Below are positions 1-64,000 of a stretch of 64,000 nucleotides of DNA, in pieces (position 1 is the first letter of the stretch; each line of letters opens with the position of its first letter). Made by a program: the position numbers and the translations under genes. A model generated the notes under the pieces. That model saw only the letters and a program-made list of their open reading frames with translations, was not told where the DNA came from and did not search any database. Source of the DNA: Gemmatimonadota bacterium (GTDB lineage Bacteria > Gemmatimonadota > Gemmatimonadetes > Longimicrobiales > Gaopeijiaceae); assembly GCA_034521595.1 (NCBI GenBank), contig JAXHMG010000003.1:256001-320000 (forward strand). Reading direction: 5' to 3'.

Positions 1-225
1 GATCAGTCCTCGTCCGAAGGGCTCTACGCCCTGAGCGCCCGTGAGCGCGAGGTGCTGGCTTTGACGGCGGAGGGGTACAGCTCACGGGAGATCGGTCAGA
101 AGCTCTTCATCAGCTCGAAGACCGTGGATACCTACCGATCGCGCATCATGGAGAAGCTGGGGCTGAGTCATCGGAGCGAGTTGGTGCGCTTCGCCCTCGA
201 AGTGGGCCTCTTGCGGCGCGTGTGA
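1..225 (+). CDS. LuxR/NarL-family response regulator, C-terminal HTH (5' partial)
   Basis: Frame 1 reads ...[45 protein letters not shown]...; TGA at 223-225. Not in the ORF track because it is truncated. Confidence 0.92.
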
Positions 226-242
226 GTGGCCCGCGGGCGGAG

Positions 243-638
243 TCAGTCCGGGGCGTGAGGGGGTGGCTCATTCGTCGGTAGGATCTGTCTGGTCAGCACG
301 AGCAGCTCGTCGAGCCGGAACGGCTTCCGCAGGACGCGTCGGGGCACGACGTCCGTGCTCGCCGGCGCGAGGACCGACGGATCGAATCGTTCCCGGGACA
401 TCACGATCGACGGCAGCCCGGGGAAGGCCTCGTGGATCCGCTCCACCGTGCCGGCATCTTCACCCCGTTCGGCCGGTGGGTCGGCGATGACCAGGTCCGC
501 CGCATGTTCGCACAGTCGGTCGAGCGCTTCCTCGGTGCTCGTGGCGGACACGACGGTATAGCCATGCTGGCCCAGACTCTCCTCGAGCACTTTCCGGAGC
601 TCGGGGGAGCTCTCGAGAAGCAGCACGCGGGCGGGCAT
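243..638 (-). CDS. Single-domain response regulator (receiver)
   Basis: RVLLLESS...DLVIAD...IVMS...LRKPF receiver pattern; the first acidic pocket is degenerate (ES instead of DD). Confidence 0.85.
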   Translation of the reverse strand: MPARVLLLESSPELRKVLEESLGQHGYTVVSATSTEEALDRLCEHAADLVIADPPAERGEDAGTVERIHEAFPGLPSIVMSRERFDPSVLAPASTDVVPRRVLRKPFRLDELLVLTRQILPTNEPPPHAPD

Positions 639-672
639 GGCTCAGGTCGGACGTGCCATGCGGGTCTTGCGA

Positions 673-1167
673 CTATCTCGGGTCGACATCGGCGAAGACC
701 CCGCTCGTTCCATCGTGTGCGAACGTCAGAACCTGATAAGGCTCCGGGTTCGGACCCTCCATGCCGGGCGACCCGATCGGCATACCCGGAACGGCGATGC
801 CCGCGATCTCCGGACGCTCGTCGAGCATGTGGGCAACATGCTCGGCCGGAACGTGGCCTTCGACGACGTACCCATCCACGATCGCCGTATGACAGGACGA
901 CATCCCGGTCGGCACGCCGGCGTCGAGCTTGACCGACATGAGGTCGCGCACGTTCCGCGCGTCCACGGTGAAGCCTGCTTCGCGTAGGTGCTCCACCCAG
1001 CCGTTGCAACACCCGCAGCCCTCGGTCTTGTAGACCACGATCTCGGGCGCGTCGGCCGAGGCCACGACCGTCGGCTCACCATCCGGGCTGTCGACCTCGC
1101 CGGCTTGACCGCTGCCGCAAGCACCGAGCACGAGGAGGGTCGGAAGGACGTAGAGCGTTCGGGTCAT
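673..1167 (-). CDS. DUF411 (CopG-like) metal-binding lipoprotein
   Basis: Lipobox LGAC; VYKTEGCGCCNGWVEHL, SSCHTA, EGHVPA and GIAVPGMPIGSPGME motifs. Confidence 0.9.
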   Translation of the reverse strand: MTRTLYVLPTLLVLGACGSGQAGEVDSPDGEPTVVASADAPEIVVYKTEGCGCCNGWVEHLREAGFTVDARNVRDLMSVKLDAGVPTGMSSCHTAIVDGYVVEGHVPAEHVAHMLDERPEIAGIAVPGMPIGSPGMEGPNPEPYQVLTFAHDGTSGVFADVDPR

Positions 1168-1244
1168 GGTTCATCGACTCCTGGCGAATATCGGTATTCG
1201 ATGCGGGGCGCTCCCCTCAGTATACGAGACGCGCTCAAAAGATC

Positions 1245-1709
1245 CTACGATTCTTCGTGCTCGGTCGAGAGGATGTGGGCCGTCGCGGCCAACCAGGCCG
1301 AGCCGTGCAGCGGTACGGCCACCCCCGCCGTGGCGAGCGGGAGCGCCACGGGGTCGAAGAACGCGTACGGGATGAAGGTCAGCGTCCAGAACACGGTGCC
1401 GAGCAGTGAGACGGCCGCGATGGTTCGGGACTCCGCCCGGATCCAGGCCAGAAGAACCGGGACCGAGCCGGCGAACACGAAGAACAGCGCGAGAGACACG
1501 CTGAGCATGCGGTACCGGCGCCAAAAGCTCGGGCGCAGGGGTTCCAGGAAGAAAGCCTGCTTCATGGCCTCCATCGCGAACGACCGCTGGCCGACCATGG
1601 CGTTTTCGAGGACCACGCCCCACAGGTGGAGGCCCAGCTGCACGAGCCCCATGACGATGAGCCATCCGCCGGCGGCGTAACACCAGACTCGGGGGTTCCG
1701 CAGGGTCAC
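1245..1709 (-). CDS. Small multi-pass membrane protein, function unknown
   Basis: About four hydrophobic segments; GTG start at 1709 with AAGGAGG 7 nt upstream. Confidence 0.7.
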   Translation of the reverse strand: MTLRNPRVWCYAAGGWLIVMGLVQLGLHLWGVVLENAMVGQRSFAMEAMKQAFFLEPLRPSFWRRYRMLSVSLALFFVFAGSVPVLLAWIRAESRTIAAVSLLGTVFWTLTFIPYAFFDPVALPLATAGVAVPLHGSAWLAATAHILSTEHEES

Positions 1710-1763
1710 GCCGACACCTCCTTCCGCCTTCAACTGCCCCGACGGGCCGGCTACCTTGGCCAC

Positions 1764-2111
1764 ATGGACGTCCAGATCTTCGGCGTCAAGAACGACGCCA
1801 CGGTACGAAAGGCTCTACGCTTCTTCAAGGAACGGCGCATCGGCGTCCATTTCATGGACTTCAAGGAGCGGGCTCCGTCGAAGGGCGAGCTTCGCCGGTT
1901 CTTCGACCGGTTCGGCGTCGACGCGCTGATCGACCGCGAGGCGAAGCGCTTTCGGGCCCTCGGGCTCCATGCCGCGCACTACGGAGCCGACCGGTGGATC
2001 GAGATCGCCACGGAGGAGCCGTTGATCCTGCGGATGCCCCTCGTGCGCAACGGCAAGGAGCTCACGGTCGGGCTCGCCGAAGACACGTGGCGAGAATGGG
2101 CCGGCCGCTGA
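1764..2111 (+). CDS. ArsC/Spx/YffB-family protein
   Basis: MDVQIFGVKNDATVRKALRFFKER...PLILRMPLV; lacks the N-terminal Cys. TACCTT 6 nt before ATG suggests a leaderless start. Confidence 0.85.
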   Translation: MDVQIFGVKNDATVRKALRFFKERRIGVHFMDFKERAPSKGELRRFFDRFGVDALIDREAKRFRALGLHAAHYGADRWIEIATEEPLILRMPLVRNGKELTVGLAEDTWREWAGR

Positions 2112-2127
2112 GCCGTGGCTTCGCGCG

Positions 2128-4173
2128 TCACGAGATCGGCTTCGTCTTCGGGAGCAGCCGCACCGACCACAGGCCCGAGTTCGTATCGCTGAAGAAGACG
2201 TGACCCTTGTGGGGCATGGTGCCCCAGACCATGGTCGCGTTGGGCGTATATCCCGCCGGGCTCGCCGATTTGAACACCGCGATCTCCCGGCCCTGAGTGT
2301 AGAGGTTGCCCATGAGCTCCCCGCTCACGTCGACCACGCGCAGTCCGCCTTCGTAGTAGGCCTGATAGAGCTTGTCGTCCTCCACCCACATGTTGTGGGT
2401 TCCGAACTCGGGCACCTGGTAGCGGGCGACCATCTCGGGGTTCTCCGGATCCGTGAAGTCCACGATCTGGATATAGCCGCGGGTCACGAGCGGAATTCCC
2501 CCCGTGCCCGTCTCGGGATCGTACTGCTGGGAGTACGATCCCATGGAGGAGGGGTATCCTGCCCACGCCAGCCCGCGGCGCTGCATGATCTCGTCGCCGA
2601 GGAAGAGGTAGGTCTTCCCCGTCGATTCCTGGAAGTACGGAAAGGCCGCGTGGGTCGCGCCGCTCGGCGTCGGGTACGAGGTCACGAAGACCGGATTCTC
2701 GGGCGAGCCTCCCCAGCGGCCGTCCCCGACGTCGACCACCACGACCCCCGTTTCCCACTCGGAGGAGTACGCCAGGCCGTCGTGCACCCACACGTCGTGC
2801 AGCCTCGAGTTCGGGTGGTTGTACTCCGAGACGAAGCGTGGCTCGTGGATGTCGGTGACGTCGATGATGACGTACTTGTCCCCGTTCGAGAGAGCGTACA
2901 GGTAGTCGTCCTCGGCGAACACGTTGTGCACCCCGCCGGTGATTCCGTCGTCGTAGATCGAAGCGATCGAAGGATTCCGCGGATCGGCGAGGTCCACCAG
3001 AACGAGCCCGTCCCGCCGGTTGGTCGCTCCCTCGCGGGAGAGCGCCGCGTAGCGGCCGTCGGGTGAAGCCTTCACGTCGTTCACGGTCCGGGCATCCACC
3101 TGGATGGAGTCGATCTTCTCGATCGCACCCGGATCGGTGACGTCGTAGAAAAAGGCGTATCCCCCGGAGACCTTGGATCCCGTGATCGCGTAGTCTCGCC
3201 CGTCGACGCCCTCGAAGACCCAGAGGTCGGTCGTGCGGTACCAGCTCTCCAGGGCGTGCCCGGTGACTTCGATTTCCTGCACGACGTCCCGTTCTACGGC
3301 CTCGAAGGAATGACGGTCGGACAGAGGGCCGGCGCTCGCGACCACGGTGTGGATGCCCGGCACGTCCGCGACGTACGCGCCGTCGCGGATCTGGCCGGTC
3401 GCCGGCACGCCCAGCATGCCCTCCGTGGGTGTATAGCTGTGGGACCACGAGACGGGCACGTCGTCGAGCACCGTCCCGTCCTCGTCACGGAGCACGGCCT
3501 GGAAGCGGATCACGTCTCCCGTCCGAGCTTCGTCCACGCCTCCCTCCAGGGTGAGCGACGCGCCCGGAAAGCTTTCCACCGTGTGCCGCAGCGACGCCTC
3601 GCCGCGTTCGAGCTCGGCGGTGACGGTGGCGGTACCCGGGCCGACGCCCGTCACGTTCCCGAAGGCGTCGACCGCGATCACCGACGAATCGGAAGTGCGC
3701 CATTGCACCGGCGCGTCCGGGCGAGGTGAGCCGTCGGCATGGTACGCCTCGGCTTCGTGGGGCAGCGTCGTCCCGACGAAGAGCGTGGCTTCGGGAGCCT
3801 CGATCTCGATGTCCGTCACGGCTGGCCACTGGACCGAGACGGGGACCGTGCGCTGCGGCGGGTCGCCAGCGGCGCCCGCCGGCAGCACGGCGGTCAGGAA
3901 GATCTCGTGCTCGCCCGGAGCGACACCGGCCACGAACCCGTCTCCCACCTCGATGCCGGTCCGGGCACCCACGATGCGGAGCGGAACGTCGACGGGAGCG
4001 CCTTGACCATCCACGACCCGGGCCGTGAAGGTGACACGCTCGCCCGCCTCCACCGAGAGGCGCTCGTCACTCACTTCGATTCGGAGTTCGGACGGGGTGA
4101 AATCCTGTGCGGCGAGGGGCGGCGCCGTGGCGATGAGAAGCGTGAGAGCCAGGAGTGAGGTGAAGCGGGGCAT
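2128..4173 (-). CDS. Secreted Ig-like (Big_2) plus LVIVD-repeat beta-propeller protein
   Basis: Signal peptide; WRTSDSSVIAVDAFGNVTGVGPGTATVTA (Big_2); repeated YDVTDP/VDLADP/IDVTD/VDFTDP and H-N/D-xW/F motifs. Confidence 0.85.
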   Translation of the reverse strand: MPRFTSLLALTLLIATAPPLAAQDFTPSELRIEVSDERLSVEAGERVTFTARVVDGQGAPVDVPLRIVGARTGIEVGDGFVAGVAPGEHEIFLTAVLPAGAAGDPPQRTVPVSVQWPAVTDIEIEAPEATLFVGTTLPHEAEAYHADGSPRPDAPVQWRTSDSSVIAVDAFGNVTGVGPGTATVTAELERGEASLRHTVESFPGASLTLEGGVDEARTGDVIRFQAVLRDEDGTVLDDVPVSWSHSYTPTEGMLGVPATGQIRDGAYVADVPGIHTVVASAGPLSDRHSFEAVERDVVQEIEVTGHALESWYRTTDLWVFEGVDGRDYAITGSKVSGGYAFFYDVTDPGAIEKIDSIQVDARTVNDVKASPDGRYAALSREGATNRRDGLVLVDLADPRNPSIASIYDDGITGGVHNVFAEDDYLYALSNGDKYVIIDVTDIHEPRFVSEYNHPNSRLHDVWVHDGLAYSSEWETGVVVVDVGDGRWGGSPENPVFVTSYPTPSGATHAAFPYFQESTGKTYLFLGDEIMQRRGLAWAGYPSSMGSYSQQYDPETGTGGIPLVTRGYIQIVDFTDPENPEMVARYQVPEFGTHNMWVEDDKLYQAYYEGGLRVVDVSGELMGNLYTQGREIAVFKSASPAGYTPNATMVWGTMPHKGHVFFSDTNSGLWSVRLLPKTKPIS

Positions 4174-4220
4174 GGTGGATTCCGGGTCGAATGCTGGGAT
4201 CGTGCGAGACTTGGTCGAGC

Positions 4221-5165
4221 TCAGAGGGTCACGTCACCGGGCTCGACGACCATTGCAATCTGGGAGCCGTCGGGGCTCACCGCGAGTCGGGTGATGCGGA
4301 TGTCGTGCTCGGAGAGGTCGGCGACCAGGGTCCAGTCGTCCTCTCCGGGCGTCCACGCGTAGATCGATGCCTCCCGCGCCATGAGGACGCTTCCGTCGGG
4401 CGTCCAGGCATGAAAATCTCCGGCGTCCACGGTCTCGATGAAGGGCGTGGTCGTGTCCGTGGCCCCGTCATAGCGGGTCAGGACCGCCGTTCCGTCGTCT
4501 TCCATCTGCACGAAGCTCACGGCGTCTTCACCCGGGATCGACCGGATCGAGCGTCCGATGTTCTCTGCGATCGGACGGGCGCTGCCGGATGTCACGTTCG
4601 CCACCTGAAGGGTAGGGGGGTCGCCGAGAACGAAGAGCGCCACCGTCTCGGCGTCCACCCACGCGTGGTACCCCACCGGTGCGACGTCCGGAAGAAGAAC
4701 GCCCGGCTCGGATCCGTCGGAGGGGACATGCCAGAGCCGTTGGGTGGAATCCGCCTCGACCCGAACGACCGAGAGGCCGGAGCCGTCGGGCAGGGGAGTC
4801 GCGGAGTATTCGCTCTCGGGCACGCTCACGGTGACCCGTTCGACCGACCCCGAGAGGTCGTAGCGCCAGATATCGGTCTGCTCGGTGTGCTCCTCGAGCG
4901 CCGTGAACCAGAACGCGGACCCGTCCGGGGTGAAATGGGGCTGGTTGTCGTACCCGGGGCGATGGATCGCCTCCACCGGCGGTCCGATCGAGAAGGCGCC
5001 GTCAGCGTCGCGCGACAGCGCGGCGGTCCAGATGTCCGGATCGAGCGGGAAGGTCGGTTCCGCCGGGGCCTCCGCACCGTCTTCGGTGGCGGAATCCGAC
5101 GGCTCTCCGCCGCAGCTCCAGACGAGGGTCACGGCGAGGCCGAGTGTCGTGAGGGTGCGATGCAC
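4221..5165 (-). CDS. TolB-like (PD40) beta-propeller lipoprotein
   Basis: Lipobox VWSC; GYDNQPHFTPDG, AWTPDG and AVSPDGSQIA repeats. Confidence 0.8.
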   Translation of the reverse strand: MHRTLTTLGLAVTLVWSCGGEPSDSATEDGAEAPAEPTFPLDPDIWTAALSRDADGAFSIGPPVEAIHRPGYDNQPHFTPDGSAFWFTALEEHTEQTDIWRYDLSGSVERVTVSVPESEYSATPLPDGSGLSVVRVEADSTQRLWHVPSDGSEPGVLLPDVAPVGYHAWVDAETVALFVLGDPPTLQVANVTSGSARPIAENIGRSIRSIPGEDAVSFVQMEDDGTAVLTRYDGATDTTTPFIETVDAGDFHAWTPDGSVLMAREASIYAWTPGEDDWTLVADLSEHDIRITRLAVSPDGSQIAMVVEPGDVTL

Positions 5166-5246
5166 GGGATCCGTCCGGTCTCGGGGTCCTGGCCCTGGTC
5201 TTTCCGGGCCACTTCTTCAAGATAAGGGAGGCAAGCCTATATTGGC

Positions 5247-6719
5247 GTGTCCCCGACAGCCAGACCTCGTTCCGCGACCCTTCCAGGAGCTCGGGTGCGT
5301 CGACCCTCCGACATCCCGCGTCTCGCGACCGTCACGATTCCCGCGCCCGACCTGCGACCGGAGCGCTTCCTCGCCCGTGCCGCCGGTGCTTCCCGTGGGT
5401 TTTGGGTCCGCGGCGACCGCTGGGTCGCGCATACCGGTGTCGCGGCTGACGTTCGGGTCGACCGCGTGTGCCGGGCGGCGGACCGGTTCGCGGAAGTCGC
5501 CGGCGAAGCCCGTAGGCTGGCGGCGAATCCCGTGCTGGCGCCGGGAGCGACCCGGGCGCCGCGGATCCGGTTCTACGGTGGCTTCTCCTTCGAGGAGGGA
5601 CACGAGGCGCACGGCACGTGGTCGGGCTTCCCCTCCGCCCGCTTCATCGTGCCCGAGCTCGAGTTGGAGGGAGACGGATCGGGTGACGCATGGCTGCGTG
5701 CCCGAGCGAGGGTCGAGGCGGAGGGGGACGAGGCCGCGCTCCGCCGGCTCCGACACCTGGCTGAAGCGACGCGGGCGGAGCTGGCGGCGCTGGGTGAGCC
5801 CTCCGACGGGGCGCCGTCGGAAGTGCCGGGGCACGCTTCGTCCGGGCCACGGACGCACTGGGAGGATGCGGTACGCACCTGCCTGGAAGCCATCCGTGCC
5901 GGCCGCGTCTCGAAGGCCGTGCTGGCGCGAACGTTGAGCGTGGAGCTCGACCGTCCGCTCGACCCCGCGGACGTCGTCATGCAGCTCTGGCACGCGAACC
6001 ACGGGAGTCACGTCTTCCTTTTCGAGCCGGAGCCCGGGGCGGCGCTCGTAGGCGCGGCCCCCGAGACGGTGGCGACCCTCCGCGACGGGGTCTTCCACGC
6101 CACGGCGGTGGCCGGGTCGATCCGAAGGGGATCCGGGCCCCGCGAGCAAGCGGAGCTGGCGGCCGAGCTCCTCGCGAGCGACAAGGACCGCGAAGAGCAG
6201 CGGATCGCCCTCGACGACATGGTCGCCCGACTCGGGACCGTGGCTCACCAGGTCCGGTCGGACCCGCAGCCGCACGTCCTGACGCTCTCGCGCATCCAGC
6301 ACCTCGAAACCGAGATCCGGGCGAGCGTTCCGGTCGGCGTCGGGGTGCTCGACTTGCTCCGCATCCTGCACCCCACCCCCGCCGTGTGCGGCCTGCCTCG
6401 TGACGCCGCTCTCGCCGTTCTCGCGACCGGAGAGCCGTTCGAGCGGGGGTGGTATTCCGGTCCCGTCGGATGGTTCGATCCGGAAGGGAACGGGGTCTTC
6501 GCACCCGCGCTGCGGACCGGGGTGGGCCGAGGCGACCAGTGGGAGCTCTTCGCCGGGGCCGGTATCGTCGAAGGCTCTTCTCCTCGGTCCGAATGGGAGG
6601 AGACGGGCATCAAATTCCAACCGATGCTGGAGGCGCTCGAAGCCGGGGGGGTGCGCTTGGTGGAGCGCGCGAGCGCCGGGCGAACCGGCGAGGCGCCAGC
6701 GGATCCGGAGCGCCCGTGA
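5247..6719 (+). CDS. menF: Isochorismate synthase
   Basis: KAVLART, GAAPETV, AVAGS, LHPTPAVCGLP, RGWYSGPVGW, FAGAGIV, EWEETGIK; first gene of the men cluster. Start uncertain. Confidence 0.92.
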   Translation: MSPTARPRSATLPGARVRRPSDIPRLATVTIPAPDLRPERFLARAAGASRGFWVRGDRWVAHTGVAADVRVDRVCRAADRFAEVAGEARRLAANPVLAPGATRAPRIRFYGGFSFEEGHEAHGTWSGFPSARFIVPELELEGDGSGDAWLRARARVEAEGDEAALRRLRHLAEATRAELAALGEPSDGAPSEVPGHASSGPRTHWEDAVRTCLEAIRAGRVSKAVLARTLSVELDRPLDPADVVMQLWHANHGSHVFLFEPEPGAALVGAAPETVATLRDGVFHATAVAGSIRRGSGPREQAELAAELLASDKDREEQRIALDDMVARLGTVAHQVRSDPQPHVLTLSRIQHLETEIRASVPVGVGVLDLLRILHPTPAVCGLPRDAALAVLATGEPFERGWYSGPVGWFDPEGNGVFAPALRTGVGRGDQWELFAGAGIVEGSSPRSEWEETGIKFQPMLEALEAGGVRLVERASAGRTGEAPADPERP

Positions 6720-8521
6720 GCCACGCAGCCGCGAATACCCTTTGGGCGGACGCGTGGGTCGACGAGCTCGCCCGCCAGGGCATCCGGGAGATCGTGGTGG
6801 CTCCAGGGTCGCGCTCGACCCCGCTGGTGCTCGCGTTCGCTCGGGATGGACGGTTCACGCTCCGTGTCCATCTCGACGAGCGCTCGGCCGCCTTCTTCGC
6901 GCTCGGCATCGGGAAGGCTTCCGGTCGCCCGGCGGCCGTCGTGACGACGTCGGGGTCGGCCGTGGCGAACCTCTTCCCGGCGGTGGTGGAAGCCGCGCAG
7001 GCGGAGACCCCACTCCTGCTCCTCACCGCGGACCGGCCGCCACGGCTCAGGCACGCGGACGCGAACCAGGCCATCGATCAGAACCGGTTCTTCGGGAACT
7101 ACGTGCGGGCATTCCTCGACCTCGGCGTCCCCGTTTCCGGGGATCCGGAGCTACGCCATCTGCGGGCGACGGCGAACCGCGCGGTCGCGTCCAGCGTCGG
7201 GCCGCCGGCGGGTCCCGTACATGTGAACGTCCCGTTCGATAAACCCTTCGAGCCGACCGACACGGGGATCGCGGAGCTCCGCCGGAGCCATGCGCTCGCG
7301 GTCGACGGCCGTCCGGACGGCCATGCGTTCGTGAGGGCCGAGCGTGCGACCCGGGTGCCCTCGGGCGAGCAGGTCGATCGGCTCGCCGCTCTCTGCGCCG
7401 CGCCGCGCGGGGTCATCGTCGCGGGACCCGTGCCGGATCCGTGGCGCGTCGGCCCCGCGGTGCTGCGGCTCGCCGCGCGGACGGGCTTACCCGTGCTGGC
7501 CGACCCCCTTTCAGGGGCGCGTTTCGGGCCGGCGCCGGGGGGCGTCCGGCCGGCCGCGTACGATCTCCTGCTGCGGTCGCCGGAGGTGCGCGCAGCGCTC
7601 CGGCCGACGGCCATTCTGCGCGTCGGGGCTTCACCGACCTCCTCCGCGGTCACGGATTGGCTCCTGGAGCAGGAGGGAGTGCCGTACGCCGTGGTGGACG
7701 ATGGCGACCGATGGAAGGACCACGGCGCGAGTGCCACCGATTACCTGGTCGCCGATCCGGTCGCGACGCTCGACGCCCTCCACGGGCGCGTGCAGCACAC
7801 CGCGTCGGACGACTGGGTCTCCGCGTGGACGGCCGCCGATCGGGCGGCTCGAACGGTCTTGGAGAACGGCCACGCCGACGCCGTTCGGGGAGGGCCGGTC
7901 CACGAAGGCGTCGTGTGGCCGGTGCTCGCGCGTGCCGTGCCCGAAGCTACGGTGTTCGTTTCCGGCTCGATGCCGGTTCGCGACTTGGACGTCTTCGGGC
8001 TTCCGGGCGAGCACCCCTGGGACGTGTTCGGAAACCGCGGCGCGAGTGGCATCGACGGGATCGTCTCGACGGCGTTCGGTGTGGCGACGACCCGGGAGAG
8101 GCCGGTCGTGTGCGTCCTCGGTGACTTGGCGCTGTTCCACGATCAGAACGGGCTCCTCTGGAGCCGAGAGGCGGACGCCCCCGTGATCTTCTTGCTCGTG
8201 GACAACGACGGAGGGGGGATCTTTCACATGCTTCCCGTCGCCGAGCACGAGCCCGCCTTCACACCCTACTTCGCGACACCCCACGGGCTGGATTTCCGGC
8301 ACGCCGCCGCCCTTCACGGGCTCGAGCTCCGGGACGTGAGCCCGCCCGATCTCGACGAGGCGCTCCGCGAAGCGGCGGCACGGCGGCGCACCGTCATCCT
8401 GCGTCTGCGAACCGACCGCGAGGAGAACCGGGCGCGACGCTCCGAGCTCTCCGAGCGGGCCGCGCGCGCCGTCCTGACCGCGCTCGGGCGGAGCGACCCG
8501 TCCATTAACAGCCCGTGGTAG
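6716..8521 (+). CDS. menD: SEPHCHC synthase (ThDP-dependent)
   Basis: VVAPGSRSTPL, DERSAAFFALG, TTSGSA, TADRP, NRGASGIDG, GDLALFHD, DNDGGGIF; GTG overlaps the menF stop; its own stop lies inside the MITE. Confidence 0.95.
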   Translation: MSHAAANTLWADAWVDELARQGIREIVVAPGSRSTPLVLAFARDGRFTLRVHLDERSAAFFALGIGKASGRPAAVVTTSGSAVANLFPAVVEAAQAETPLLLLTADRPPRLRHADANQAIDQNRFFGNYVRAFLDLGVPVSGDPELRHLRATANRAVASSVGPPAGPVHVNVPFDKPFEPTDTGIAELRRSHALAVDGRPDGHAFVRAERATRVPSGEQVDRLAALCAAPRGVIVAGPVPDPWRVGPAVLRLAARTGLPVLADPLSGARFGPAPGGVRPAAYDLLLRSPEVRAALRPTAILRVGASPTSSAVTDWLLEQEGVPYAVVDDGDRWKDHGASATDYLVADPVATLDALHGRVQHTASDDWVSAWTAADRAARTVLENGHADAVRGGPVHEGVVWPVLARAVPEATVFVSGSMPVRDLDVFGLPGEHPWDVFGNRGASGIDGIVSTAFGVATTRERPVVCVLGDLALFHDQNGLLWSREADAPVIFLLVDNDGGGIFHMLPVAEHEPAFTPYFATPHGLDFRHAAALHGLELRDVSPPDLDEALREAAARRRTVILRLRTDREENRARRSELSERAARAVLTALGRSDPSINSPW

Positions 8522-8781
8522 AAGTCTGGTGGGCCGCGCACGAGGGTCTTGCGGATATCGTACAAGGAAGAGCGACGAATGCGATGCCCAAGCATCGGGG
8601 AGGAGCTATGACGCCGTACGATGCCGCAACCCCCTCGTGCCCTTCGGGTTGCGGGCGGCACGGCCCCATCTCCGTCGTTGCCACTCCTCGACGTAGCTCA
8701 GGGCTATGCCTTCGTCGTGGCGCCTAGGATCTGGGGCCGTGGCGCTCCCAACGCGGCCCACCAGACTTCTACCACGGGCTG
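8509..8781. mobile_element. MITE (non-autonomous IS-derived element), 273 bp
   Basis: Perfect 30-bp terminal inverted repeats (8509-8538 cagcccgtggtagaagtctggtgggccgcg and 8752-8781), TTAA on both sides (8505-8508, 8782-8785), internal hairpins, no credible ORF. Confidence 0.9.
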
Positions 8782-8816
8782 TTAACCTTGAACCCTCCTG
8801 AGCAAAGAGAGAACGA

Positions 8817-9656
8817 ATGAGTCAGCCTGATTGGAAGCGCGTCAAATCGTACGAAGACATCACGTATCACAAATGCGACGGCGTGGCCCGGATCGCGTTC
8901 GATCGGCCCGAGGTGCGTAACGCCTTCCGGCCGGACACCCTGTTGGAAATGCAGGAAGCCTTCAGGGACGCGGGAGAGGACCCCGACGTCGGCGTCGTGC
9001 TCCTCACCGGAAACGGCCCGGCCGAGGACGGGAAATGGGCGTTCTGCTCGGGCGGGGACCAGCGGGTGCGCGGCGAAGCCGGCTACGTCGGCCAGAGTGG
9101 CGTGCCGCGTCTGAATGTGCTGGAGCTCCAGCGCTACATTCGCTCCATGCCCAAGCCCGTCATCGCGCTGGTCCCCGGTTTCGCCATCGGCGGCGGGCAC
9201 GTGCTGCACGTCATCTGCGATCTCACGATCGCGGCGGAAGGCGCGAAGTTCGGCCAGACGGGTCCGGTCGTCGGTTCGTTCGACGGGGGGTTCGGGGCGT
9301 CGTTCCTGGCCCGGATGGTGGGACAGAAGCGTGCCCGCGAGATCTGGTATCTCTGCCGCCAATACACGGCCGAGGAAGCGTACGAGATGGGCATGGTGAA
9401 CAAGGTCGTGCCGATCGAGCAGCTCGAGGCCGAGGGGTGGGATTGGGCTCAGGAGATCCTCGAGAAGAGCCCCCTCGCCATACGCTTGCTCAAGAGCGCG
9501 TTCAACGCGGACGTGGACGGCCAAGCCGGCCTCCAGGAACTCGCGGGCAACGCCACGCTCCTCTTCTACATGACCGAGGAAGGGCAGGAGGGCAAGAACG
9601 CCTACGTCGAGAAGCGCAAGCCGAACTTCCGGCGCTTCAAGTGGCTGCCCTGGTGA
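8817..9656 (+). CDS. menB: 1,4-dihydroxy-2-naphthoyl-CoA synthase
   Basis: [54 protein letters not shown]. Confidence 0.97.
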
Positions 9657-10537
9657 CCTCTCGAGCCGCGGCGTGGCTGCTCGCCGCCCGTCCACGCACC
9701 CTCACCGCGGCGGTCGCTCCCGTCGCGGCCGGTACGGGGCTGGCCGTCCATCACGGCGCCGTGGCGCCCGGACCGGCGGTCGCCGCCCTGGTCGGCGCCG
9801 GGCTGATTCAGATCGGGACCAACTTCGCGAACGACTACTACGATTTCGTGCGGGGTGGCGATACCGACGAGCGGGTGGGCCCCGTCCGTGTGACCCAAAC
9901 CGGCATGTTGAAGCCCGAAGCGGTCAAGCGGGGCATGATCGGGGCCCTCGTTGCTGCCGCGGTCGTGGGTGCGTATCTCGTTTGGATCGGAGGATGGCCC
10001 GTCGTGGCGATCGGCGTCGCATCGCTCGCGTGTGCCGTGCTCTACACGGGCGGGCCCTTCCCGTTGGCGTACCACGGGCTCGGAGACCTCTTCGTCTTCC
10101 TGTTCTTCGGACTCGTCGCCGTCGGTGGCACGTACTACGTGCAAGCTCTGGCTTGGCCACCGGAAGCCCTGCTGGCGGGCGCGGGGGTCGGGGCGCTGAG
10201 CACGGCCATTCTGGTCGTCAACAACTTGCGAGACCTCCCGACCGACGCCCGCGCCGGGAAACGGACGCTCGCCGTGCGCATCGGGCCACGAGCCACGAAG
10301 GCCGAGTATGCGGCGCTGCTCCTGGTGGCACTCGTCGTCCCGCCTCTGGGTGTGGCGATGTACGCGTGGCCACCGTCCGTCGTTCTGGCCGTGCTCGGAG
10401 TTTTCACGGCTCGGCGGCCGCTTCGGACCGTGCTCACTTACCGGAGCGAGGAGGATCTCCTGCCCACGCTCCCGCAAACCGCCCGCGCGGTCGCGCTTTA
10501 CGGGGGGCTGATGGCGCTCGGGTTCGCGGTGGGATGA
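9653..10537 (+). CDS. menA: DHNA polyprenyltransferase
   Basis: [57 protein letters not shown] overlaps the menB stop. Confidence 0.95.
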
Positions 10538-11907
10538 CGGACGTGCTGGACGTCGCCGCCGCCCGTCTCGGCGGGCGGGATGGGGATCGGGTGGCGCTTC
10601 ACGCGCCGCCGGGGGTGCTCACGGACCGGGAATTGGACCGGAAGGTGAGCCGGAGGGCGGAAGCGTTGCGAGAGGGCGGTTTGGAGCCCGGTACGGTCCA
10701 CCCGGTGGTGCTCGACACGACCGTGGACGGCATCGTCACCTTGCTGGCGCTTTGGCGGACGGGCGTGATCCCCGCCCCGCTGAATCCGAGGCTCACGGCC
10801 GCCGAGCGGGACGAGGCGCGCTCGGCGCTCCGGGAGGCACCGCCCGGGACGCAGGCCGTGCTCTGGACGTCGGGAACCACGGGACGTGCTCGGGGCGTGG
10901 CGCTCGGGCGCGAAGGGTTGGAGGCACACGTGGCCGCCGTGGCGGATCGGCTCGCCCTCGACGGTTCGGAGGCGTGGCTCGCTTCCCTCTCCCTCGCACA
11001 CGTCGGAGGGCTCGCCCTCGTCACCCGGGCGCTCCTGACGGGAGCCACGATGGTCCTTCCCCGGGGGAGGGGTACGGATGCGCTCGTCGGGAGCTTCGGG
11101 GAGGGACCCCGCGGCGATGGGTCGGCGTCGGATGTGACGCATCTCTCGCTCGTGCCCACTCAGCTCGACCGCCTCCTGGCCCGGTGGGGTTCTCGGCCGC
11201 CGCCCCCGACATTGCGGTGCATCCTCATCGGTGGAGCGCACGCGCCCCGGGAGCTCGTCGAGCGGGCTCTCGCGTCCGGATGGCCGATCGCGCTCACGTA
11301 TGGAATGACCGAGATGTGGTCCCAGGTCGCGACGGCTCCGCCTCCCGTCACCCGGGAACGGCCCGGGACCGTGGGCACGGCGCTCCCCGGGGTCCAGCTA
11401 CGATTGGACCAGCGAAGGGAGATCCTCGTGCGCGGGCCGACGCGTGCGCTCGGCTACATCGGTTCCACGGGGAGAGGCGCCACGGAGGGAGGCACCACCG
11501 AGGGGAATCCCCCCCTCACCGATTCCGATGGATGGTACCGTACCGGAGACCTCGGCGAGTTGGACGGGGAAGGATTCTTGAGGATCACGGGGCGGGCGTC
11601 GGAACGCATCGTGTCCGGGGGCGTGAACGTCGACCCGGTCGAGGTGGAGGACGTGGTGCGCGCGCATCCTTCGGTGGTCGACGTCGCCGTCGTCGGGGTG
11701 CCGAGTCGGGAATGGGGCGAGACGGTGGCGGCCGCCGTCGTTCCGGTGTGGGAAGCGTTCGAGCTCCCGGAGGTCGAGGCGTACGTGAGGGAACGCCTCA
11801 GCGGTCCGAAACGACCTCGCATGTGGAAGATGGAGGGAGCCGTGCCCCGGAACGTGAACGGCAAGGTCGACCGGGCCGCGGTCCGCGCGCTCTTCTCCGG
11901 TGGATGA
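10534..11907 (+). CDS. menE: O-succinylbenzoate-CoA ligase
   Basis: TSGTTGRARG, HVGGL, SLVPTQL, TYGMTE, RTGDLG, SGGVNVDP; ATGA overlap with menA. Confidence 0.88.
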   Translation: MTDVLDVAAARLGGRDGDRVALHAPPGVLTDRELDRKVSRRAEALREGGLEPGTVHPVVLDTTVDGIVTLLALWRTGVIPAPLNPRLTAAERDEARSALREAPPGTQAVLWTSGTTGRARGVALGREGLEAHVAAVADRLALDGSEAWLASLSLAHVGGLALVTRALLTGATMVLPRGRGTDALVGSFGEGPRGDGSASDVTHLSLVPTQLDRLLARWGSRPPPPTLRCILIGGAHAPRELVERALASGWPIALTYGMTEMWSQVATAPPPVTRERPGTVGTALPGVQLRLDQRREILVRGPTRALGYIGSTGRGATEGGTTEGNPPLTDSDGWYRTGDLGELDGEGFLRITGRASERIVSGGVNVDPVEVEDVVRAHPSVVDVAVVGVPSREWGETVAAAVVPVWEAFELPEVEAYVRERLSGPKRPRMWKMEGAVPRNVNGKVDRAAVRALFSGG

Positions 11908-11959
11908 TGCGGACCGGGGACTTGCCGGGGATCGGGACCGCAAGCCATGTTCGCGCCCC

Positions 11960-12190
11960 ATGAGCGTGCCCGGCCCCCGATCCCACTTCCGACCTCGCAC
12001 TCGCGCGGGGCGCACGATCACGGTCGCGTTCGTCGTGCTTTTCGTGCTCTGCATGCCTCCGGTCACCCACACGGTGTGGAATCGCATCGAGCCGACGCTG
12101 TTCGGCCTGCCTTTCTTGTGGTCGGTGCTGCTCGTCGTCTACGTCGCGCTGATCGGCGTCCTCGTCCGGGCGTTCCGGTCCGGCGTCTGA
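11960..12190 (+). CDS. DUF3311-type small membrane partner of an SSS transporter
   Basis: Two hydrophobic helices with NRIEPTLFGLPF; lies directly upstream of the symporter. Confidence 0.8.
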   Translation: MSVPGPRSHFRPRTRAGRTITVAFVVLFVLCMPPVTHTVWNRIEPTLFGLPFLWSVLLVVYVALIGVLVRAFRSGV

Positions 12191-12202
12191 GGGCGCTTCG
12201 AT

Positions 12203-13729
12203 ATGGACACGTGGGTCGTCGCCACGGGGCTGGTGCTCCTCTACATCGTGGCGACGGTCGTGCTCGGTATCGTGGCCAATCGGCGCATGTCCGTGGACAT
12301 GGAGGATTTCCTCCTCTACGGTCGACGCGCCGGCTTCATCGTGCTCTATCTCACGGTGGTCGCGACCTTCCACTCGGCGTTCGCGTTCCTCGGCTCGAGC
12401 GGGTTCTTCTACACGCACGGCATCGGCTTCTGGATGGCCGGAACCTGGACGGTGTTGGTCGGAGCCATCACGTACGTGCTCGGCACCAGGATCTGGGCGT
12501 TGGGCAAGGCGTTCGGTTACATGACGCCGGCGGATATGCTGGCCGACTTCTACGAGTCCGAAGCGGTGCGCGTGGTGGTGGCCGTGGTCTCGGTGGTCTT
12601 CACCATCCTCTATATACAGGTCCAGGCTCAGGGACTCGGCTACATCATAAGCGTGGCCTCGGGCGGTCGAATCTCGTTCGAGTTGGGCACGCTGGTCTTG
12701 CTCGTCGTGGCGGCCGCGTATCTGATGGCGGGAGGGCTCCGGGCCGTCTATTGGACGGACGTCTTGCAGGGTGTGTGGATGTACGTGGCCGTTTGGGTCG
12801 GAGCACTCGTCCTCGCCTACGAGCTCTTCGGAGGTCCGCTCGAGCTCGTCCGAGCCGTCGCCGCGCAGCGGCCCGACCTGCTCACCCTTCCGGGGCCGGA
12901 AGGTTTTTTCACGCCGGGCATGTGGCTCGGGATGACGCTCACGCTGTCGTTCGGCATCGTCTTTCAGCCGCACATGATGATCCGTTACTACACGGCGATC
13001 GACGGCAAGACGTTGAAGCTCCTCGGCGCGACGACCCCCATCTACCTCGTGACGTTGTACATCCCGACGGCGCTCGTCGGGCTCGGAGGCGCCTTGGTCA
13101 TGCCCGACCTCGCGGTGCCGGACCGGATCTTTCCGGAGCTTCTGTTCGCCTACGCTCCGGCGTGGCTGACCGGTCTGATCCTGGCGGGTGCGACCGCGGC
13201 GGCCATGTCCACGCTGGATTCGATTCTGCACGCCAACATGACGGTCCTGACGAGGGACGTGTACCAGCGCTACATCCAGACGGACCGGACCCAGGCCCAC
13301 TACGTCGCCGTCGGGCGCTTGCTCGTCGTTCTGCTCTTGGGCATAGGCTACCTGCTCTCGGTGCACACGTTCGATTTCCTCGTGGTGCTGGTGACTCTGT
13401 CCGGCTCGGGCGCCCTGCAGCTCATGCCCGCGATCCTCGGCGTCTGCTTTCCGGGGCGTAGAACCCTGACTCGTGCCGGCGTGCTCGCGGGGATCGGCAG
13501 CGGGCTGGCCGTGTTGTACCTCACGCTCGTCGTGGTGCCCCACCCGTACGGCATGCACGGCGCGGTATGGTCGCTGCTCGTCAACGCCGTGGTGGCCCTC
13601 AACGTCTCCGCGGTGACTCGGCCTCCAGCACCCGGCACTATCGCACGGGTCCACGGGGAGCTCGAGCGTTTCGTCTATGGAGCCGGACCCGATTCGGACC
13701 ACGAAGAAGCCGGAGAGGCACAAACATGA
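12203..13729 (+). CDS. Sodium:solute symporter (SSS) family
   Basis: About 13 TM segments; DFLLYGRR, SAFAFLG, GGLRAVYWTDVLQG, AAAMSTLDS. Confidence 0.93.
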   Translation: MDTWVVATGLVLLYIVATVVLGIVANRRMSVDMEDFLLYGRRAGFIVLYLTVVATFHSAFAFLGSSGFFYTHGIGFWMAGTWTVLVGAITYVLGTRIWALGKAFGYMTPADMLADFYESEAVRVVVAVVSVVFTILYIQVQAQGLGYIISVASGGRISFELGTLVLLVVAAAYLMAGGLRAVYWTDVLQGVWMYVAVWVGALVLAYELFGGPLELVRAVAAQRPDLLTLPGPEGFFTPGMWLGMTLTLSFGIVFQPHMMIRYYTAIDGKTLKLLGATTPIYLVTLYIPTALVGLGGALVMPDLAVPDRIFPELLFAYAPAWLTGLILAGATAAAMSTLDSILHANMTVLTRDVYQRYIQTDRTQAHYVAVGRLLVVLLLGIGYLLSVHTFDFLVVLVTLSGSGALQLMPAILGVCFPGRRTLTRAGVLAGIGSGLAVLYLTLVVVPHPYGMHGAVWSLLVNAVVALNVSAVTRPPAPGTIARVHGELERFVYGAGPDSDHEEAGEAQT

Positions 13730-14655
13730 TGAGATATCTTTACAGCCCAGCGGACCGGACCCGACCGGCGACTCTCCCCTTCATTCTGTCCGTTCTCGTG
13801 CTTCTCGCCGTGCCGGCCCCCGCACCGGCGCAGGACGTCGAGCAGCTCGGGACGGTCGTCGGTCCGGAGCGGGGAACGCTACTGGCGGTCGGCGGCGCGA
13901 TGGAGAGTGCCGAGATCTATCGGACCTTCATCGAGCTCGCCGGCGGACCCGGCGCGCACTTGGTGATGATTCCGACGGCGGGCGGTGAGCCACACTACGA
14001 CCACCGTTACCCCGGATTGAACGCGTGGCGGGAGCACGGCGCCCGCAACCTCACGGTGCTGCACACGACCGACCCCGCGGTTGCCGACACCGAAGCGTTC
14101 GTGGAGCCGCTGGCTTCGGCCGACGGCGTGTTCTTCTTCGGTGGGAGACAGTGGCGCCTGGTCGAAGCGTACGCGGGGACCCGCACGGAGGAGGCCATCC
14201 GCCGCGTCCTGGACCGGGGCGGCGTGGTCGGAGGAACGTCCGCGGGGGCTTCGATCCAAGGCTCCTACCTCGTTCGGGGCGACACGCGCACGAACCAGCT
14301 CGTGATGGGCGACCATCAGGAGGGGTTCGGATATCTGCGCGGGGTGGGGATCGACCAGCACGTGCTGCGCCGGAACCGCCATTTCGACCTGCTGGAGTTG
14401 GTCCAAGCCCGGCCGGAGCTTCTCGGTATCGGCCTCGACGAGGACACGGCGATCGTCGTGCGGGGGGATCGGTTCGAAGTGATCGGCCGCTCGTATGTCG
14501 TCATCTACGACCCGGAGACGGTGACCGATGCCGGTGGCGGGTTCTACTTCCTGGCGCCGGGGGACGAGTTCGATCTGGCGTCGCGGCGGGCCGTGCGACC
14601 TTCGGAGACTCTCCGGGCGGTGCCCGGCGTGCAGCCGCGGTCGCCGGAGCCGTGA
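13726..14655 (+). CDS. Secreted cyanophycinase (peptidase S51)
   Basis: Signal peptide ending APA-Q; LLAVGG, IPTA, FFFGGRQ, GGTSAGA (catalytic Ser), IDQH, GIGLDEDT. Confidence 0.88.
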   Translation: MMRYLYSPADRTRPATLPFILSVLVLLAVPAPAPAQDVEQLGTVVGPERGTLLAVGGAMESAEIYRTFIELAGGPGAHLVMIPTAGGEPHYDHRYPGLNAWREHGARNLTVLHTTDPAVADTEAFVEPLASADGVFFFGGRQWRLVEAYAGTRTEEAIRRVLDRGGVVGGTSAGASIQGSYLVRGDTRTNQLVMGDHQEGFGYLRGVGIDQHVLRRNRHFDLLELVQARPELLGIGLDEDTAIVVRGDRFEVIGRSYVVIYDPETVTDAGGGFYFLAPGDEFDLASRRAVRPSETLRAVPGVQPRSPEP

Positions 14656-14714
14656 GCCCCGCGCCCGCCGCGCGCGAGCTCTCCATCCGGGTCTCAGCAG
14701 AATCGTGTCGGGGC

Positions 14715-14803
14715 GTGTCTTTATCAGTACCAGCGAACGAAGCACCAATTCCGTGGGCCCTCTCGCCTCCTCGCTGGCGAGGCCCCTGGATGATCCATAT
14801 ACT
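14715..14803 (+). promoter_or_regulatory. Putative sigma70-type promoter plus upstream motif for module copy 1
   Basis: GTGTCTTTATcaGTA at 14715; TGGCGA-N17-TATACT (14775-14803). The same layout recurs at 27421-27503. Confidence 0.55.
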
Positions 14804-14915
14804 GCAACACAGATCGGACAAGCGAATAGTAAGGATATAGAACTCTAGAGATCGGAGCTGGCCGGACCTGATATCGGCTCGGTCGTGTTTCGTTCGCGCG
14901 AAGGTCGGAGGTTGA

Positions 14916-17366
14916 ATGAAGACAGTGGCTGCCCCTATCGCGGCGCTCGGTGCATTGGTGGTTGCCGTGGGTGGTGCGTGGGAGCCGTACTCGTCGGAAT
15001 CGGGCAACGAGCCCGACGACGAGCTCGCGGAGCAACCCCGAGTCGCCCAATCCGCGGCGACCGAGCAGGAAGTCATCGAGCAGTATTGCGTGCGCTGTCA
15101 CAGCGATCGCCGCATGCAGGGAAATCTGTCACTCGAAGACTTCGACGCGACCGCGCCCCATGAGCGAGCGCAGGTCGCCGAGAAGATGATCGTCAAGCTT
15201 CGTACCGGCATGATGCCGCCCCCCGGGGCGAACAGACCGGCGGGCGACACGTTGACGTCGCTCGTGCGGTCGATCGAGGAGCGAGTCGACCGGGCCGCAG
15301 CCGCCTCCCCGCAACCGGGCCAACGGACGTTCCAGCGCCTGAATCGGGTGGAGTACAGCCGCTCGATCGAAGACCTCTTGGGGCTCCAGATCGACGCCGG
15401 TGACTACCTCCCGCTCGATACCAAGGCCGACAACTTCGACAACATCGCGGACGTCCAGCTCCTGTCCCCGACGCTTCTCGATGCGTACATGAACGCGGCC
15501 GCCGAGATCAGCCGGCTGGCGGTCGGTGATCCGAACGCCGCGTATTCCGAGCGCACGTACACGGTGTCCGGCTACGTGTCACAGGACGAGCGCGTGGACG
15601 GGGCGCCGTTCGGAACGCGCGGGGGCGTCAGCATCGAGCACAACTTTCCGGCCGACGGGGACTACATCTTCACGATCGTACCGGAACACACGACGACGGG
15701 GAGCGGCTTCTTCGGGCAAATCGCCCGCTACCAACAAGTCGAGATCTCCATCAACGGTGAGAGGAAAGCGCTCCTCGATATCGATCAGTGGATGGATGTG
15801 GCCGATCCCGAAGGGATCTCGATGCGCACGCCCCCCATATTCGTGCCCGCGGGCCCGCAGAGGGTCACGGCCGCGTTCATCAAGCGGGCGGAAGGCCCGG
15901 CCGAGGACTTGCTTTCCCCTCACGATTGGACGCTGGCCGACCGGCACACCGGAATGGGGGGGTATGGCCTCAGGCTGCTTCCTCACATACGTGACCTGAT
16001 CGTGGCGGGGCCGCGGCGCGTCACGGGTGTGTCCGACAATCCCGTTCGGGACCGGATCTTCACCTGCCGCCCGGTCGAGCCCCGGGACGAGGAGCCGTGT
16101 GCCGAGCGGATCCTCACGGATCTCGCCGAGCAGGCATACCGTCGCCCGGTCGCGGAGCGAGATCGGGAGGCCCTGCTCCGGTTCTATGAGATGGGCGCGG
16201 AGGAAGGAGGCTTCGAAGTCGGTATCCGTACGGGGCTGCAGGCCCTCCTGGCCAGCCCCCACTTCATCTTCCGCTTCGAGGGGCCGGCGGATTCGGCCAC
16301 ACCGGGAGAGGCGTTCGAGATCAGCGACCAGGCGCTCGCGTCCCGGCTGTCGTTCTTCCTGTGGGGACGGCCGCCCGACGAAGAGCTCCGGAGCGTTGCC
16401 GCCGATGGTAGGCTCTCCAATGACGCCGAGCTCGAGCGCCAGGTGCGCCGTATGTTGGAGGATCCGCGCTCCGAGGCGCTCGCGACGCGATTCGCCGCGC
16501 AGTGGCTCCGGCTCCCCGACCTGGACAAGGTCCATCCCGACCAGTTCTGGTATCCGGACTACGATCAGCAGCTCGCCAACGCCATGCGTCGCGAGACCGA
16601 GCTCTTTTTCCACAGCCTGGTCCGCGAAGATCGGTCCGTTCTGGATCTCTACAACGCGGACTATACGTTCGTGAACGAGCGTCTCGCACGGCACTACGGA
16701 ATCGACGGGGTCGTCGGTGACCAGTTCAAACGGGTGCGTTATCCCGGAGAGCGGCGGCGGGGCATCCTCGGCCACGGGAGCGTCCTGACGCTGACGTCGC
16801 ACGCGGGGCGGACCTCCCCGGTATTGCGCGGGAAGTGGGTCATGGAGGTCCTCATGGGATCACCGCCCCCTCCTCCACCACCGGGTGTGCCGCCTCTCGA
16901 TGAGACCTCGGACCAGGTGACCGATGGTCGGGTGCTCACCACCAAGGAACGGATGGAGATGCACCGGGCCAATCCGACGTGTAACGCCTGTCATCGCTTC
17001 ATCGACCCCATAGGGCTCGCGCTCGACAACTTCGACGTCACGGGCAAGTGGCGGATCAAGGAGAACGGGGTGGAGCTGGACACCCGAGGCGAGCTCTACG
17101 ACGGCACGCCGGTCGATAGCCCCGGGGCGCTCACCGAAGCGCTTCTGAGCCGACCGATCCCGCTCCTGCGGACGTTTACCGAGAACCTCATGGCATATGC
17201 TCTGGGACGTCTGGTGGAGTATCGGGACCAACCGACGGTGCGCCACATCGTGAGCGAAGCCGAGAAGAAAGATTACCGGATGTCTGCGTTCATTCTCGGT
17301 GTGGTGAAGAGTGACGCGTTCCGGATGCAGGGAGCCGGAACCGCGACGGACGACGCGGCGAACTAA
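14916..17366 (+). CDS. DUF1592/DUF1588/DUF1587/DUF1595/DUF1585 multidomain c-type cytochrome, copy 1
   Basis: Signal peptide; CVRCH...MMPP; RLNRVEY; ASPHFIFR; LASRLSFFLW; TSPVLRGKWV; CNACH..IDPIG; YALGR. Confidence 0.92.
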   Translation: MKTVAAPIAALGALVVAVGGAWEPYSSESGNEPDDELAEQPRVAQSAATEQEVIEQYCVRCHSDRRMQGNLSLEDFDATAPHERAQVAEKMIVKLRTGMMPPPGANRPAGDTLTSLVRSIEERVDRAAAASPQPGQRTFQRLNRVEYSRSIEDLLGLQIDAGDYLPLDTKADNFDNIADVQLLSPTLLDAYMNAAAEISRLAVGDPNAAYSERTYTVSGYVSQDERVDGAPFGTRGGVSIEHNFPADGDYIFTIVPEHTTTGSGFFGQIARYQQVEISINGERKALLDIDQWMDVADPEGISMRTPPIFVPAGPQRVTAAFIKRAEGPAEDLLSPHDWTLADRHTGMGGYGLRLLPHIRDLIVAGPRRVTGVSDNPVRDRIFTCRPVEPRDEEPCAERILTDLAEQAYRRPVAERDREALLRFYEMGAEEGGFEVGIRTGLQALLASPHFIFRFEGPADSATPGEAFEISDQALASRLSFFLWGRPPDEELRSVAADGRLSNDAELERQVRRMLEDPRSEALATRFAAQWLRLPDLDKVHPDQFWYPDYDQQLANAMRRETELFFHSLVREDRSVLDLYNADYTFVNERLARHYGIDGVVGDQFKRVRYPGERRRGILGHGSVLTLTSHAGRTSPVLRGKWVMEVLMGSPPPPPPPGVPPLDETSDQVTDGRVLTTKERMEMHRANPTCNACHRFIDPIGLALDNFDVTGKWRIKENGVELDTRGELYDGTPVDSPGALTEALLSRPIPLLRTFTENLMAYALGRLVEYRDQPTVRHIVSEAEKKDYRMSAFILGVVKSDAFRMQGAGTATDDAAN

Positions 17367-17386
17367 CTTCAGGAGGCCCCGAGGTC

Positions 17387-18784
17387 ATGGAATTCATCAC
17401 TGGAAAGCGACTCGAGCGACGCACCTTCCTCAAAGGGATGGGCGCCACCGTGGCTTTGCCGCTGCTCGACGCCATGGTTCCCGCTGGACGCGGGTGGTCG
17501 CAGGACGATCCGACGCGCTTCGTCGCGATCGAGTTGGTCCATGGAGCGGCCGGCTGCAACGAGTGGGGTGCGACCCAGAACCTTTGGGCGCCCGCAGACG
17601 TGGGGTCGAACTTCGATCTGAGCCCGAGCTCGCTCAGCCCGCTCGACCCGTGGCGTGACTATCTGACGATCGTGAGCAACACGGACGTGCGCATGGCCGA
17701 GGCGTACGCGCCCGGTGAGATCGGGGCGGACCACTTCCGCTCCAGCGCCGTGTTCCTCACCCAGGCGCATCCCAAGCAGACCCGAGGGTCCGATGTGTTC
17801 GTCGGAACCTCGATGGACCAGATCTACGCCAACCGCTTCGGGCAAGATACGCCGATTCCCTCGATGCAGCTTTGCATTGAGAACGTTGATCAATCCGGCG
17901 GGTGCGCGTACGGGTACTCGTGCGTCTATACCGACTCCATCAGTTGGGCGGCTCCCGACGAGCCCCTACCGCTCATTCGCGATCCGCGCGTAGCGTTCGA
18001 GATGCTCTTCGGAGCGGGCGCCACGCCGGAAGAGAGAGCGCGGCGTCGACGGACCAACCACAGCATTCTCGACTGGATCGGAGACGAGGTCGCCTACCTG
18101 AAGCGGGAGCTCGGACCGAACGATCACCGCCGACTCGACCGCTATCTGGAAAACGTGCGTGAGCTCGAGCGCAGGATCGAGGGCGTCGAGGCGCAGAACC
18201 AGAGCGGAGAGACGAGGGAGCTCCCCGAAGCACCTGCCGGCGTCCCCGATTCGTTCGAGGAGCACATGCGCCTGATGTTCGACATCCAGGCCCTCGCGTT
18301 CGCTTCCGACATGACACGCGTGTTTTCGTTCAAGACGGGTCGGGACGCCTCGGGGCGCGTGTATCCGGAAAGTGGCACGGACAAGCCGTTCCATCCGGCC
18401 TCCCACCATGGCGGCCAGGAGGAGGCGATCCTCGACTTCGCCAAGATCAATACGTATCACGTGAGCATGCTCCCGTACTTCCTCACGAAGCTGAAAGACC
18501 TCGAGGAGGGAGATGGAACCATGCTCGATAAGACGATGATCCTCCTCGGCTCGCCGATGGGTGACCCGAACGTCCACAACCATCGCCGTTGTCCCCTCGT
18601 GACCTTGGGTAAGGCGAACGGACAGCTACAAGGGAACGTGCACTTGAAGGCTCCGGACGGGACGCCGATGGCGAACGTCATGCTGAGCCTGATGCACCGT
18701 CTCGGTATGGACGATATGCACAGCTTCGGGGACAGCACGGGCGAGTTGTCGCTCTCTGCACCTTCTCACGCTTCGGCGATGTGA
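17387..18784 (+). CDS. DUF1552 (HxxSHH) protein with twin-arginine signal, copy 1
   Basis: ERRTFLKG Tat motif; ALPLLDAM; HPASHH; GCAYGYSCVY. Confidence 0.92.
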   Translation: MEFITGKRLERRTFLKGMGATVALPLLDAMVPAGRGWSQDDPTRFVAIELVHGAAGCNEWGATQNLWAPADVGSNFDLSPSSLSPLDPWRDYLTIVSNTDVRMAEAYAPGEIGADHFRSSAVFLTQAHPKQTRGSDVFVGTSMDQIYANRFGQDTPIPSMQLCIENVDQSGGCAYGYSCVYTDSISWAAPDEPLPLIRDPRVAFEMLFGAGATPEERARRRRTNHSILDWIGDEVAYLKRELGPNDHRRLDRYLENVRELERRIEGVEAQNQSGETRELPEAPAGVPDSFEEHMRLMFDIQALAFASDMTRVFSFKTGRDASGRVYPESGTDKPFHPASHHGGQEEAILDFAKINTYHVSMLPYFLTKLKDLEEGDGTMLDKTMILLGSPMGDPNVHNHRRCPLVTLGKANGQLQGNVHLKAPDGTPMANVMLSLMHRLGMDDMHSFGDSTGELSLSAPSHASAM

Positions 18785-18788
18785 CGAG

Positions 18789-20585
18789 ATGATGTTCGGA
18801 CGAATTCGTCATCCGATGAAACGAATCCGGGCGCCGCTCGTGGTGCTCGGCGCGCTGGTGTTGTGGGGAAGCGTCCCACCGGACGCCCCGCTCGCCGACG
18901 CGGCGATGGAGGACGATGCTGCCCGCGTGGTAGAGCTCCTCGAGTCCGGGGCGGACGTCAACGCCGCACAGGGCGACGGGATGACGGCGCTCCATTGGGC
19001 CGCGTATAACGGGCGAGCCGAGCTCGTGGAGACGCTCCTGAGTGCCGGAGCGAACATCGATCCCGTGACGCGGATCGGGAGCTATACACCGCTCCACCAC
19101 GCCGCCCGCAACGGGTACGCGGACGTCGTGGATGCGCTGTTGGCCGCGGGAGCGAATCCGGAAGCACGCACGTCGACTGGGGGGGCTAGCCCCCTCCATC
19201 TGGCCGCGGCCGCCGGACGCGAAGCGGCCGTGGAGAGCCTCGTGCGAGCCGGGGCCGAGGTCGATGCGCGTGAAGAACGATGGGGCCAAACCCCTCTCAT
19301 CTTCGCCGCCTCGGCCGGCCGGACGTCGGCCGTTCGGACCCTCATGGATCTTGGAGCGGACCCGTCTTTGACGACGAACGTGGTCGACATCCCCGAGAAG
19401 GAGGCCGTCGACCGAGCCGCCGGGGAGGTCCGGGACCAGATCCTCGAGACGTTCCGTGAACAGGCGGAGGACGAGAGCTCGTGGCGCCCGGATCCCAGTC
19501 AGGTGAAAGCGGCCGTACAGGCGGCGCAAGATGTGCAGAAGGCTGGGACGGTGTCGGGCGACACGTCCGAGCGCGACACCTCCGACGACGCGTTCGTCGG
19601 CTACACCGGATTGGTCGGCACGCAGGGCGGCTTGACCGCCCTCCTGCATGCCGTTCGTGAAGGACATGCCGAGACGGCCATCGCGCTGATCGAGGGTGGG
19701 GCCGAGGTGAATCGGCGGAGTGCCGGAGACGAGACTCCCCCGTTGTTGATGGCCACCATCAACGGGCACTTCGATCTCGCGCTAGAGTTGCTCGTGCGAG
19801 GGGCCGACCCGAATCTCGCGAGCGTGGCGGGTGCCACGCCCCTGTACACCGCGCTGAATACCCAGTGGGCCCCGAAGGCTCGTTATCCCCAACAGCAGGC
19901 CTACCAGCAGCAGGAAGCGAGCTACCTCGATGTCATGGAGGCGCTGCTCGAGGCGGGTGCGGACCCGAACGTCCGGCTGCGGCAGCATCTCTGGTACATG
20001 TCTTACACGTTCGATCTGCTCGGCGTGAACGTGGCGGGCTCCACGCCATTCTGGCGTGCGGCGTACGCGACTGACGCCGAGGCCATGCGCCTCCTCGTGG
20101 AGCACGGCGCAGATCCGGACATTCCCACGCGAAAGCCTCCCGAGCGGCGGCGAGGGGACGAGGAGTCCGAGGAGGAGGATCCTTCGGGATTGCCCCCCGT
20201 GCCGGTTGGAGGACCTGCCGTGTGGCCCATCCACGCGGCGGCCGGTGTCGGATACGGACAGGGGTTCGCCGGGAACGCGCACCGACATGTGCCCGACGGC
20301 TGGATGCCGGCGATGCGCTACTTGGTCGAGGACCTCGGCGTGGACGTGAACGTTCGAGACCACGACGGCTACAACGCCGTTCACCATGCGGCCGCGCGCG
20401 GGCACGACGAGATGATCCGGTTCCTGGTCGAGCACGGAGCGGACGTGACGGCCGTGAGCCGAGAAGGCCAGACGACGGCGGACATGGCCAATGGGCCCGT
20501 CCAGCGTATCAGTCCCTTCCCGTCGACGATCCGCTTACTCGAGAGCCTCGGGTCCGAGAACAACGACAATTGTGTCTCGTGCTGA
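18789..20585 (+). CDS. Exported ankyrin-repeat protein with C-terminal CxxC, copy 1
   Basis: Hydrophobic N-terminus; many G.T(A/P)LH.AA..G repeats; ends NNDNCVSC. Start may be 18816. Confidence 0.92.
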   Translation: MMFGRIRHPMKRIRAPLVVLGALVLWGSVPPDAPLADAAMEDDAARVVELLESGADVNAAQGDGMTALHWAAYNGRAELVETLLSAGANIDPVTRIGSYTPLHHAARNGYADVVDALLAAGANPEARTSTGGASPLHLAAAAGREAAVESLVRAGAEVDAREERWGQTPLIFAASAGRTSAVRTLMDLGADPSLTTNVVDIPEKEAVDRAAGEVRDQILETFREQAEDESSWRPDPSQVKAAVQAAQDVQKAGTVSGDTSERDTSDDAFVGYTGLVGTQGGLTALLHAVREGHAETAIALIEGGAEVNRRSAGDETPPLLMATINGHFDLALELLVRGADPNLASVAGATPLYTALNTQWAPKARYPQQQAYQQQEASYLDVMEALLEAGADPNVRLRQHLWYMSYTFDLLGVNVAGSTPFWRAAYATDAEAMRLLVEHGADPDIPTRKPPERRRGDEESEEEDPSGLPPVPVGGPAVWPIHAAAGVGYGQGFAGNAHRHVPDGWMPAMRYLVEDLGVDVNVRDHDGYNAVHHAAARGHDEMIRFLVEHGADVTAVSREGQTTADMANGPVQRISPFPSTIRLLESLGSENNDNCVSC

Positions 20586-20613
20586 CTGAAGCACACCGAA
20601 GGAGATAGGTATC

Positions 20614-23103
20614 TTGAAGACGCTCATCACCGTTATCGCGACCTCGGGCACGCTTCTTACGTATACGGCCCTGGCGTCCGGACCGGTCGAATCGGTCGAT
20701 CGGTCCGATGGCGATGTGGTGGGCGGAATCGAAGTGGCGGAGACGTCCGGCCACGGGGCGTTGGATGACCCGGCTGCCGAGAACGAGCTCATCGACCGCT
20801 ACTGCGTGCGGTGTCACAGCGAGCGGCGCATGCAAGGGAACATGTCCCTCGAGTCGTTCGATGCGGGCACCCCGTTCGAGGATCCGGTCCTCTCCGAGAA
20901 GATGGTCGTGAAGCTCCGGGCCGAGATGATGCCGCCCCCGGGCGCGAACCGACCCGCCGGAGATTCGCTGACCGCGCTCGTGGAATCTCTGGAGCAGCGG
21001 CTCGATTCGGCGGCGTTCGCCGATCCCAATCCGGGGGGGCGGACCTTCCAACGCTTGAACCGCGCGGAGTACGAGCGTTCCGTGCGTGACCTGCTCGGTC
21101 TCGAGATCGACGCCGGTGAATACCTGCCGCTGGACACGAAGAGCAACAACTTCGACAACATCGCCGACGTGCAGATGGTCTCGCCGACCCTGCTCGACTC
21201 GTATCTGACCGCGGCCGCGGAAGTAAGCAGACTCGCTGTGGGGAATCCCAACGCCAGCCCCTCCGAGCACCAGTACCGCATTCCACGCTGGGTGTCCCAG
21301 ACCGAGCGGGTCGAGGGAGCGCCGTTCGGCACGAGGGGCGGAATCTCGGTCAACCATGTGTTCCCGGCGGACGGGGAGTACGTGTTCCGTTTCTCCTTGC
21401 ACCACGAGACCACGGGCACCGCAGTGGGCAACGGGCGGTCATCGCTCGCCACGCCGGACGATCCCGAGCAGGTCGAAATCTCTATCGACGGTGAGCGGGT
21501 CGCCCTGTTGGACATGGATCGCTGGATGCACGTGTCGAACCCTGAAGGCGTCGAGATGGAGACGGAGTCGATCTCCGTCACCGCCGGCCCGAAGCAGGTG
21601 AGCGCGGCGTTCGTGAAGCGTCAGGAAGGACCGGTACAGGATCTGGTGCGGCCGCACGACTGGTCGCTCGCCAGCACGGCGATCGCGGGCGAGTACGGGG
21701 TGCTGTCATTGCCGCATATGCGTGACTTCGTGATCGCGGGGCCCTGGAACGTGACGGGCGTCTCCGATCACCCGGTGCGGGAGCAGATCTTTTCCTGCTA
21801 TCCCGAGCGTCCGGAAGAAGAGCGGCCATGCGCGAAAGAGATCATCGAGCGTCTCGGATCCCGGGCGTTCCGGCGCCCACTGACCGACGATGACCGGACG
21901 GCGCTCCTCCGCTTCTTCGAGATGGGCGTGGAGGAAGGTGGCTTCGACATCGGAATCCGGACGGCGCTCGAGGCCATTTTGGCCAGCCCGCACTTCGTGT
22001 TCCGGTTCGAAGAGGCTCCCGGTTCGGTCGAGACGGGAGATTCGTACCGCATCAACGACGTGGATCTGGCCGCGCGCCTCTCGTACTTCCTCTGGGGGCT
22101 GCCACCGGACCAGGAGCTCATGTCGCTGGCGACCGCCGAGCGGCTATCCGATCCGGAGACGCTCGAGGCACAGGTGCGTCGCATGCTGCAGGATCCAAGA
22201 GCCGAGGCGTTGAGCACGCGGTTCGCGTCGCAGTGGCTCCGGTTGCAGGACCTGGAGAAGGTACATCCGGACGTGCGCATGGCTCCGGATTACCATCAGC
22301 AGTTGGCGGACGCCATGCTCGAGGAGACGCAGCGCTTCTTCACGCACCTCGTGCGGGAAGACCGGAGCATGTTCGAGCTGTACACGGCGGACTACACCTT
22401 CGTGAACGAGCGCCTGGCGCGACACTACGACATACCGGGCGTGACTGGTGACGATTTCCGGAAGGTGCAGTACCCCTACGACTACCGCCGGGGCATCCTC
22501 GGGCACGGGAGCATCCTGACGCTGACGTCCCACGCGGGGCGCACCTCACCCGTTCTTCGCGGCAAGTGGATCATGGAAGTCGTCATGGGCACACCTCCAC
22601 CACCGCCTCCCCCGGGAGTGCCTCCCTTGGACGAGACATCGGACGAGGCGTCCGAGGGCCGGATGCTCACGACCAAGGAGCGCATGGAGATGCACCGGGC
22701 CAACCCGACGTGCAACGCGTGTCACCGGTTCATCGATCCGCTCGGCCTGGCGCTCGATAGCTACGATATGACCGGAAAGTGGCGGATCAAGGAGAACGGA
22801 GTGCGGCTCGAAACGAGCGGTGAGCTCTACGACGGGACACCGATCACGGGGCCCCGTGAGCTGCAAGAGGCGTTGCTCGACCGGCCTGTTCTGCTGCTCC
22901 GCTCGTTCACGTCGAACCTGATGGCGTACGCGCTGGGTCGGCGGGTGGAGCACTTCGACCAGCCGACGATCCGCAAGATCGTACGCGAGGCGGCTGAAGA
23001 GGATTACAGCATCTCGGCGTTCGTGCTCGGGGTGGTGAAGAGCGACGCCTTCCAGATGCAGCGCGCGGGCGCGGTAGCCACCGACGCGGCCAATCAGGAC
23101 TGA
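20614..23103 (+). CDS. DUF1592-type dihaem c cytochrome, copy 2
   Basis: TTG start with AAGGAG upstream; CVRCH and CNACH; paralog of 14916..17366. Confidence 0.92.
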   Translation: MKTLITVIATSGTLLTYTALASGPVESVDRSDGDVVGGIEVAETSGHGALDDPAAENELIDRYCVRCHSERRMQGNMSLESFDAGTPFEDPVLSEKMVVKLRAEMMPPPGANRPAGDSLTALVESLEQRLDSAAFADPNPGGRTFQRLNRAEYERSVRDLLGLEIDAGEYLPLDTKSNNFDNIADVQMVSPTLLDSYLTAAAEVSRLAVGNPNASPSEHQYRIPRWVSQTERVEGAPFGTRGGISVNHVFPADGEYVFRFSLHHETTGTAVGNGRSSLATPDDPEQVEISIDGERVALLDMDRWMHVSNPEGVEMETESISVTAGPKQVSAAFVKRQEGPVQDLVRPHDWSLASTAIAGEYGVLSLPHMRDFVIAGPWNVTGVSDHPVREQIFSCYPERPEEERPCAKEIIERLGSRAFRRPLTDDDRTALLRFFEMGVEEGGFDIGIRTALEAILASPHFVFRFEEAPGSVETGDSYRINDVDLAARLSYFLWGLPPDQELMSLATAERLSDPETLEAQVRRMLQDPRAEALSTRFASQWLRLQDLEKVHPDVRMAPDYHQQLADAMLEETQRFFTHLVREDRSMFELYTADYTFVNERLARHYDIPGVTGDDFRKVQYPYDYRRGILGHGSILTLTSHAGRTSPVLRGKWIMEVVMGTPPPPPPPGVPPLDETSDEASEGRMLTTKERMEMHRANPTCNACHRFIDPLGLALDSYDMTGKWRIKENGVRLETSGELYDGTPITGPRELQEALLDRPVLLLRSFTSNLMAYALGRRVEHFDQPTIRKIVREAAEEDYSISAFVLGVVKSDAFQMQRAGAVATDAANQD

Positions 23104-23147
23104 ACAGGAACGACACCAAGTAGACGACTACGGGAGACGGACGAACC

Positions 23148-24563
23148 ATGGATTTCATTACCGGCAAGAAGATCGAACGGCGCACTTTCTTGAAAGGCGC
23201 CGGCGCGACGGTGTCGCTTCCTTTCCTCGATGCCATGGTTCCGGCCGGGCGCCGTAGTGCCGAGGCGATGGCCGAGTTGGATCGGACTCGCCTCGTGGCG
23301 ATCGAGCTCGTGCACGGGTGCGCGGGAAGCAACGAATGGGGCGCTTCCCAGAACCTCTGGGCTCCGGCGAGCGTGGGGCGGGACTTTGACCTGTCCCCGA
23401 GCTCGTTGAGCCCGCTCGATCCATGGCGCGACTACCTGACGATCATCAGCAACACCGATGTGCGCATGGCGGAAGCCTTCGAGCCCAACGAGATCGGCGG
23501 CGACCACTTCCGCTCGAGTGCGGTCTTCCTGACGCAGTCCCATCCGAAGCAGACGGAGAGCTCGGACGTCTTCGTAGGCACGTCCATGGATCAGCTCTAC
23601 GCCCAACGATTCGGTCAGGACACGCCGATCCCGTCGATGCAGCTCTGTATCGAGAACGTGGACCAGTCGGGCGGGTGCGCGTACGGATATTCATGCGTGT
23701 ACACGGATTCGTTGAGCTGGGCGTCGCCGACGGAGCCGCTCCCGATGGTGCGGGACCCGCGGGTCGCGTTCGACATGCTGTTCGGAGCGGGGGGCACGCC
23801 CGAGGAACGCGCGCTTCGTCGGCGGACCAGCAGCAGCATCTTGGACTGGATCAACGACGACATGCGGAGCCTGCGCCGCGAGCTCGGTTCCAACGATCAC
23901 GAGCGCCTGGATCGTTACCTCGACAATGTGCGCGAGATCGAGCGTCGTATTCAGGGGATCGAGGCCCAGAACAGCAGCGGAGAGATGCGAGAGCTTCCGG
24001 AAGCCCCTGCCGGGGTGCCGGATTCGTTCTCGGAGCACATGCGCCTCATGTTCGACCTCCAAGCACTGGCGTTCGCGTCGGACATGACGCGTGCATTCGC
24101 GTTCAAGACGGGTCGCGACGCTTCAGCGCGTGTCTATCCGGAAAGCGGCACGGACACGCCGTTCCATCCGGCTTCGCACCACGGCGGAAATGAAGAGCAG
24201 GTGTTGGACTTCGCCAAGATCAACACGTACCACGTCAGCATGCTGCCCTACTTCCTCGAGAAGCTCAGCGAGATCCAGGAAGGCGACAGCAACATGCTCG
24301 ACAAGACGATGATCGTGTTCGGATCGCCCATGGCGGACGGAAACCTGCATAACCACCGGCGCTGCCCGTTGGTCGTGCTCGGGAAGGGCAACGGGCAGCT
24401 GGACGGAAACCTGCATCTGCGCGCGCCGGATGGTACGCCCATGGCCAACGGCATGCTGAGCCTGATGCACAAGCTGGGCATGGACGACATGCACAGCTTC
24501 GGGGACAGCACGGGCGAGATGTCGCTCACCATGCCGAAATCCGCATTTTCAACGACGGGGTGA
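23148..24563 (+). CDS. DUF1552 (HxxSHH) Tat protein, copy 2
   Basis: ERRTFLKG; HPASHH; paralog of 17387..18784. Confidence 0.92.
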   Translation: MDFITGKKIERRTFLKGAGATVSLPFLDAMVPAGRRSAEAMAELDRTRLVAIELVHGCAGSNEWGASQNLWAPASVGRDFDLSPSSLSPLDPWRDYLTIISNTDVRMAEAFEPNEIGGDHFRSSAVFLTQSHPKQTESSDVFVGTSMDQLYAQRFGQDTPIPSMQLCIENVDQSGGCAYGYSCVYTDSLSWASPTEPLPMVRDPRVAFDMLFGAGGTPEERALRRRTSSSILDWINDDMRSLRRELGSNDHERLDRYLDNVREIERRIQGIEAQNSSGEMRELPEAPAGVPDSFSEHMRLMFDLQALAFASDMTRAFAFKTGRDASARVYPESGTDTPFHPASHHGGNEEQVLDFAKINTYHVSMLPYFLEKLSEIQEGDSNMLDKTMIVFGSPMADGNLHNHRRCPLVVLGKGNGQLDGNLHLRAPDGTPMANGMLSLMHKLGMDDMHSFGDSTGEMSLTMPKSAFSTTG

Positions 24564-26326
24564 GGACGATGATCGGACGCATGCGTAGTGCCTCGCGACG
24601 GATGTGGCTCGTCGCGCTGGCTATGTTCGCGCTATCGGGGCACGGACCGCCCGAAGCACCCGTGGCCGACGCGGCCATGCGGGACGATGTCGAGGAGGTC
24701 CGTTCCCTGCTGGAGCGCGGGGTGGACCCGAACGCTGCCCAAGGCGACGGGATGACCGGGCTTCACTGGGCGGCCGAGCGGGGGAGCGTCGAGCTCGCTA
24801 GCGCTCTCATCGATGCGGGCGCCGAACTCGACCCCCGCACCCGTCTCGGGTCGTACACGCCGGTTCATCTGGCTGCGAGGGGTGGGCACGACGGAGTGTT
24901 GCGCCTGCTTCTGGAGGGGGGAGCGTCCCCGTCCATGCCAACCACGACCGGCGCCGTGACGCCGCTTCATTTTGCTGCGACATCGGCGAATCCCGCCGTG
25001 GCCGTGGCCCTTCTCGAGCATGGCGCCGACCCGGATGCCCGGGAAGAACGTTGGGGCCAGACCCCGTTGATGTTCGCGGCCGCGGCCGCTCGTCCGGCCG
25101 TGGTCGATGCACTACTCGACCACGGTGCGGATCCCGAGTCGCGGGCGTACGTCCTGGACCTGCCGACCCGCGCGGCCGAGGATGCTGCCGACCGGGATCG
25201 GGTGGAGGAGGCACGAGAGAGCGGGAAGCCGCGCGCCTCCGTCCGACGTCCGTCCTTTACGTCGCCTCGACCCGCGGAGCGCCCTGTAGATAAGGGGGGC
25301 TTGGCCGATCGCGAGGGCGAATCAGAGGTCCGGTCGTATTCTTCCGCGGAGCTGATCGGAGGCTATGGAGGCCTGTCCGCCTTACTCATGGCGGTGCGAG
25401 AGGGTAGCACCGAGACGGCCCTGCGTCTCGTAGACGGCGGTGCGGATATCGACGGACGGAGTGCCGGAGACGGGACGTCCCCGCTGCTCATGGCGACGAT
25501 CAACGGACACTTCGACCTGGCGCTCCAGCTCCTCGAGGGGGGGGCGGACCCTCGTCTTCAGAACGATGCCGGTGCGACCGCCCTCTACACCGCGATCAAT
25601 ACCCAGTGGATTCCGAAGTCACGGCACCCTCAGCCGGCACACTATAAGCAGCAGAAGGCGAGCTATCTCCAGGTAATGGAGGCGCTGCTGGAGGCCGGAG
25701 TGGATCCCAACGTTCGGTTGAACCGGGAGCTCTGGTTCACGAGGGGAGGATACCTCGGCGTGGACCGCATGGGCGCGACGCCGTTCTGGAGGGCCGCGTA
25801 CGCACTCGATGTCGATGCGATGAAGCTCCTTGTCGAACACGGTGCGGACCCCACCATTCCGACGATGAAGGCTCCGTCGCGACGGCGCCGGGGCGGAAGC
25901 GACAACACGGACGGCTCGGATCCCTCGGGACTTCCAGCGGTGCCGCCGGGTGGGCCGGGAGTCTATCCCATTCACGCGGCGAGCGGGGTGGGGTACGGTG
26001 AAGGGTATGCCGGCAACGTCCATCGGCATGTGCCGGATGGATGGATGCCGGCGGTGAAGTACCTCGTGGAGGAGCTCGGTGCCGACGTGAACGTTCGTGA
26101 CCACAACGGATACAACGCGCTTCATCACGCGGCCGCACGTGGGGACAACGACATGATTCTGTACCTGGTGGAGCAGGGAGCCGACGTGATGGCGGTGAGC
26201 CGCCGGGGTCAGACGACGGTCGATATGGCGAACGGGCCCGTGCAGCGGATTACGCCGTTCCCCGAGACCATACGGTTGTTGGAGGGATTGGGCGCCAAGA
26301 ACAACCACAACTGCGTGTCGTGCTGA
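24560..26326 (+). CDS. Exported ankyrin-repeat protein with C-terminal CxxC, copy 2
   Basis: Ankyrin repeats; ends NNHNCVSC. Start uncertain (GTGA overlap or a later ATG). Confidence 0.9.
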   Translation: MRTMIGRMRSASRRMWLVALAMFALSGHGPPEAPVADAAMRDDVEEVRSLLERGVDPNAAQGDGMTGLHWAAERGSVELASALIDAGAELDPRTRLGSYTPVHLAARGGHDGVLRLLLEGGASPSMPTTTGAVTPLHFAATSANPAVAVALLEHGADPDAREERWGQTPLMFAAAAARPAVVDALLDHGADPESRAYVLDLPTRAAEDAADRDRVEEARESGKPRASVRRPSFTSPRPAERPVDKGGLADREGESEVRSYSSAELIGGYGGLSALLMAVREGSTETALRLVDGGADIDGRSAGDGTSPLLMATINGHFDLALQLLEGGADPRLQNDAGATALYTAINTQWIPKSRHPQPAHYKQQKASYLQVMEALLEAGVDPNVRLNRELWFTRGGYLGVDRMGATPFWRAAYALDVDAMKLLVEHGADPTIPTMKAPSRRRRGGSDNTDGSDPSGLPAVPPGGPGVYPIHAASGVGYGEGYAGNVHRHVPDGWMPAVKYLVEELGADVNVRDHNGYNALHHAAARGDNDMILYLVEQGADVMAVSRRGQTTVDMANGPVQRITPFPETIRLLEGLGAKNNHNCVSC

Positions 26327-26360
26327 CGGCGAAGCTTCAGCTTCGCTTCGAGTGACGTAA

Positions 26361-26410
26361 GAAAAAGAAGGCCCCGGAAGCGATTGCGGATCGCTTCCGG
26401 GGCCTTCTCT
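26361..26410. terminator. Probably bidirectional intrinsic terminator
   Basis: 19-bp perfect stem (26366-26384 / 26390-26408) with an A-tract on the left, between convergent genes. Confidence 0.85.
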
Positions 26411-26503
26411 CGTCCTTCATCGTCGTCCCTGACCCGACTGGCTATTGTCTACTCACGATCGGCCTTCCGTGGTCTTCGGAGGTATCCGCCGGCGTGAAAC
26501 CGC

Positions 26504-26920
26504 TTATCGCTGGTGGTCGTCGCTGTCGTCGGTCCCGTCGAGAGATGCGACAATCTCTTCGAAGCGCGAGCGAGCTTCGTTATCGACGCTCAGGAGGAAC
26601 GTGATGCCGTCGTACTCTTCCTTCGTCATCTCGTGCTCCTCGTACAGCGCGGCCAGCCGCTCGTCCATCTCTTCACGCAGACGCTCTCGAGCGTCCGTCT
26701 CGTGGACGCTCGCCTTCTCGGCCTGGAACTCCTCCTGAGCCTCCTGGATGGCGCGGTGGAGCGTCGCGTACGTCGTGAGGCGCTCTTCGCTCACCGATGG
26801 GGCATCAGCAGTCTGTTGCGCCGCCTGGGCCTCGGCACGATCTGGTAGGCCACCGACGGCGACGGCCGCCGCGAAAAGGGCGAAGCCGAGAAGCCGAGCG
26901 CGGGTGTTGCGGGTATCCAT
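26504..26920 (-). CDS. DUF4168-type secreted helical protein
   Basis: Signal peptide ending AEA-Q; VSEERLTTYA...EEHEMTKEEYDGI...RSRF. Confidence 0.75.
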   Translation of the reverse strand: MDTRNTRARLLGFALFAAAVAVGGLPDRAEAQAAQQTADAPSVSEERLTTYATLHRAIQEAQEEFQAEKASVHETDARERLREEMDERLAALYEEHEMTKEEYDGITFLLSVDNEARSRFEEIVASLDGTDDSDDHQR

Positions 26921-27085
26921 CTTGGTCGTTCCTCCGGCGATGACAGGTCGGGTCTTCTATCGTGATCGTGCCCTCATACCCGGCAGAGGGTCCGAGTGTT
27001 GCGTGCCTGGGGCACAGTCCCATCATATCCGGGTATACTATTGTGACGAAACGGCACGAGCACCTTTTGACACGAGGGTAGCATC

Positions 27086-27349
27086 ATACCTATCTACGAA
27101 TACTCCTGCCAGTCTTGTGGCGCACGTTTCGAGAATCTCGTGCTCGGGTCGAAAGAGACGCCTGCCGTTGTTTGCCCGAAGTGCGAGAGCGAGGACGTGG
27201 AGCGACTGCTGTCCACGCCGGCCGTGCAGTCGGATACGACGCACGCCAAGGCGATGCAAGCGGCGAAGAAGCGGGACCAGGAGCAAGGGAAGGAGCGCAT
27301 GCACGCGCAGCTCCAGTACGAGCAGAGTCACGACCGGCACGGTCACTGA
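27086..27349 (+). CDS. FmdB-family zinc-ribbon protein (ATA at the expected start)
   Basis: xPIYEYSCQSCGARFE...CPKCES..VERLLS; GAGGG 7 nt upstream; in-frame TGA at 27068. Confidence 0.85.
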   Translation: MPIYEYSCQSCGARFENLVLGSKETPAVVCPKCESEDVERLLSTPAVQSDTTHAKAMQAAKKRDQEQGKERMHAQLQYEQSHDRHGH

Positions 27350-27367
27350 CGGCGGTCCGTCCGCCAA

Positions 27368-27394
27368 TGCTGCGGAACGCCGGGTTCCGCAGCA
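27368..27394 (+). terminator. Stem-loop after the FmdB-like gene
   Basis: tgctgcggaac / gttccgcagca 11-bp stem with no U-tract. Confidence 0.4.
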
Positions 27395-27420
27395 CGACGT
27401 CAACGCTTCGTCCCCGGGCG

Positions 27421-27503
27421 GTGTCTTTATGGGTAGAGAGCCGATGCCAGCGGTCAGAACGCGCTTCGCGCTTCTGGCATGAGAGTGATCGGCCGAATAT
27501 ACT
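27421..27503 (+). promoter_or_regulatory. Putative sigma70-type promoter plus upstream motif for module copy 3
   Basis: GTGTCTTTATggGTA at 27421; TGGCAT-N17-TATACT (27475-27503). Confidence 0.55.
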
Positions 27504-27649
27504 CGAAGTGACACGAAAAGAACCGCATTCGGTGATGCCCGCCGGTGAGCGAGCTTCACCATCGACTTGAACGAAACACCCGCTCCTGCGGAAAGACGCG
27601 TTCCGCGCTTTCGGGGATCGGGGCCAGCAGGCCAGAATTGGGAGGCCGG

Positions 27650-30130
27650 ATGAAGACAGTCTCCGCGACAATCGCGGCGGTAGGTGCGCTGATGATGTAC
27701 GCCGGTGGCGTGACGATGACGCTTCCGGAGGGATCCAGCGACATCGCGGCGTCGGACGCCACCACGGAACACGCATCCGTGGGCGAGTTGGCGAGCGAGC
27801 TCTCGAACAACGAGATCGTGGACCGATACTGCGTCCGGTGTCACAGTGAGCGCCGTCTGCAGGGCAACCTGTCCCTGGAAGACTACGATGCCACGGCGCC
27901 GGAATCGGATGCGCAGCTCAGCGAGAAGGTGATTCTGAAGCTGCGTGCCGGCATGATGCCACCGCCCGGCGCCAACCGGCCGGGGGGAGACACGCTTCAG
28001 GCGCTCGCGGTCTCGCTGGAGAACCGAGTCGACGAGGTCGCGCTCGACAATCCCAACCCGGGCTCCCGTCCCTTCCAGCGGCTGAATCGGGCCGAGTACG
28101 GGCGTTCCGTTCGGAATCTGCTGAACCTGGAGATCGACGCCGGAGATTACCTCCCGCTCGATACGAAGAGCGCGAACTTCGACAACATCGCCGACGTGCA
28201 GATGCTGTCGCCGACGCTCCTCAACTCCTACATGAACGCGGCGGCCGAAGTCAGCCGCTTGGCCATGGGCGACCGCAATGCCTCCGCGCGTTCGGTGACG
28301 TTCACCAATCCCGGGTACATCTCCCAGTGGGATCGTGTCCCCGGCGCGCCGTACGGGACGCGCGGCGGAGTGAGCGTCGTGCATAACTTCCCGGCGGACG
28401 GTGAATACCGCCTGAGCATGACCTTCGAGCACACCACGACGGGTGGTGTCTACGGTGGTACATATAAGGACGAAGACGTCGAGATCTCGGTCGACGGCGA
28501 ACGGAAGGCCGTGATCGCTTTCGATCGCTGGATGTCGGTGGCCGACCCGAACGGCGTCGAGATGGAGCTTGAGGAGCCCATCACCGTGACGGCCGGTCCC
28601 CATCGGATCACGGCGGCGTTCATCAAGAAGAACGAAGGCCCGATGGAGGACGTGCTGTCGCCGCACGACTGGTCGATCGCGGACCGCCAGATCGGCGCTA
28701 GCGGAGGTTACGGCGTAACGACGCCGGCGCACATGAAGGACCTCATTATTCACGGTCCTGTCGAGGTAACGGGTGTGTCCGAGACCCCGAGCCGTGAGCA
28801 CGTCCTTTCCTGCCGGCCCACCGAGCCGTCGGAGGAGCGGCCCTGCGCCGAGAAGATTATCGAGCGACTCGGGCCTGAAGCGTTCCGTCGCCCGCTGACC
28901 GACGAGGATCGCGAATCCCTCATGAGCTTCTACGAGTTCGGCTATGAAGAAGGCGGATTCGAAATCGGGATTCGCACGGTGGTGGAAGCGCTGCTCGCCA
29001 GCCCGGACTTCATCTTCCGATTCGAAGAGGCGCCGGCCGATGTCCAGGGAGGTGATGTATACCGTATCAACGACATCGACCTGGCGGCCCGGCTCTCGTA
29101 CTTCCTCTGGGGTCTTCCCCCGGATGACGAGTTGATCCAGCTCGCCGCCGAGAACCGTCTGTCGGATCCGGAAGTATTGGATGCCCAGGTGGACCGGATG
29201 TTGGACGATCCGCGCTCCGAGGCTCTGGCGACGCGGTTCGCGGCCCAGTGGCTGAGGCTCGGCGACCTGGACAAAGTTCATCCGGACCGGCTGATGTTTC
29301 CGGACTTCCACGAGCAGCTGAAGGATGCGATGCGTCGCGAGACCGAGCTGCTGTTCGACCACCTGGTTCGTGAAGACAAGAGCTTCTTCGAGCTCTACAC
29401 GGCGGACTACACGTTCGTGAACGAGCGGCTCGCCCGGCACTACGGGATCGACGGTGTCACGGGCGACGAGTTCCGTCGCGTATCGTATCCCGAAGGCTCG
29501 AAGCGTCCGGGTATTCTCGGGCACGGAAGCATCCTGACGCTCACCTCCCACGCGGGTCGTACGTCACCCGTGCTGCGAGGAAAGTGGATCATGGAGGTCG
29601 TGATGGGCACGCCCCCGCCGCCACCACCGCCCGGTGTGCCGTCGCTCGACGAAACAGCGGACGAGGCTTCCGAGGGCCGTAACCTGACCACGAAGGAGCG
29701 CATGGAGATGCACCGCGCGAACCCGACGTGTAACGCGTGTCATCGGTTCATCGACCCGATCGGCTTGGCACTGGATAACTTCGACGTCACGGGACAGTGG
29801 CGGATCAAGGAAGGTGGTGTCCCGCTGGATACCAGAGGGGAGCTCTACGACGGCACGCCCGTCACGAGCCCATTGTCCCTCCAGGACGCGCTACTCGACC
29901 GGTCCGTGCTGCTCCTTCGGTCGTTCACGTCGAACCTCATGGCCTACGCCCTCGGGCGCCGGACGGAGTACTTCGATCAGCCGACGATCCGAAAGATCGT
30001 GGACAACGCGGAAGAGGACGGATATAGCATGACCTCGTTCGTGAAGGGCATCGTGAAGAGCGACGCCTTCCAGATGCAGAAGGCCGGGGCGCCCACGGAG
30101 GACGTGGCCGCCGACGCAGCAAATCAGTAA
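27650..30130 (+). CDS. DUF1592-type dihaem c cytochrome, copy 3
   Basis: GGAGG then ATG at 27650 (MKTVSATIAA); CVRCH and CNACH. Confidence 0.92.
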   Translation: MKTVSATIAAVGALMMYAGGVTMTLPEGSSDIAASDATTEHASVGELASELSNNEIVDRYCVRCHSERRLQGNLSLEDYDATAPESDAQLSEKVILKLRAGMMPPPGANRPGGDTLQALAVSLENRVDEVALDNPNPGSRPFQRLNRAEYGRSVRNLLNLEIDAGDYLPLDTKSANFDNIADVQMLSPTLLNSYMNAAAEVSRLAMGDRNASARSVTFTNPGYISQWDRVPGAPYGTRGGVSVVHNFPADGEYRLSMTFEHTTTGGVYGGTYKDEDVEISVDGERKAVIAFDRWMSVADPNGVEMELEEPITVTAGPHRITAAFIKKNEGPMEDVLSPHDWSIADRQIGASGGYGVTTPAHMKDLIIHGPVEVTGVSETPSREHVLSCRPTEPSEERPCAEKIIERLGPEAFRRPLTDEDRESLMSFYEFGYEEGGFEIGIRTVVEALLASPDFIFRFEEAPADVQGGDVYRINDIDLAARLSYFLWGLPPDDELIQLAAENRLSDPEVLDAQVDRMLDDPRSEALATRFAAQWLRLGDLDKVHPDRLMFPDFHEQLKDAMRRETELLFDHLVREDKSFFELYTADYTFVNERLARHYGIDGVTGDEFRRVSYPEGSKRPGILGHGSILTLTSHAGRTSPVLRGKWIMEVVMGTPPPPPPPGVPSLDETADEASEGRNLTTKERMEMHRANPTCNACHRFIDPIGLALDNFDVTGQWRIKEGGVPLDTRGELYDGTPVTSPLSLQDALLDRSVLLLRSFTSNLMAYALGRRTEYFDQPTIRKIVDNAEEDGYSMTSFVKGIVKSDAFQMQKAGAPTEDVAADAANQ

Positions 30131-30185
30131 CTCAGCAACAGCGATCGAGAACGGTTCCCAATAGACCGCATAGGAGAACAACACC

Positions 30186-31601
30186 ATGGAATTCATTACC
30201 GGAAGGCACATTCCCCGTCGCACGTTTCTGCAAGGCATGGGGGCCTCCGTCGCACTACCGTTTCTCGACGCGATGGTCCCCGCGGGCCGTGGTTGGTCCA
30301 GTGCGGCCGCCGAGTTCGACGCCACCCGTCTCGTCGCCATCGAGATGGTGCACGGCGCGGCAGGATGTAACGACTGGGGCGCGACCCAGAACCTGTGGGC
30401 CCCCGCTGATGTGGGCCGGAATTTCGACCTGAGCCCGACGTCGCTCCGTTCGCTGGAGTCTTGGAGAGAGTACCTCACGATCGTGAGCAACACCGACGTC
30501 CGGATGGCCGAAGCGTTCAAGCCGAAGGAGATCGGCGGTGACCACTTCCGCTCGAGCGCGGTGTTCCTCACGCAGTCGCATCCGAAGCAGACCGAGGGTT
30601 CCGACGTCTTCGTCGGTACCTCGCTGGATCAGATGTACGCCAAGCGGTATGGGCAGGATACGCCCATCCCCTCGATGCAGCTGTGTATCGAGAATATCGA
30701 TCAGTCCGGCGGCTGTGCGTACGGGTACACTTGCGTCTACACGGACTCGATCAGCTGGGCCTCACCCACCGAGCCGCTCCCGGTCATCCGGGATCCGCGC
30801 GTGGCGTTCGAGCAGCTCTTCGGCGCCGGTGGCACGGCTGAGGAGCGTGCGCTGCGCCGCCGTACCGGCAGCAGCATCCTGGACTGGGTGTCCGGGCGTG
30901 TGAGCCAATTGCGGCGTGACCTGGGCCCGAATGATCGCGACCGACTCGATCGTTACTTGGAGAACGTGCGCGAGCTCGAGCGTCGCATCGAGCTGGTGGA
31001 GGCACAGAACCAGAGCGGTGAGATGCGCGAGCTGCCCGAAGCGCCGGCCGGTGTGCCGGATTCCTTCGAGGAGCACGTGCGGCTCATGTTCGACGTTCAG
31101 GCCCTCGCCTTCGAATCCGATACCACGCGCGTGTTTTCCTTCAAGATGGGCCGTGACTCCTCCGCTCGAGTGTACCCGGATAGCGGGACGGACAAACCGT
31201 TCCACCCGGCATCGCACCACGGTGGGCAAGAAGAAGCCATCTTGGACTTCCAGAAGATCAACACGTACCACGTCAGCATGCTGCCGTACTTCTTGGAGAG
31301 CCTCAGCAAGATCCAGGAAGGCGACCAGACCATGCTCGACAAGACGATGATCGTCTATGGGTCTCCGATGGGCGATCCGAACCTCCACAACCATCGCCGG
31401 ACACCTCTGATCACGTTGGGCGGTGCCAACGGCAAGCTGGAAGGGAACCTGCACTTGAGGGCACCCGACGGTACGCCGATGGCGAATGCGATGCTAAGCC
31501 TGATGCACAAGCTCGGGTTGGACGACATGGAAAGCTTCGGAGACAGCACTGGCGAACTCTCGTTCGGTGCTCCGTCCATCTCGACGGCCATGGGCCGCTG
31601 A
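30186..31601 (+). CDS. DUF1552 (HxxSHH) Tat protein, copy 3
   Basis: PRRTFLQG; HPASHH. Confidence 0.92.
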   Translation: MEFITGRHIPRRTFLQGMGASVALPFLDAMVPAGRGWSSAAAEFDATRLVAIEMVHGAAGCNDWGATQNLWAPADVGRNFDLSPTSLRSLESWREYLTIVSNTDVRMAEAFKPKEIGGDHFRSSAVFLTQSHPKQTEGSDVFVGTSLDQMYAKRYGQDTPIPSMQLCIENIDQSGGCAYGYTCVYTDSISWASPTEPLPVIRDPRVAFEQLFGAGGTAEERALRRRTGSSILDWVSGRVSQLRRDLGPNDRDRLDRYLENVRELERRIELVEAQNQSGEMRELPEAPAGVPDSFEEHVRLMFDVQALAFESDTTRVFSFKMGRDSSARVYPDSGTDKPFHPASHHGGQEEAILDFQKINTYHVSMLPYFLESLSKIQEGDQTMLDKTMIVYGSPMGDPNLHNHRRTPLITLGGANGKLEGNLHLRAPDGTPMANAMLSLMHKLGLDDMESFGDSTGELSFGAPSISTAMGR

Positions 31602-31638
31602 GACGGGACTATCCTGAAGCTTGCGTAGGGAGATACAT

Positions 31639-33477
31639 ATGAAGAACCGTTTGCACACTCATTCATTGGGCGCGCTTTTGGCGACGCTCTTCCTGTGGGG
31701 TGGCACGCCACCGGAAGCCCCGGTAGCGGATGCTGCCATGCAGGGAGACTTCGCCCGGGTCGAGTCACTGATCCAAGAGGGTGCGGACCCGGACGTCGCT
31801 CAGGGAGACGGGATGACCGCGCTCCACTGGGCGGCCGAGCAAGGGCACGCCGAGATGGCCCGTACGCTCGTCGATGCGGGTGCGAGCCTTTCGTTGACGA
31901 CACGCCTGGGTGACTACACGCCCCTTCATATGGCGGCACGAGGAGGGCACGCGGAGGTCCTGGAGATTCTGCTCGAAGCGGGCAGCGACCCGAATGCACG
32001 CACGTCCACGGGCGGTAGCACGGCGCTTCATTTCGCCGCCACCACATCGAGTCAACCGGCGGTGGCCGCGTTGATCGCATACGGCGCGAACGTCGACACT
32101 CGTGAAGATCATTGGGACCAGACCCCTCTGATGTTCGCGGCTTCGAAGGGCCGGCTCGAGACCGTGGAGACCCTGTTGGACGCGGGCGCCGACGTGAACG
32201 CCATGTCCGGTGTGCGTGACATGCGCGTGCGCGAGGCGGAGGATGATGCCGGTGAGGATATCCGGGACCGGGTCCTCGAAGAGCTTCGGGCCGAGCACGA
32301 GGCCAAAAGCGGTGACGAGAACTGGCGGCCGAGCCCGAGCGAAGTGCAGATGGCTCTGCGACGGGCACGTGCGGAGGACGGTCGGGAAATCGAGGGGTCC
32401 GAAGACTTGCCGGGCTCGGCATATATTCCGCCGGAGAAGGTGGATGAGTACCGGAGCGAGGAGTCCGAGGAGTACAATCCGTCGTATGCCGCGCTCGTTG
32501 GGGGTCAAGGTGGCCTGACGCCGCTTCTCCATGCCGTTCGGGAAGGTGAGCCCGAAGTCGCGCTTCGACTGATCGAGGCCGGGGCTGACATCAACCAGCG
32601 GAGCGGTGGTGACGGCACGAGCCCGCTGCTCATGGCCGCCATGAACGGTCACTTCGACATGATGTTCGAGCTGCTCGACCGTGGTGCCGACCCGAACCTC
32701 GCGAGCGATGCCGGCACAACGCCGTTGTTCGCGGTGATCAACACTCAGTGGGCGCCGAAGGCGCGGTACCCTCAGCAACGGGCGTACCTGCAGCAGGAAG
32801 CTTCGCACCATGACATGATGCGAGCCTTGCTCGACGCCGGTGCTGACCCGAACGTGCGGCTGACCAAGCACCTGTGGTTCATGGAATACACGTTCAGTCA
32901 CCTGGACGTGGACATGCGGGGAGCCACGCCATTCTTCCGGGCTGCACACGCTCTGGACGTGGAAGCTATGAAGATGTTGGTGGAGGCCGGCGCGGACCCG
33001 ACGGTTCCGACGAAGAAGCCGCCGGAGCGTCGTCGTCGGTATGATGATGATGAAGAGGAAGAGGAAGAGGATCCATCCGGGCTGCCCCCGGTCGAGGAAG
33101 GCGGCCCGGCGGTGTATCCGATCCACGTGGCCACCGGGCACGGATATGGCACGGGGTACGCCGGCAACTCACACCGGCATGTTCCGGACGGGTGGATGAA
33201 CGCCGTCAAGTACCTCGTGGAAGAAGTTGGAGCCGATGTGAATGCCCGGGACTACCGGGGTTATTCGCCACTCCACAATGCGGCAGCGCGGGGTCACGTG
33301 GAGATGTTGGAATACCTAGTCTCCAAGGGCGCCGACCCCCTCGCGGTCAGTCGGCGGGGCCAAACGACCGTCGACATGGCCAATGGACCGGTGCAGAGAA
33401 TTCAGCCCTTCCCGGAAGCGATCCGCTATTTGGAGAGCTTGGGGGCTGAGAACAACAATCGGTGTCAGTCCTGCTGA
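31639..33477 (+). CDS. Exported ankyrin-repeat protein with C-terminal CxxC, copy 3
   Basis: GGGAG then ATG at 31639; ankyrin repeats; ends NNNRCQSC. Confidence 0.92.
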   Translation: MKNRLHTHSLGALLATLFLWGGTPPEAPVADAAMQGDFARVESLIQEGADPDVAQGDGMTALHWAAEQGHAEMARTLVDAGASLSLTTRLGDYTPLHMAARGGHAEVLEILLEAGSDPNARTSTGGSTALHFAATTSSQPAVAALIAYGANVDTREDHWDQTPLMFAASKGRLETVETLLDAGADVNAMSGVRDMRVREAEDDAGEDIRDRVLEELRAEHEAKSGDENWRPSPSEVQMALRRARAEDGREIEGSEDLPGSAYIPPEKVDEYRSEESEEYNPSYAALVGGQGGLTPLLHAVREGEPEVALRLIEAGADINQRSGGDGTSPLLMAAMNGHFDMMFELLDRGADPNLASDAGTTPLFAVINTQWAPKARYPQQRAYLQQEASHHDMMRALLDAGADPNVRLTKHLWFMEYTFSHLDVDMRGATPFFRAAHALDVEAMKMLVEAGADPTVPTKKPPERRRRYDDDEEEEEEDPSGLPPVEEGGPAVYPIHVATGHGYGTGYAGNSHRHVPDGWMNAVKYLVEEVGADVNARDYRGYSPLHNAAARGHVEMLEYLVSKGADPLAVSRRGQTTVDMANGPVQRIQPFPEAIRYLESLGAENNNRCQSC

Positions 33478-33527
33478 TGCATAGCAGGGGCTGACACGGG
33501 AGCACGATCCCGGTCGCCGTGAAGTTC

Positions 33528-33570
33528 AAAGGGCCCGACGCCGCTCACTTTGGGCGTCGGGCCCTTTTCG
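33528..33570 (+). terminator. Intrinsic terminator closing module copy 3
   Basis: aaagggcccgacgcc / ggcgtcgggcccttt stem running into a T-tract. Confidence 0.85.
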
Positions 33571-33692
33571 TGTTCTATGTGCTTCGCCGCCATGGATCTT
33601 GCGGGGACAGGTGGCGCGGCCCTACGGTCACCGAGATGCTAACCGAAAGGGAAGGCATCCTCCACATACCTTCGAGAAGGAGCGACACTCCG

Positions 33693-34367
33693 ATGACTAC
33701 GGTAAGGAGCTTCTCAGGGCGTAGCTCGATGGCCCTGAGCCTGTGTGCGGTGGTAACGGTGTTCGCGGCACCGGCCGTCGCGCAGGATTCGCCCGCACAT
33801 GCCCACATGGGTCATGTGGCCGACGGGTTCGGAAACACTCCCGACGGCGCGGGCCTGTTGCCGACCGCCATCGCGGAGGCCGAGGTTGCTCGCCAGCACG
33901 CGGAGTTGGCGTTGCGGGACACGGAGGACCTCGGGGCCATGCAACGGCACGCAGGGCATGTGCTCCATGCGCTGGATCCGTCCAGGATCCAAGGAGGGCC
34001 GGGAGCGGGCTACGGTGTCGTCGAGGGCGCCTCAGGCGTCGTCCGCCATATCGAGATGGCCGGCGAGCACGAGAGCGCGAGCGAGAACATCAAGACCCAT
34101 GCGACACATGTCGCGACCGCGGCCGGGAGCGTCGTCGCACGCGCCGAGGAAGGGGCGACCCTCGCGGAACGTATCGTGAATGCCGGGTCGGCTGCCCAAG
34201 CGGCCGAGCTACTGGAGGAGCTGGCCACGCTGACCGAACGAGTTCTGCACGGCTACGATGCCGATGGAGACGGTCGAATCGGGTGGCAGGAGGGGGAGGG
34301 GGGCTTGGCTCAGGCCGAACAGCACATGACCCTCATGAAGCGCGGAGAGGGAATGAGCGGCGGCTGA
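33693..34367 (+). CDS. Secreted His-rich helical protein with a DxDxDG loop, function unknown
   Basis: AAGGAG upstream; signal peptide ending AVA-Q; three HxxHV motifs; DADGDGRIG. Confidence 0.8.
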   Translation: MTTVRSFSGRSSMALSLCAVVTVFAAPAVAQDSPAHAHMGHVADGFGNTPDGAGLLPTAIAEAEVARQHAELALRDTEDLGAMQRHAGHVLHALDPSRIQGGPGAGYGVVEGASGVVRHIEMAGEHESASENIKTHATHVATAAGSVVARAEEGATLAERIVNAGSAAQAAELLEELATLTERVLHGYDADGDGRIGWQEGEGGLAQAEQHMTLMKRGEGMSGG

Positions 34368-34396
34368 TCCTGCCATAGAGTCGTACAAGGAGACAA

Positions 34397-34441
34397 CGAC
34401 AAGGGGCGTACCACGCTTTGAAGCGTGGACGCCCCTTGTCG
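34397..34441. terminator. Long hairpin between convergent genes
   Basis: cgacaaggggcgt(a)ccacgct / agcgtggacgccccttgtcg. Confidence 0.6.
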
Positions 34442-34477
34442 CGTCCGCTGTTTGGGATCGGGTGACGAGCCCGGTGC

Positions 34478-34852
34478 TCAACTCCCCCCGGGTTCCGAGA
34501 TCTCGACGCTCACGGTGTCGGAGGTGCCGCCGTCTCCCGTCTCGAGCCGGCCGACCACCTCGAAGCTGCCGGCGATCTCGTAGGCGTATTTCACCTCCTC
34601 GATCCGCTCAACCTGGTTGGGCGTCTGAGCGACGATGGTGTCCTGAACGCCGTCTCCGTAATCCAACAGGACCCCCAGAATGGAGGTTCCCGAGGCGTCG
34701 TACGTGAAGGTGATAGAATCACCCACTTCGGCTGACGCCGGGTCGGCCGTCAGGGTGAAGCTCAGGGCGCGCGTCCCGGTGATGTCGTCGTCCAGGCACG
34801 CGGCCAGGACACCGGTGGAAAGGAGTGCCGTTAGGGCGACGAGTTTCTTCAC
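34478..34852 (-). CDS. Small PKD/Ig-like lipoprotein
   Basis: Lipobox LAAC; VGDSITFTY, DYGDG, YAYEIAGSFEV. Confidence 0.75.
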   Translation of the reverse strand: MKKLVALTALLSTGVLAACLDDDITGTRALSFTLTADPASAEVGDSITFTYDASGTSILGVLLDYGDGVQDTIVAQTPNQVERIEEVKYAYEIAGSFEVVGRLETGDGGTSDTVSVEISEPGGS

Positions 34853-34985
34853 GATCTCACTGATCCAGTTTGAGGTGTGGCACGTACGCTAATGAATAAC
34901 GTACCCGGCGGTGGCTCGACAGGGTTCACCCGGAGCCCGGTGGATGACGGCGAGGGAAGAGCCCGGGACCGTGGCAGTGTTGCCG

Positions 34986-35037
34986 AAAAAACGAAAGAGC
35001 CGCTGAAGCTCAACTGCGCTTCAGCGGCTCTCTCGTT
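34986..35037 (-). terminator. Intrinsic terminator after susD
   Basis: agagccgctgaagc / gcttcagcggctct stem; A-tract on + gives a U-tract on the minus strand. Confidence 0.8.
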
Positions 35038-35102
35038 CAGGCCCGTGGCATTCCGGAGTGCGGACGGTTCCGAAGAACCGCCGCACCCGGAACACCCAGG
35101 GT

Positions 35103-36533
35103 CTAGTTCACCGTCGGAATGTTCGGGTTGGCTTCCCGCTCATCGTCCGGAATGTCGAAGCAGCGAAGACGGTCGGGCCCACCCCTTTGATCGGCGGCTG
35201 CCTTGGCGTCGTCGAAGACCTCGGAGACGAGCTCGAACGGCGGGCGGCGAACGTCGCCCCCCAGACCCTGACCGTCTTCCCAACGACGGAGGTCGCCGAG
35301 ACGGCGGGCTTCGCCCCAGAGCTCGATGGCACGCTCGCGCATCAGGTAGCTCATTGCAGTCGGGACGTCGCTCGCCGGGGGAAGCGGATCCCAGCCCGGA
35401 AGCTGGCCGAACACGTCCGGGGGCGTTCGGTCGAGCTGACCCCCGTTGTCACTCTCGATGCCCTCACGGAGGTCACCGATGATGTCCATCGCTTCCGGCC
35501 AGTCGCCATCGTTGAGCGCGGCCTCGGCTTCGATGAGGCGCATCTCGTCGTAGCTCGCGAGCCGGAAGTCGTCGCCACCGCCGGTGTATTTCTCCTGGTT
35601 GAGCCACGGTGTCTGCCCGTAGCCCTGGAGCGCGGCGTTGGAGAACGGCACGGTCTCACTCTGTGGCAGAACGGAGACCCGGGGGTCGCCCGTCAGCTCG
35701 TAATACCCGTCGAACTCGGGCAGCGAAGGATCCTGGCCTTCGAGATCACTGTCGCTGCCGCCGTAATACGTGAACCACATCGTGTAGCCGCGGTACGGCG
35801 CATCCGCGTTCGCGTAGTACAACCGGTTCCGCGTCGGCGGATCCTGGTTCACCGAGTTGAGCGCGAATTCCCAGCTCTCGTCGGTGATGGCGCCGGCGTC
35901 CGTCTCCGCGCCGTCCCAGTCGCCGAGCCACACCCGTACCTGGGCGCGGCCCGCACGGGCGGCGAGAACCAGCTCCGGGTCCGTGCCGTTGTTGATGGCG
36001 TTGGTGAAGTGCTCTTCGGCCCGTGTCATGTAGACGGATCCGGGCTGAGCTTCGCCCCCGTCGAACACGGCTTGGCACCAGTTCTCTCCAAGGACGCGGT
36101 TGGCGTAACCGGCCCACACCATGGCCTGTTGGATGACCTCGGGCTCGGCTTCATCCTCGGTGCCTTCGACCTCCGCGAAGAGGTCGAGGGCGGTCTCGGC
36201 TACGAAACGTGCCTGTACGGCGTCGTTGAAGTGGCCGTCGAACGAGCCCGGCTCGAGGTAGCCGCCCTGCACGAGCACGTCATGGCCGTGCGCCCCCGTC
36301 TGTCCACCCGGGAAGATCTCCCGGGCGGGCAGCGCGGAGGTGTAGCTGATGAAGTTCATGGCTTCGAGCAGCCTACGGCCGGAGCCGTTCACCAGTGCTT
36401 CGTGCGACTCCTTTTGGGACAGGAATGCGTCCTGAACCGGACCGGGGTTCGTCACGTCACAGGCGCCCATGAAGAGCAAGCCCGTGAGCGCGACGCATCC
36501 CGTGATGGTATGTCGTCTATGTGTAGAGTTCAT
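35103..36533 (-). CDS. susD: RagB/SusD-family outer-membrane lipoprotein
   Basis: Lipobox MGAC-DVTNPG; RLASYDEMRLIEAEA; RERAIELWGEARRLGDLRRW; ends EREANPN. Confidence 0.9.
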   Translation of the reverse strand: MNSTHRRHTITGCVALTGLLFMGACDVTNPGPVQDAFLSQKESHEALVNGSGRRLLEAMNFISYTSALPAREIFPGGQTGAHGHDVLVQGGYLEPGSFDGHFNDAVQARFVAETALDLFAEVEGTEDEAEPEVIQQAMVWAGYANRVLGENWCQAVFDGGEAQPGSVYMTRAEEHFTNAINNGTDPELVLAARAGRAQVRVWLGDWDGAETDAGAITDESWEFALNSVNQDPPTRNRLYYANADAPYRGYTMWFTYYGGSDSDLEGQDPSLPEFDGYYELTGDPRVSVLPQSETVPFSNAALQGYGQTPWLNQEKYTGGGDDFRLASYDEMRLIEAEAALNDGDWPEAMDIIGDLREGIESDNGGQLDRTPPDVFGQLPGWDPLPPASDVPTAMSYLMRERAIELWGEARRLGDLRRWEDGQGLGGDVRRPPFELVSEVFDDAKAAADQRGGPDRLRCFDIPDDEREANPNIPTVN

Positions 36534-36548
36534 CGTTGATCATTCCCC

Positions 36549-39524
36549 TCAGAACGTGATCCGGAGCGAGGCCCGGAAGGAGATCGGGTTGGGTACGCGC
36601 TCGGTCGCGCCGAGGCCGCCGGAGTTCGCGCCCTGGTTCCCGAGCATCTCGGGATCCATCCACGGAATGTCCTTCATCCAGAGAACGGAGTTGTTGAGCG
36701 AGAGCGTGAGGGTGGATCCCGTCACGCGGTCCGGGAACGCGAAGTCCATCGGGATCGAGGCGCTGACGCTCCGCAGCTTGAAGTAGTCGGCATCGTACCA
36801 GTAGCCCTCTTCCTCACTCGGCGTGCAGCGTGCGCGCCAAATGGCTGGTGTGTTCGCCTCGTCGAGCGCGACACCCGTCTCGCCCTGATAGTACGGATAG
36901 CAGAGCGGCGAACGCACCGACCGAGAGACCGAAATCGGGTTGATCTCGATGACGTTCCCGCCACGGTACTCACCGCGCGCTGCGAGCACGATTCCGCGAG
37001 GCAGGCGCAGGCTCGTGTTGAGGTTCACCGTCCGGGTCGGAAGCTCGGGGCCCCAGAGGTACTGCTCGTCGTACTCGGGATCCGCGATCTCGTCCGGGTT
37101 GGTGACCCGGAATCCGCGGTTGACCGGTACCGGCTGACCTTCGATGACCCAGCCACCGAGCGCGTCGAATTCGGACGCGCCGCCGAGGTCGATGACTTCG
37201 GACTTGTTGGTGGTCAGGTCCACGCCGATGTCCCAGCTGTAGTCGGCCGTCTCGATGGGCGTGACGTTCAGCCCGAACTCGAGCCCCTTGTTGTTGAGCT
37301 CACCCACGTTCTGGAGCTGTGACTGCGAGAAGCCGGAGGACGGGGTCTGCCCGACGTCGAGCAGGGCGTCCGTCGTGGTCTGGTTGTAGTAGGTGAAGAC
37401 CAGGTTCAAGCGGTCGTTCCACCACGAAGCGTCGAATCCGGCTTCGAACTCGCCGGTGACTTCCGGACCGAGGTCGGGGTTGCCGACGTTCTCCGGCACG
37501 AAAGCCGGCACGTCGCCCCAGCCGATCGGGTCCCAGGTGCGTACCGCGTCGAACGCGCCGGGCGCACGGCCGGACTGTCCATAGGCCGCGCGCAGCTTGA
37601 CCTGACCACCCGCTTCCGGCCAGAAAGATTCGTCGGATATGACCCACGAACCGCTGACCTTGGGATAGACCTGGAGGCCGAAGCCCTCACCGAAGGCGCT
37701 GTTGCCGTCCACGCGCACACCGGTCGTCAGGAAGTACTTGTCGGTGATGTCGAGCACGTTCTGGAAGAAGAAGCCGGCGTTCCAGACACGCTCGCGCTCC
37801 TCTTCGGCGATCTTGATCGACGCCGAGCTGACGGTGGGCTCGGCGGCACCGGGGAAGATCTCACCCCAGCCCTCGAGCTCGCGGATCTCGTCGCCGACGG
37901 CCTGACCACCCCATGAGAAGTTCGAACGGAGCGCGTCGTTGATGTCCAAGCTGTACGTACCGACATAGTCGAACGTGAGCAGACGGTTCTGCCACGTGTT
38001 GTTCAGGAGCGCCCCGTCCGGCCGCTGCTCGAAGCCGAACGGCCGGAGGTTCCGGGCCTCCTGCTGCGAGAAGTCGTACCCGATGGTGAACCGGTTGGTC
38101 AGGTTGTCGAGCGGCGAGTACGTGACCGTACCACCCGTGGTGAACCGCTCGATGCGCTGCTGAATGTCGAACGGAAGAACCTCGCTGATCCGGTCGAAGT
38201 CACCGGACCCGAAGTAGTTCTGGTCCTGACGGAACACGTTCAGCGTGAGTCCCTGGGCGTTGTTACCGCTGGGAGTGTTCTGCTGCCACTGGTTCGTGTA
38301 GCCGGTGTTCAACTGGAGCTGCAGGCCTTCCGTCGGCGTGAACGTGAAGTTCCCCCGCGTGGTCCACTTCTCGAGCTGGTCGCTCGGCAGCATGCCGACG
38401 ACGTCGTCGTACTGTCCGGAGACGAAGTACTGGAGGTCCTGTCCCCCGCCACGCACGGACGCGGAGTAGACCTGCGTCCAGTTGGTGGCGCCCGTACGGA
38501 AGTCGTCGTACATCCGGTTCGGGCTGCCGTCCGGAGCTTCGGGGCCCCAGCCGCCGTCACCGACGCCGAGCCAACCGTCCCGCAGGAACGGCTCCATGAA
38601 GAGGTACGGCACGTCGTCCGTGCCGAACTTCCGGGACCATGCGGTGCCCTGCTGTGTCTCCACCGTCCAGACCGGAGCGCCGGCGGAGCCGCGCTTCGTG
38701 AAGATCTGGATCACGCCGGCGGAGGCTTCCGTTCCGTACAGCGTCGTCGCCGCCGAGCCCTTGATGATCTCGATGCGCTCGATGTCGTTCGGGTTGATCG
38801 CGTCGAGCGGGCTGGCCGTCACGTTCGCGCCCCGCCCGCTACGGTAGTCGCGGCCGGCGGTCTGCGGGAACGCGCCGGACATCATGCGCACGCCGTCGAT
38901 GTAGATGATCGGCTGGTTGCTCATGCTGACGCTGGAGTTCCCGCGTAGGCGGATGACCTTACCCTGTCCGACCTCGCCGCCGGCGGAGGTGAGCTCGACA
39001 CCGGGCGCCGCGGACTGGAGGAGATCCGTCGCGACCGTCGGCCGGTCCGGCACGTCCGAAACGTTGATCTGGGAGATCGTGTTCCCGACCTCGCGGCGCC
39101 GGGAGGCGCCCGCGGTGCCGGTGACGACGATCTCGTCGAGCCCGAGCGCCTCGGAGTCGAGGGCGAAGTTGACCTCGGTCGCTTCTCCGGCCGTCACGTT
39201 GATTTCCTGGACGGAGGCCGCATATCCGATGCGTTCCGCTCGGAGCTCGTACGTGCCCGCGGGCACGTTGAGGATCACGAAGCGGCCGTCGGCACGGCTG
39301 AGCACGCCGAGCCCGGCGCTGGGGATGTGGACCTGGACCTCGCCGAGGGGCGCCCCGGAGGACGCGTCCTGGACTTGTCCGACCACCTGGCCGTTCTGGG
39401 CTTCGGCCGCGCTGGCCGAAGCGCCCAACATGACCGCGAGCGCGAGGCTCGCCAGCCAGCCGAGCCGCCGCGACGAGCTTCCGCTCGCTCGCGGCGTCCT
39501 GGATACAAACTTGGGTAGCATCAT
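36549..39524 (-). CDS. susC: SusC/RagA-family TonB-dependent outer-membrane transporter
   Basis: CarboxypepD_reg domain; LDEIVVTG; plug PIIYIDGV...IERIEIIKGSAATTLYG; VGNPDLGPE; terminal Phe. AGGAG 7 nt before ATG at 39524. Confidence 0.93.
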   Translation of the reverse strand: MMLPKFVSRTPRASGSSSRRLGWLASLALAVMLGASASAAEAQNGQVVGQVQDASSGAPLGEVQVHIPSAGLGVLSRADGRFVILNVPAGTYELRAERIGYAASVQEINVTAGEATEVNFALDSEALGLDEIVVTGTAGASRRREVGNTISQINVSDVPDRPTVATDLLQSAAPGVELTSAGGEVGQGKVIRLRGNSSVSMSNQPIIYIDGVRMMSGAFPQTAGRDYRSGRGANVTASPLDAINPNDIERIEIIKGSAATTLYGTEASAGVIQIFTKRGSAGAPVWTVETQQGTAWSRKFGTDDVPYLFMEPFLRDGWLGVGDGGWGPEAPDGSPNRMYDDFRTGATNWTQVYSASVRGGGQDLQYFVSGQYDDVVGMLPSDQLEKWTTRGNFTFTPTEGLQLQLNTGYTNQWQQNTPSGNNAQGLTLNVFRQDQNYFGSGDFDRISEVLPFDIQQRIERFTTGGTVTYSPLDNLTNRFTIGYDFSQQEARNLRPFGFEQRPDGALLNNTWQNRLLTFDYVGTYSLDINDALRSNFSWGGQAVGDEIRELEGWGEIFPGAAEPTVSSASIKIAEEERERVWNAGFFFQNVLDITDKYFLTTGVRVDGNSAFGEGFGLQVYPKVSGSWVISDESFWPEAGGQVKLRAAYGQSGRAPGAFDAVRTWDPIGWGDVPAFVPENVGNPDLGPEVTGEFEAGFDASWWNDRLNLVFTYYNQTTTDALLDVGQTPSSGFSQSQLQNVGELNNKGLEFGLNVTPIETADYSWDIGVDLTTNKSEVIDLGGASEFDALGGWVIEGQPVPVNRGFRVTNPDEIADPEYDEQYLWGPELPTRTVNLNTSLRLPRGIVLAARGEYRGGNVIEINPISVSRSVRSPLCYPYYQGETGVALDEANTPAIWRARCTPSEEEGYWYDADYFKLRSVSASIPMDFAFPDRVTGSTLTLSLNNSVLWMKDIPWMDPEMLGNQGANSGGLGATERVPNPISFRASLRITF

Positions 39525-39741
39525 CACTACACTCCTGAGTTGGAGCACACGAAAACCCGAGGTCACCGATTCGCCGTGCTCGCTAGACGATCACGACCGA
39601 GAACCGGCCTCGGGGGGAGCGCGACGGCTCCGGGACACGATCGACGTGCCCGGCGCTCGCCGCACCAAAGAAAGCCAACCTGTAAAATGGCTGACATGTT
39701 CGCGATAGAAACCCCCGTTACGAGGCTATCGCTCAGCATGC

Positions 39742-39781
39742 ACGATACGCGGCGAGATGCGTCACTGTCAACTAAAAAATA
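39742..39781 (-). promoter_or_regulatory. Sigma70-type promoter of susCD
   Basis: TTGACA (39771-39766)-N18-TATCGT (39747-39742), preceded by a T-rich UP-like tract. Confidence 0.65.
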
Positions 39782-39830
39782 CGGTCGCGGGAAAGCGCAG
39801 CGGGCGGTGGGGCAGGAATGGGGAATGCCG

Positions 39831-40340
39831 TCAGCGGCCGACCGGGATCGAGATGAACGGTGTCGGGATACGGATCTCCTGCGGTTGGTCTGGCTTGCGC
39901 CCCGCGTCCCCCCCGAAAGCGTCCATGATGGAGATGATGATGAACGCGGAGCCCGCGATCGCCCCTCCCGTGAGCAGCGCCGTCTTGCCCGTGTCCAACT
40001 CACGGCGCTCCACCTGGAGGATCTCGCCGCTGGGGACACGGATCGTCTGATCCAGAGACACCGTGTGGAAGCCTTCCCGACGTTGACCGACCCCCACCCT
40101 GAGCAGGACGTCGTTCGCTTCCCGACCCATCAGCGTGCCGCGGAGCGCGGGCACCTCGCCCTCGATGTCGGTGACCTCCAAGAGCTCGCTGGCGCCCTGT
40201 CGGGTGACCAGAACGCGGACGTCTTCGCCCGCGGGGGTGGACTCGAGCGTCGCCGGCACGTAGCTGAAGCAGCCGGAAAGGGAGAAGAGAAGGGCTGTCG
40301 CGGTCAGGGCCGCACGGGTACCGGTAGCAGGTCTGGTCAC
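39831..40340 (-). CDS. Hypothetical lipoprotein with a C-terminal hydrophobic helix
   Basis: Lipobox LSGC-FSYVP; beta-rich core; KTALLTGGAIAGSAFIII. GTG at 40340 with GAGG upstream. Confidence 0.7.
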   Translation of the reverse strand: MTRPATGTRAALTATALLFSLSGCFSYVPATLESTPAGEDVRVLVTRQGASELLEVTDIEGEVPALRGTLMGREANDVLLRVGVGQRREGFHTVSLDQTIRVPSGEILQVERRELDTGKTALLTGGAIAGSAFIIISIMDAFGGDAGRKPDQPQEIRIPTPFISIPVGR

Positions 40341-40378
40341 GGGGTGCCTCGAGGTGGGTGTGTGTCGAGCTTCGAACG

Positions 40379-41716
40379 TCAACGGAGGGAACGGAACAGG
40401 CGGTCCGCGAGCGTCGTCAACGTGGGCACGCCGACGCCGAGGACCACCGATCCGATCGTCTCGCTCGCGCCGGTTCCGTGGATCACGAGCATGTACCCCG
40501 AAGCGATGCCGAGTGCCGCCGTGAGGGACGTGGGGGTGATGCGGCCCCGTGACCGGTCGGTCTGGCCGCCCCACTGGGCGGCCGCGCTGCTTCCGAGCGC
40601 GGGAAGCGCCATGCTGAGGAAGCCGATGCCCGTCGTGGCCACGCCACCGCACCGTGTACGCAGCCCCAGGGAACCGGCGTCGGTGCGCCAGAGGCACTGG
40701 TCGGCAAGCGCGAGGCTCAGCCCGACCCCCACGGCGTTCGCGAGGAACGACGTGGCGAACACCCGCTTCCAGGCATAGGGTCGTGCCTCCTCGGTCCAGT
40801 CGAACCCGGCGTCGAGAGCCCCTTCCTCACCGGGGAGGCCGGTCGATCTGCGGCGTTCGGGGGGACGCCGGGTCTCGACGAGGAGCACGCCGTTGCCCGA
40901 GACGCTACCGTAGCGGGCTCCGGCTTCCGCGGGCGAGAGGATCTCCATGCGCTCGATGTCGGCGGGCCGGGTCGTCGTGTAGAAGAGCCCCGGGTCGGCG
41001 ATGCGCACGCCGTCCACGAACACGGTGAGCTCGCGGCATTCGCCTCCTCCCGAGCGGGCGCCGCGAAACTCGATGCACGCGCCTCCGAGGCGCCCGGGGC
41101 GCATGGAAGCGCCCGGGATCTCTTCGCGGAGGAGTTCATGGAGGCCACGGCCGGCTCGTCCGGCCAAGTCGATCTCGGGGCGTTCCACTTCGTTGATTTG
41201 CGCCCCGGTCGTCACGCGTCGCCGATCGAGATCCGTGAGCGTTTCGACCAGGAGCGGAGCCAACTCGATCGCGCGGGTCGAGATGCGGGCTTCCAGGGTG
41301 AGGTTCTCCGCCTCGTTCACCATGACCCGGCGCGCGTGCTCGCCGTACGACAGGTGCTCCAGCAGAAGCCGTTGCTCTCCGGCGGGGACGTCAGGGAGGG
41401 AGAACATGCCACGCTCGTCGGACAGCGTCTCGTGGTCGGAGCCCTCGATGCGCACCGCGACGTCTTCGACGGGTCTGCGGGTGTCCTCGTCGACGACGCG
41501 ACCGGTGATGGTACCGGTCTCGCTCGGTCGCTCGCCGGTGTCAGGCTCCTGGGCGGAGAGCGGGACGACCGGGATGCCGGCGAGGAGCGTGGCAGCGACC
41601 GCCACGACCGAAGCGAGGCGGGGCAGTGAGGCCCGTCGGGCCTGCCCACCCTGCCGATCCGACGAAGCCTGCGACACGTCGCGCGGGCCTCCCGTGAACT
41701 GCGGCGAAGTGCTCAT
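40379..41716 (-). CDS. CarboxypepD_reg plus TonB-plug-like domain plus C-terminal membrane helices (no beta-barrel)
   Basis: GTITGRVVD...SDERGMFSL; VFVDGV...DIERMEIL.PAEAGARYG..SGNGVLLVETR; hydrophobic tail. Confidence 0.75.
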   Translation of the reverse strand: MSTSPQFTGGPRDVSQASSDRQGGQARRASLPRLASVVAVAATLLAGIPVVPLSAQEPDTGERPSETGTITGRVVDEDTRRPVEDVAVRIEGSDHETLSDERGMFSLPDVPAGEQRLLLEHLSYGEHARRVMVNEAENLTLEARISTRAIELAPLLVETLTDLDRRRVTTGAQINEVERPEIDLAGRAGRGLHELLREEIPGASMRPGRLGGACIEFRGARSGGGECRELTVFVDGVRIADPGLFYTTTRPADIERMEILSPAEAGARYGSVSGNGVLLVETRRPPERRRSTGLPGEEGALDAGFDWTEEARPYAWKRVFATSFLANAVGVGLSLALADQCLWRTDAGSLGLRTRCGGVATTGIGFLSMALPALGSSAAAQWGGQTDRSRGRITPTSLTAALGIASGYMLVIHGTGASETIGSVVLGVGVPTLTTLADRLFRSLR

Positions 41717-42056
41717 GTTTCGATTCTCGCGAAGGGACGTGTACGATACACGGCCCGCCGAGCGACGGTTCCGGTACCGAAACCGTCGCCGTTGGGGCGG
41801 CCCATCCTGTGGAACGCCCGGCTCCGCGGCACGAGGCGCCCACGCCCCTCCGAACATGCGCCCCTCGGCCCCGGGTCTGCAAGGCTGTTGCGCACCCTTC
41901 GTCGCGCTCTCCTTCGGAACGTGTGAGCGGACCAACGCCGCACTAGCAGGCGTTCCAGTAACTAGGAGAGGCGACACGAGTGGTTGACCCCCTCCGTCCG
42001 CCCGCTACCGTTCGGGCACGGCCGTCCGCTTCCACCATTCCCACCGACTCGAGACG

Positions 42057-43337
42057 ATGACCTCATTGCTGGACGAGCTCCGCTGGCGCGGGCTGCTCCA
42101 AGATGCCACACAGGGAGTCGAAGAGCATCTCGCGGAAGGCTCCCGGGTCGGGTATATCGGCTTCGACCCTACGGCCCGCAGCCTCCACGTGGGGTCGCTT
42201 CTGGTCATCATGGGTCTCGTCCACCTCCAACGGGCCGGGCACACGCCGATCGCGCTCGTGGGGGGAGGCACCGGCCTGATCGGTGATCCCTCGGGCAAGA
42301 CCGCCGAACGTCAGCTGTTGACCGCGGAGGCGGCTCGGGAGAACGCGGAGGCGATTCGGGCGCAGCTCGAGCGGTTTCTCGACTTCGGGGCCGTGTCGAA
42401 CGCGGCACGCATGCGCAACAACCTCGACTGGCTGGGGGGGCTCGGCCTGGTCGATTTCCTGCGCGACATCGGCAAGCACTTCTCCGTGAATCAGCTGATG
42501 GCCAAGGAGTCGGTGAAGCGTCGACTCGAAGGCGAGGATGCGGGGATCTCCTATACGGAGTTCAGCTACGCGCTCCTGCAGTCCTTCGACTTCCTGGAGC
42601 TCTACCGGCGGGAGGGGTGCACCCTCCAGATGGGGGGCAGCGACCAGTGGGGGAACATCACCGCGGGAATCGACTTGGTGCGCCGTGCCGACGGCGGGCG
42701 CGCGTACGGTGCGGTCATGCCCCTCGTGACCAACGCCTCGGGCGCCAAGTTCGGCAAGTCCGAGGGCGGGAACGTGTGGCTGGACCCCGACCTGACGTCT
42801 CCGTACGCCTTCTATCAGTTTTGGGTCAACGTCGATGACGCGGACGTCGTCCGGTACTTGAAGTACTTCACCTTGCTCGACCGGACCGAGATCGCCGCGC
42901 TCGCGGAGGCAGTGGAGCGGGAGCCCCACCGTCGGGCGGCTCAAAAGGCCCTCGCCGAGGACGTGACGCGGCGGGTCCACGGCGACTCCGGCTTGGCCGA
43001 TGCGGAACGGGCGACGGCGGCGCTGTTCGGGGGCAGCCTCGACGGTTTGTCGTCCCCCGAGATTCAGGAGATCTTCGCCGACGTTCCGTCGACCGGCGTG
43101 GCGCGTGCATCGTTCGAAGGCGACGGGAGGGCGCTCGTGGACCTTCTCGTCGAGGTCGGAGTGGCCAGCTCGAAGGGCGACGCGCGAAGAGCGGTCGAAG
43201 GGGGCGGAGTCTACCTGAACAATCGGCGGGTGGAGGCGGTCGATGCGCGGGTCGGCACGGAGGTGGCGATCGATGGGCGGTACGTGATCCTTCGCAAGGG
43301 AAAGCGTCGCTACCACGTCGTGGAGCTGCTCGGATGA
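42057..43337 (+). CDS. tyrS: Tyrosine--tRNA ligase
   Basis: GFDPTARSLHVGS, QMGGSDQWGNI, KFGKS, C-terminal S4 domain. Confidence 0.98.
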   Translation: MTSLLDELRWRGLLQDATQGVEEHLAEGSRVGYIGFDPTARSLHVGSLLVIMGLVHLQRAGHTPIALVGGGTGLIGDPSGKTAERQLLTAEAARENAEAIRAQLERFLDFGAVSNAARMRNNLDWLGGLGLVDFLRDIGKHFSVNQLMAKESVKRRLEGEDAGISYTEFSYALLQSFDFLELYRREGCTLQMGGSDQWGNITAGIDLVRRADGGRAYGAVMPLVTNASGAKFGKSEGGNVWLDPDLTSPYAFYQFWVNVDDADVVRYLKYFTLLDRTEIAALAEAVEREPHRRAAQKALAEDVTRRVHGDSGLADAERATAALFGGSLDGLSSPEIQEIFADVPSTGVARASFEGDGRALVDLLVEVGVASSKGDARRAVEGGGVYLNNRRVEAVDARVGTEVAIDGRYVILRKGKRRYHVVELLG

Positions 43338-43359
43338 CGCTCGCTCCGGGCTCGAGCCG

Positions 43360-44964
43360 GTGACGGGGTCCGGCGTGACGGGCGCTTCCGCGTCCGAGCC
43401 GGACGGGGGGGCCCACGACGGCTACGACATGATCGTCGTCGGATCGGGCATCGCGGGTCTGTACGCCGCGCTCGAGGCACCGGGCCGGGTGCTCGTCGTC
43501 ACCAAAGGGGCCATCGAGGAGGCCTCGACGCGCTATGCCCAGGGGGGGATCGCGGCGGCCGTCGGGCCCGGCGACGATCCTTCGCTCCATCTCGAGGACA
43601 CGCTGGAAGCCGGAGCGGGCCTCGTGGACGAGGAGGCCGCCCGGATCCTCTGCTTCGAGGCGGCCGACCGGGTCGCGGACCTCGTGCGGTACGGAGTGCG
43701 GTTCGACACCGCGGACGGCGAAGTCGAGCTGGGACGGGAAGCCGCGCACTCCAGGGCCCGGATCCTTCATGCCCGGGGCGATGCGACCGGCTTGGAGGTC
43801 GAGCTCTCGCTTTCGGCGCTCGCGCGGAGCCGGGGCACCGTCCTCGAGCATGCGCTCGCGAGCCGGATCGTGACGGAGGAGGGGCGGGTGCGGGGCGTGG
43901 AGGTGTTCTTCGAACGCGAGGGGCGGCATCGGTTCTACAGTGCGCCGGTCGTCGTGCTCGCAACCGGGGGGGCGGGCAGGATGTACCGGACCACCACGAA
44001 CCCTCCCGTCTCCACCGGTGACGGCGTGGCGCTCGCCTACGAGGCGGGAGCCGACATCATGGACATGGAGTTCACGCAGTTCCACCCGACGGCGCTGAAG
44101 CTTCCCGACAAGCCGGTCTTCCTGATTTCCGAAGCGGTCCGCGGGGAGGGCGCCCGCCTCTTCAACACCCGGGGCGAGCGCTTCATGCCGCGGTACGATC
44201 CGGAGCACTCCGAGCTGGCCAGTCGGGACGTGGTCGCGCGGGCGGCGCTTCGCGAGATGCTCGAGACGGAGAGCGACCACGTCCTGCTCGATGCCACGAT
44301 GCGGGACTCGGGGTGGTTGGCGGCCCGTTTCCCGAAGATCTACGCGACCTGCCTCGAGGCGGGCATCGATATGGCGCGGGACAGGATCCCCGTGTCGCCG
44401 GCGGCGCATTACACGATGGGCGGCGTTCGCACCAACACGTGGGGCGAGACGACCGTCTCGGGGTTGTTCGCGGTGGGGGAGGCCGCCTGCACGGGGGTGC
44501 ACGGGGCGAACCGGCTGGCGTCCAACTCGCTTCTCGAGACCGTGGTTTTCGCCCATCGAGCGGTGCAGCGGATCGTGGACCCTCCGCGGCCGACGCCCGC
44601 CCCGCTGGCGCCGGCGGGCGACGCCCATACCTTGCCTCGGGACGCGAAGGACGTGGAGGCGCCGACGGCACGGGACATCCAGGAGCTCATGTGGCGGGAG
44701 GTGGGCATCGTGAGAACGGGCGAGGGACTCGAGCGAGCGTCCGGGTGCCTGGGCGCGTGGGCCGTCGCCACCGACGAGGGTTCGGCGAGCCGCGAGGGCT
44801 ACGAGCTCCGCGCCATCCTGACGTGCGCGCGCCTGGCCACGGATGCGGCGCGTCGAAGGGAAGAATCGCGCGGGGCCCACTTCCGGTCCGACCATCCCGA
44901 GCCCGACGAGCGCTGGCGCCGTCACATCGTGTACCGGCGGGAGCCGCGTGAGGGAAGGGGCTAG
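43360..44964 (+). CDS. nadB: L-aspartate oxidase
   Basis: GSGIAGL, YAQGGIA, EAAHSRARILH, QFHPT, LISEAVRGEG, TGVHGANRLASNSLLE, ESRGAH. Confidence 0.95.
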   Translation: MTGSGVTGASASEPDGGAHDGYDMIVVGSGIAGLYAALEAPGRVLVVTKGAIEEASTRYAQGGIAAAVGPGDDPSLHLEDTLEAGAGLVDEEAARILCFEAADRVADLVRYGVRFDTADGEVELGREAAHSRARILHARGDATGLEVELSLSALARSRGTVLEHALASRIVTEEGRVRGVEVFFEREGRHRFYSAPVVVLATGGAGRMYRTTTNPPVSTGDGVALAYEAGADIMDMEFTQFHPTALKLPDKPVFLISEAVRGEGARLFNTRGERFMPRYDPEHSELASRDVVARAALREMLETESDHVLLDATMRDSGWLAARFPKIYATCLEAGIDMARDRIPVSPAAHYTMGGVRTNTWGETTVSGLFAVGEAACTGVHGANRLASNSLLETVVFAHRAVQRIVDPPRPTPAPLAPAGDAHTLPRDAKDVEAPTARDIQELMWREVGIVRTGEGLERASGCLGAWAVATDEGSASREGYELRAILTCARLATDAARRREESRGAHFRSDHPEPDERWRRHIVYRREPREGRG

Positions 44965-44968
44965 CGAC

Positions 44969-45853
44969 GTGTCTGGTCATCGAGCGCTCGTCGTGCAGGT
45001 CGAAGCCGTGCAGGGGTGGTTTCAGGAGTGGAGCTTGACGGGCAACGTCGTTCTGACCGCGCTCCTGGTTGCCGGTCTGCTGCTCGCCTACCGCTTGGCG
45101 CGCCGGACCCTGCGGGCGCGTCGGTGGATTACGTCGGAGGTGCGAAAGCGGTGGATCGTGATGGCGCGCAACGCGGCCATCCTGATCCTTCTCCTCGGGC
45201 TGGTGATCGTCTGGGCCCAGGAGCTCCAGACGCTGGCGCTCTCCCTCGTGGCGATCTCCGTCGCCCTGGTGATCGCGGTCAAGGAGCTACTCCTGTGCGT
45301 CGGAGGCGAGATCCTCCGCTCGAGCACGCGCCTCTTCACGGTGGGTAGCCGGATCGAGGTGAACGGGGTGCGGGGCGACGTGATCGACCTCAATCTGCTG
45401 ACCACCACGGTCATGGAGGTCGGGCCCGGCCACGCCGCCCACAAGTACACGGGGCGGGTGAGCCTCATTCCCAACTCGCTCTTTCTGACGTATCCGATTT
45501 ACAACGAGAGCTTCACCGAACCCTACCTTCTCCACACGTTCACCGTGGCCGTGCGCCCGGATGCCTGGTCCGAGGCGGAGCGCGCGATGAGCCGGGCGGC
45601 CAGGAAGGTGTGCGAGGAGTACCTGGACCGGGCACGCCGGCACATCGAGGCGTTGGGGGAGCGGGAGGGCCTCGGCACGCCCTCGACCGATCCCGACATC
45701 TCGCTGCGGATGCCCGATCCGGACCGGATGGAGCTCATCGTTCGCATTCCCGTCCCCATGCGGCGGAAGCACGAGGTGCAGCAGCAGATCCTGCGGCGCT
45801 TCTTCGAGCTCTTCGAAAAGAGCGGGAAGCTGCGGGCGCCGCCTCAGCCGTGA
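44969..45853 (+). CDS. Small-conductance mechanosensitive channel (MscS) family
   Basis: Three TM segments, then FTVGSRIEVNGVRGDVIDLNLLTT...IPNS. Confidence 0.88.
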   Translation: MSGHRALVVQVEAVQGWFQEWSLTGNVVLTALLVAGLLLAYRLARRTLRARRWITSEVRKRWIVMARNAAILILLLGLVIVWAQELQTLALSLVAISVALVIAVKELLLCVGGEILRSSTRLFTVGSRIEVNGVRGDVIDLNLLTTTVMEVGPGHAAHKYTGRVSLIPNSLFLTYPIYNESFTEPYLLHTFTVAVRPDAWSEAERAMSRAARKVCEEYLDRARRHIEALGEREGLGTPSTDPDISLRMPDPDRMELIVRIPVPMRRKHEVQQQILRRFFELFEKSGKLRAPPQP

Positions 45854-45884
45854 GCTACGGCCGGGCGCTTCCGCGTCGCCTCAT

Positions 45885-47330
45885 CTACCGCAGCGGCCAC
45901 CCTTGCCGCGTCGTGAGCTCCGCCTCCAGGTCCCGGGAGGCGATGAGGCGGCCGAGGTGGGAGGCCTCGGCCGGATCGGCGTAGCCGCCGGCGTAGATCC
46001 GGTAGCGAACCGAGCGGTCCGTGTAGGTGACCCGGGCGAGCCGCGCGGGCACGCCTCGGTCCCGGACGCGGGCGAGCTCCCTCGTGGCCTCGTCGCGGGT
46101 CGACGCGCCGCCCAGGTCGAAGACGAGGTGGGTGCTTCGGACGATCCAGGAGGCGGCGTCTCCGCCCACGACGGAGGCGAGCTCGGAAGCGAGCGCCGTG
46201 GCGGATGCGGAGTCCGGGGCCAGGCCCGCCAACACGCGATGGTACACGATGCCGTCGACCTCGACCGGGGCGATGAAGCGGGCCACGTCGGGCGCGAGCT
46301 CGGCGAGCTCGTCCAGGTGGGCGCTGGCGCGGGCCGAGTCGCGGTAGGCCGCCAGCGCGACGGAGAAATCCGCCATGGGGGCGATCGGGTGGGGCGCATC
46401 GAAAGCGGTGGCCGCCTCAGCCACGGCGGCTTCCTCGTCCGCGCCCGTCGGGTCCGGGGCCGATGCGTCCACGTCCGGCCGGAGCGACAGCCAGGACGTC
46501 GCCGCGACGGCCACGACGATGAGGGCCGCCGTCATCACCGTGCGGCCCCGCGGACGTCGTCGCTTCCTCCCTTCTGGCGCGTGTTGGGCTTCCGCCCCTT
46601 CCGCCTCGTCGCTCGCGGGACCCGAGGCGTCGAACCCGAGCAGGGGCGCGGAGCCGGCGGGCTGGTGCCCCGTGGGATCGGGATCGGGCCGGGGGAGCGC
46701 CATCGGTCCGAGCACGGCGAGGACGGGGACGTCCGGGGGCAGGGGCCACGTCCGGGAGCCGTGCTGCTCCCGGAGCTCCACGACCTCGGTGGCGGGGGAC
46801 AAAACGTTTCCGAGCCAGGGGACGTCGGCGGCGACGTACGCGACGATCGTCACGCCGGCTTCGGCGAACGCGCGGCAGAACCGCATCCAGCGCTCCCGAT
46901 GGAAGGCGGCCGCCGGATCTTCCGGTGCGATTCCGGCCGGCACGCAGAACAAACGGCCGGGCTCGACGGTTCGTGTGGCGGCGTCCACGGTCTCGGCACC
47001 GGCCATGATCTCCGCCAGGCCGGGCGTGTTGTGCACTCCCAGCGTGTGGTGCAGGCGCGGCCGCGCCAGGCTCGTATCGACGAGGACGATGCGGGGCGTC
47101 GCTTGGTCGTCGAGCCAGGTCCGGGCCAGCTCGGCCGTCACCGATACGGCCCAATCGGAACGGGCCAGCTCCGTGGATGCGACGACCACCACCACCCGCC
47201 CGTCCGCCCGCTCCGCGGCGGGCAGGCTCGGCGCGTCGGCAGGGTCGAACGGCGTCCACGCCACGCCGGTGCCGGGCTGCGGCGTGCTGGGCTCCAGGCC
47301 GTTGGGGTTGACGTCGGGGGAGGTGGTCAA
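45885..47330 (-). CDS. Degenerate CapB/MinD-like P-loop domain, TM segment and tandem SPOR-like domains
   Basis: RIVLVDTSLARPRLH...PGLAEIMAG...LFCVPAG; single TM; YHRVLAG and YRIYAGGY SPOR-like motifs. Start uncertain. Confidence 0.7.
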   Translation of the reverse strand: MTTSPDVNPNGLEPSTPQPGTGVAWTPFDPADAPSLPAAERADGRVVVVVASTELARSDWAVSVTAELARTWLDDQATPRIVLVDTSLARPRLHHTLGVHNTPGLAEIMAGAETVDAATRTVEPGRLFCVPAGIAPEDPAAAFHRERWMRFCRAFAEAGVTIVAYVAADVPWLGNVLSPATEVVELREQHGSRTWPLPPDVPVLAVLGPMALPRPDPDPTGHQPAGSAPLLGFDASGPASDEAEGAEAQHAPEGRKRRRPRGRTVMTAALIVVAVAATSWLSLRPDVDASAPDPTGADEEAAVAEAATAFDAPHPIAPMADFSVALAAYRDSARASAHLDELAELAPDVARFIAPVEVDGIVYHRVLAGLAPDSASATALASELASVVGGDAASWIVRSTHLVFDLGGASTRDEATRELARVRDRGVPARLARVTYTDRSVRYRIYAGGYADPAEASHLGRLIASRDLEAELTTRQGWPLR

Positions 47331-47491
47331 TGGGTCGAGCGGACTTCGGCGGTCGGGACGTCGGCGGTGGCCGGATCGTCGTGATCGTCACCAATCTACC
47401 GGGAACGGCCGTGCCTGCCAGCGCTGCGGGCGCGTGGGGACCCGGGCCGGTGGCTTCCGTCCGGGCTGATCCGTTCATATCCTTTCAGGTA

Positions 47492-47532
47492 CCGCCGTCC
47501 CGGTCAGGATCCGGGACGGCGGCTTGCTTTCT
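47492..47532 (+). terminator. Terminator-like hairpin in the greA leader
   Basis: 12-bp perfect stem ccgccgtcccgg / ccgggacggcgg followed by cttgctttct. Confidence 0.45.
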
Positions 47533-47579
47533 CCGGCCCTGCGCCGACTCCGGTCCGCGCTCGCTACACGAGGTGCTCC

Positions 47580-48074
47580 ATGCTGAAAGAGATCCGAGAG
47601 AAGATCGAGGGCGAGATCGAACGTCTGACGCACGAGCTCCAGGTGGAGCTGCCCGAGCGGATCAAGATCGCGATGGAGCACGGCGACCTGCGCGAGAACT
47701 CGGAATACAAATCCGCCAAGGAGCGGCAGTCGTTCGTGGAAGCGCGGCTGAATCATCTGACGTCACGGATGTCCGAGCTGTCGAAGATCGACGTCTCGGA
47801 GATGGCGTACGACAAGGTGGGATTCGGCTCACGGGTGAGCGTGCTCGATGTCGCGAACGACGAGGAGTACGAGTTCACCATCACGGCGGGCGACTTCATC
47901 GACCTCGACGCGGGACAGGTATCGCTGGCTTCCCCGATCGGTCAGGGGTTGATGGGGGCCGCCGAGGGAGAGGAGGTGACCGTGGAGCTCCCCGTGGGCG
48001 ACCGTCAGTACAAGGTGCTGGAGCTCCGCACTCTGCCTCAGCAGCTCGAGGACGGGTCGGAGGAGGAGGAATGA
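47580..48074 (+). CDS. greA: Transcription elongation factor GreA
   Basis: HGDLRENSEYKSAKERQ; VGFGSRV; SLASPIGQGLMG. Confidence 0.93.
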   Translation: MLKEIREKIEGEIERLTHELQVELPERIKIAMEHGDLRENSEYKSAKERQSFVEARLNHLTSRMSELSKIDVSEMAYDKVGFGSRVSVLDVANDEEYEFTITAGDFIDLDAGQVSLASPIGQGLMGAAEGEEVTVELPVGDRQYKVLELRTLPQQLEDGSEEEE

Positions 48075-48112
48075 CGCTGCCTCTTCCGTCGACCGGGTAG
48101 GCGCAGCCGCGC

Positions 48113-48802
48113 ATGGAGCGGACCCTGGCCGTCGACGTGCGCGCGGTTCGCAAGGGCTACCGAGAGGGGGACCGCGAGCACGTGGTGCTCGACGGCGTGG
48201 ACGCTTCGGTCGCCGCCGGCGAGCGGGTGGCGGTGCTCGGCCCGTCGGGATCGGGCAAATCCACGCTCCTGAACCTCATCGGAGGCATCGACCGACCCGA
48301 CGCCGGCACGATCCGGGTCGGTGGCGTCGATCTCACGGCCTTGCCGGAGCGGGACCGGACCGCGTTCCGCCGGGAGCACCTGGGCTTCATCTTCCAGTTC
48401 TTCAACCTGCTTCCGACCCTCACGGTGCTCGAGAACCTCCTCCTGCCCCTCGAGCTGAACGGAGCGTCGGGCCCGAACGAGACCGACCGCGCGCATGGGC
48501 TGCTGGACGCGGTCGGGCTGGCCGACCGGGCCGGCGCGTATCCGGACCGGCTCTCCGGGGGTGAGCAGCAGCGCGTGGCCGTGGCGCGTGCGATCGTGCA
48601 CCGTCCGCGGCTGGTGCTGGCGGACGAGCCCACGGGCAACCTGGACGAGGACACGGGGGAGACCGTGGTGGGGCTCCTCGACGAGTTGGTCGAACGGGAC
48701 GGTCTCAGCCTCGTGGTGGTCACGCATTCCCGCGAGCTCGCGGGACATATGGACCGCGTGCTCCGCGTCAGTCACGGCCGGGTGATCCCCGACGCCTCGT
48801 GA
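48113..48802 (+). CDS. ABC transporter ATP-binding protein (LolD/MacB type)
   Basis: GPSGSGKST, LSGGEQQRV, LADEPTGNLD. Confidence 0.95.
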   Translation: MERTLAVDVRAVRKGYREGDREHVVLDGVDASVAAGERVAVLGPSGSGKSTLLNLIGGIDRPDAGTIRVGGVDLTALPERDRTAFRREHLGFIFQFFNLLPTLTVLENLLLPLELNGASGPNETDRAHGLLDAVGLADRAGAYPDRLSGGEQQRVAVARAIVHRPRLVLADEPTGNLDEDTGETVVGLLDELVERDGLSLVVVTHSRELAGHMDRVLRVSHGRVIPDAS

Positions 48803-51345
48803 AGCTCCTCACGCGGTCGAGCCTCCGCCACCTGGCGAGCCACCGCACGCAGCTCGTCCTGTCCGTGCTGGGGGTCGCGCTGGGGGTGGGCGTGGTGGTC
48901 GCGATCGATCTCGCGATCCAGAGCGCCCGGACCGGATTCGAGATCTCGGCCGAGACGGTGTCCGGACGGGCCACCCACCAGATCGTGAGCGACCTCGGAT
49001 CGGTGGACGAGGGGATCCTCCGGAAGCTGCGCGTGGACCTCGGCATCCGGCAGGCGGCTCCGGTCGTGGAAGCCGTCGGAGCGTCATCGCTCGTTCCGGG
49101 TCGCGCGTTGACCCTCCTGGGCGTCGATCCGTTCTCGGAGGGGCCGTTCCGGCCGTACGTCGCCGGCTCGGGCGGGGAGCTGGACGTGTCCGGTTTCGTG
49201 GCGACTCCGTACGCCGTGGTGCTGTCGTCCGAGACGGCCGAGGGCGCCGGGGTCGAGGTGGGCGACACCCTCCCGTTCACGCACGAGGGACGCGCCTACC
49301 CGTTGACGGTCGTGGGCACGCTCGAGCCGCAGGATCGTCTGGCTCGCATCGGGCTGAGCGACGTGCTGCTCGTGGATGTCGCCAGCGCGCAGGACCTGCT
49401 GGACATGAGCGGCCGGCTGAGCCGCATCGACGTGCGGCTTCCGGAGGGCGCGGAGGGCGAGCGCGCGGCGGAACGAGTGCGGAGATCGCTTCCGGACGGT
49501 GCCCGGCTCGAGACGGCCGGGACCCGTACCGAAGCCATGAGCGGGATGATCCGGGCGTTCGACCTGAACCTCACCGCGCTGAGCCTCCTCGCGCTGATCT
49601 TCGGGATGTTCCTCATCTACAACGCGATGACGTTCTCGGTGGTGCAGCGACGGGGCCTGCTGGGCAGGCTCCGGGCGCTCGGGGTGGGCCGGGGCGAGAT
49701 CGTGCGCATGATCCTGCGCGAGGCGTTCTGGATCGGCGCGGTGGGGGCGGCATTCGGGCTCGTGATCGGCGTCGTGCTCGGGCGGGGGTTGGTGCGCCTC
49801 GTGACCCGCACGATCAACGACCTGTACTTCACGGTCTCGGTGCAGGGCGTCGGCGTCGATCCGGGCGTGCTCGTGAAGGGTGCCCTGCTCGGGGTCGGCG
49901 CGACGGTGCTGGCGGCGCTTCCTCCGGCGTTGGAGGCCGCGTCGGTCTCGCCGAGGCTGGCCACGCTCCGGTCGGCCTCGGAGGAGCGAGCGCGCCGGGG
50001 TGTGCCCAAGGCCGCACGGGTGGGGGTGGTGCTCGGGGTCGTGGGAGGCGTGTTGATGGCGATTCCCTCCAGGAGCCTGCTGCTCAGCTTCACCGCGCTC
50101 TTCCTCGTGATCCTCGGCATGGCGCTGCTCACGCCCCTCGGCACCGTCGTGCTCGTCTCCGCCGCTCGCCCGCTGCTCCGGCGGCTGTCGGGGCTGCTCG
50201 GATCGATGGCCGCCCGAGGGGTGGTGACTTCCCTCAGCAGGACCGCGCCGGCCGTGGCCGCGCTGGTGATCGCGGTCTCGGTCACGGTCGGCCTCGGGGT
50301 CATGATCCAGAGCTTTCGCGGCACGCTCATCCAATGGCTGGACGGGACGCTGCAGGCGGACGTGTACGTCTCGGTGCCCGGTCCGAGGAGCGCGCGCGCC
50401 ACGGGGACGCTGGAGCGGGCGCTCATCGACACGGTGGTGACGCACCCCGACGTGGCCGGGCACAGCACGTATCGGGCGATCGACGTCGTGGTGCCCGAGG
50501 GTCCTTACCGTCTCGTGGCGCTCGACCTCGATCCCAGGGGGGAAGATGCGTTCGACTTCCTCTCCGGATCCCCGGACGCGGCGATGCGGGCGTTCCGGGA
50601 GGGTTCCGGCGTGATCGTTTCGGAGCCGTTCGCGTTCCGACGAGGGCTCGATGTCGGCGACTCCGTGTCGGTGCGGGGCTCGGCGGGAAGTCGGTCGCTG
50701 GAGATCGCCGGGGTGTTTTACGACTACGGGGCGGAGGAGGGGACGGTCATGATGGACCGGGAGCTCTACGATCGACTCCACGAGGACGAGGGGGTGACGT
50801 CGTTGGCGCTCTTCCTCGAAGAGGGCACGGACGCGGAGCGGGTGGTGGCCGAGCTGCTCGCCCGGGTCCCCGAAGGGCGAACCCTCACGGTGCGCACCGA
50901 CGGAGCGCTGCGGGAAGCGTCCTTGGCCGTGTTCGACCGAACCTTCCGCGTGACCGGAGTGTTGCGGCTTCTGGCATTCATCGTGGCTTTCGTGGGCGTC
51001 CTCAGCGCGCTCATGGCGCTCGAGCTCGAACGGGCGCGCGAGTTCGGCGTCCTGCGGGCGGTGGGCCTGACTCCGGATCAGGTGCGTCGCCTGGTCCTCA
51101 CCCAGACCGGATTGCTCGGGCTGGTGTCGGGCATCCTTGCCATCCCCGTCGGCCTGGTCCTTTCGTGGGTCATGATCTTCGTGGTGAACAAGCGGTCGTT
51201 CGGCTGGACGCTCGGCATGGAGGTGGGGCCCGAGGTGCTCGTGCAGGCCGTGGCGCTCGCGTTGGTGGGAGCGTTGGTGGCCGGCGTCTATCCGGCGTGG
51301 CGTCTGGCGAAGGCGGAGCCGGCGCTGGCGCTCCGGGGGGAATGA
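48799..51345 (+). CDS. Duplicated FtsX/MacB-type ABC permease
   Basis: Two periplasmic-plus-FtsX halves (RRGLLGRLRALG; RAREFGVLRAVG). Confidence 0.92.
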   Translation: MKLLTRSSLRHLASHRTQLVLSVLGVALGVGVVVAIDLAIQSARTGFEISAETVSGRATHQIVSDLGSVDEGILRKLRVDLGIRQAAPVVEAVGASSLVPGRALTLLGVDPFSEGPFRPYVAGSGGELDVSGFVATPYAVVLSSETAEGAGVEVGDTLPFTHEGRAYPLTVVGTLEPQDRLARIGLSDVLLVDVASAQDLLDMSGRLSRIDVRLPEGAEGERAAERVRRSLPDGARLETAGTRTEAMSGMIRAFDLNLTALSLLALIFGMFLIYNAMTFSVVQRRGLLGRLRALGVGRGEIVRMILREAFWIGAVGAAFGLVIGVVLGRGLVRLVTRTINDLYFTVSVQGVGVDPGVLVKGALLGVGATVLAALPPALEAASVSPRLATLRSASEERARRGVPKAARVGVVLGVVGGVLMAIPSRSLLLSFTALFLVILGMALLTPLGTVVLVSAARPLLRRLSGLLGSMAARGVVTSLSRTAPAVAALVIAVSVTVGLGVMIQSFRGTLIQWLDGTLQADVYVSVPGPRSARATGTLERALIDTVVTHPDVAGHSTYRAIDVVVPEGPYRLVALDLDPRGEDAFDFLSGSPDAAMRAFREGSGVIVSEPFAFRRGLDVGDSVSVRGSAGSRSLEIAGVFYDYGAEEGTVMMDRELYDRLHEDEGVTSLALFLEEGTDAERVVAELLARVPEGRTLTVRTDGALREASLAVFDRTFRVTGVLRLLAFIVAFVGVLSALMALELERAREFGVLRAVGLTPDQVRRLVLTQTGLLGLVSGILAIPVGLVLSWVMIFVVNKRSFGWTLGMEVGPEVLVQAVALALVGALVAGVYPAWRLAKAEPALALRGE

Positions 51346-52529
51346 TGCGCGGTTCGACGCTCGCGATCGGCCTGATCGTCGGTGTGCTCTCGAGCGGCTG
51401 CGACGAAGCCGATTCGGGGAGGGTCCCCGCGGCCCGGCTGTCGCTGTCCGAGACGTTGGCGGGCGGCGATACGGCCGGCTATGAACGGGCGCGCGAGGTG
51501 CGGCGCTTCTCGTTCCCGCGCGATCACGGTGCCCACCCGGGCTTCCGCACCGAGTGGTGGTACGTGACCGGGAATCTCGAGACCGAAGCGGGCCGCCCAT
51601 TCGGGTTCCAGCTCACGATCTTCCGGAGCGCGCTCTCGCCGACGGAGCCGAGCCTCGCGTCGGCGTGGGCCACGAACCAGGCGTACATGGGCCACTTCAC
51701 CGTGACGGACGTCGAGGGCGGGAGGTTCCATGCCTTCGAACGGTTCGCGCGGGGCGGGGCGGGGCTGGCCGGCGCCCGTATGGTCGCCGCGCGGGACACT
51801 TCCGCCGCGCTGCGGGTGTGGGTGGAGGACTGGTCGTTGACGGGAAGCGCGGGAGGCTCCGGCTTTCCGATGCGGGCGTCGGCCGAGGACTCCGGAGTCG
51901 CGATCGATCTCCGCCTGGAAGCCGGGAAGCCCGTGGTGCTCCAGGGCGACCGTGGGCTCAGCCGGAAGGGCCCGGAGCCCGGGAACGCATCGTACTATTA
52001 CGCCCATACCCGAATGCCGGCGTCGGGCTCGCTCGTCGTCGAGGGTGATACCGTGGCCGTCGACGGCCTGGCGTGGATGGACCGGGAATGGAGCACGTCC
52101 GCCCTCTCGGGAGAGCAGGTCGGTTGGGACTGGTTCGCGTTGCAGCTCGACGACGGGTGGGACGTGATGGTCTACCAGCTCCGTCTCGCGGACGGGCGTC
52201 CCGACCCGCTGAGCGACGGGGTGCTCATCGATCCCGAGGGGGAGAAGACCCGGCTCGCGTGGGACGACGAGCTCACGTTGGAGGTCACGGAGCACTGGAC
52301 TTCGCCGATCGACGGGACCCGTTATCCCTCGGGTTGGCGGCTCTCGGCGCCGAATCGGGGACTCGATCTCACCGTGGAGCCGGTCCTCGACGACCAGGAG
52401 CTGGACCTGGCCTTCCGATATTGGGAAGGAGCGGTGCGCGTCCGCGGGACCGGCGTGGGGGGACGTCCCGTGGAGGGACGAGGCTACGTGGAGCTCACCG
52501 GGTACGCGGGGGACGTGCGCGACCGTTGA
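51342..52529 (+). CDS. AttH/CrtC-like lipocalin-fold lipoprotein
   Basis: Lipobox SSGC; FPRDHGAHPGFRTEWWY, ASYYY, WMDREWS, GWDWF, YWEG. Confidence 0.9.
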   Translation: MMRGSTLAIGLIVGVLSSGCDEADSGRVPAARLSLSETLAGGDTAGYERAREVRRFSFPRDHGAHPGFRTEWWYVTGNLETEAGRPFGFQLTIFRSALSPTEPSLASAWATNQAYMGHFTVTDVEGGRFHAFERFARGGAGLAGARMVAARDTSAALRVWVEDWSLTGSAGGSGFPMRASAEDSGVAIDLRLEAGKPVVLQGDRGLSRKGPEPGNASYYYAHTRMPASGSLVVEGDTVAVDGLAWMDREWSTSALSGEQVGWDWFALQLDDGWDVMVYQLRLADGRPDPLSDGVLIDPEGEKTRLAWDDELTLEVTEHWTSPIDGTRYPSGWRLSAPNRGLDLTVEPVLDDQELDLAFRYWEGAVRVRGTGVGGRPVEGRGYVELTGYAGDVRDR

Positions 52530-53187
52530 CGTCTTCGACCATCGCGACCGCCGCCTCCACCTCCTCGGGCACGATCCCGTGGCCGATGGCCGGGTCCGCG
52601 GTGGTCAGGGTCGCGCCGGCGTCGGCGAGCGCGGCACGGCCGCGCACGGCGAGGGCGTGTGGGATCGCGGGGTCGTGGAGCCCATGGCCCCAGAAGATGG
52701 GCGGTGCCTCCGCGACGTTGTCGAGGGAGACGCCGCCGGCCAGGAAGCCCGAGAAGTTGAGCACGGCTCGCACCCGTTCCGGCCGGGACAGCGCGTAGGC
52801 GAGGCTCGTCGTGCCCCCTTGCGAGAAACCGCCCAGCACGATCCGGTCGACGGGGCCGCCGAGATGTCGCGGGAGGGCGTCGAGGAAGTGGTCGAGCGCG
52901 CTCAGGCTCGCGTCGAGGGTCGCCGGGTCGACCCGGTCGTCCTCGAGGTAGCGGTACCACGCCCACCCCGGCCCGTAGCCCCAGGGAGCTCCGGCATGGA
53001 CGGCCCGGGGCGTCACGAGCGTCCACGTGTCGGGCACGAGCCTGCGCAAGCCCTGGAGGTCGTTCTTGTCGCTGCCCCGGCCGTGCAGCAGGACCGCGAT
53101 CGTGTCGCCGGCGGACGGTGGACGGGGACCGCTCGTCTCGAACTCCTCGATCGTGCTGCCGGGTGTCTCGGGCGTGTCCATGCTCAT
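52495..53187 (-). CDS. Phospholipase/carboxylesterase (alpha/beta hydrolase, MhqD-like)
   Basis: LLHGRGS, GFSQGG, HGLHDP, GHGI. Confidence 0.9.
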   Translation of the reverse strand: MSMDTPETPGSTIEEFETSGPRPPSAGDTIAVLLHGRGSDKNDLQGLRRLVPDTWTLVTPRAVHAGAPWGYGPGWAWYRYLEDDRVDPATLDASLSALDHFLDALPRHLGGPVDRIVLGGFSQGGTTSLAYALSRPERVRAVLNFSGFLAGGVSLDNVAEAPPIFWGHGLHDPAIPHALAVRGRAALADAGATLTTADPAIGHGIVPEEVEAAVAMVEDVNGRARPPRTR

Positions 53188-54254
53188 CCCAGTGTGGCGA
53201 GTTGTGCTTCGATCCTGTCCCGGTTCGGCTCCAGCCAGGCCGGGAGCATGAGCTCCGAGCCCAACGAATCGGGATCCTCGTCGACGGCGAAGCCTGGCCC
53301 GTCGGTCGCGATCTCGAGCAGAAGGCCGTCGGGTGCGTGAAAGTAGATGCTTTCGAAGTACTGGCGGTCCTGCACCTCGGTGACTTGGACGCCGAGCGAG
53401 ACCAGATGCTCGCGCCAGGCCGCCTGCTCCTCGGCGTCCCGGGCCCGGAACGCGATGTGGTGGGTTTGTCCCGTGCCCTGTCGGGCCCGGTACGTGGACC
53501 CTTCCCAACCGAAGAGCGTGAGCGAGGAATGCGGCGCCACGGCGGTTCCGTCGTAGCTCGCCCAGAAGTAGTGCAGGGTCTTGGCGTCGTCCTGGTTGAA
53601 CGTCTTCTTCACGAGCCGGAGTCCGAGGGCCTCCCGGTAAAAGGTGTCGGCACGCGCCAGGTCGTCCGTGATCCCGGTGATGTGGTGGATGCCGTCCAGG
53701 CGCATGTCCGCGGTGACCTCCGGGACCGGATCGGGATGGGTCGTCCGGGCGATGGCGGCTTCGTCCCGGCCTTCGGGAAGACGGTCCACGGGTGGCTCGA
53801 CGAGCTGTTCCCCCAGCGCATCGGCCGGCTCGTCGATCGCGTAGCCCGGACCGGCGGTGGCGATCTCGAGGATCTGTCCGTCGGGATCCGAGAAATACAG
53901 GCTGGTGAAATAGCCTCGATCGATCGGGCCGTTGACCGGAACGCCGTGATCCGTGAGCCGCCGCTTCCACTTGAGCTGGGCCTCGGGAGTCGCCACACCC
54001 AGCGCGAGGTGGTGGATGCCGCCCACGCCCCACCCGCCGCGGCGGGCGCGGGGCCATTCGAAGAAGGTGAGCAGCGTGCCCGGTCGTCCGAGGTCGTCTC
54101 CGAAGTACAGGTGGTACGCGCCCGGGTCGTCGAAGTTGACGGTCTTCTTGACGAGACCGAGGCCGAGGAGGTTGCCGTAGAAATCCAGGGTCCGGCGTGC
54201 GTCGGCCGACACCATCGTGATGTGATGGAAGCCGGCGGTCGGGTTGAAGGGCAT
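53184..54254 (-). CDS. VOC-family ring-cleaving dioxygenase (MhqO/PcpA-like)
   Basis: GFHHIT, VKKTVNFDDP..YHLYFG, DRGYFTSLYF.DPDG, DRQYFESIYF, EIATDGPGF. Confidence 0.92.
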   Translation of the reverse strand: MPFNPTAGFHHITMVSADARRTLDFYGNLLGLGLVKKTVNFDDPGAYHLYFGDDLGRPGTLLTFFEWPRARRGGWGVGGIHHLALGVATPEAQLKWKRRLTDHGVPVNGPIDRGYFTSLYFSDPDGQILEIATAGPGYAIDEPADALGEQLVEPPVDRLPEGRDEAAIARTTHPDPVPEVTADMRLDGIHHITGITDDLARADTFYREALGLRLVKKTFNQDDAKTLHYFWASYDGTAVAPHSSLTLFGWEGSTYRARQGTGQTHHIAFRARDAEEQAAWREHLVSLGVQVTEVQDRQYFESIYFHAPDGLLLEIATDGPGFAVDEDPDSLGSELMLPAWLEPNRDRIEAQLATLG

Positions 54255-54288
54255 GGTGTCCTCTCGGAGTCACGTGACGCGGAAACCG

Positions 54289-54317
54289 ATCATGGTTTAA
54301 CCTTGAAGGAGTGTCAA
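54289..54317 (-). promoter_or_regulatory. Sigma70-type promoter of the dioxygenase-esterase pair
   Basis: TTGACA-N17-CATGAT, with an imperfect TTCAA-gg-TTAAA dyad in the spacer. Confidence 0.6.
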
Positions 54318-54329
54318 GGCGTGAGACGG

Positions 54330-55460
54330 TCAGAGGGATTTCCGAAAGCGCCGGACGGCGAGGCCGAGCCCGCCCACCGCCATCGCGGAAAGCACGCTGA
54401 ACTGGAGCCACAGCGCACCGATGCCCGCGCCCTTCAAGAAGATGCCGCGGACGATCTCGAGAAAGTGGCGGAGGGGGTTGGCCAGCGTGAGGAGCTGGAA
54501 GATCTCGGGCATCGTCGAGACCGGATACAGGAATCCGGACAGGATGATCGCCGGGAGCATGAAGAGGAACATGGCGAGGAAGGCCTCCTGCTGCGTGGCG
54601 GAGATGGTCGAGATCAAGAGGCCGAAGGAGAGCCCCGCCAGGATGAAGAGGGCGGCCGCCAGGAGGAGGGCCAGGACCGAGCCCCGGAGCGGCACGTCGA
54701 ACCAAAGGAGGGCGACGGCCGTCACGGTGGCGAGCTGGACCATCGCGATGCCGGCCACCGGGAGCGTCTTGCCGATCATGAGCTCTCCGGCCCCGAGCGG
54801 TGACACGAGAAGCTGATCCAGCGTGCCGATCTCGCGCTCCCGGACGACGGCCATGGAGGTGAGGAGCAGGCACATGAGGAGCACGACGACGCCGATCACC
54901 GCGGGCACGTTGTAGGTGCGAGATTCGAGCGCCGGATTGAACCAGGCTCGCGCGCGCAGGTCGAGGGCGGCGCCCTCGGCACCGGAGCGGCCGGCGTGGT
55001 CCCGTGCGTGCTCCTGGACGATCCGGGCCGCGTAGCCCTGCGCGACGGTGGCGGTGTTGGAGTTCGTCCCGTCCACGAGGAGCTGCACCGCGGGGGAGGT
55101 GCCGGCGAGCAGCTCGCGGGCGTAGCCGGCCGGGATCTCCAAGCCGACCACGGCCCGGCCACGGTCGAGGGCGGATTCCAGGTCGGCCGGGCGGTCGGAC
55201 GTGCGGACGATCCGGAAGTAATCCGATGCGGTGAGCGCCTCCACGAGCGCGCGCGACTCGGCCGTACGGTCGTGATCGACGACCGCCGTCGCCACGTCCC
55301 GCACGTCCGTGTTCACGGCGTATCCGAAGAGCACGAGCTGGATGAGGGGCGAGACGAAGATGACCCGCTTGGTCCTCGGGTCGCGGAGGAGCTGACGCAG
55401 CTCTTTGGCCACCATCCGACGGACCCGGAGCAGGCTGAGTCGCAGGGACGTACGGCTCAT
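54330..55460 (-). CDS. ABC-2 permease (YbhR-like)
   Basis: KELRQLLRD, LFGYAV, VVREREIGTLDQLLVSP, LSGFLYP. Confidence 0.92.
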   Translation of the reverse strand: MSRTSLRLSLLRVRRMVAKELRQLLRDPRTKRVIFVSPLIQLVLFGYAVNTDVRDVATAVVDHDRTAESRALVEALTASDYFRIVRTSDRPADLESALDRGRAVVGLEIPAGYARELLAGTSPAVQLLVDGTNSNTATVAQGYAARIVQEHARDHAGRSGAEGAALDLRARAWFNPALESRTYNVPAVIGVVVLLMCLLLTSMAVVREREIGTLDQLLVSPLGAGELMIGKTLPVAGIAMVQLATVTAVALLWFDVPLRGSVLALLLAAALFILAGLSFGLLISTISATQQEAFLAMFLFMLPAIILSGFLYPVSTMPEIFQLLTLANPLRHFLEIVRGIFLKGAGIGALWLQFSVLSAMAVGGLGLAVRRFRKSL

Positions 55461-56587
55461 GCGGAGAGCTCCTTCCGGAACGTCCGCGTGGCGAGCACGA
55501 GCCCGAGCGCGGCGTACACCGCCATGAGGAGGGCTTGCGGCCAGAGTGCCTCCAGCCCGACGCCCTTGAGAAATATCCCCCGCGTGACGGTCACGAAGTA
55601 CCGCGCGGGCACGAGGAAGGTCACCGCCTGGAGGGCGCGGGGCATGCTCGCGATATCGAACATGAAGCCGGACAGCAGGATCGCCGGCAGGTAGGTCGCG
55701 ACCATCGCCACCTGGGTGGCCAACACCTGTGACTTGACCGCCGCGGAGATGAAGATGCCGAGTCCGAGCGCGCCGATCAGGAAGAGCGTCGTCAGCACCG
55801 CGAGGAGCGGAACGCTCCCGTGGAGCGGGGTGCCGAAGATGAGGATTCCGGCGACGACCGTCGTGGCCACGTCGAAGAGCCCGATCGCCAGGTAGGGGAG
55901 GAGCTTGCCGAGCACGATGTCGAGTCGGCTGGCCGGGGTGGCGGCGAGCTGTTCCATGGTGCCGCGCTCCCATTCCCGGGCGATCGTGAGCGCGGTGAGG
56001 AGCGCGGCGATCACGGACATGATGACCGCGATGAGCGCCGGCACGATCATGTGTCGGCTCTCGAGGTCCGGGTTGTACCAGGTGCGGGACTCGAGCGTGA
56101 TGCCTCCGGCGGGAGCTTCCGCGCCCGCGCGCTCCCGAGCGATGCGCGCGCCCATCCGGGTTACGATGGCCTCCGCGTAGTTGAGCGCGATGGTGGCCGT
56201 GTTCGCGTCTCCCCCGTCGAGGAGGAGCTGGACCTCCGCGGGCAGGTGCGGGTCGCCGAGATCACGCGTGTAGCCCGGTGGGATGACGAGGACGCCCTGA
56301 ACGGTCCCCCGCGTGAGGGCGGCGTCCACCGCCCGGCTCGAGGAAGGCCGCTCGCGAACGCTGAAGAGGTTGCTGGCCGTGAAGGCGTCGACGAGCGAGC
56401 GGCTCTCCGCCGTCCGGTCCTCGTCGAGCACGGCCAGAGGGATGTCTTCGACGTCCCAGGTGATGGCGTATCCGAAGAAGAGCAGGAGCACGAGCGGCAG
56501 CAGGAAGGCCAGAATCATGCTGCGCGGATCGCGCCGGAGCTGGATCCATTCCTTGCGCGAGATCGCGAGAAGGCGACGCAAGCTCAT
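55457..56587 (-). CDS. ABC-2 permease (YbhS-like)
   Basis: KEWIQLRRDPRS, AREWERGTMEQL, LLSGFMF. Confidence 0.92.
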   Translation of the reverse strand: MSLRRLLAISRKEWIQLRRDPRSMILAFLLPLVLLLFFGYAITWDVEDIPLAVLDEDRTAESRSLVDAFTASNLFSVRERPSSSRAVDAALTRGTVQGVLVIPPGYTRDLGDPHLPAEVQLLLDGGDANTATIALNYAEAIVTRMGARIARERAGAEAPAGGITLESRTWYNPDLESRHMIVPALIAVIMSVIAALLTALTIAREWERGTMEQLAATPASRLDIVLGKLLPYLAIGLFDVATTVVAGILIFGTPLHGSVPLLAVLTTLFLIGALGLGIFISAAVKSQVLATQVAMVATYLPAILLSGFMFDIASMPRALQAVTFLVPARYFVTVTRGIFLKGVGLEALWPQALLMAVYAALGLVLATRTFRKELSA

Positions 56588-56592
56588 CGGGC

Positions 56593-57354
56593 CTACCCCG
56601 GGACCGCGCCGCCCTCGGCGCGCACGAGCGAGACGAAGACGTCTTCGAGGGAAGAAGAGGAGGCGGGCCCGCCGAGCTGGTGGCGCAAGCCGCTCGGAGT
56701 GTCGAGCGCGATGAGGCGGCCCCGGTTGAGGAGCGCGAGCCGGTGGCAGTACTCGGCCTCTTCCATGTAGTGCGTGGACACGAACACCGTGGTGCCCCGG
56801 TCGGAGAGGCCGTCGATGAGGTCCCAGAACGTGCGGCGCGCGACCGGGTCGACGCCGGACGTGGGCTCGTCCAGGAAAAGGATCGGCGGTTCGTGGACCA
56901 TGGCGCACCCCAACGCCAGCCGTTGCTTCCACCCGAGCGGCAGAGTCTCGGTCGGGTCGTGCCGGTGCTCCCGCAACCCGGAGATGTCCAGGATCCACCG
57001 CTCGCGCTCCACCAGCTTCGGCCCGTCCACGCCGTAGAGTCCCGCGAAGAGCTCGATGTTCTCCCGGACCGTGAGGTCCCCGTACAGCGAGAAGCGCTGC
57101 GACATGTATCCGATGCTGCGCTTGATCTCCGCGCGCCCGGTGCGGATGTCGTGTCCGGCCACCCATCCTTCCCCTTCCGAGGGGGCCACCAGGCCGGTCA
57201 ACATCTTGATGGTCGTGGTCTTGCCGGCGCCGTTCGGTCCCAGAAACCCGAAGATCTCCCCGCGGCGCACGTCGAACGTGATCCCGTCCACCGCGGTGAA
57301 ATCGCCGTAACGCCGGGTGAGGTTTCGGACCGACACGGCAGGGGCGTCACGCAT
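56593..57354 (-). CDS. ABC ATP-binding protein (second YbhF-like NBD)
   Basis: GPNGAGKTT; degenerate signature LPLGWKQRL; LDEPTSGVDP. Confidence 0.93.
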   Translation of the reverse strand: MRDAPAVSVRNLTRRYGDFTAVDGITFDVRRGEIFGFLGPNGAGKTTTIKMLTGLVAPSEGEGWVAGHDIRTGRAEIKRSIGYMSQRFSLYGDLTVRENIELFAGLYGVDGPKLVERERWILDISGLREHRHDPTETLPLGWKQRLALGCAMVHEPPILFLDEPTSGVDPVARRTFWDLIDGLSDRGTTVFVSTHYMEEAEYCHRLALLNRGRLIALDTPSGLRHQLGGPASSSSLEDVFVSLVRAEGGAVPG

Positions 57355-58297
57355 CGCCGCCCCCCCGGTGCTCGCCGACGAGTTGGATGAAGACGTCTTC
57401 GAGCGACGGCTCGATCACCCGGATATCGTCGTCGTCGCCGGTCGTGACGCCGCCTCCGGCGGAGAGGATGTCCGCGACCGCGGAGGCGGTGACGTCGTTC
57501 TGGGTGACGGCGTGGATCTCCTCGCCGAAGAGTGAGGCGTTCTCGACCCGGGCGTCGGCTCGGAGCAGGTCTCGTGCGGCCCGCGGCCGGTCCACGCGGA
57601 TCGACCAGACGGTTCCGGACAGCGAGGCCCGGAGGGTCCGAGGATCGTCGAGCGCCAGCAGACCGCCGGCGTCGAGCATGGCCACGCGGTCGCAACGCTC
57701 GGCTTCGTCCAGGTACGACGTGGTCAGGACGACGGTCACCCCTTCGGAGACCATCTCGTGCAAGATCGTCCAGAGCTCGCGACGCGAGATGGGGTCCACC
57801 CCGAAGGTGGGCTCGTCGAGGAGAAGCACCCGGGGTCGGTGCACGAGACAGCACGAAAGGGAGAGCTTCTGCTTCATCCCCCCGGACAGCGCTCCGGTGC
57901 GTCGGGTCCGGAAGGGCCCGAGCCCACTGAAGTCGTACAAACGCTTCAGGCGCGCGGGCCGCTCGCGGCGCGCCACGCCGTAGAGGTCGGCGTAGAAGTC
58001 CAGGTTCTCCTCGACGGTGAGGTCTTCGTACAGCCCGAAGCGCTGCGCCATGTACGCGATCCCGGGCTTGACCTTCTCGGGGTCCTTTCCGACGTCCACA
58101 CCGTGCACGAAGGCCGTGCCCCCCGACGGGCGGAGCACGCCCGCGAGGATGCGGAGCGTGGTGGTCTTGCCGGCTCCGTCCGGGCCCACGATGCCGAACA
58201 GCGTGCCGGGCGGAACGTCGAAGGTGAGCCCGTCCACGGCCGTGGTGTCGCCGAACACTCGGCGCAGCCGTTGGAGCGAGACGGCGGCGGCGCTCAT
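57347..58297 (-). CDS. ABC ATP-binding protein (first YbhF-like NBD)
   Basis: GPDGAGKTT; LSGGMKQKL; LDEPTFGVDP. Confidence 0.93.
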   Translation of the reverse strand: MSAAAVSLQRLRRVFGDTTAVDGLTFDVPPGTLFGIVGPDGAGKTTTLRILAGVLRPSGGTAFVHGVDVGKDPEKVKPGIAYMAQRFGLYEDLTVEENLDFYADLYGVARRERPARLKRLYDFSGLGPFRTRRTGALSGGMKQKLSLSCCLVHRPRVLLLDEPTFGVDPISRRELWTILHEMVSEGVTVVLTTSYLDEAERCDRVAMLDAGGLLALDDPRTLRASLSGTVWSIRVDRPRAARDLLRADARVENASLFGEEIHAVTQNDVTASAVADILSAGGGVTTGDDDDIRVIEPSLEDVFIQLVGEHRGGGDA

Positions 58298-59283
58298 CCT
58301 CCGGCGTCCTCGAGGGTCACGTCCGCGGGAAGGCCCGGCTTGAGCACGAGATCGGGATCGCCGGTGATGCGCACCTTGACGGGGTAGACGAGACGGGTGC
58401 GCTCCTCGGCGGTCTGCACGTTCCGCGGGGTGAACTCGGCTTCGCTTCCGATGAAGGACACCTCCCCCGTGACGGTCCGGTCGGGGTAGGTGTCGGACAC
58501 GATCGCTGCATCGCCTCCCAGTCGGAGCCGGCCCACCATGTCCGCCCTCACGTAGATGCGGACCCAGCGCTCCGAGGGGTCGAGGAGCGTCACGACCGGT
58601 GCGCCGGGAGACACGGCTTCCCCCGGCTCGCGATGCCGTACGGTGACGGTGCCGTCGAAGGGAGCCTCGATCAGCGCGTGCGAGCGGATCGCCTCGGCGC
58701 TCGCGAGTCGGGCCCGGGTCTGCTCGAGCCGGGCACGCGCGGCCCGGATCGCTTCCGGGCGAGGGCCCTCCCGGACGAGCTCGAGCGCTTCAGCGGCTTG
58801 CTCCGCCGCGGACCGGGCGATATCGCGCTCCGCTTGCGCCCGGTCGTACGCCTGCCGGCTGATGGCCCCACCCTCGAAGAGCACGACCGCCCGCTCGGCA
58901 TTCTCCTCCGCCTCCTCCAGACGCCTGCGCGCGGACCGCAGGGCGGCTTCGGCGCTGGCGATCTCCTGTCCACGCGAGCCCGCTTCCATCTCCGCGAGGG
59001 CCGCTTCCGCCGCCTCGACGTCGGCTCGGGCCGCGTCACGGCGCGCGTCCAGCTCCCGGGCATCGAGGCGCGCCAGCACGGTGCCGGCCGTCACCGTCTG
59101 GCCTTCATCGACCAGGACTTCCGCCACCCGGCCCGCGACCAGAAAGCCGAGGTGAGCGTCCGTGGCTTCGACCGTCCCCGAAGCCGTGAGCTGCACGTCG
59201 TCGCTTCCATTCCCCAGGATGAGCCAGCCGGCCAACCCACCGAGTGCGACGACTACGACCCCGATCACCATGCGCTTCTTCAT
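58294..59283 (-). CDS. HlyD-family membrane fusion protein (YbhG-like)
   Basis: N-terminal TM; ASGTVEA; APFDGTV; AEFTPRNVQT; LKPGLPA. Confidence 0.92.
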   Translation of the reverse strand: MKKRMVIGVVVVALGGLAGWLILGNGSDDVQLTASGTVEATDAHLGFLVAGRVAEVLVDEGQTVTAGTVLARLDARELDARRDAARADVEAAEAALAEMEAGSRGQEIASAEAALRSARRRLEEAEENAERAVVLFEGGAISRQAYDRAQAERDIARSAAEQAAEALELVREGPRPEAIRAARARLEQTRARLASAEAIRSHALIEAPFDGTVTVRHREPGEAVSPGAPVVTLLDPSERWVRIYVRADMVGRLRLGGDAAIVSDTYPDRTVTGEVSFIGSEAEFTPRNVQTAEERTRLVYPVKVRITGDPDLVLKPGLPADVTLEDAGG

Positions 59284-60680
59284 CGGTTCTCCTCCAAAGC
59301 TCGGGCTAGCCAGTCGCGATTCAGGGTCCCCCGGGCGCGCGCAAGCCGAACGCGGGCCAGCACCCGGTCGTACCGCGCGCGGGCGAGACCCGCGCGTGCC
59401 CGGAACAGGCTCGCCTCCGCCGCCAGGAGGTCGCTCTGGACTCCCGAGCCGGCGTCGAGCGCCAGCGCTTCGATCCGCGTGACCTCTTCCCACTGCGTGA
59501 CGGAAGCCGCGAGCGCGGATTCGCGTGCGTCGGCTTCCCGGATCTCCGCGGTCGCGGCGTCGACCGCGCGGTCCACGCCGCGCTCGGCCGCGGAACGCCT
59601 CTGGCGGGCGGCGGCTCGTTCGGCCTCCGCCCGACGGACCGCGGCACCGCGTGCGCCGCCCGTGAAGAGCGGCCAGGAGAGCGTCACACCGGCTTGCCAC
59701 TCGGCGACGTGCCCGCCCGTGACCGTTCCGTAGTCGAGCAGGCCGGCCCTTACCTCGAGCCGGGGGAGGCGGGCGGCGCGCGCGCCGCCGAGCCGAGCTT
59801 CGGCGGCGCGCTCCTGCTCGAGGGCGCGGACCAACTCGGGGTGTGAGGGCTCGGGAGCGGGGTCGTCGGTGGACGGAGCCAGGGTGATGTCGGTCAGGGA
59901 ACGGTCGACGACCGAGTCGGGGGGCTGATCCATCGCTCGCGCCAGTCCGCGTTCCGAGAGCTCGGTCCGGGCTTTAGCGCCGGCCGCGTCGGCCCGAGCC
60001 TCCTCCAACGCGGCGGACGCCCGCAAGACGTCGACCTCGGGCGCCGAGCCGGCTTCGGCCATCCTGCGCGCTCGCTCGGCTTCCGCCACGAGGGCTTCGA
60101 CCCGGCGCGTGGCCGCGTCCTCGTGCGCGCGGGCCGCGAGCACCTCGAAGTACGCCGTCGCGGCCCGTTCCAGCACCGCCATGCGGCGTGCCCGAGCCCC
60201 GGCTTCCGCCGCCGCGGCGCCCGACCGGGCGGCGCTGAGGCGCGCGCCCGTCGCGCCACCGTCGAAGGCGGTGTAGCGTAGCCGAGCCGCACCCTGAACG
60301 AGGGTCTCGTCGAACCGGGGCGGGGCGGCCGGATCGAAGCTGTGCAGTGGAGCGACGACCATGGGCTCCTGGAACCGGGTCAAGGATCCCTCGAGCGTCA
60401 CGTTCGGAAGCCGTCCCGCCCGAGCTCGGGCCACGTCCGCTTCCGCGCCGCGGTGCCCGGCCCGGGCCGCGGCCAACTCCGGGTCGGTCCGGAGCGCGGC
60501 CTCCACGACTTCGTGGAGCGTGAGGGGAGGCGGCTCCTGGGCACGGGCGGCGGCCGGATCGAACATCAGGGATGCCGTGACGAACGCGACGGCGAACGTC
60601 GCGGCGGCGATGCCGCGAGCGCTCGCCGGGCCCGGGCGGGGTGCCCCGGTCTCGATGGTTCCGTCAGCGTGTGGTCGCAT
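59280..60680 (-). CDS. TolC-family outer-membrane efflux protein
   Basis: LTLHEVVEAAL; FDGGA; AYFEVL; WPLFTGG. Confidence 0.9.
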   Translation of the reverse strand: MRPHADGTIETGAPRPGPASARGIAAATFAVAFVTASLMFDPAAARAQEPPPLTLHEVVEAALRTDPELAAARAGHRGAEADVARARAGRLPNVTLEGSLTRFQEPMVVAPLHSFDPAAPPRFDETLVQGAARLRYTAFDGGATGARLSAARSGAAAAEAGARARRMAVLERAATAYFEVLAARAHEDAATRRVEALVAEAERARRMAEAGSAPEVDVLRASAALEEARADAAGAKARTELSERGLARAMDQPPDSVVDRSLTDITLAPSTDDPAPEPSHPELVRALEQERAAEARLGGARAARLPRLEVRAGLLDYGTVTGGHVAEWQAGVTLSWPLFTGGARGAAVRRAEAERAAARQRRSAAERGVDRAVDAATAEIREADARESALAASVTQWEEVTRIEALALDAGSGVQSDLLAAEASLFRARAGLARARYDRVLARVRLARARGTLNRDWLARALEENR

Positions 60681-61341
60681 CGGGCCTCCGCGGTGGTGAG
60701 GTCTCTGTCTCGTCGGGCCGGAGCCCGGCTTCGACGAACCGGGCCGCGTGCTCCACGGCCTCCGCACGCGTTTCGGGATCGAAGAGATCGAGCCCTCCGA
60801 CCGTCGCGAGCATGGGCGCGACCAGCGTCATGAAGACCGGCTGCGCCACGACGCTGAGCGCCGTGAGGCGGGGGTGGCCGGGACGGACGCTTCCGTCCTC
60901 GACGCCCTCGCCGTGGAGCTTGGTCAGCGTGCCCATGACGCGGTGGAGGATGTCCACGACGGCCGGTGGCGGTGGCTTCCCGGCGGCGACCTCCTGGAGC
61001 AGGAGGTGCGGAATGTCGGGCTGTTCCCTGAAGTGGTCGAAGTAGGCTTCCACGATCGCGCTCATACGCTCCGCGGCCGTGCCGTCGCTCCCTGCCACCG
61101 CGACCACGCGGTCCGCGAGGGGGCTCAACCCGTCGTCGAGGACCGCGGCGTAGAGGGCGCGCTTGGACCCGAAGTGGTAGGTGATCGAGCCGAGGTTCGC
61201 CCCCGCCCGCTCCGTGATGGCACGTACCGACGTTCCGTCGAAGCCCTTCCTGCCGAAGAGCTCCCTCGCGGCGGCCATGAGAGCGTGGCGGGTGGCCTCG
61301 CCGGTGCGGCCTCTGGGCGGAGCTGCCATGGGTTTAGTCAT
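60664..61341 (-). CDS. TetR/AcrR-family regulator (CecR/YbiH-like)
   Basis: AARELFGRKGFDGTSVRAITERAGANLGSITYHFGSKRALY; heads the efflux operon. Confidence 0.92.
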   Translation of the reverse strand: MTKPMAAPPRGRTGEATRHALMAAARELFGRKGFDGTSVRAITERAGANLGSITYHFGSKRALYAAVLDDGLSPLADRVVAVAGSDGTAAERMSAIVEAYFDHFREQPDIPHLLLQEVAAGKPPPPAVVDILHRVMGTLTKLHGEGVEDGSVRPGHPRLTALSVVAQPVFMTLVAPMLATVGGLDLFDPETRAEAVEHAARFVEAGLRPDETETSPPRRPDATTR

Positions 61342-61378
61342 ACGTTCGTATTATTACGCGCCGAACCCCGTTGCACAA
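61340..61378 (-). promoter_or_regulatory. Promoter and candidate TetR operator
   Basis: TTGTGC-N17-AATAAT; palindrome ATACG-aa-CGTAT at 61340-61351. Confidence 0.6.
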
Positions 61379-61402
61379 GGGTGGATGACTCAAAGGGTAC
61401 GG

Positions 61403-62176
61403 TCAGGCCGTGCGGCCGAGCTCCTCAACGACTTCGCGCACCCGCCGGACGCCCTCCATCAGGCGCGGGCCGGGACGGCCGAGGTACGGCTCTCCCACGC
61501 AGAAGACGCGCCCCTCCCGCACGAAGGGAAGCTCCGCCCAGGCTTCGTTGCGGAGCACCACGTCGGGGCGGTACTTGTCGGGATGGACGCCGCACCACGA
61601 GAGGATGACGGCGTCCGGGGACCGCTCGGCGACCTCTTCGTCGGTCATGGGGCGGCTCTTCACGTCCTCGTCGGCGAGGACGGCTTGGGCGCCCGCGGCG
61701 CGGAGCACATCCGTCGTCCAGCTTTGCTTTCCGGGTGTGATCACGGGCTTGGGCCACCACTGGACGAGCAGCCGGGGCGCCGAATCGTCGGGCTCGGACG
61801 GTTGGAGGGCGCTCTGCATCTCGTGGACGAGGGCTTCGGCCCGGTCCGACACACCCAGGCGGGCTCCGATGTCACGGATGTCCCGGTAGACGTCGTCGAG
61901 GGAGACGGGCTCGGGCGCGATGTAGGGGAGTCCGGCCGCCTCGAGCCGCTCGACGACCTGCTCGTGCCCCGGCACGGTCAGGGTGGCGAGGACCAGGTCG
62001 GGTTCGAGCTCCGCGACCCGCGCCACGTCGATGTCCAGGTCGGGACCGACCTTGGGGAGCGGGTCCACCACCTCGGGCGGGTAGTCGGAGTGGTCGTCCA
62101 CGCCGACGAGCATGTCGGCGCACCCGAGCGCACAGACGATCTCGGTATTCGAGCAAGCAAGGGATACGATACGCAT
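61403..62176 (-). CDS. BtuF-like cobalamin/metal-chelate-binding protein (no signal peptide seen)
   Basis: MRIVSLACSNTEIVCALG..LVGVDDHSDYP; RPGPRL. Confidence 0.85.
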   Translation of the reverse strand: MRIVSLACSNTEIVCALGCADMLVGVDDHSDYPPEVVDPLPKVGPDLDIDVARVAELEPDLVLATLTVPGHEQVVERLEAAGLPYIAPEPVSLDDVYRDIRDIGARLGVSDRAEALVHEMQSALQPSEPDDSAPRLLVQWWPKPVITPGKQSWTTDVLRAAGAQAVLADEDVKSRPMTDEEVAERSPDAVILSWCGVHPDKYRPDVVLRNEAWAELPFVREGRVFCVGEPYLGRPGPRLMEGVRRVREVVEELGRTA

Positions 62177-62310
62177 ATCCGCCGTTACCCGACGGGCTAC
62201 GTTTCGTTCAGCGCGGCCGGTGCTTTCCGCCACGGGGCGTTGACCCTCGAACGACCTCCGCGTCAATCTTTCAAAGCCGCGATCACTCAGCTCATTCCAC
62301 GGAGACGGCC

Positions 62311-62895
62311 ATGGTCAGCGTCCCTTCGACGATGGTTCCCCTCGGAACCCGCGCTCCCGAGCTCACCCTTCCCGAGCCGGCCACGGGCCGGACGGTCTCG
62401 ACCGAGGATCTCCGAGACGCTCCGGCGCTTCTGGTCGTGTTCCTCTCGAACCACTGTCCCTTCGTCAAGCACATCGCCGACGAGCTCGCGTCGTTCGCAC
62501 GCGAGTACGGTGAGCGGGGGCTGGCGATCGTCGGCATCAATGCGAACGACGTGGAGAAATATCCGGACGACAGCCCCGAGAAGATGGCCGAGGAGGTGGC
62601 GTCGCGCGGCTACACCTTCCCGTACCTGTTCGACGAGACCCAGGAAGTCGCCAAGGCGTACGGCGCCGCCTGCACACCGGACTTCTTCCTGTTCGACGGA
62701 GATCGAAAGCTGGCGTACCGCGGGCAGTTCGACGACAGCCGCCCCTCGCTGGAGAAGCCGGTGACGGGTGCGGACCTGCGTGCCGCATGCGATGCCGTGC
62801 TGGCGGGCGAGGCTCCGCCGAAGGACCAGGCCCCGAGCGTGGGGTGCAACATCAAGTGGCGCCCCGGCAACGAGCCCGCTTGGTTCGGAGCGTAG
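62311..62895 (+). CDS. Thioredoxin-fold AhpC/TSA (Prx-like) protein
   Basis: SNHCPFVKH, YPDDSPE, PYLFDETQEVA..YGAACTPDFFLFD, SVGCNIKW. Confidence 0.92.
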   Translation: MVSVPSTMVPLGTRAPELTLPEPATGRTVSTEDLRDAPALLVVFLSNHCPFVKHIADELASFAREYGERGLAIVGINANDVEKYPDDSPEKMAEEVASRGYTFPYLFDETQEVAKAYGAACTPDFFLFDGDRKLAYRGQFDDSRPSLEKPVTGADLRAACDAVLAGEAPPKDQAPSVGCNIKWRPGNEPAWFGA

Positions 62896-62908
62896 ATGGG
62901 GGCAGGGC

Positions 62909-62949
62909 AAAAAATGAGCGCCGCCGGGCGTGCTGCCCCGACGGCGCTC
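62909..62949 (-). terminator. Intrinsic terminator for a minus-strand transcript
   Basis: gagcgccg-cggg / cccg-cggcgctc stem whose mismatch is G-U only on the minus strand, followed there by ATTTTTT. Confidence 0.75.
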
Positions 62950-63020
62950 CAACTGTCGCAGCCCAGCGCGATGGCCGGGTCCGGCGCGAACAGCGAACTA
63001 CATGAATCTACGGTCCGACT

Positions 63021-63083
63021 TTAGAAGCCGATCCGGCGATCGCTTGCCCGTGCCAGGCTGGACAGGGTACTCGGAATAGACAA
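63021..63083 (-). CDS. Candidate 20-aa small peptide MSIPSTLSSLARASDRRIGF
   Basis: TTG directly after AAAGGAGGTGATCC; TAA stop; lies between a putative promoter and a terminator. Confidence 0.35.
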   Translation of the reverse strand: MSIPSTLSSLARASDRRIGF

Positions 63084-63290
63084 GGATCACCTCCTTTTTG
63101 CGGGTCGACATCGGGCTGAGCACCGGCGGGCCATGTGCCCGCGGTCCACCGGCCGGGTCAATGCACGCATCCCGGCGGGGCCCATCCTGGGACGAATCCG
63201 TCCCGGACGCAGCCATGATACAAACAGCCCCGACTCCCGGGCAAGGGCCGCGTTCACGTCCACGGTCGGTAGGGGACGGGAGGCGGACGG

Positions 63291-63962
63291 TCAGGCCGTG
63301 CGGTACGCGCTCAGGAGCATGCGGCCGCTGAACGCCAGCGCGATACCGATCCAGACGATGCCCCACACGAGGGTCGGGATCCCGGTGATCTCGGCCAGCA
63401 TCGCGGCGTCGGAGCGGAGCTCCGGCCGGTCGAGGACGTCGCTCTTGATGTCGAGGATCGCGTAGAGGCTGCTCGTGAGGCCGAGGGTGAGCAACACCGC
63501 TCGGTTGATGCCCCCGCTCGCGCGGCGGGCGATCCAGAAGAGGGCCGTGCCGAACGCCAACCCGAACGCGATGCCGAAGCCGCTCCGGACGTACAGGAGC
63601 GTGGCGACGACGATGATTCCGGCGATCACGGCGTTCACCGTGTCGGTTCTGGTGCGGCGGCCACGCGCCGCCGCGAACATGGCGCCGCCCCACGCGAGGC
63701 TGCCGAGGTAGCCGGCGCTCAACACCAGGAAGGCGTTGCCGCCGGGGCAGTAGCACGCGCCGCCCTGGTAGGGATCGAGGTCGATCCGGTGCACGGATCC
63801 GCCCGTGGCGAGCGACGCGCCCGCGTGGCTCAGCTCGTGGAGCAGGACCACGAAGATCTTCAGGGGATAGACGACCGGGGTCTCCCAGAAGAACCACAGG
63901 GCGGTGAAGAACACGCCGAACCCGAAGAGGAAGCGCAGCTTGCGCCACGTACGATTCGCCAT
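63291..63962 (-). CDS. Peptidase M50B-like membrane metalloprotease
   Basis: PLKIFVVLLHELSH (HExxH), AGYLG, SDAAMLA. Confidence 0.9.
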   Translation of the reverse strand: MANRTWRKLRFLFGFGVFFTALWFFWETPVVYPLKIFVVLLHELSHAGASLATGGSVHRIDLDPYQGGACYCPGGNAFLVLSAGYLGSLAWGGAMFAAARGRRTRTDTVNAVIAGIIVVATLLYVRSGFGIAFGLAFGTALFWIARRASGGINRAVLLTLGLTSSLYAILDIKSDVLDRPELRSDAAMLAEITGIPTLVWGIVWIGIALAFSGRMLLSAYRTA

Positions 63963-64000
63963 GAGGTGGAGGTCAGGCTCCGCCGTCGGCGATCCGGAGG

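Follow-up and report, generated by a model that had tools for sequence, protein, structure and literature searches.

In Planctomycetota and Verrucomicrobiota, genes for PSCyt3/PSD group III proteins are paired with DUF1552 genes, and the function of the pair was stated to be unknown; the available text of that report gives neither a fold nor a site for DUF1552 (PMC5615132). A comparable module, consisting of DUF1501 with PSCyt1/PSCyt2/PSD1, was proposed to have an electron transport and enzymatic role. It likewise joins a twin-Arg DUF protein to a cytochrome-motif protein and occurs in multiple copies, but it belongs to other Pfam families, and the word "ankyrin" is absent from the main text of the paper (PMC3542564). 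Proteins with a domain set like that of the cytochrome-motif partner have been studied more closely. Cellvibrio japonicus Cbp2D is required for growth on cellulose, with its X183 haem domain acting as an electron donor (PMC8981238, PMC10916295), and a redox role of Cbp2D and of the Teredinibacter proteins TERTU_2913/3803 has genetic and biochemical support in the available portions of the reports (PMC8981238, PMC10916295, PMC12542752). For the Teredinibacter proteins, a figure legend prints "DUF1687", which we read as DUF1587. In addition, a Cellvibrio CBM2 protein carries a DUF1592 annotation (PMC6004670). As for exported ankyrin proteins, the periplasmic AnkB is required for the activity of the catalase KatB, and katB and ankB are co-transcribed (PMC12754779).

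The locus described here consists of a cytochrome-motif gene (A), a DUF1552 gene (B) and an ankyrin gene (C). It shares with the published pair the PSCyt3 and PSD2-5 domains and the adjacency to DUF1552, but compared with the available description of that pair it has a near-constant third gene for an exported ankyrin protein, and its B protein carries a VHG...C insertion replacing PNG, as well as an additional Cys163. Like katB-ankB, it places an exported ankyrin gene beside the gene of a putative redox enzyme. The first-pass annotation of this DNA held that no function had been assigned to such genes, which is correct for the A-B pair but overlooked the studied relatives of the A domain set (Cbp2D and the Teredinibacter X132 proteins). 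Our preferred reading, to which we assign slightly less than an even chance, is that each A-B-C set encodes a periplasmic oxidoreductase with a His-bound metal, in which a cytochrome would relay electrons and a thiol-bearing ankyrin protein would act as an accessory. The present analysis adds the predicted fold of B, the histidine predicted at its nucleophile position, the association of CxxC with His52, and the likeness of A to Cbp2D in domain content. Triplication is ordinary in this lineage, and the value of the finding lies in the lead to a mechanism, not in the locus itself.

Results

Organisation of the locus

The window, i.e. the whole stretch of 64,000 nucleotides that was analysed, contains three A-B-C sets at 14916-20585, 20614-26326 and 27650-33477, with all nine open reading frames uninterrupted and in the order reported by the first-pass annotation. 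The features are as follows.

14916..17366, + strand: A1, 816 aa, exported, two CxxCH motifs, PSCyt3/PSD (open reading frame, Pfam, structure model)
A1 domain order: N-terminal cytochrome domain, DUF1587, all-beta middle domain, DUF1595, DUF1592, DUF1588, DUF1585
17387..18784, + strand: B1, DUF1552, twin-Arg N-terminus, predicted alkaline-phosphatase/sulfatase fold
B1 residues of note: H52, H116, C163, C173, C179, H336, H340, H341, H397
18789..20585, + strand: C1, exported ankyrin protein, NxHRH loop, CVSC terminus
20614..23103, + strand: A2, 64% identity to A1, TTG start
23148..24563, + strand: B2, 81% identity to B1
24560..26326, + strand: C2, 60% identity to C1, B2 stop overlapping C2 start, CVSC terminus
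26365..26409, no strand assigned: 20-bp hairpin, U-tail on the minus strand and weak tail on the plus strand, probable terminator between convergent genes
27650..30130, + strand: A3, 65% identity to A1, ATG start, GGAGG ribosome site
30186..31601, + strand: B3, 81% identity to B1
31621..33477, + strand: C3, 60% identity to C1, CQSC terminus
33529..33566, + strand: 14-bp hairpin with a U-rich tail behind it, probably terminating copy 3

Although three copies lie in the window, the whole genome holds six. A2 starts 28 bases past the C1 stop with no intervening hairpin, and two small genes, absent from the first-pass annotation, are located between copies 2 and 3. Terminators had been proposed after copies 2 and 3, and both hairpins are indeed significant (z-scores of -6.1 and -6.2, matched by 0 of 200 shuffles each); however, the U-tail of the first is on the minus strand, and this hairpin therefore most directly serves a small convergent gene.

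Amino-acid identity between the paralogues of the window is 64-68% for A, 78-81% for B and 59-60% for C, B being better conserved than A and C, with the larger differences found in the middle beta domain of A and in an insert of C. Rough dN/dS values of 0.10-0.25 for all nine genes indicate purifying selection, and the A, B and C trees contain the same clades. On the divergence of the paralogues, the trees and the dN/dS values, a recent duplication or an assembly artefact was rejected as the origin of the copies.

Fold and histidine site of B

B1-B3 match PF07586 (DUF1552, HXXSHH) with 280-286 bits against a cut-off of 30. Each contains HPASHH and RRTFL, in agreement with the initial description of a twin-Arg signal and an invariant histidine motif. 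Across the family, the two arginines are found in 95/96 (R11) and 96/96 (R12) sequences, and TatC is encoded in the genome. Nevertheless, the export of B and cleavage of its signal are not certain, because residues 11-30 come out as ordered strands in the model and the N-terminus, which has a short h-region with an Asp, reaches only 18.2 bits against the Pfam Tat cut-off of 22.7.

The structure model (pLDDT 92, pTM 0.93) predicts an alkaline-phosphatase/sulfatase fold for residues 38-462, with a best match at Z 16.2 and an rmsd of 4.0 over 276 aligned residues at about 10% identity. A search of 48,161 chains gave 69 with Z of at least 8 and 70 with Z of at least 5, and the best 50 of them were all proteins of the alkaline phosphatase superfamily. 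When 107 B relatives were scanned with Pfam, no sulfatase or phosphodiesterase family appeared among the 25 listed of 43 families. Searches against PDB sequences that used B1, A1, the two profiles or the A N-terminal domain as query returned nothing significant (best E 0.064). By language-model features, the nearest named family is DUF1501 (0.82-0.83), which serves as a lead only.

To relate residues of B to those of characterised enzymes, a profile alignment to 17 sulfatases was used, which is weak (probability 2.7%, pairwise E 0.017); a corresponding alignment, made with 15 NPP-like sequences to compare the two-zinc ligand set, gave no usable information (probability 0.1%). In the weak sulfatase alignment, the catalytic Cys of the sulfatases is matched by H116, their DD metal ligand by H52 and their SDNG by SPMG, and H336 is aligned with the conserved histidine of PHxP. 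At the position so mapped to 116, Ser, Thr or Cys occurs in 0/90 full-length relatives, and the sulfatase nucleophile motif [CS]x[PA]xR is found in none of these 90 rows either, B1 having HFRSS. Where acidic Ca ligands would be expected (DD behind strand 1 and DN behind the final strand of the core), the same weak alignment places V51-H52 and P390-M391. All five histidines H116, H336, H340, H341 and H397 are kept in 79/90 relatives. With the alkaline phosphatase superfamily, to which sulfatases (for example 2qzu), NPP enzymes and PafA belong, B shares its predicted core fold and the topological location of its conserved residues, but it differs in the His mapped in place of the Cys/Ser/Thr nucleophile, in the loss of CxPxR and of the acidic ligands, in a helical insertion (about 214-306) and in having a cytochrome partner.

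The metal centre that had been postulated for B finds a His-rich candidate site, predicted from sequence and model, on a phosphatase/sulfatase fold from which the hydrolase residues are gone. The cysteine cluster, first described as C-x8-C-x5-C, is in fact C-x9-C-x5-C and is not a family-wide cofactor site: its first Cys is present in 22/106 aligned family members and the others in 89/103 and 90/106, and one B clade without the Cys pair keeps the histidines. The putative site residues are identical in all six paralogues, and the three specificity variants, like the redox complex proposed with them, remain hypothetical.

Given the fold, B might instead be a non-canonical hydrolase or transferase in which His116, at a single His-bound metal, serves as nucleophile or as general base, in which case A would bind or pre-oxidise the substrate. 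This would suit the listed fold neighbours, all of which are superfamily hydrolases, transferases, mutases or their homologues, as well as the weakly aligned PHxP histidine H336 and the frequent adjacency of sulfatase and PSCyt genes in Verrucomicrobia (PMC5615132, available portion), and His116 could be a phosphoryl-accepting nucleophile rather than a ligand. We consider such an activity unlikely, since B lacks the nucleophile motif as well as acidic metal ligands of the SDNG/SDHG type, and the near-constant two-haem partner would be left unexplained. The oxidoreductase that we prefer would be unusual in its own way: to our knowledge, no characterised oxidoreductase has an alkaline-phosphatase/sulfatase fold, and we know of no member of that superfamily with His-only redox chemistry.

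The cytochrome-motif protein A

CVRCH, MMPP, CNACH and a Pro7 run, as originally noted, are present in A1, A2 and A3. In all three, PSCyt3, PSD4, PSD2, PSD3 and PSD5 exceed the Pfam cut-offs, which places A in PSCyt3/PSD group III. Two CxxCH motifs occur in 110/112 complete A proteins, and the invariant Met99/Met100 and Met643/His683 are candidate haem ligands. A lies immediately upstream of a DUF1552 gene in 64/72 testable loci. Predicted export and candidate haem sites, as first suggested, are supported by the signal and the CxxCH motifs of A, as well as by the cytochrome c assembly genes that accompany TatC in the genome. A lipoprotein or membrane anchor was dismissed, as there is no lipobox in 18 proteins and none of the nine window proteins contains an internal hydrophobic segment.

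In the available descriptions, Cbp2D and TERTU_2913/3803 are like A in being secreted and in combining a cytochrome domain, DUF1587 and a C-terminal CxxCH (PMC8981238, PMC10916295, PMC12542752). Unlike them, A1-A3 have no Pfam match to CBM2, X158 or X122 at E<=0.01; no CBM or PPI domain was detected in A by Pfam, and the solved X183 domains gave no match to A by sequence.

The catalytic centre might also be the PSCyt3 haem of A, in which case B would be a subunit for metal binding, maturation or scaffolding without catalysis of its own, and C a further scaffold. PSCyt3 is the most conserved part of A among the six paralogues (77% identity, against 50% for the beta domain), and X132 offers a case of a haem domain without characterised homologues in the available text of its report (PMC10916295). 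The greater conservation of B and its near-invariant histidines at the active-site positions of its fold argue to the contrary, and we regard haem catalysis in A as quite unlikely.

The ankyrin protein C and its link to A-B

C1-C3 each show the features first reported: ankyrin repeats, a G(Y/F)AGNxHRH loop and a terminal CxxC, the latter containing the only two cysteines. Among 120 homologues, CxxC is at the extreme C-terminus in all 120 and forms the sole Cys pair past residue 30 in 116. The co-conservation of the ankyrin gene with A-B was borne out by the neighbourhood survey, in which it lies immediately 3' of B in 64/72 close loci (in 7 of the other 8 it is 3' of a second A-B) and 3' of B in 29/29 loci of a phylum sample; a further locus count gave 16/30. 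A-B pairs without any ankyrin gene exist, which indicates that the core chemistry does not depend on C. CxxC-tailed ankyrins accompany His52-type B proteins in 69/71 cases and other B proteins in 0/10, which reflects a single clade split and not independent events. A complex prediction for B1 (8-458) and C1 (55-598), run without controls, gave no answer, with a score of 0.00 in both runs.

C differs from AnkB, as described in the available text, in its length of about 600 aa, its family-specific loops, its terminal CxxC and a partner that is not a catalase. A further parallel would be the ankyrin gene beside flavocytochrome c in Allochromatium. The best match of C to Legionella Dot/Icm ankyrin effector families (124 bits, NCBIfam cut-off 600) reflects generic ankyrin similarity. 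In the literature searched, mainly openly accessible papers, we found no description of the ankyrin partner and no structure for DUF1552. C genes end in TGA more often (54/60) than A (80/129) or B (86/137) genes. Selenocysteine read-through past the CxxC was rejected: 6/60 genes end in TAG/TAA, the downstream sequence is unconserved, and the extended forms carry E/Q/N.

Since CxxC is so constant in C and co-occurs with the extra Cys163 of B, a Sox-like thiol/sulfur relay could be envisaged, with the CxxC of C as a swinging carrier arm, A as an oxidising cytochrome and B acting on the carried group. We judge it distinctly improbable, as related B proteins are partnered by ankyrins without CxxC (10/10) or by no ankyrin, and no sulfur-oxidation genes were found among 27 annotated flanking-gene clusters. 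That C merely rides along in the operon and is functionally unrelated to A-B, the extra copies serving dosage or regulation rather than specificity, would agree with the identical B sites of the six paralogues and with the single C behind two A-B pairs in 7 loci, but it is very improbable given that the six C genes of the genome all stand directly 3' of a B and nowhere else, that the A, B and C trees have matching clades, and that ankyrin genes recur upstream of A-B in 3/20 longer loci.

Proposed mechanism

In the preferred reading, a periplasmic oxidoreductase, B would fold, perhaps with its metal bound, ahead of Tat export, while A and C would exit by Sec and A would receive haem from the cytochrome c assembly system. 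H116, H336, H340, H341 and H397, together with H52 in the CxxC-associated subtype, would form a His-only metal site (of Cu, Fe or Mn type) on the core-sheet edge that carries the active site in hydrolases. A small organic compound, imported across the outer membrane, would be oxidised by B, and electrons would pass through the two predicted c haems of A to the respiratory chain; the variable beta domain of A may tune specificity. The CxxC of C, as a maturation or thiol-redox partner, might keep the extra cysteines or the metal of His52-type B working.

The fuller version, in which DUF1552 is a redox metalloenzyme with a His-only site on a remodelled alkaline-phosphatase fold, served by a dedicated di-haem cytochrome and, in this lineage, by a CxxC-tailed ankyrin protein that loads or resets its site, is tentative and, taken as a whole, rather unlikely. 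If true, it would reveal the chemistry of a very large family that is so far uncharacterised. The predicted fold of B and the five named replacement residues make the function directly testable, and the ankyrin gene may be required for expressing the A-B pair in active form.

Flanking genes and distribution

Flanking genes differ by clade and include peptidases, amidohydrolases, SusCD and cytochrome c, so that no substrate is indicated. A fixed fourth gene was rejected, as the largest flanking cluster is present in only 12/96 loci. Among cultured bacteria, a Novosphingobium strain has an A-B-ankyrin set, and a Sphingobium has genes for cytochrome c and cytochrome b behind its A-B pair, a redox setting that suits the preferred reading. 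These strains make genetics possible. The DUF1552 family comprises 13,441 clusters (50% identity, E<=0.001), and 7 of 9 genomes of the host's family have from 2 to 12 DUF1552 matches each.

Organisation and genomic copies of the array

The first-pass annotation had described one three-gene order occurring three times, and all nine open reading frames were found unbroken in the order A-B-C at 14916-20585, 20614-26326 and 27650-33477 (copies 1-3). Protein A carries the Pfam domains DUF1587, DUF1595, DUF1592, DUF1588 and DUF1585 (PSD3, PSD5, PSD4, PSCyt3 and PSD2, respectively), with PSCyt1 matches below threshold at the N-terminus of A1 and A3, B belongs to DUF1552, and C consists of ankyrin repeats; in an NCBIfam scan of the nine proteins, no model reached its cut-off. 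The motifs claimed for these proteins were all present, except that the cysteines of B are spaced x9/x5 instead of x8/x5. Behind copies 2 and 3, where terminators had been proposed, stand strong hairpins; the 28 bases between copies 1 and 2 lack one (z 0.49). Two small genes lie between copies 2 and 3:

26920 down to about 26500, minus strand: small exported DUF4168-like gene, sub-threshold match (E 5e-4), convergent on C2
27086-27349, plus strand: FmdB-type zinc-ribbon gene (PF09723, 55 bits)

The DUF4168-like gene probably uses the hairpin at 26365-26409. The FmdB-type gene has an apparent ATA start codon preceded by a GAGGG site; at the related locus L019, a similar gene start (GTG) is located after C.

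The host genome (93% complete) contains three more complete A-B-C sets outside the window, and each of its strong C matches stands behind a B. Identity between paralogues is 59-81%; by the Nei-Gojobori method, near saturation, dS is 1.1-2.2 and dN/dS roughly 0.10-0.25. In FastTree trees of A, B and C built from 58 complete trios (six own and 52 from other loci), copies 1, 2, 4 and 5 each cluster with trios of other genomes, not with their tandem neighbours, and the same well-supported clades come back in all three trees; hence, the unit was duplicated long ago and moved whole. The common clades show joint inheritance and are not evidence of co-evolution. The nearest relatives are labelled Gemmatimonadota or Longimicrobiales. 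The records of four loci (L027, L033, L053, L065) carry a Gammaproteobacteria label; the L027 and L033 trios nest within Longimicrobiales in all three trees, and DUF1552 is matched 12 times in each of the two genomes that carry L027 and L053. These four may be mislabelled, so they were not counted as a separate phylum.

Conservation of the ankyrin gene beside A-B

The proposed co-conservation of the ankyrin gene with A-B was borne out in close relatives. Among 76 close loci retained out of 616 matches, a sample biased to 70-87% identity, C lies immediately 3' of B in 64 of the 72 loci with room; in the remaining eight a second A-B comes next, followed by C in seven and cut off in one. A immediately precedes B in 64/72. 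Across the phylum, sampled evenly, DUF1552 was detected in 21 of 120 other genomes, and C was downstream at all 29 loci fetched. In the phylum of G121, a genome labelled Acidobacteriota in its record, DUF1552 occurs in 40 of 201 genomes; of 30 loci fetched, 16 have a downstream ankyrin gene, 13 have none and one is cut. No ankyrin gene stands beside A-B at the Planctomyces, Chondrinema and Sphingobium plasmid loci, and one is present at a Novosphingobium locus; none was called adjacent at 80 metagenome loci of a distant clade, many on contigs too short to show one. Three loci without a downstream ankyrin gene have one 5' of A-B, on the same strand in L157 and divergent in L156 and L159.

The A-B pairing is already published, its function being given as unknown in the available text (PMC5615132), and a literature search for an ankyrin partner of A-B or for the DUF1552 fold found no paper. 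A-B-C is a genuine, conserved variant, with three genes, of a module already known but unexplained.

Predicted fold and candidate site of B

The twin arginine of B (numbering as in copy 1) is near-invariant, as are P25 (97/97) and L27 (96/97), and the host genome has genes for TatC and for two proteins of cytochrome c assembly. Judged from sequence, B is likely exported via Tat; its signal h-region includes an Asp, and the Pfam Tat score is below cut-off. In the structural model described below, residues 11-30 form ordered strands (block pLDDT 83 and 92), and the signal is possibly uncleaved or self-docking.

A sequence search for solved relatives of B found none. An AlphaFold2 model built from 107 sequences (pLDDT 92.3, pTM 0.93) matched the alkaline-phosphatase superfamily: the best 50 of 70 chains with Z≥5 (Z 16.2 to 12.8) are sulfatases, NPP enzymes, PafA, phosphoethanolamine transferases and their kin, and 69 chains reached Z 8 or above, with just one further chain at Z 5. 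Aligned by profile with 17 sulfatases, B scores poorly as a whole (probability 2.7%, E 0.017), but the match is clear locally: HFRSSAVFLTQ falls on the catalytic C...LLTG helix, placing His116 opposite the catalytic Cys, while His52 aligns with the second Asp of DD, SPMG with SDNG, and His336 with the His of PHxP. None of 90 full-length rows has Ser, Thr or Cys at position 116, and 79 of the 90 retain H116, H336, H340, H341 and H397 together. One clade lacking Cys173 and Cys179 keeps the same histidines, so the family core is the histidines, not the cysteines. With the hydrolase residues replaced at the mapped positions and the His set conserved, B is probably neither a sulfatase nor a canonical phosphatase.

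We infer from the topology of the predicted fold that the histidines cluster in space. Three- or four-His sites without acidic ligands typify Cu, Fe or Mn redox centres. The most economical reading, held tentatively and at a little under an even chance, is a periplasmic oxidoreductase, in which B would be the catalytic subunit, A would relay electrons from it and C would be an accessory factor. On a Sphingobium herbicidovorans plasmid (L115:8805-9916), DUF1592-DUF1552 is directly followed by genes for cytochrome c and cytochrome b/b6 and then by an SDR oxidoreductase gene; the two cytochrome genes fit electron flow to the membrane. For the sister module DUF1501, electron transport has been proposed (available text of PMC3542564). 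That B is instead a His-based hydrolase or transferase has the structural matches on its side and the replaced hydrolase residues against it, and appears unlikely. A fold rewired for redox chemistry is a testable lead.

Protein A

Of 112 complete A proteins, 110 contain two CxxCH motifs. Met99/Met100 beside the first motif and Met643/His683 beside the second are invariant in 89 close homologues. In the model (pLDDT 78, pTM 0.79), a helical cytochrome domain stands at the N-terminus and a helical body at the C-terminus; between them, at about 211-371, is an all-beta domain whose loops have low confidence. Among the six paralogues the beta domain is least conserved (50% versus 77% for PSCyt3), and on sequence grounds any difference in specificity would most plausibly reside there.

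A lead from the literature that the first-pass annotation lacked is Cbp2D of Cellvibrio. According to the available texts (PMC8981238, PMC10916295, PMC12542752), this protein combines X183, a cytochrome domain that transfers electrons, with DUF1587 and, at its C-terminus, the CxxCH domain X132, which is described there as lacking characterised homologues; growth on cellulose suffers when the protein is lost. By domain annotation, the likeness to A consists of the common DUF1587, plus one Cellvibrio CBM2 protein annotated DUF1592. Catalysis at the second haem of A, instead of at B, is improbable: PSCyt3 as the most conserved part of A speaks for it, and the near-invariant histidines of B speak against it.

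Protein C

C has a hydrophobic N-terminus without a lipobox and is predicted to be exported. Its acidic insert is variable (26% identity among paralogues), its C-terminal half is conserved (67%), and N496, H498, C595 and C598 are invariant across 112 rows. Atlas look-alikes are ankyrin clusters only, mainly from Gemmatimonadota and Acidobacteriota. The closest functional precedent is AnkB, an ankyrin protein needed for the activity of catalase KatB (available text of PMC12754779). In L001-L076, L162 and L163, 54 of the 60 C genes ending on the second Cys have a TGA stop, against about 62% for A and B; selenocysteine at these stops found no support.

Of 71 complete cases of B with His52 (and Cys163), 69 have a CxxC-tailed ankyrin behind them. 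Where B has a P/A-x-G motif, the ankyrin behind it lacks both CxxC and NxHRH in 10/10, leaving out three rows whose B is truncated before position 52, and a third tier comprises many A-B pairs without any ankyrin. This covariation, a single clade split of no statistical weight, points to C's thiols being tied to the His52/Cys163 subtype of B. A thiol-carrier relay would draw on the invariant C595 and C598, and with ankyrins lacking CxxC in the second tier it seems quite improbable. That C is a passenger, to which the seven loci with one C after two A-B pairs might point, is very improbable, each strong C match of the host genome standing behind a B.

Neighbouring genes

Further genes flank the array:

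5247-11907, plus strand: menaquinone biosynthesis-like cluster (chorismate-binding, TPP enzyme and crotonase-family genes), a few kb upstream
12203-14655, plus strand: sodium:solute symporter and cyanophycinase-like S51 peptidase, upstream of copy 1
33660-34367, plus strand: His-rich exported protein, weak DinB-like match, single-copy in the genome
35103-39566, minus strand: SusC/SusD pair

Neighbours of A-B-C differ by clade (peptidases, amidohydrolases, SusC/SusD importers), which fits an imported small organic compound as substrate and proves nothing, since the host has at least seven SusD homologues. The peptidase is retained in L001, L007 and L010, and the symporter in L001 and L010. Homologues of the His-rich protein (58-61%) lie near A-B-C arrays in seven loci of one clade (L021, L025, L027, L031, L033, L039, L044), where a cytochrome c gene is close by as well; the protein may be a loosely associated fourth partner or may bind metal. 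The SusC/SusD pair is 57%/39% identical to that of six loci of one clade (L053, L062-L065, L074), where SusC/SusD stands directly 5' of B-C, in the place of A. The window SusC is the best match in the host genome to the L053 SusC, and a SusC-like gene also lies ~3 kb 5' of copy 5.
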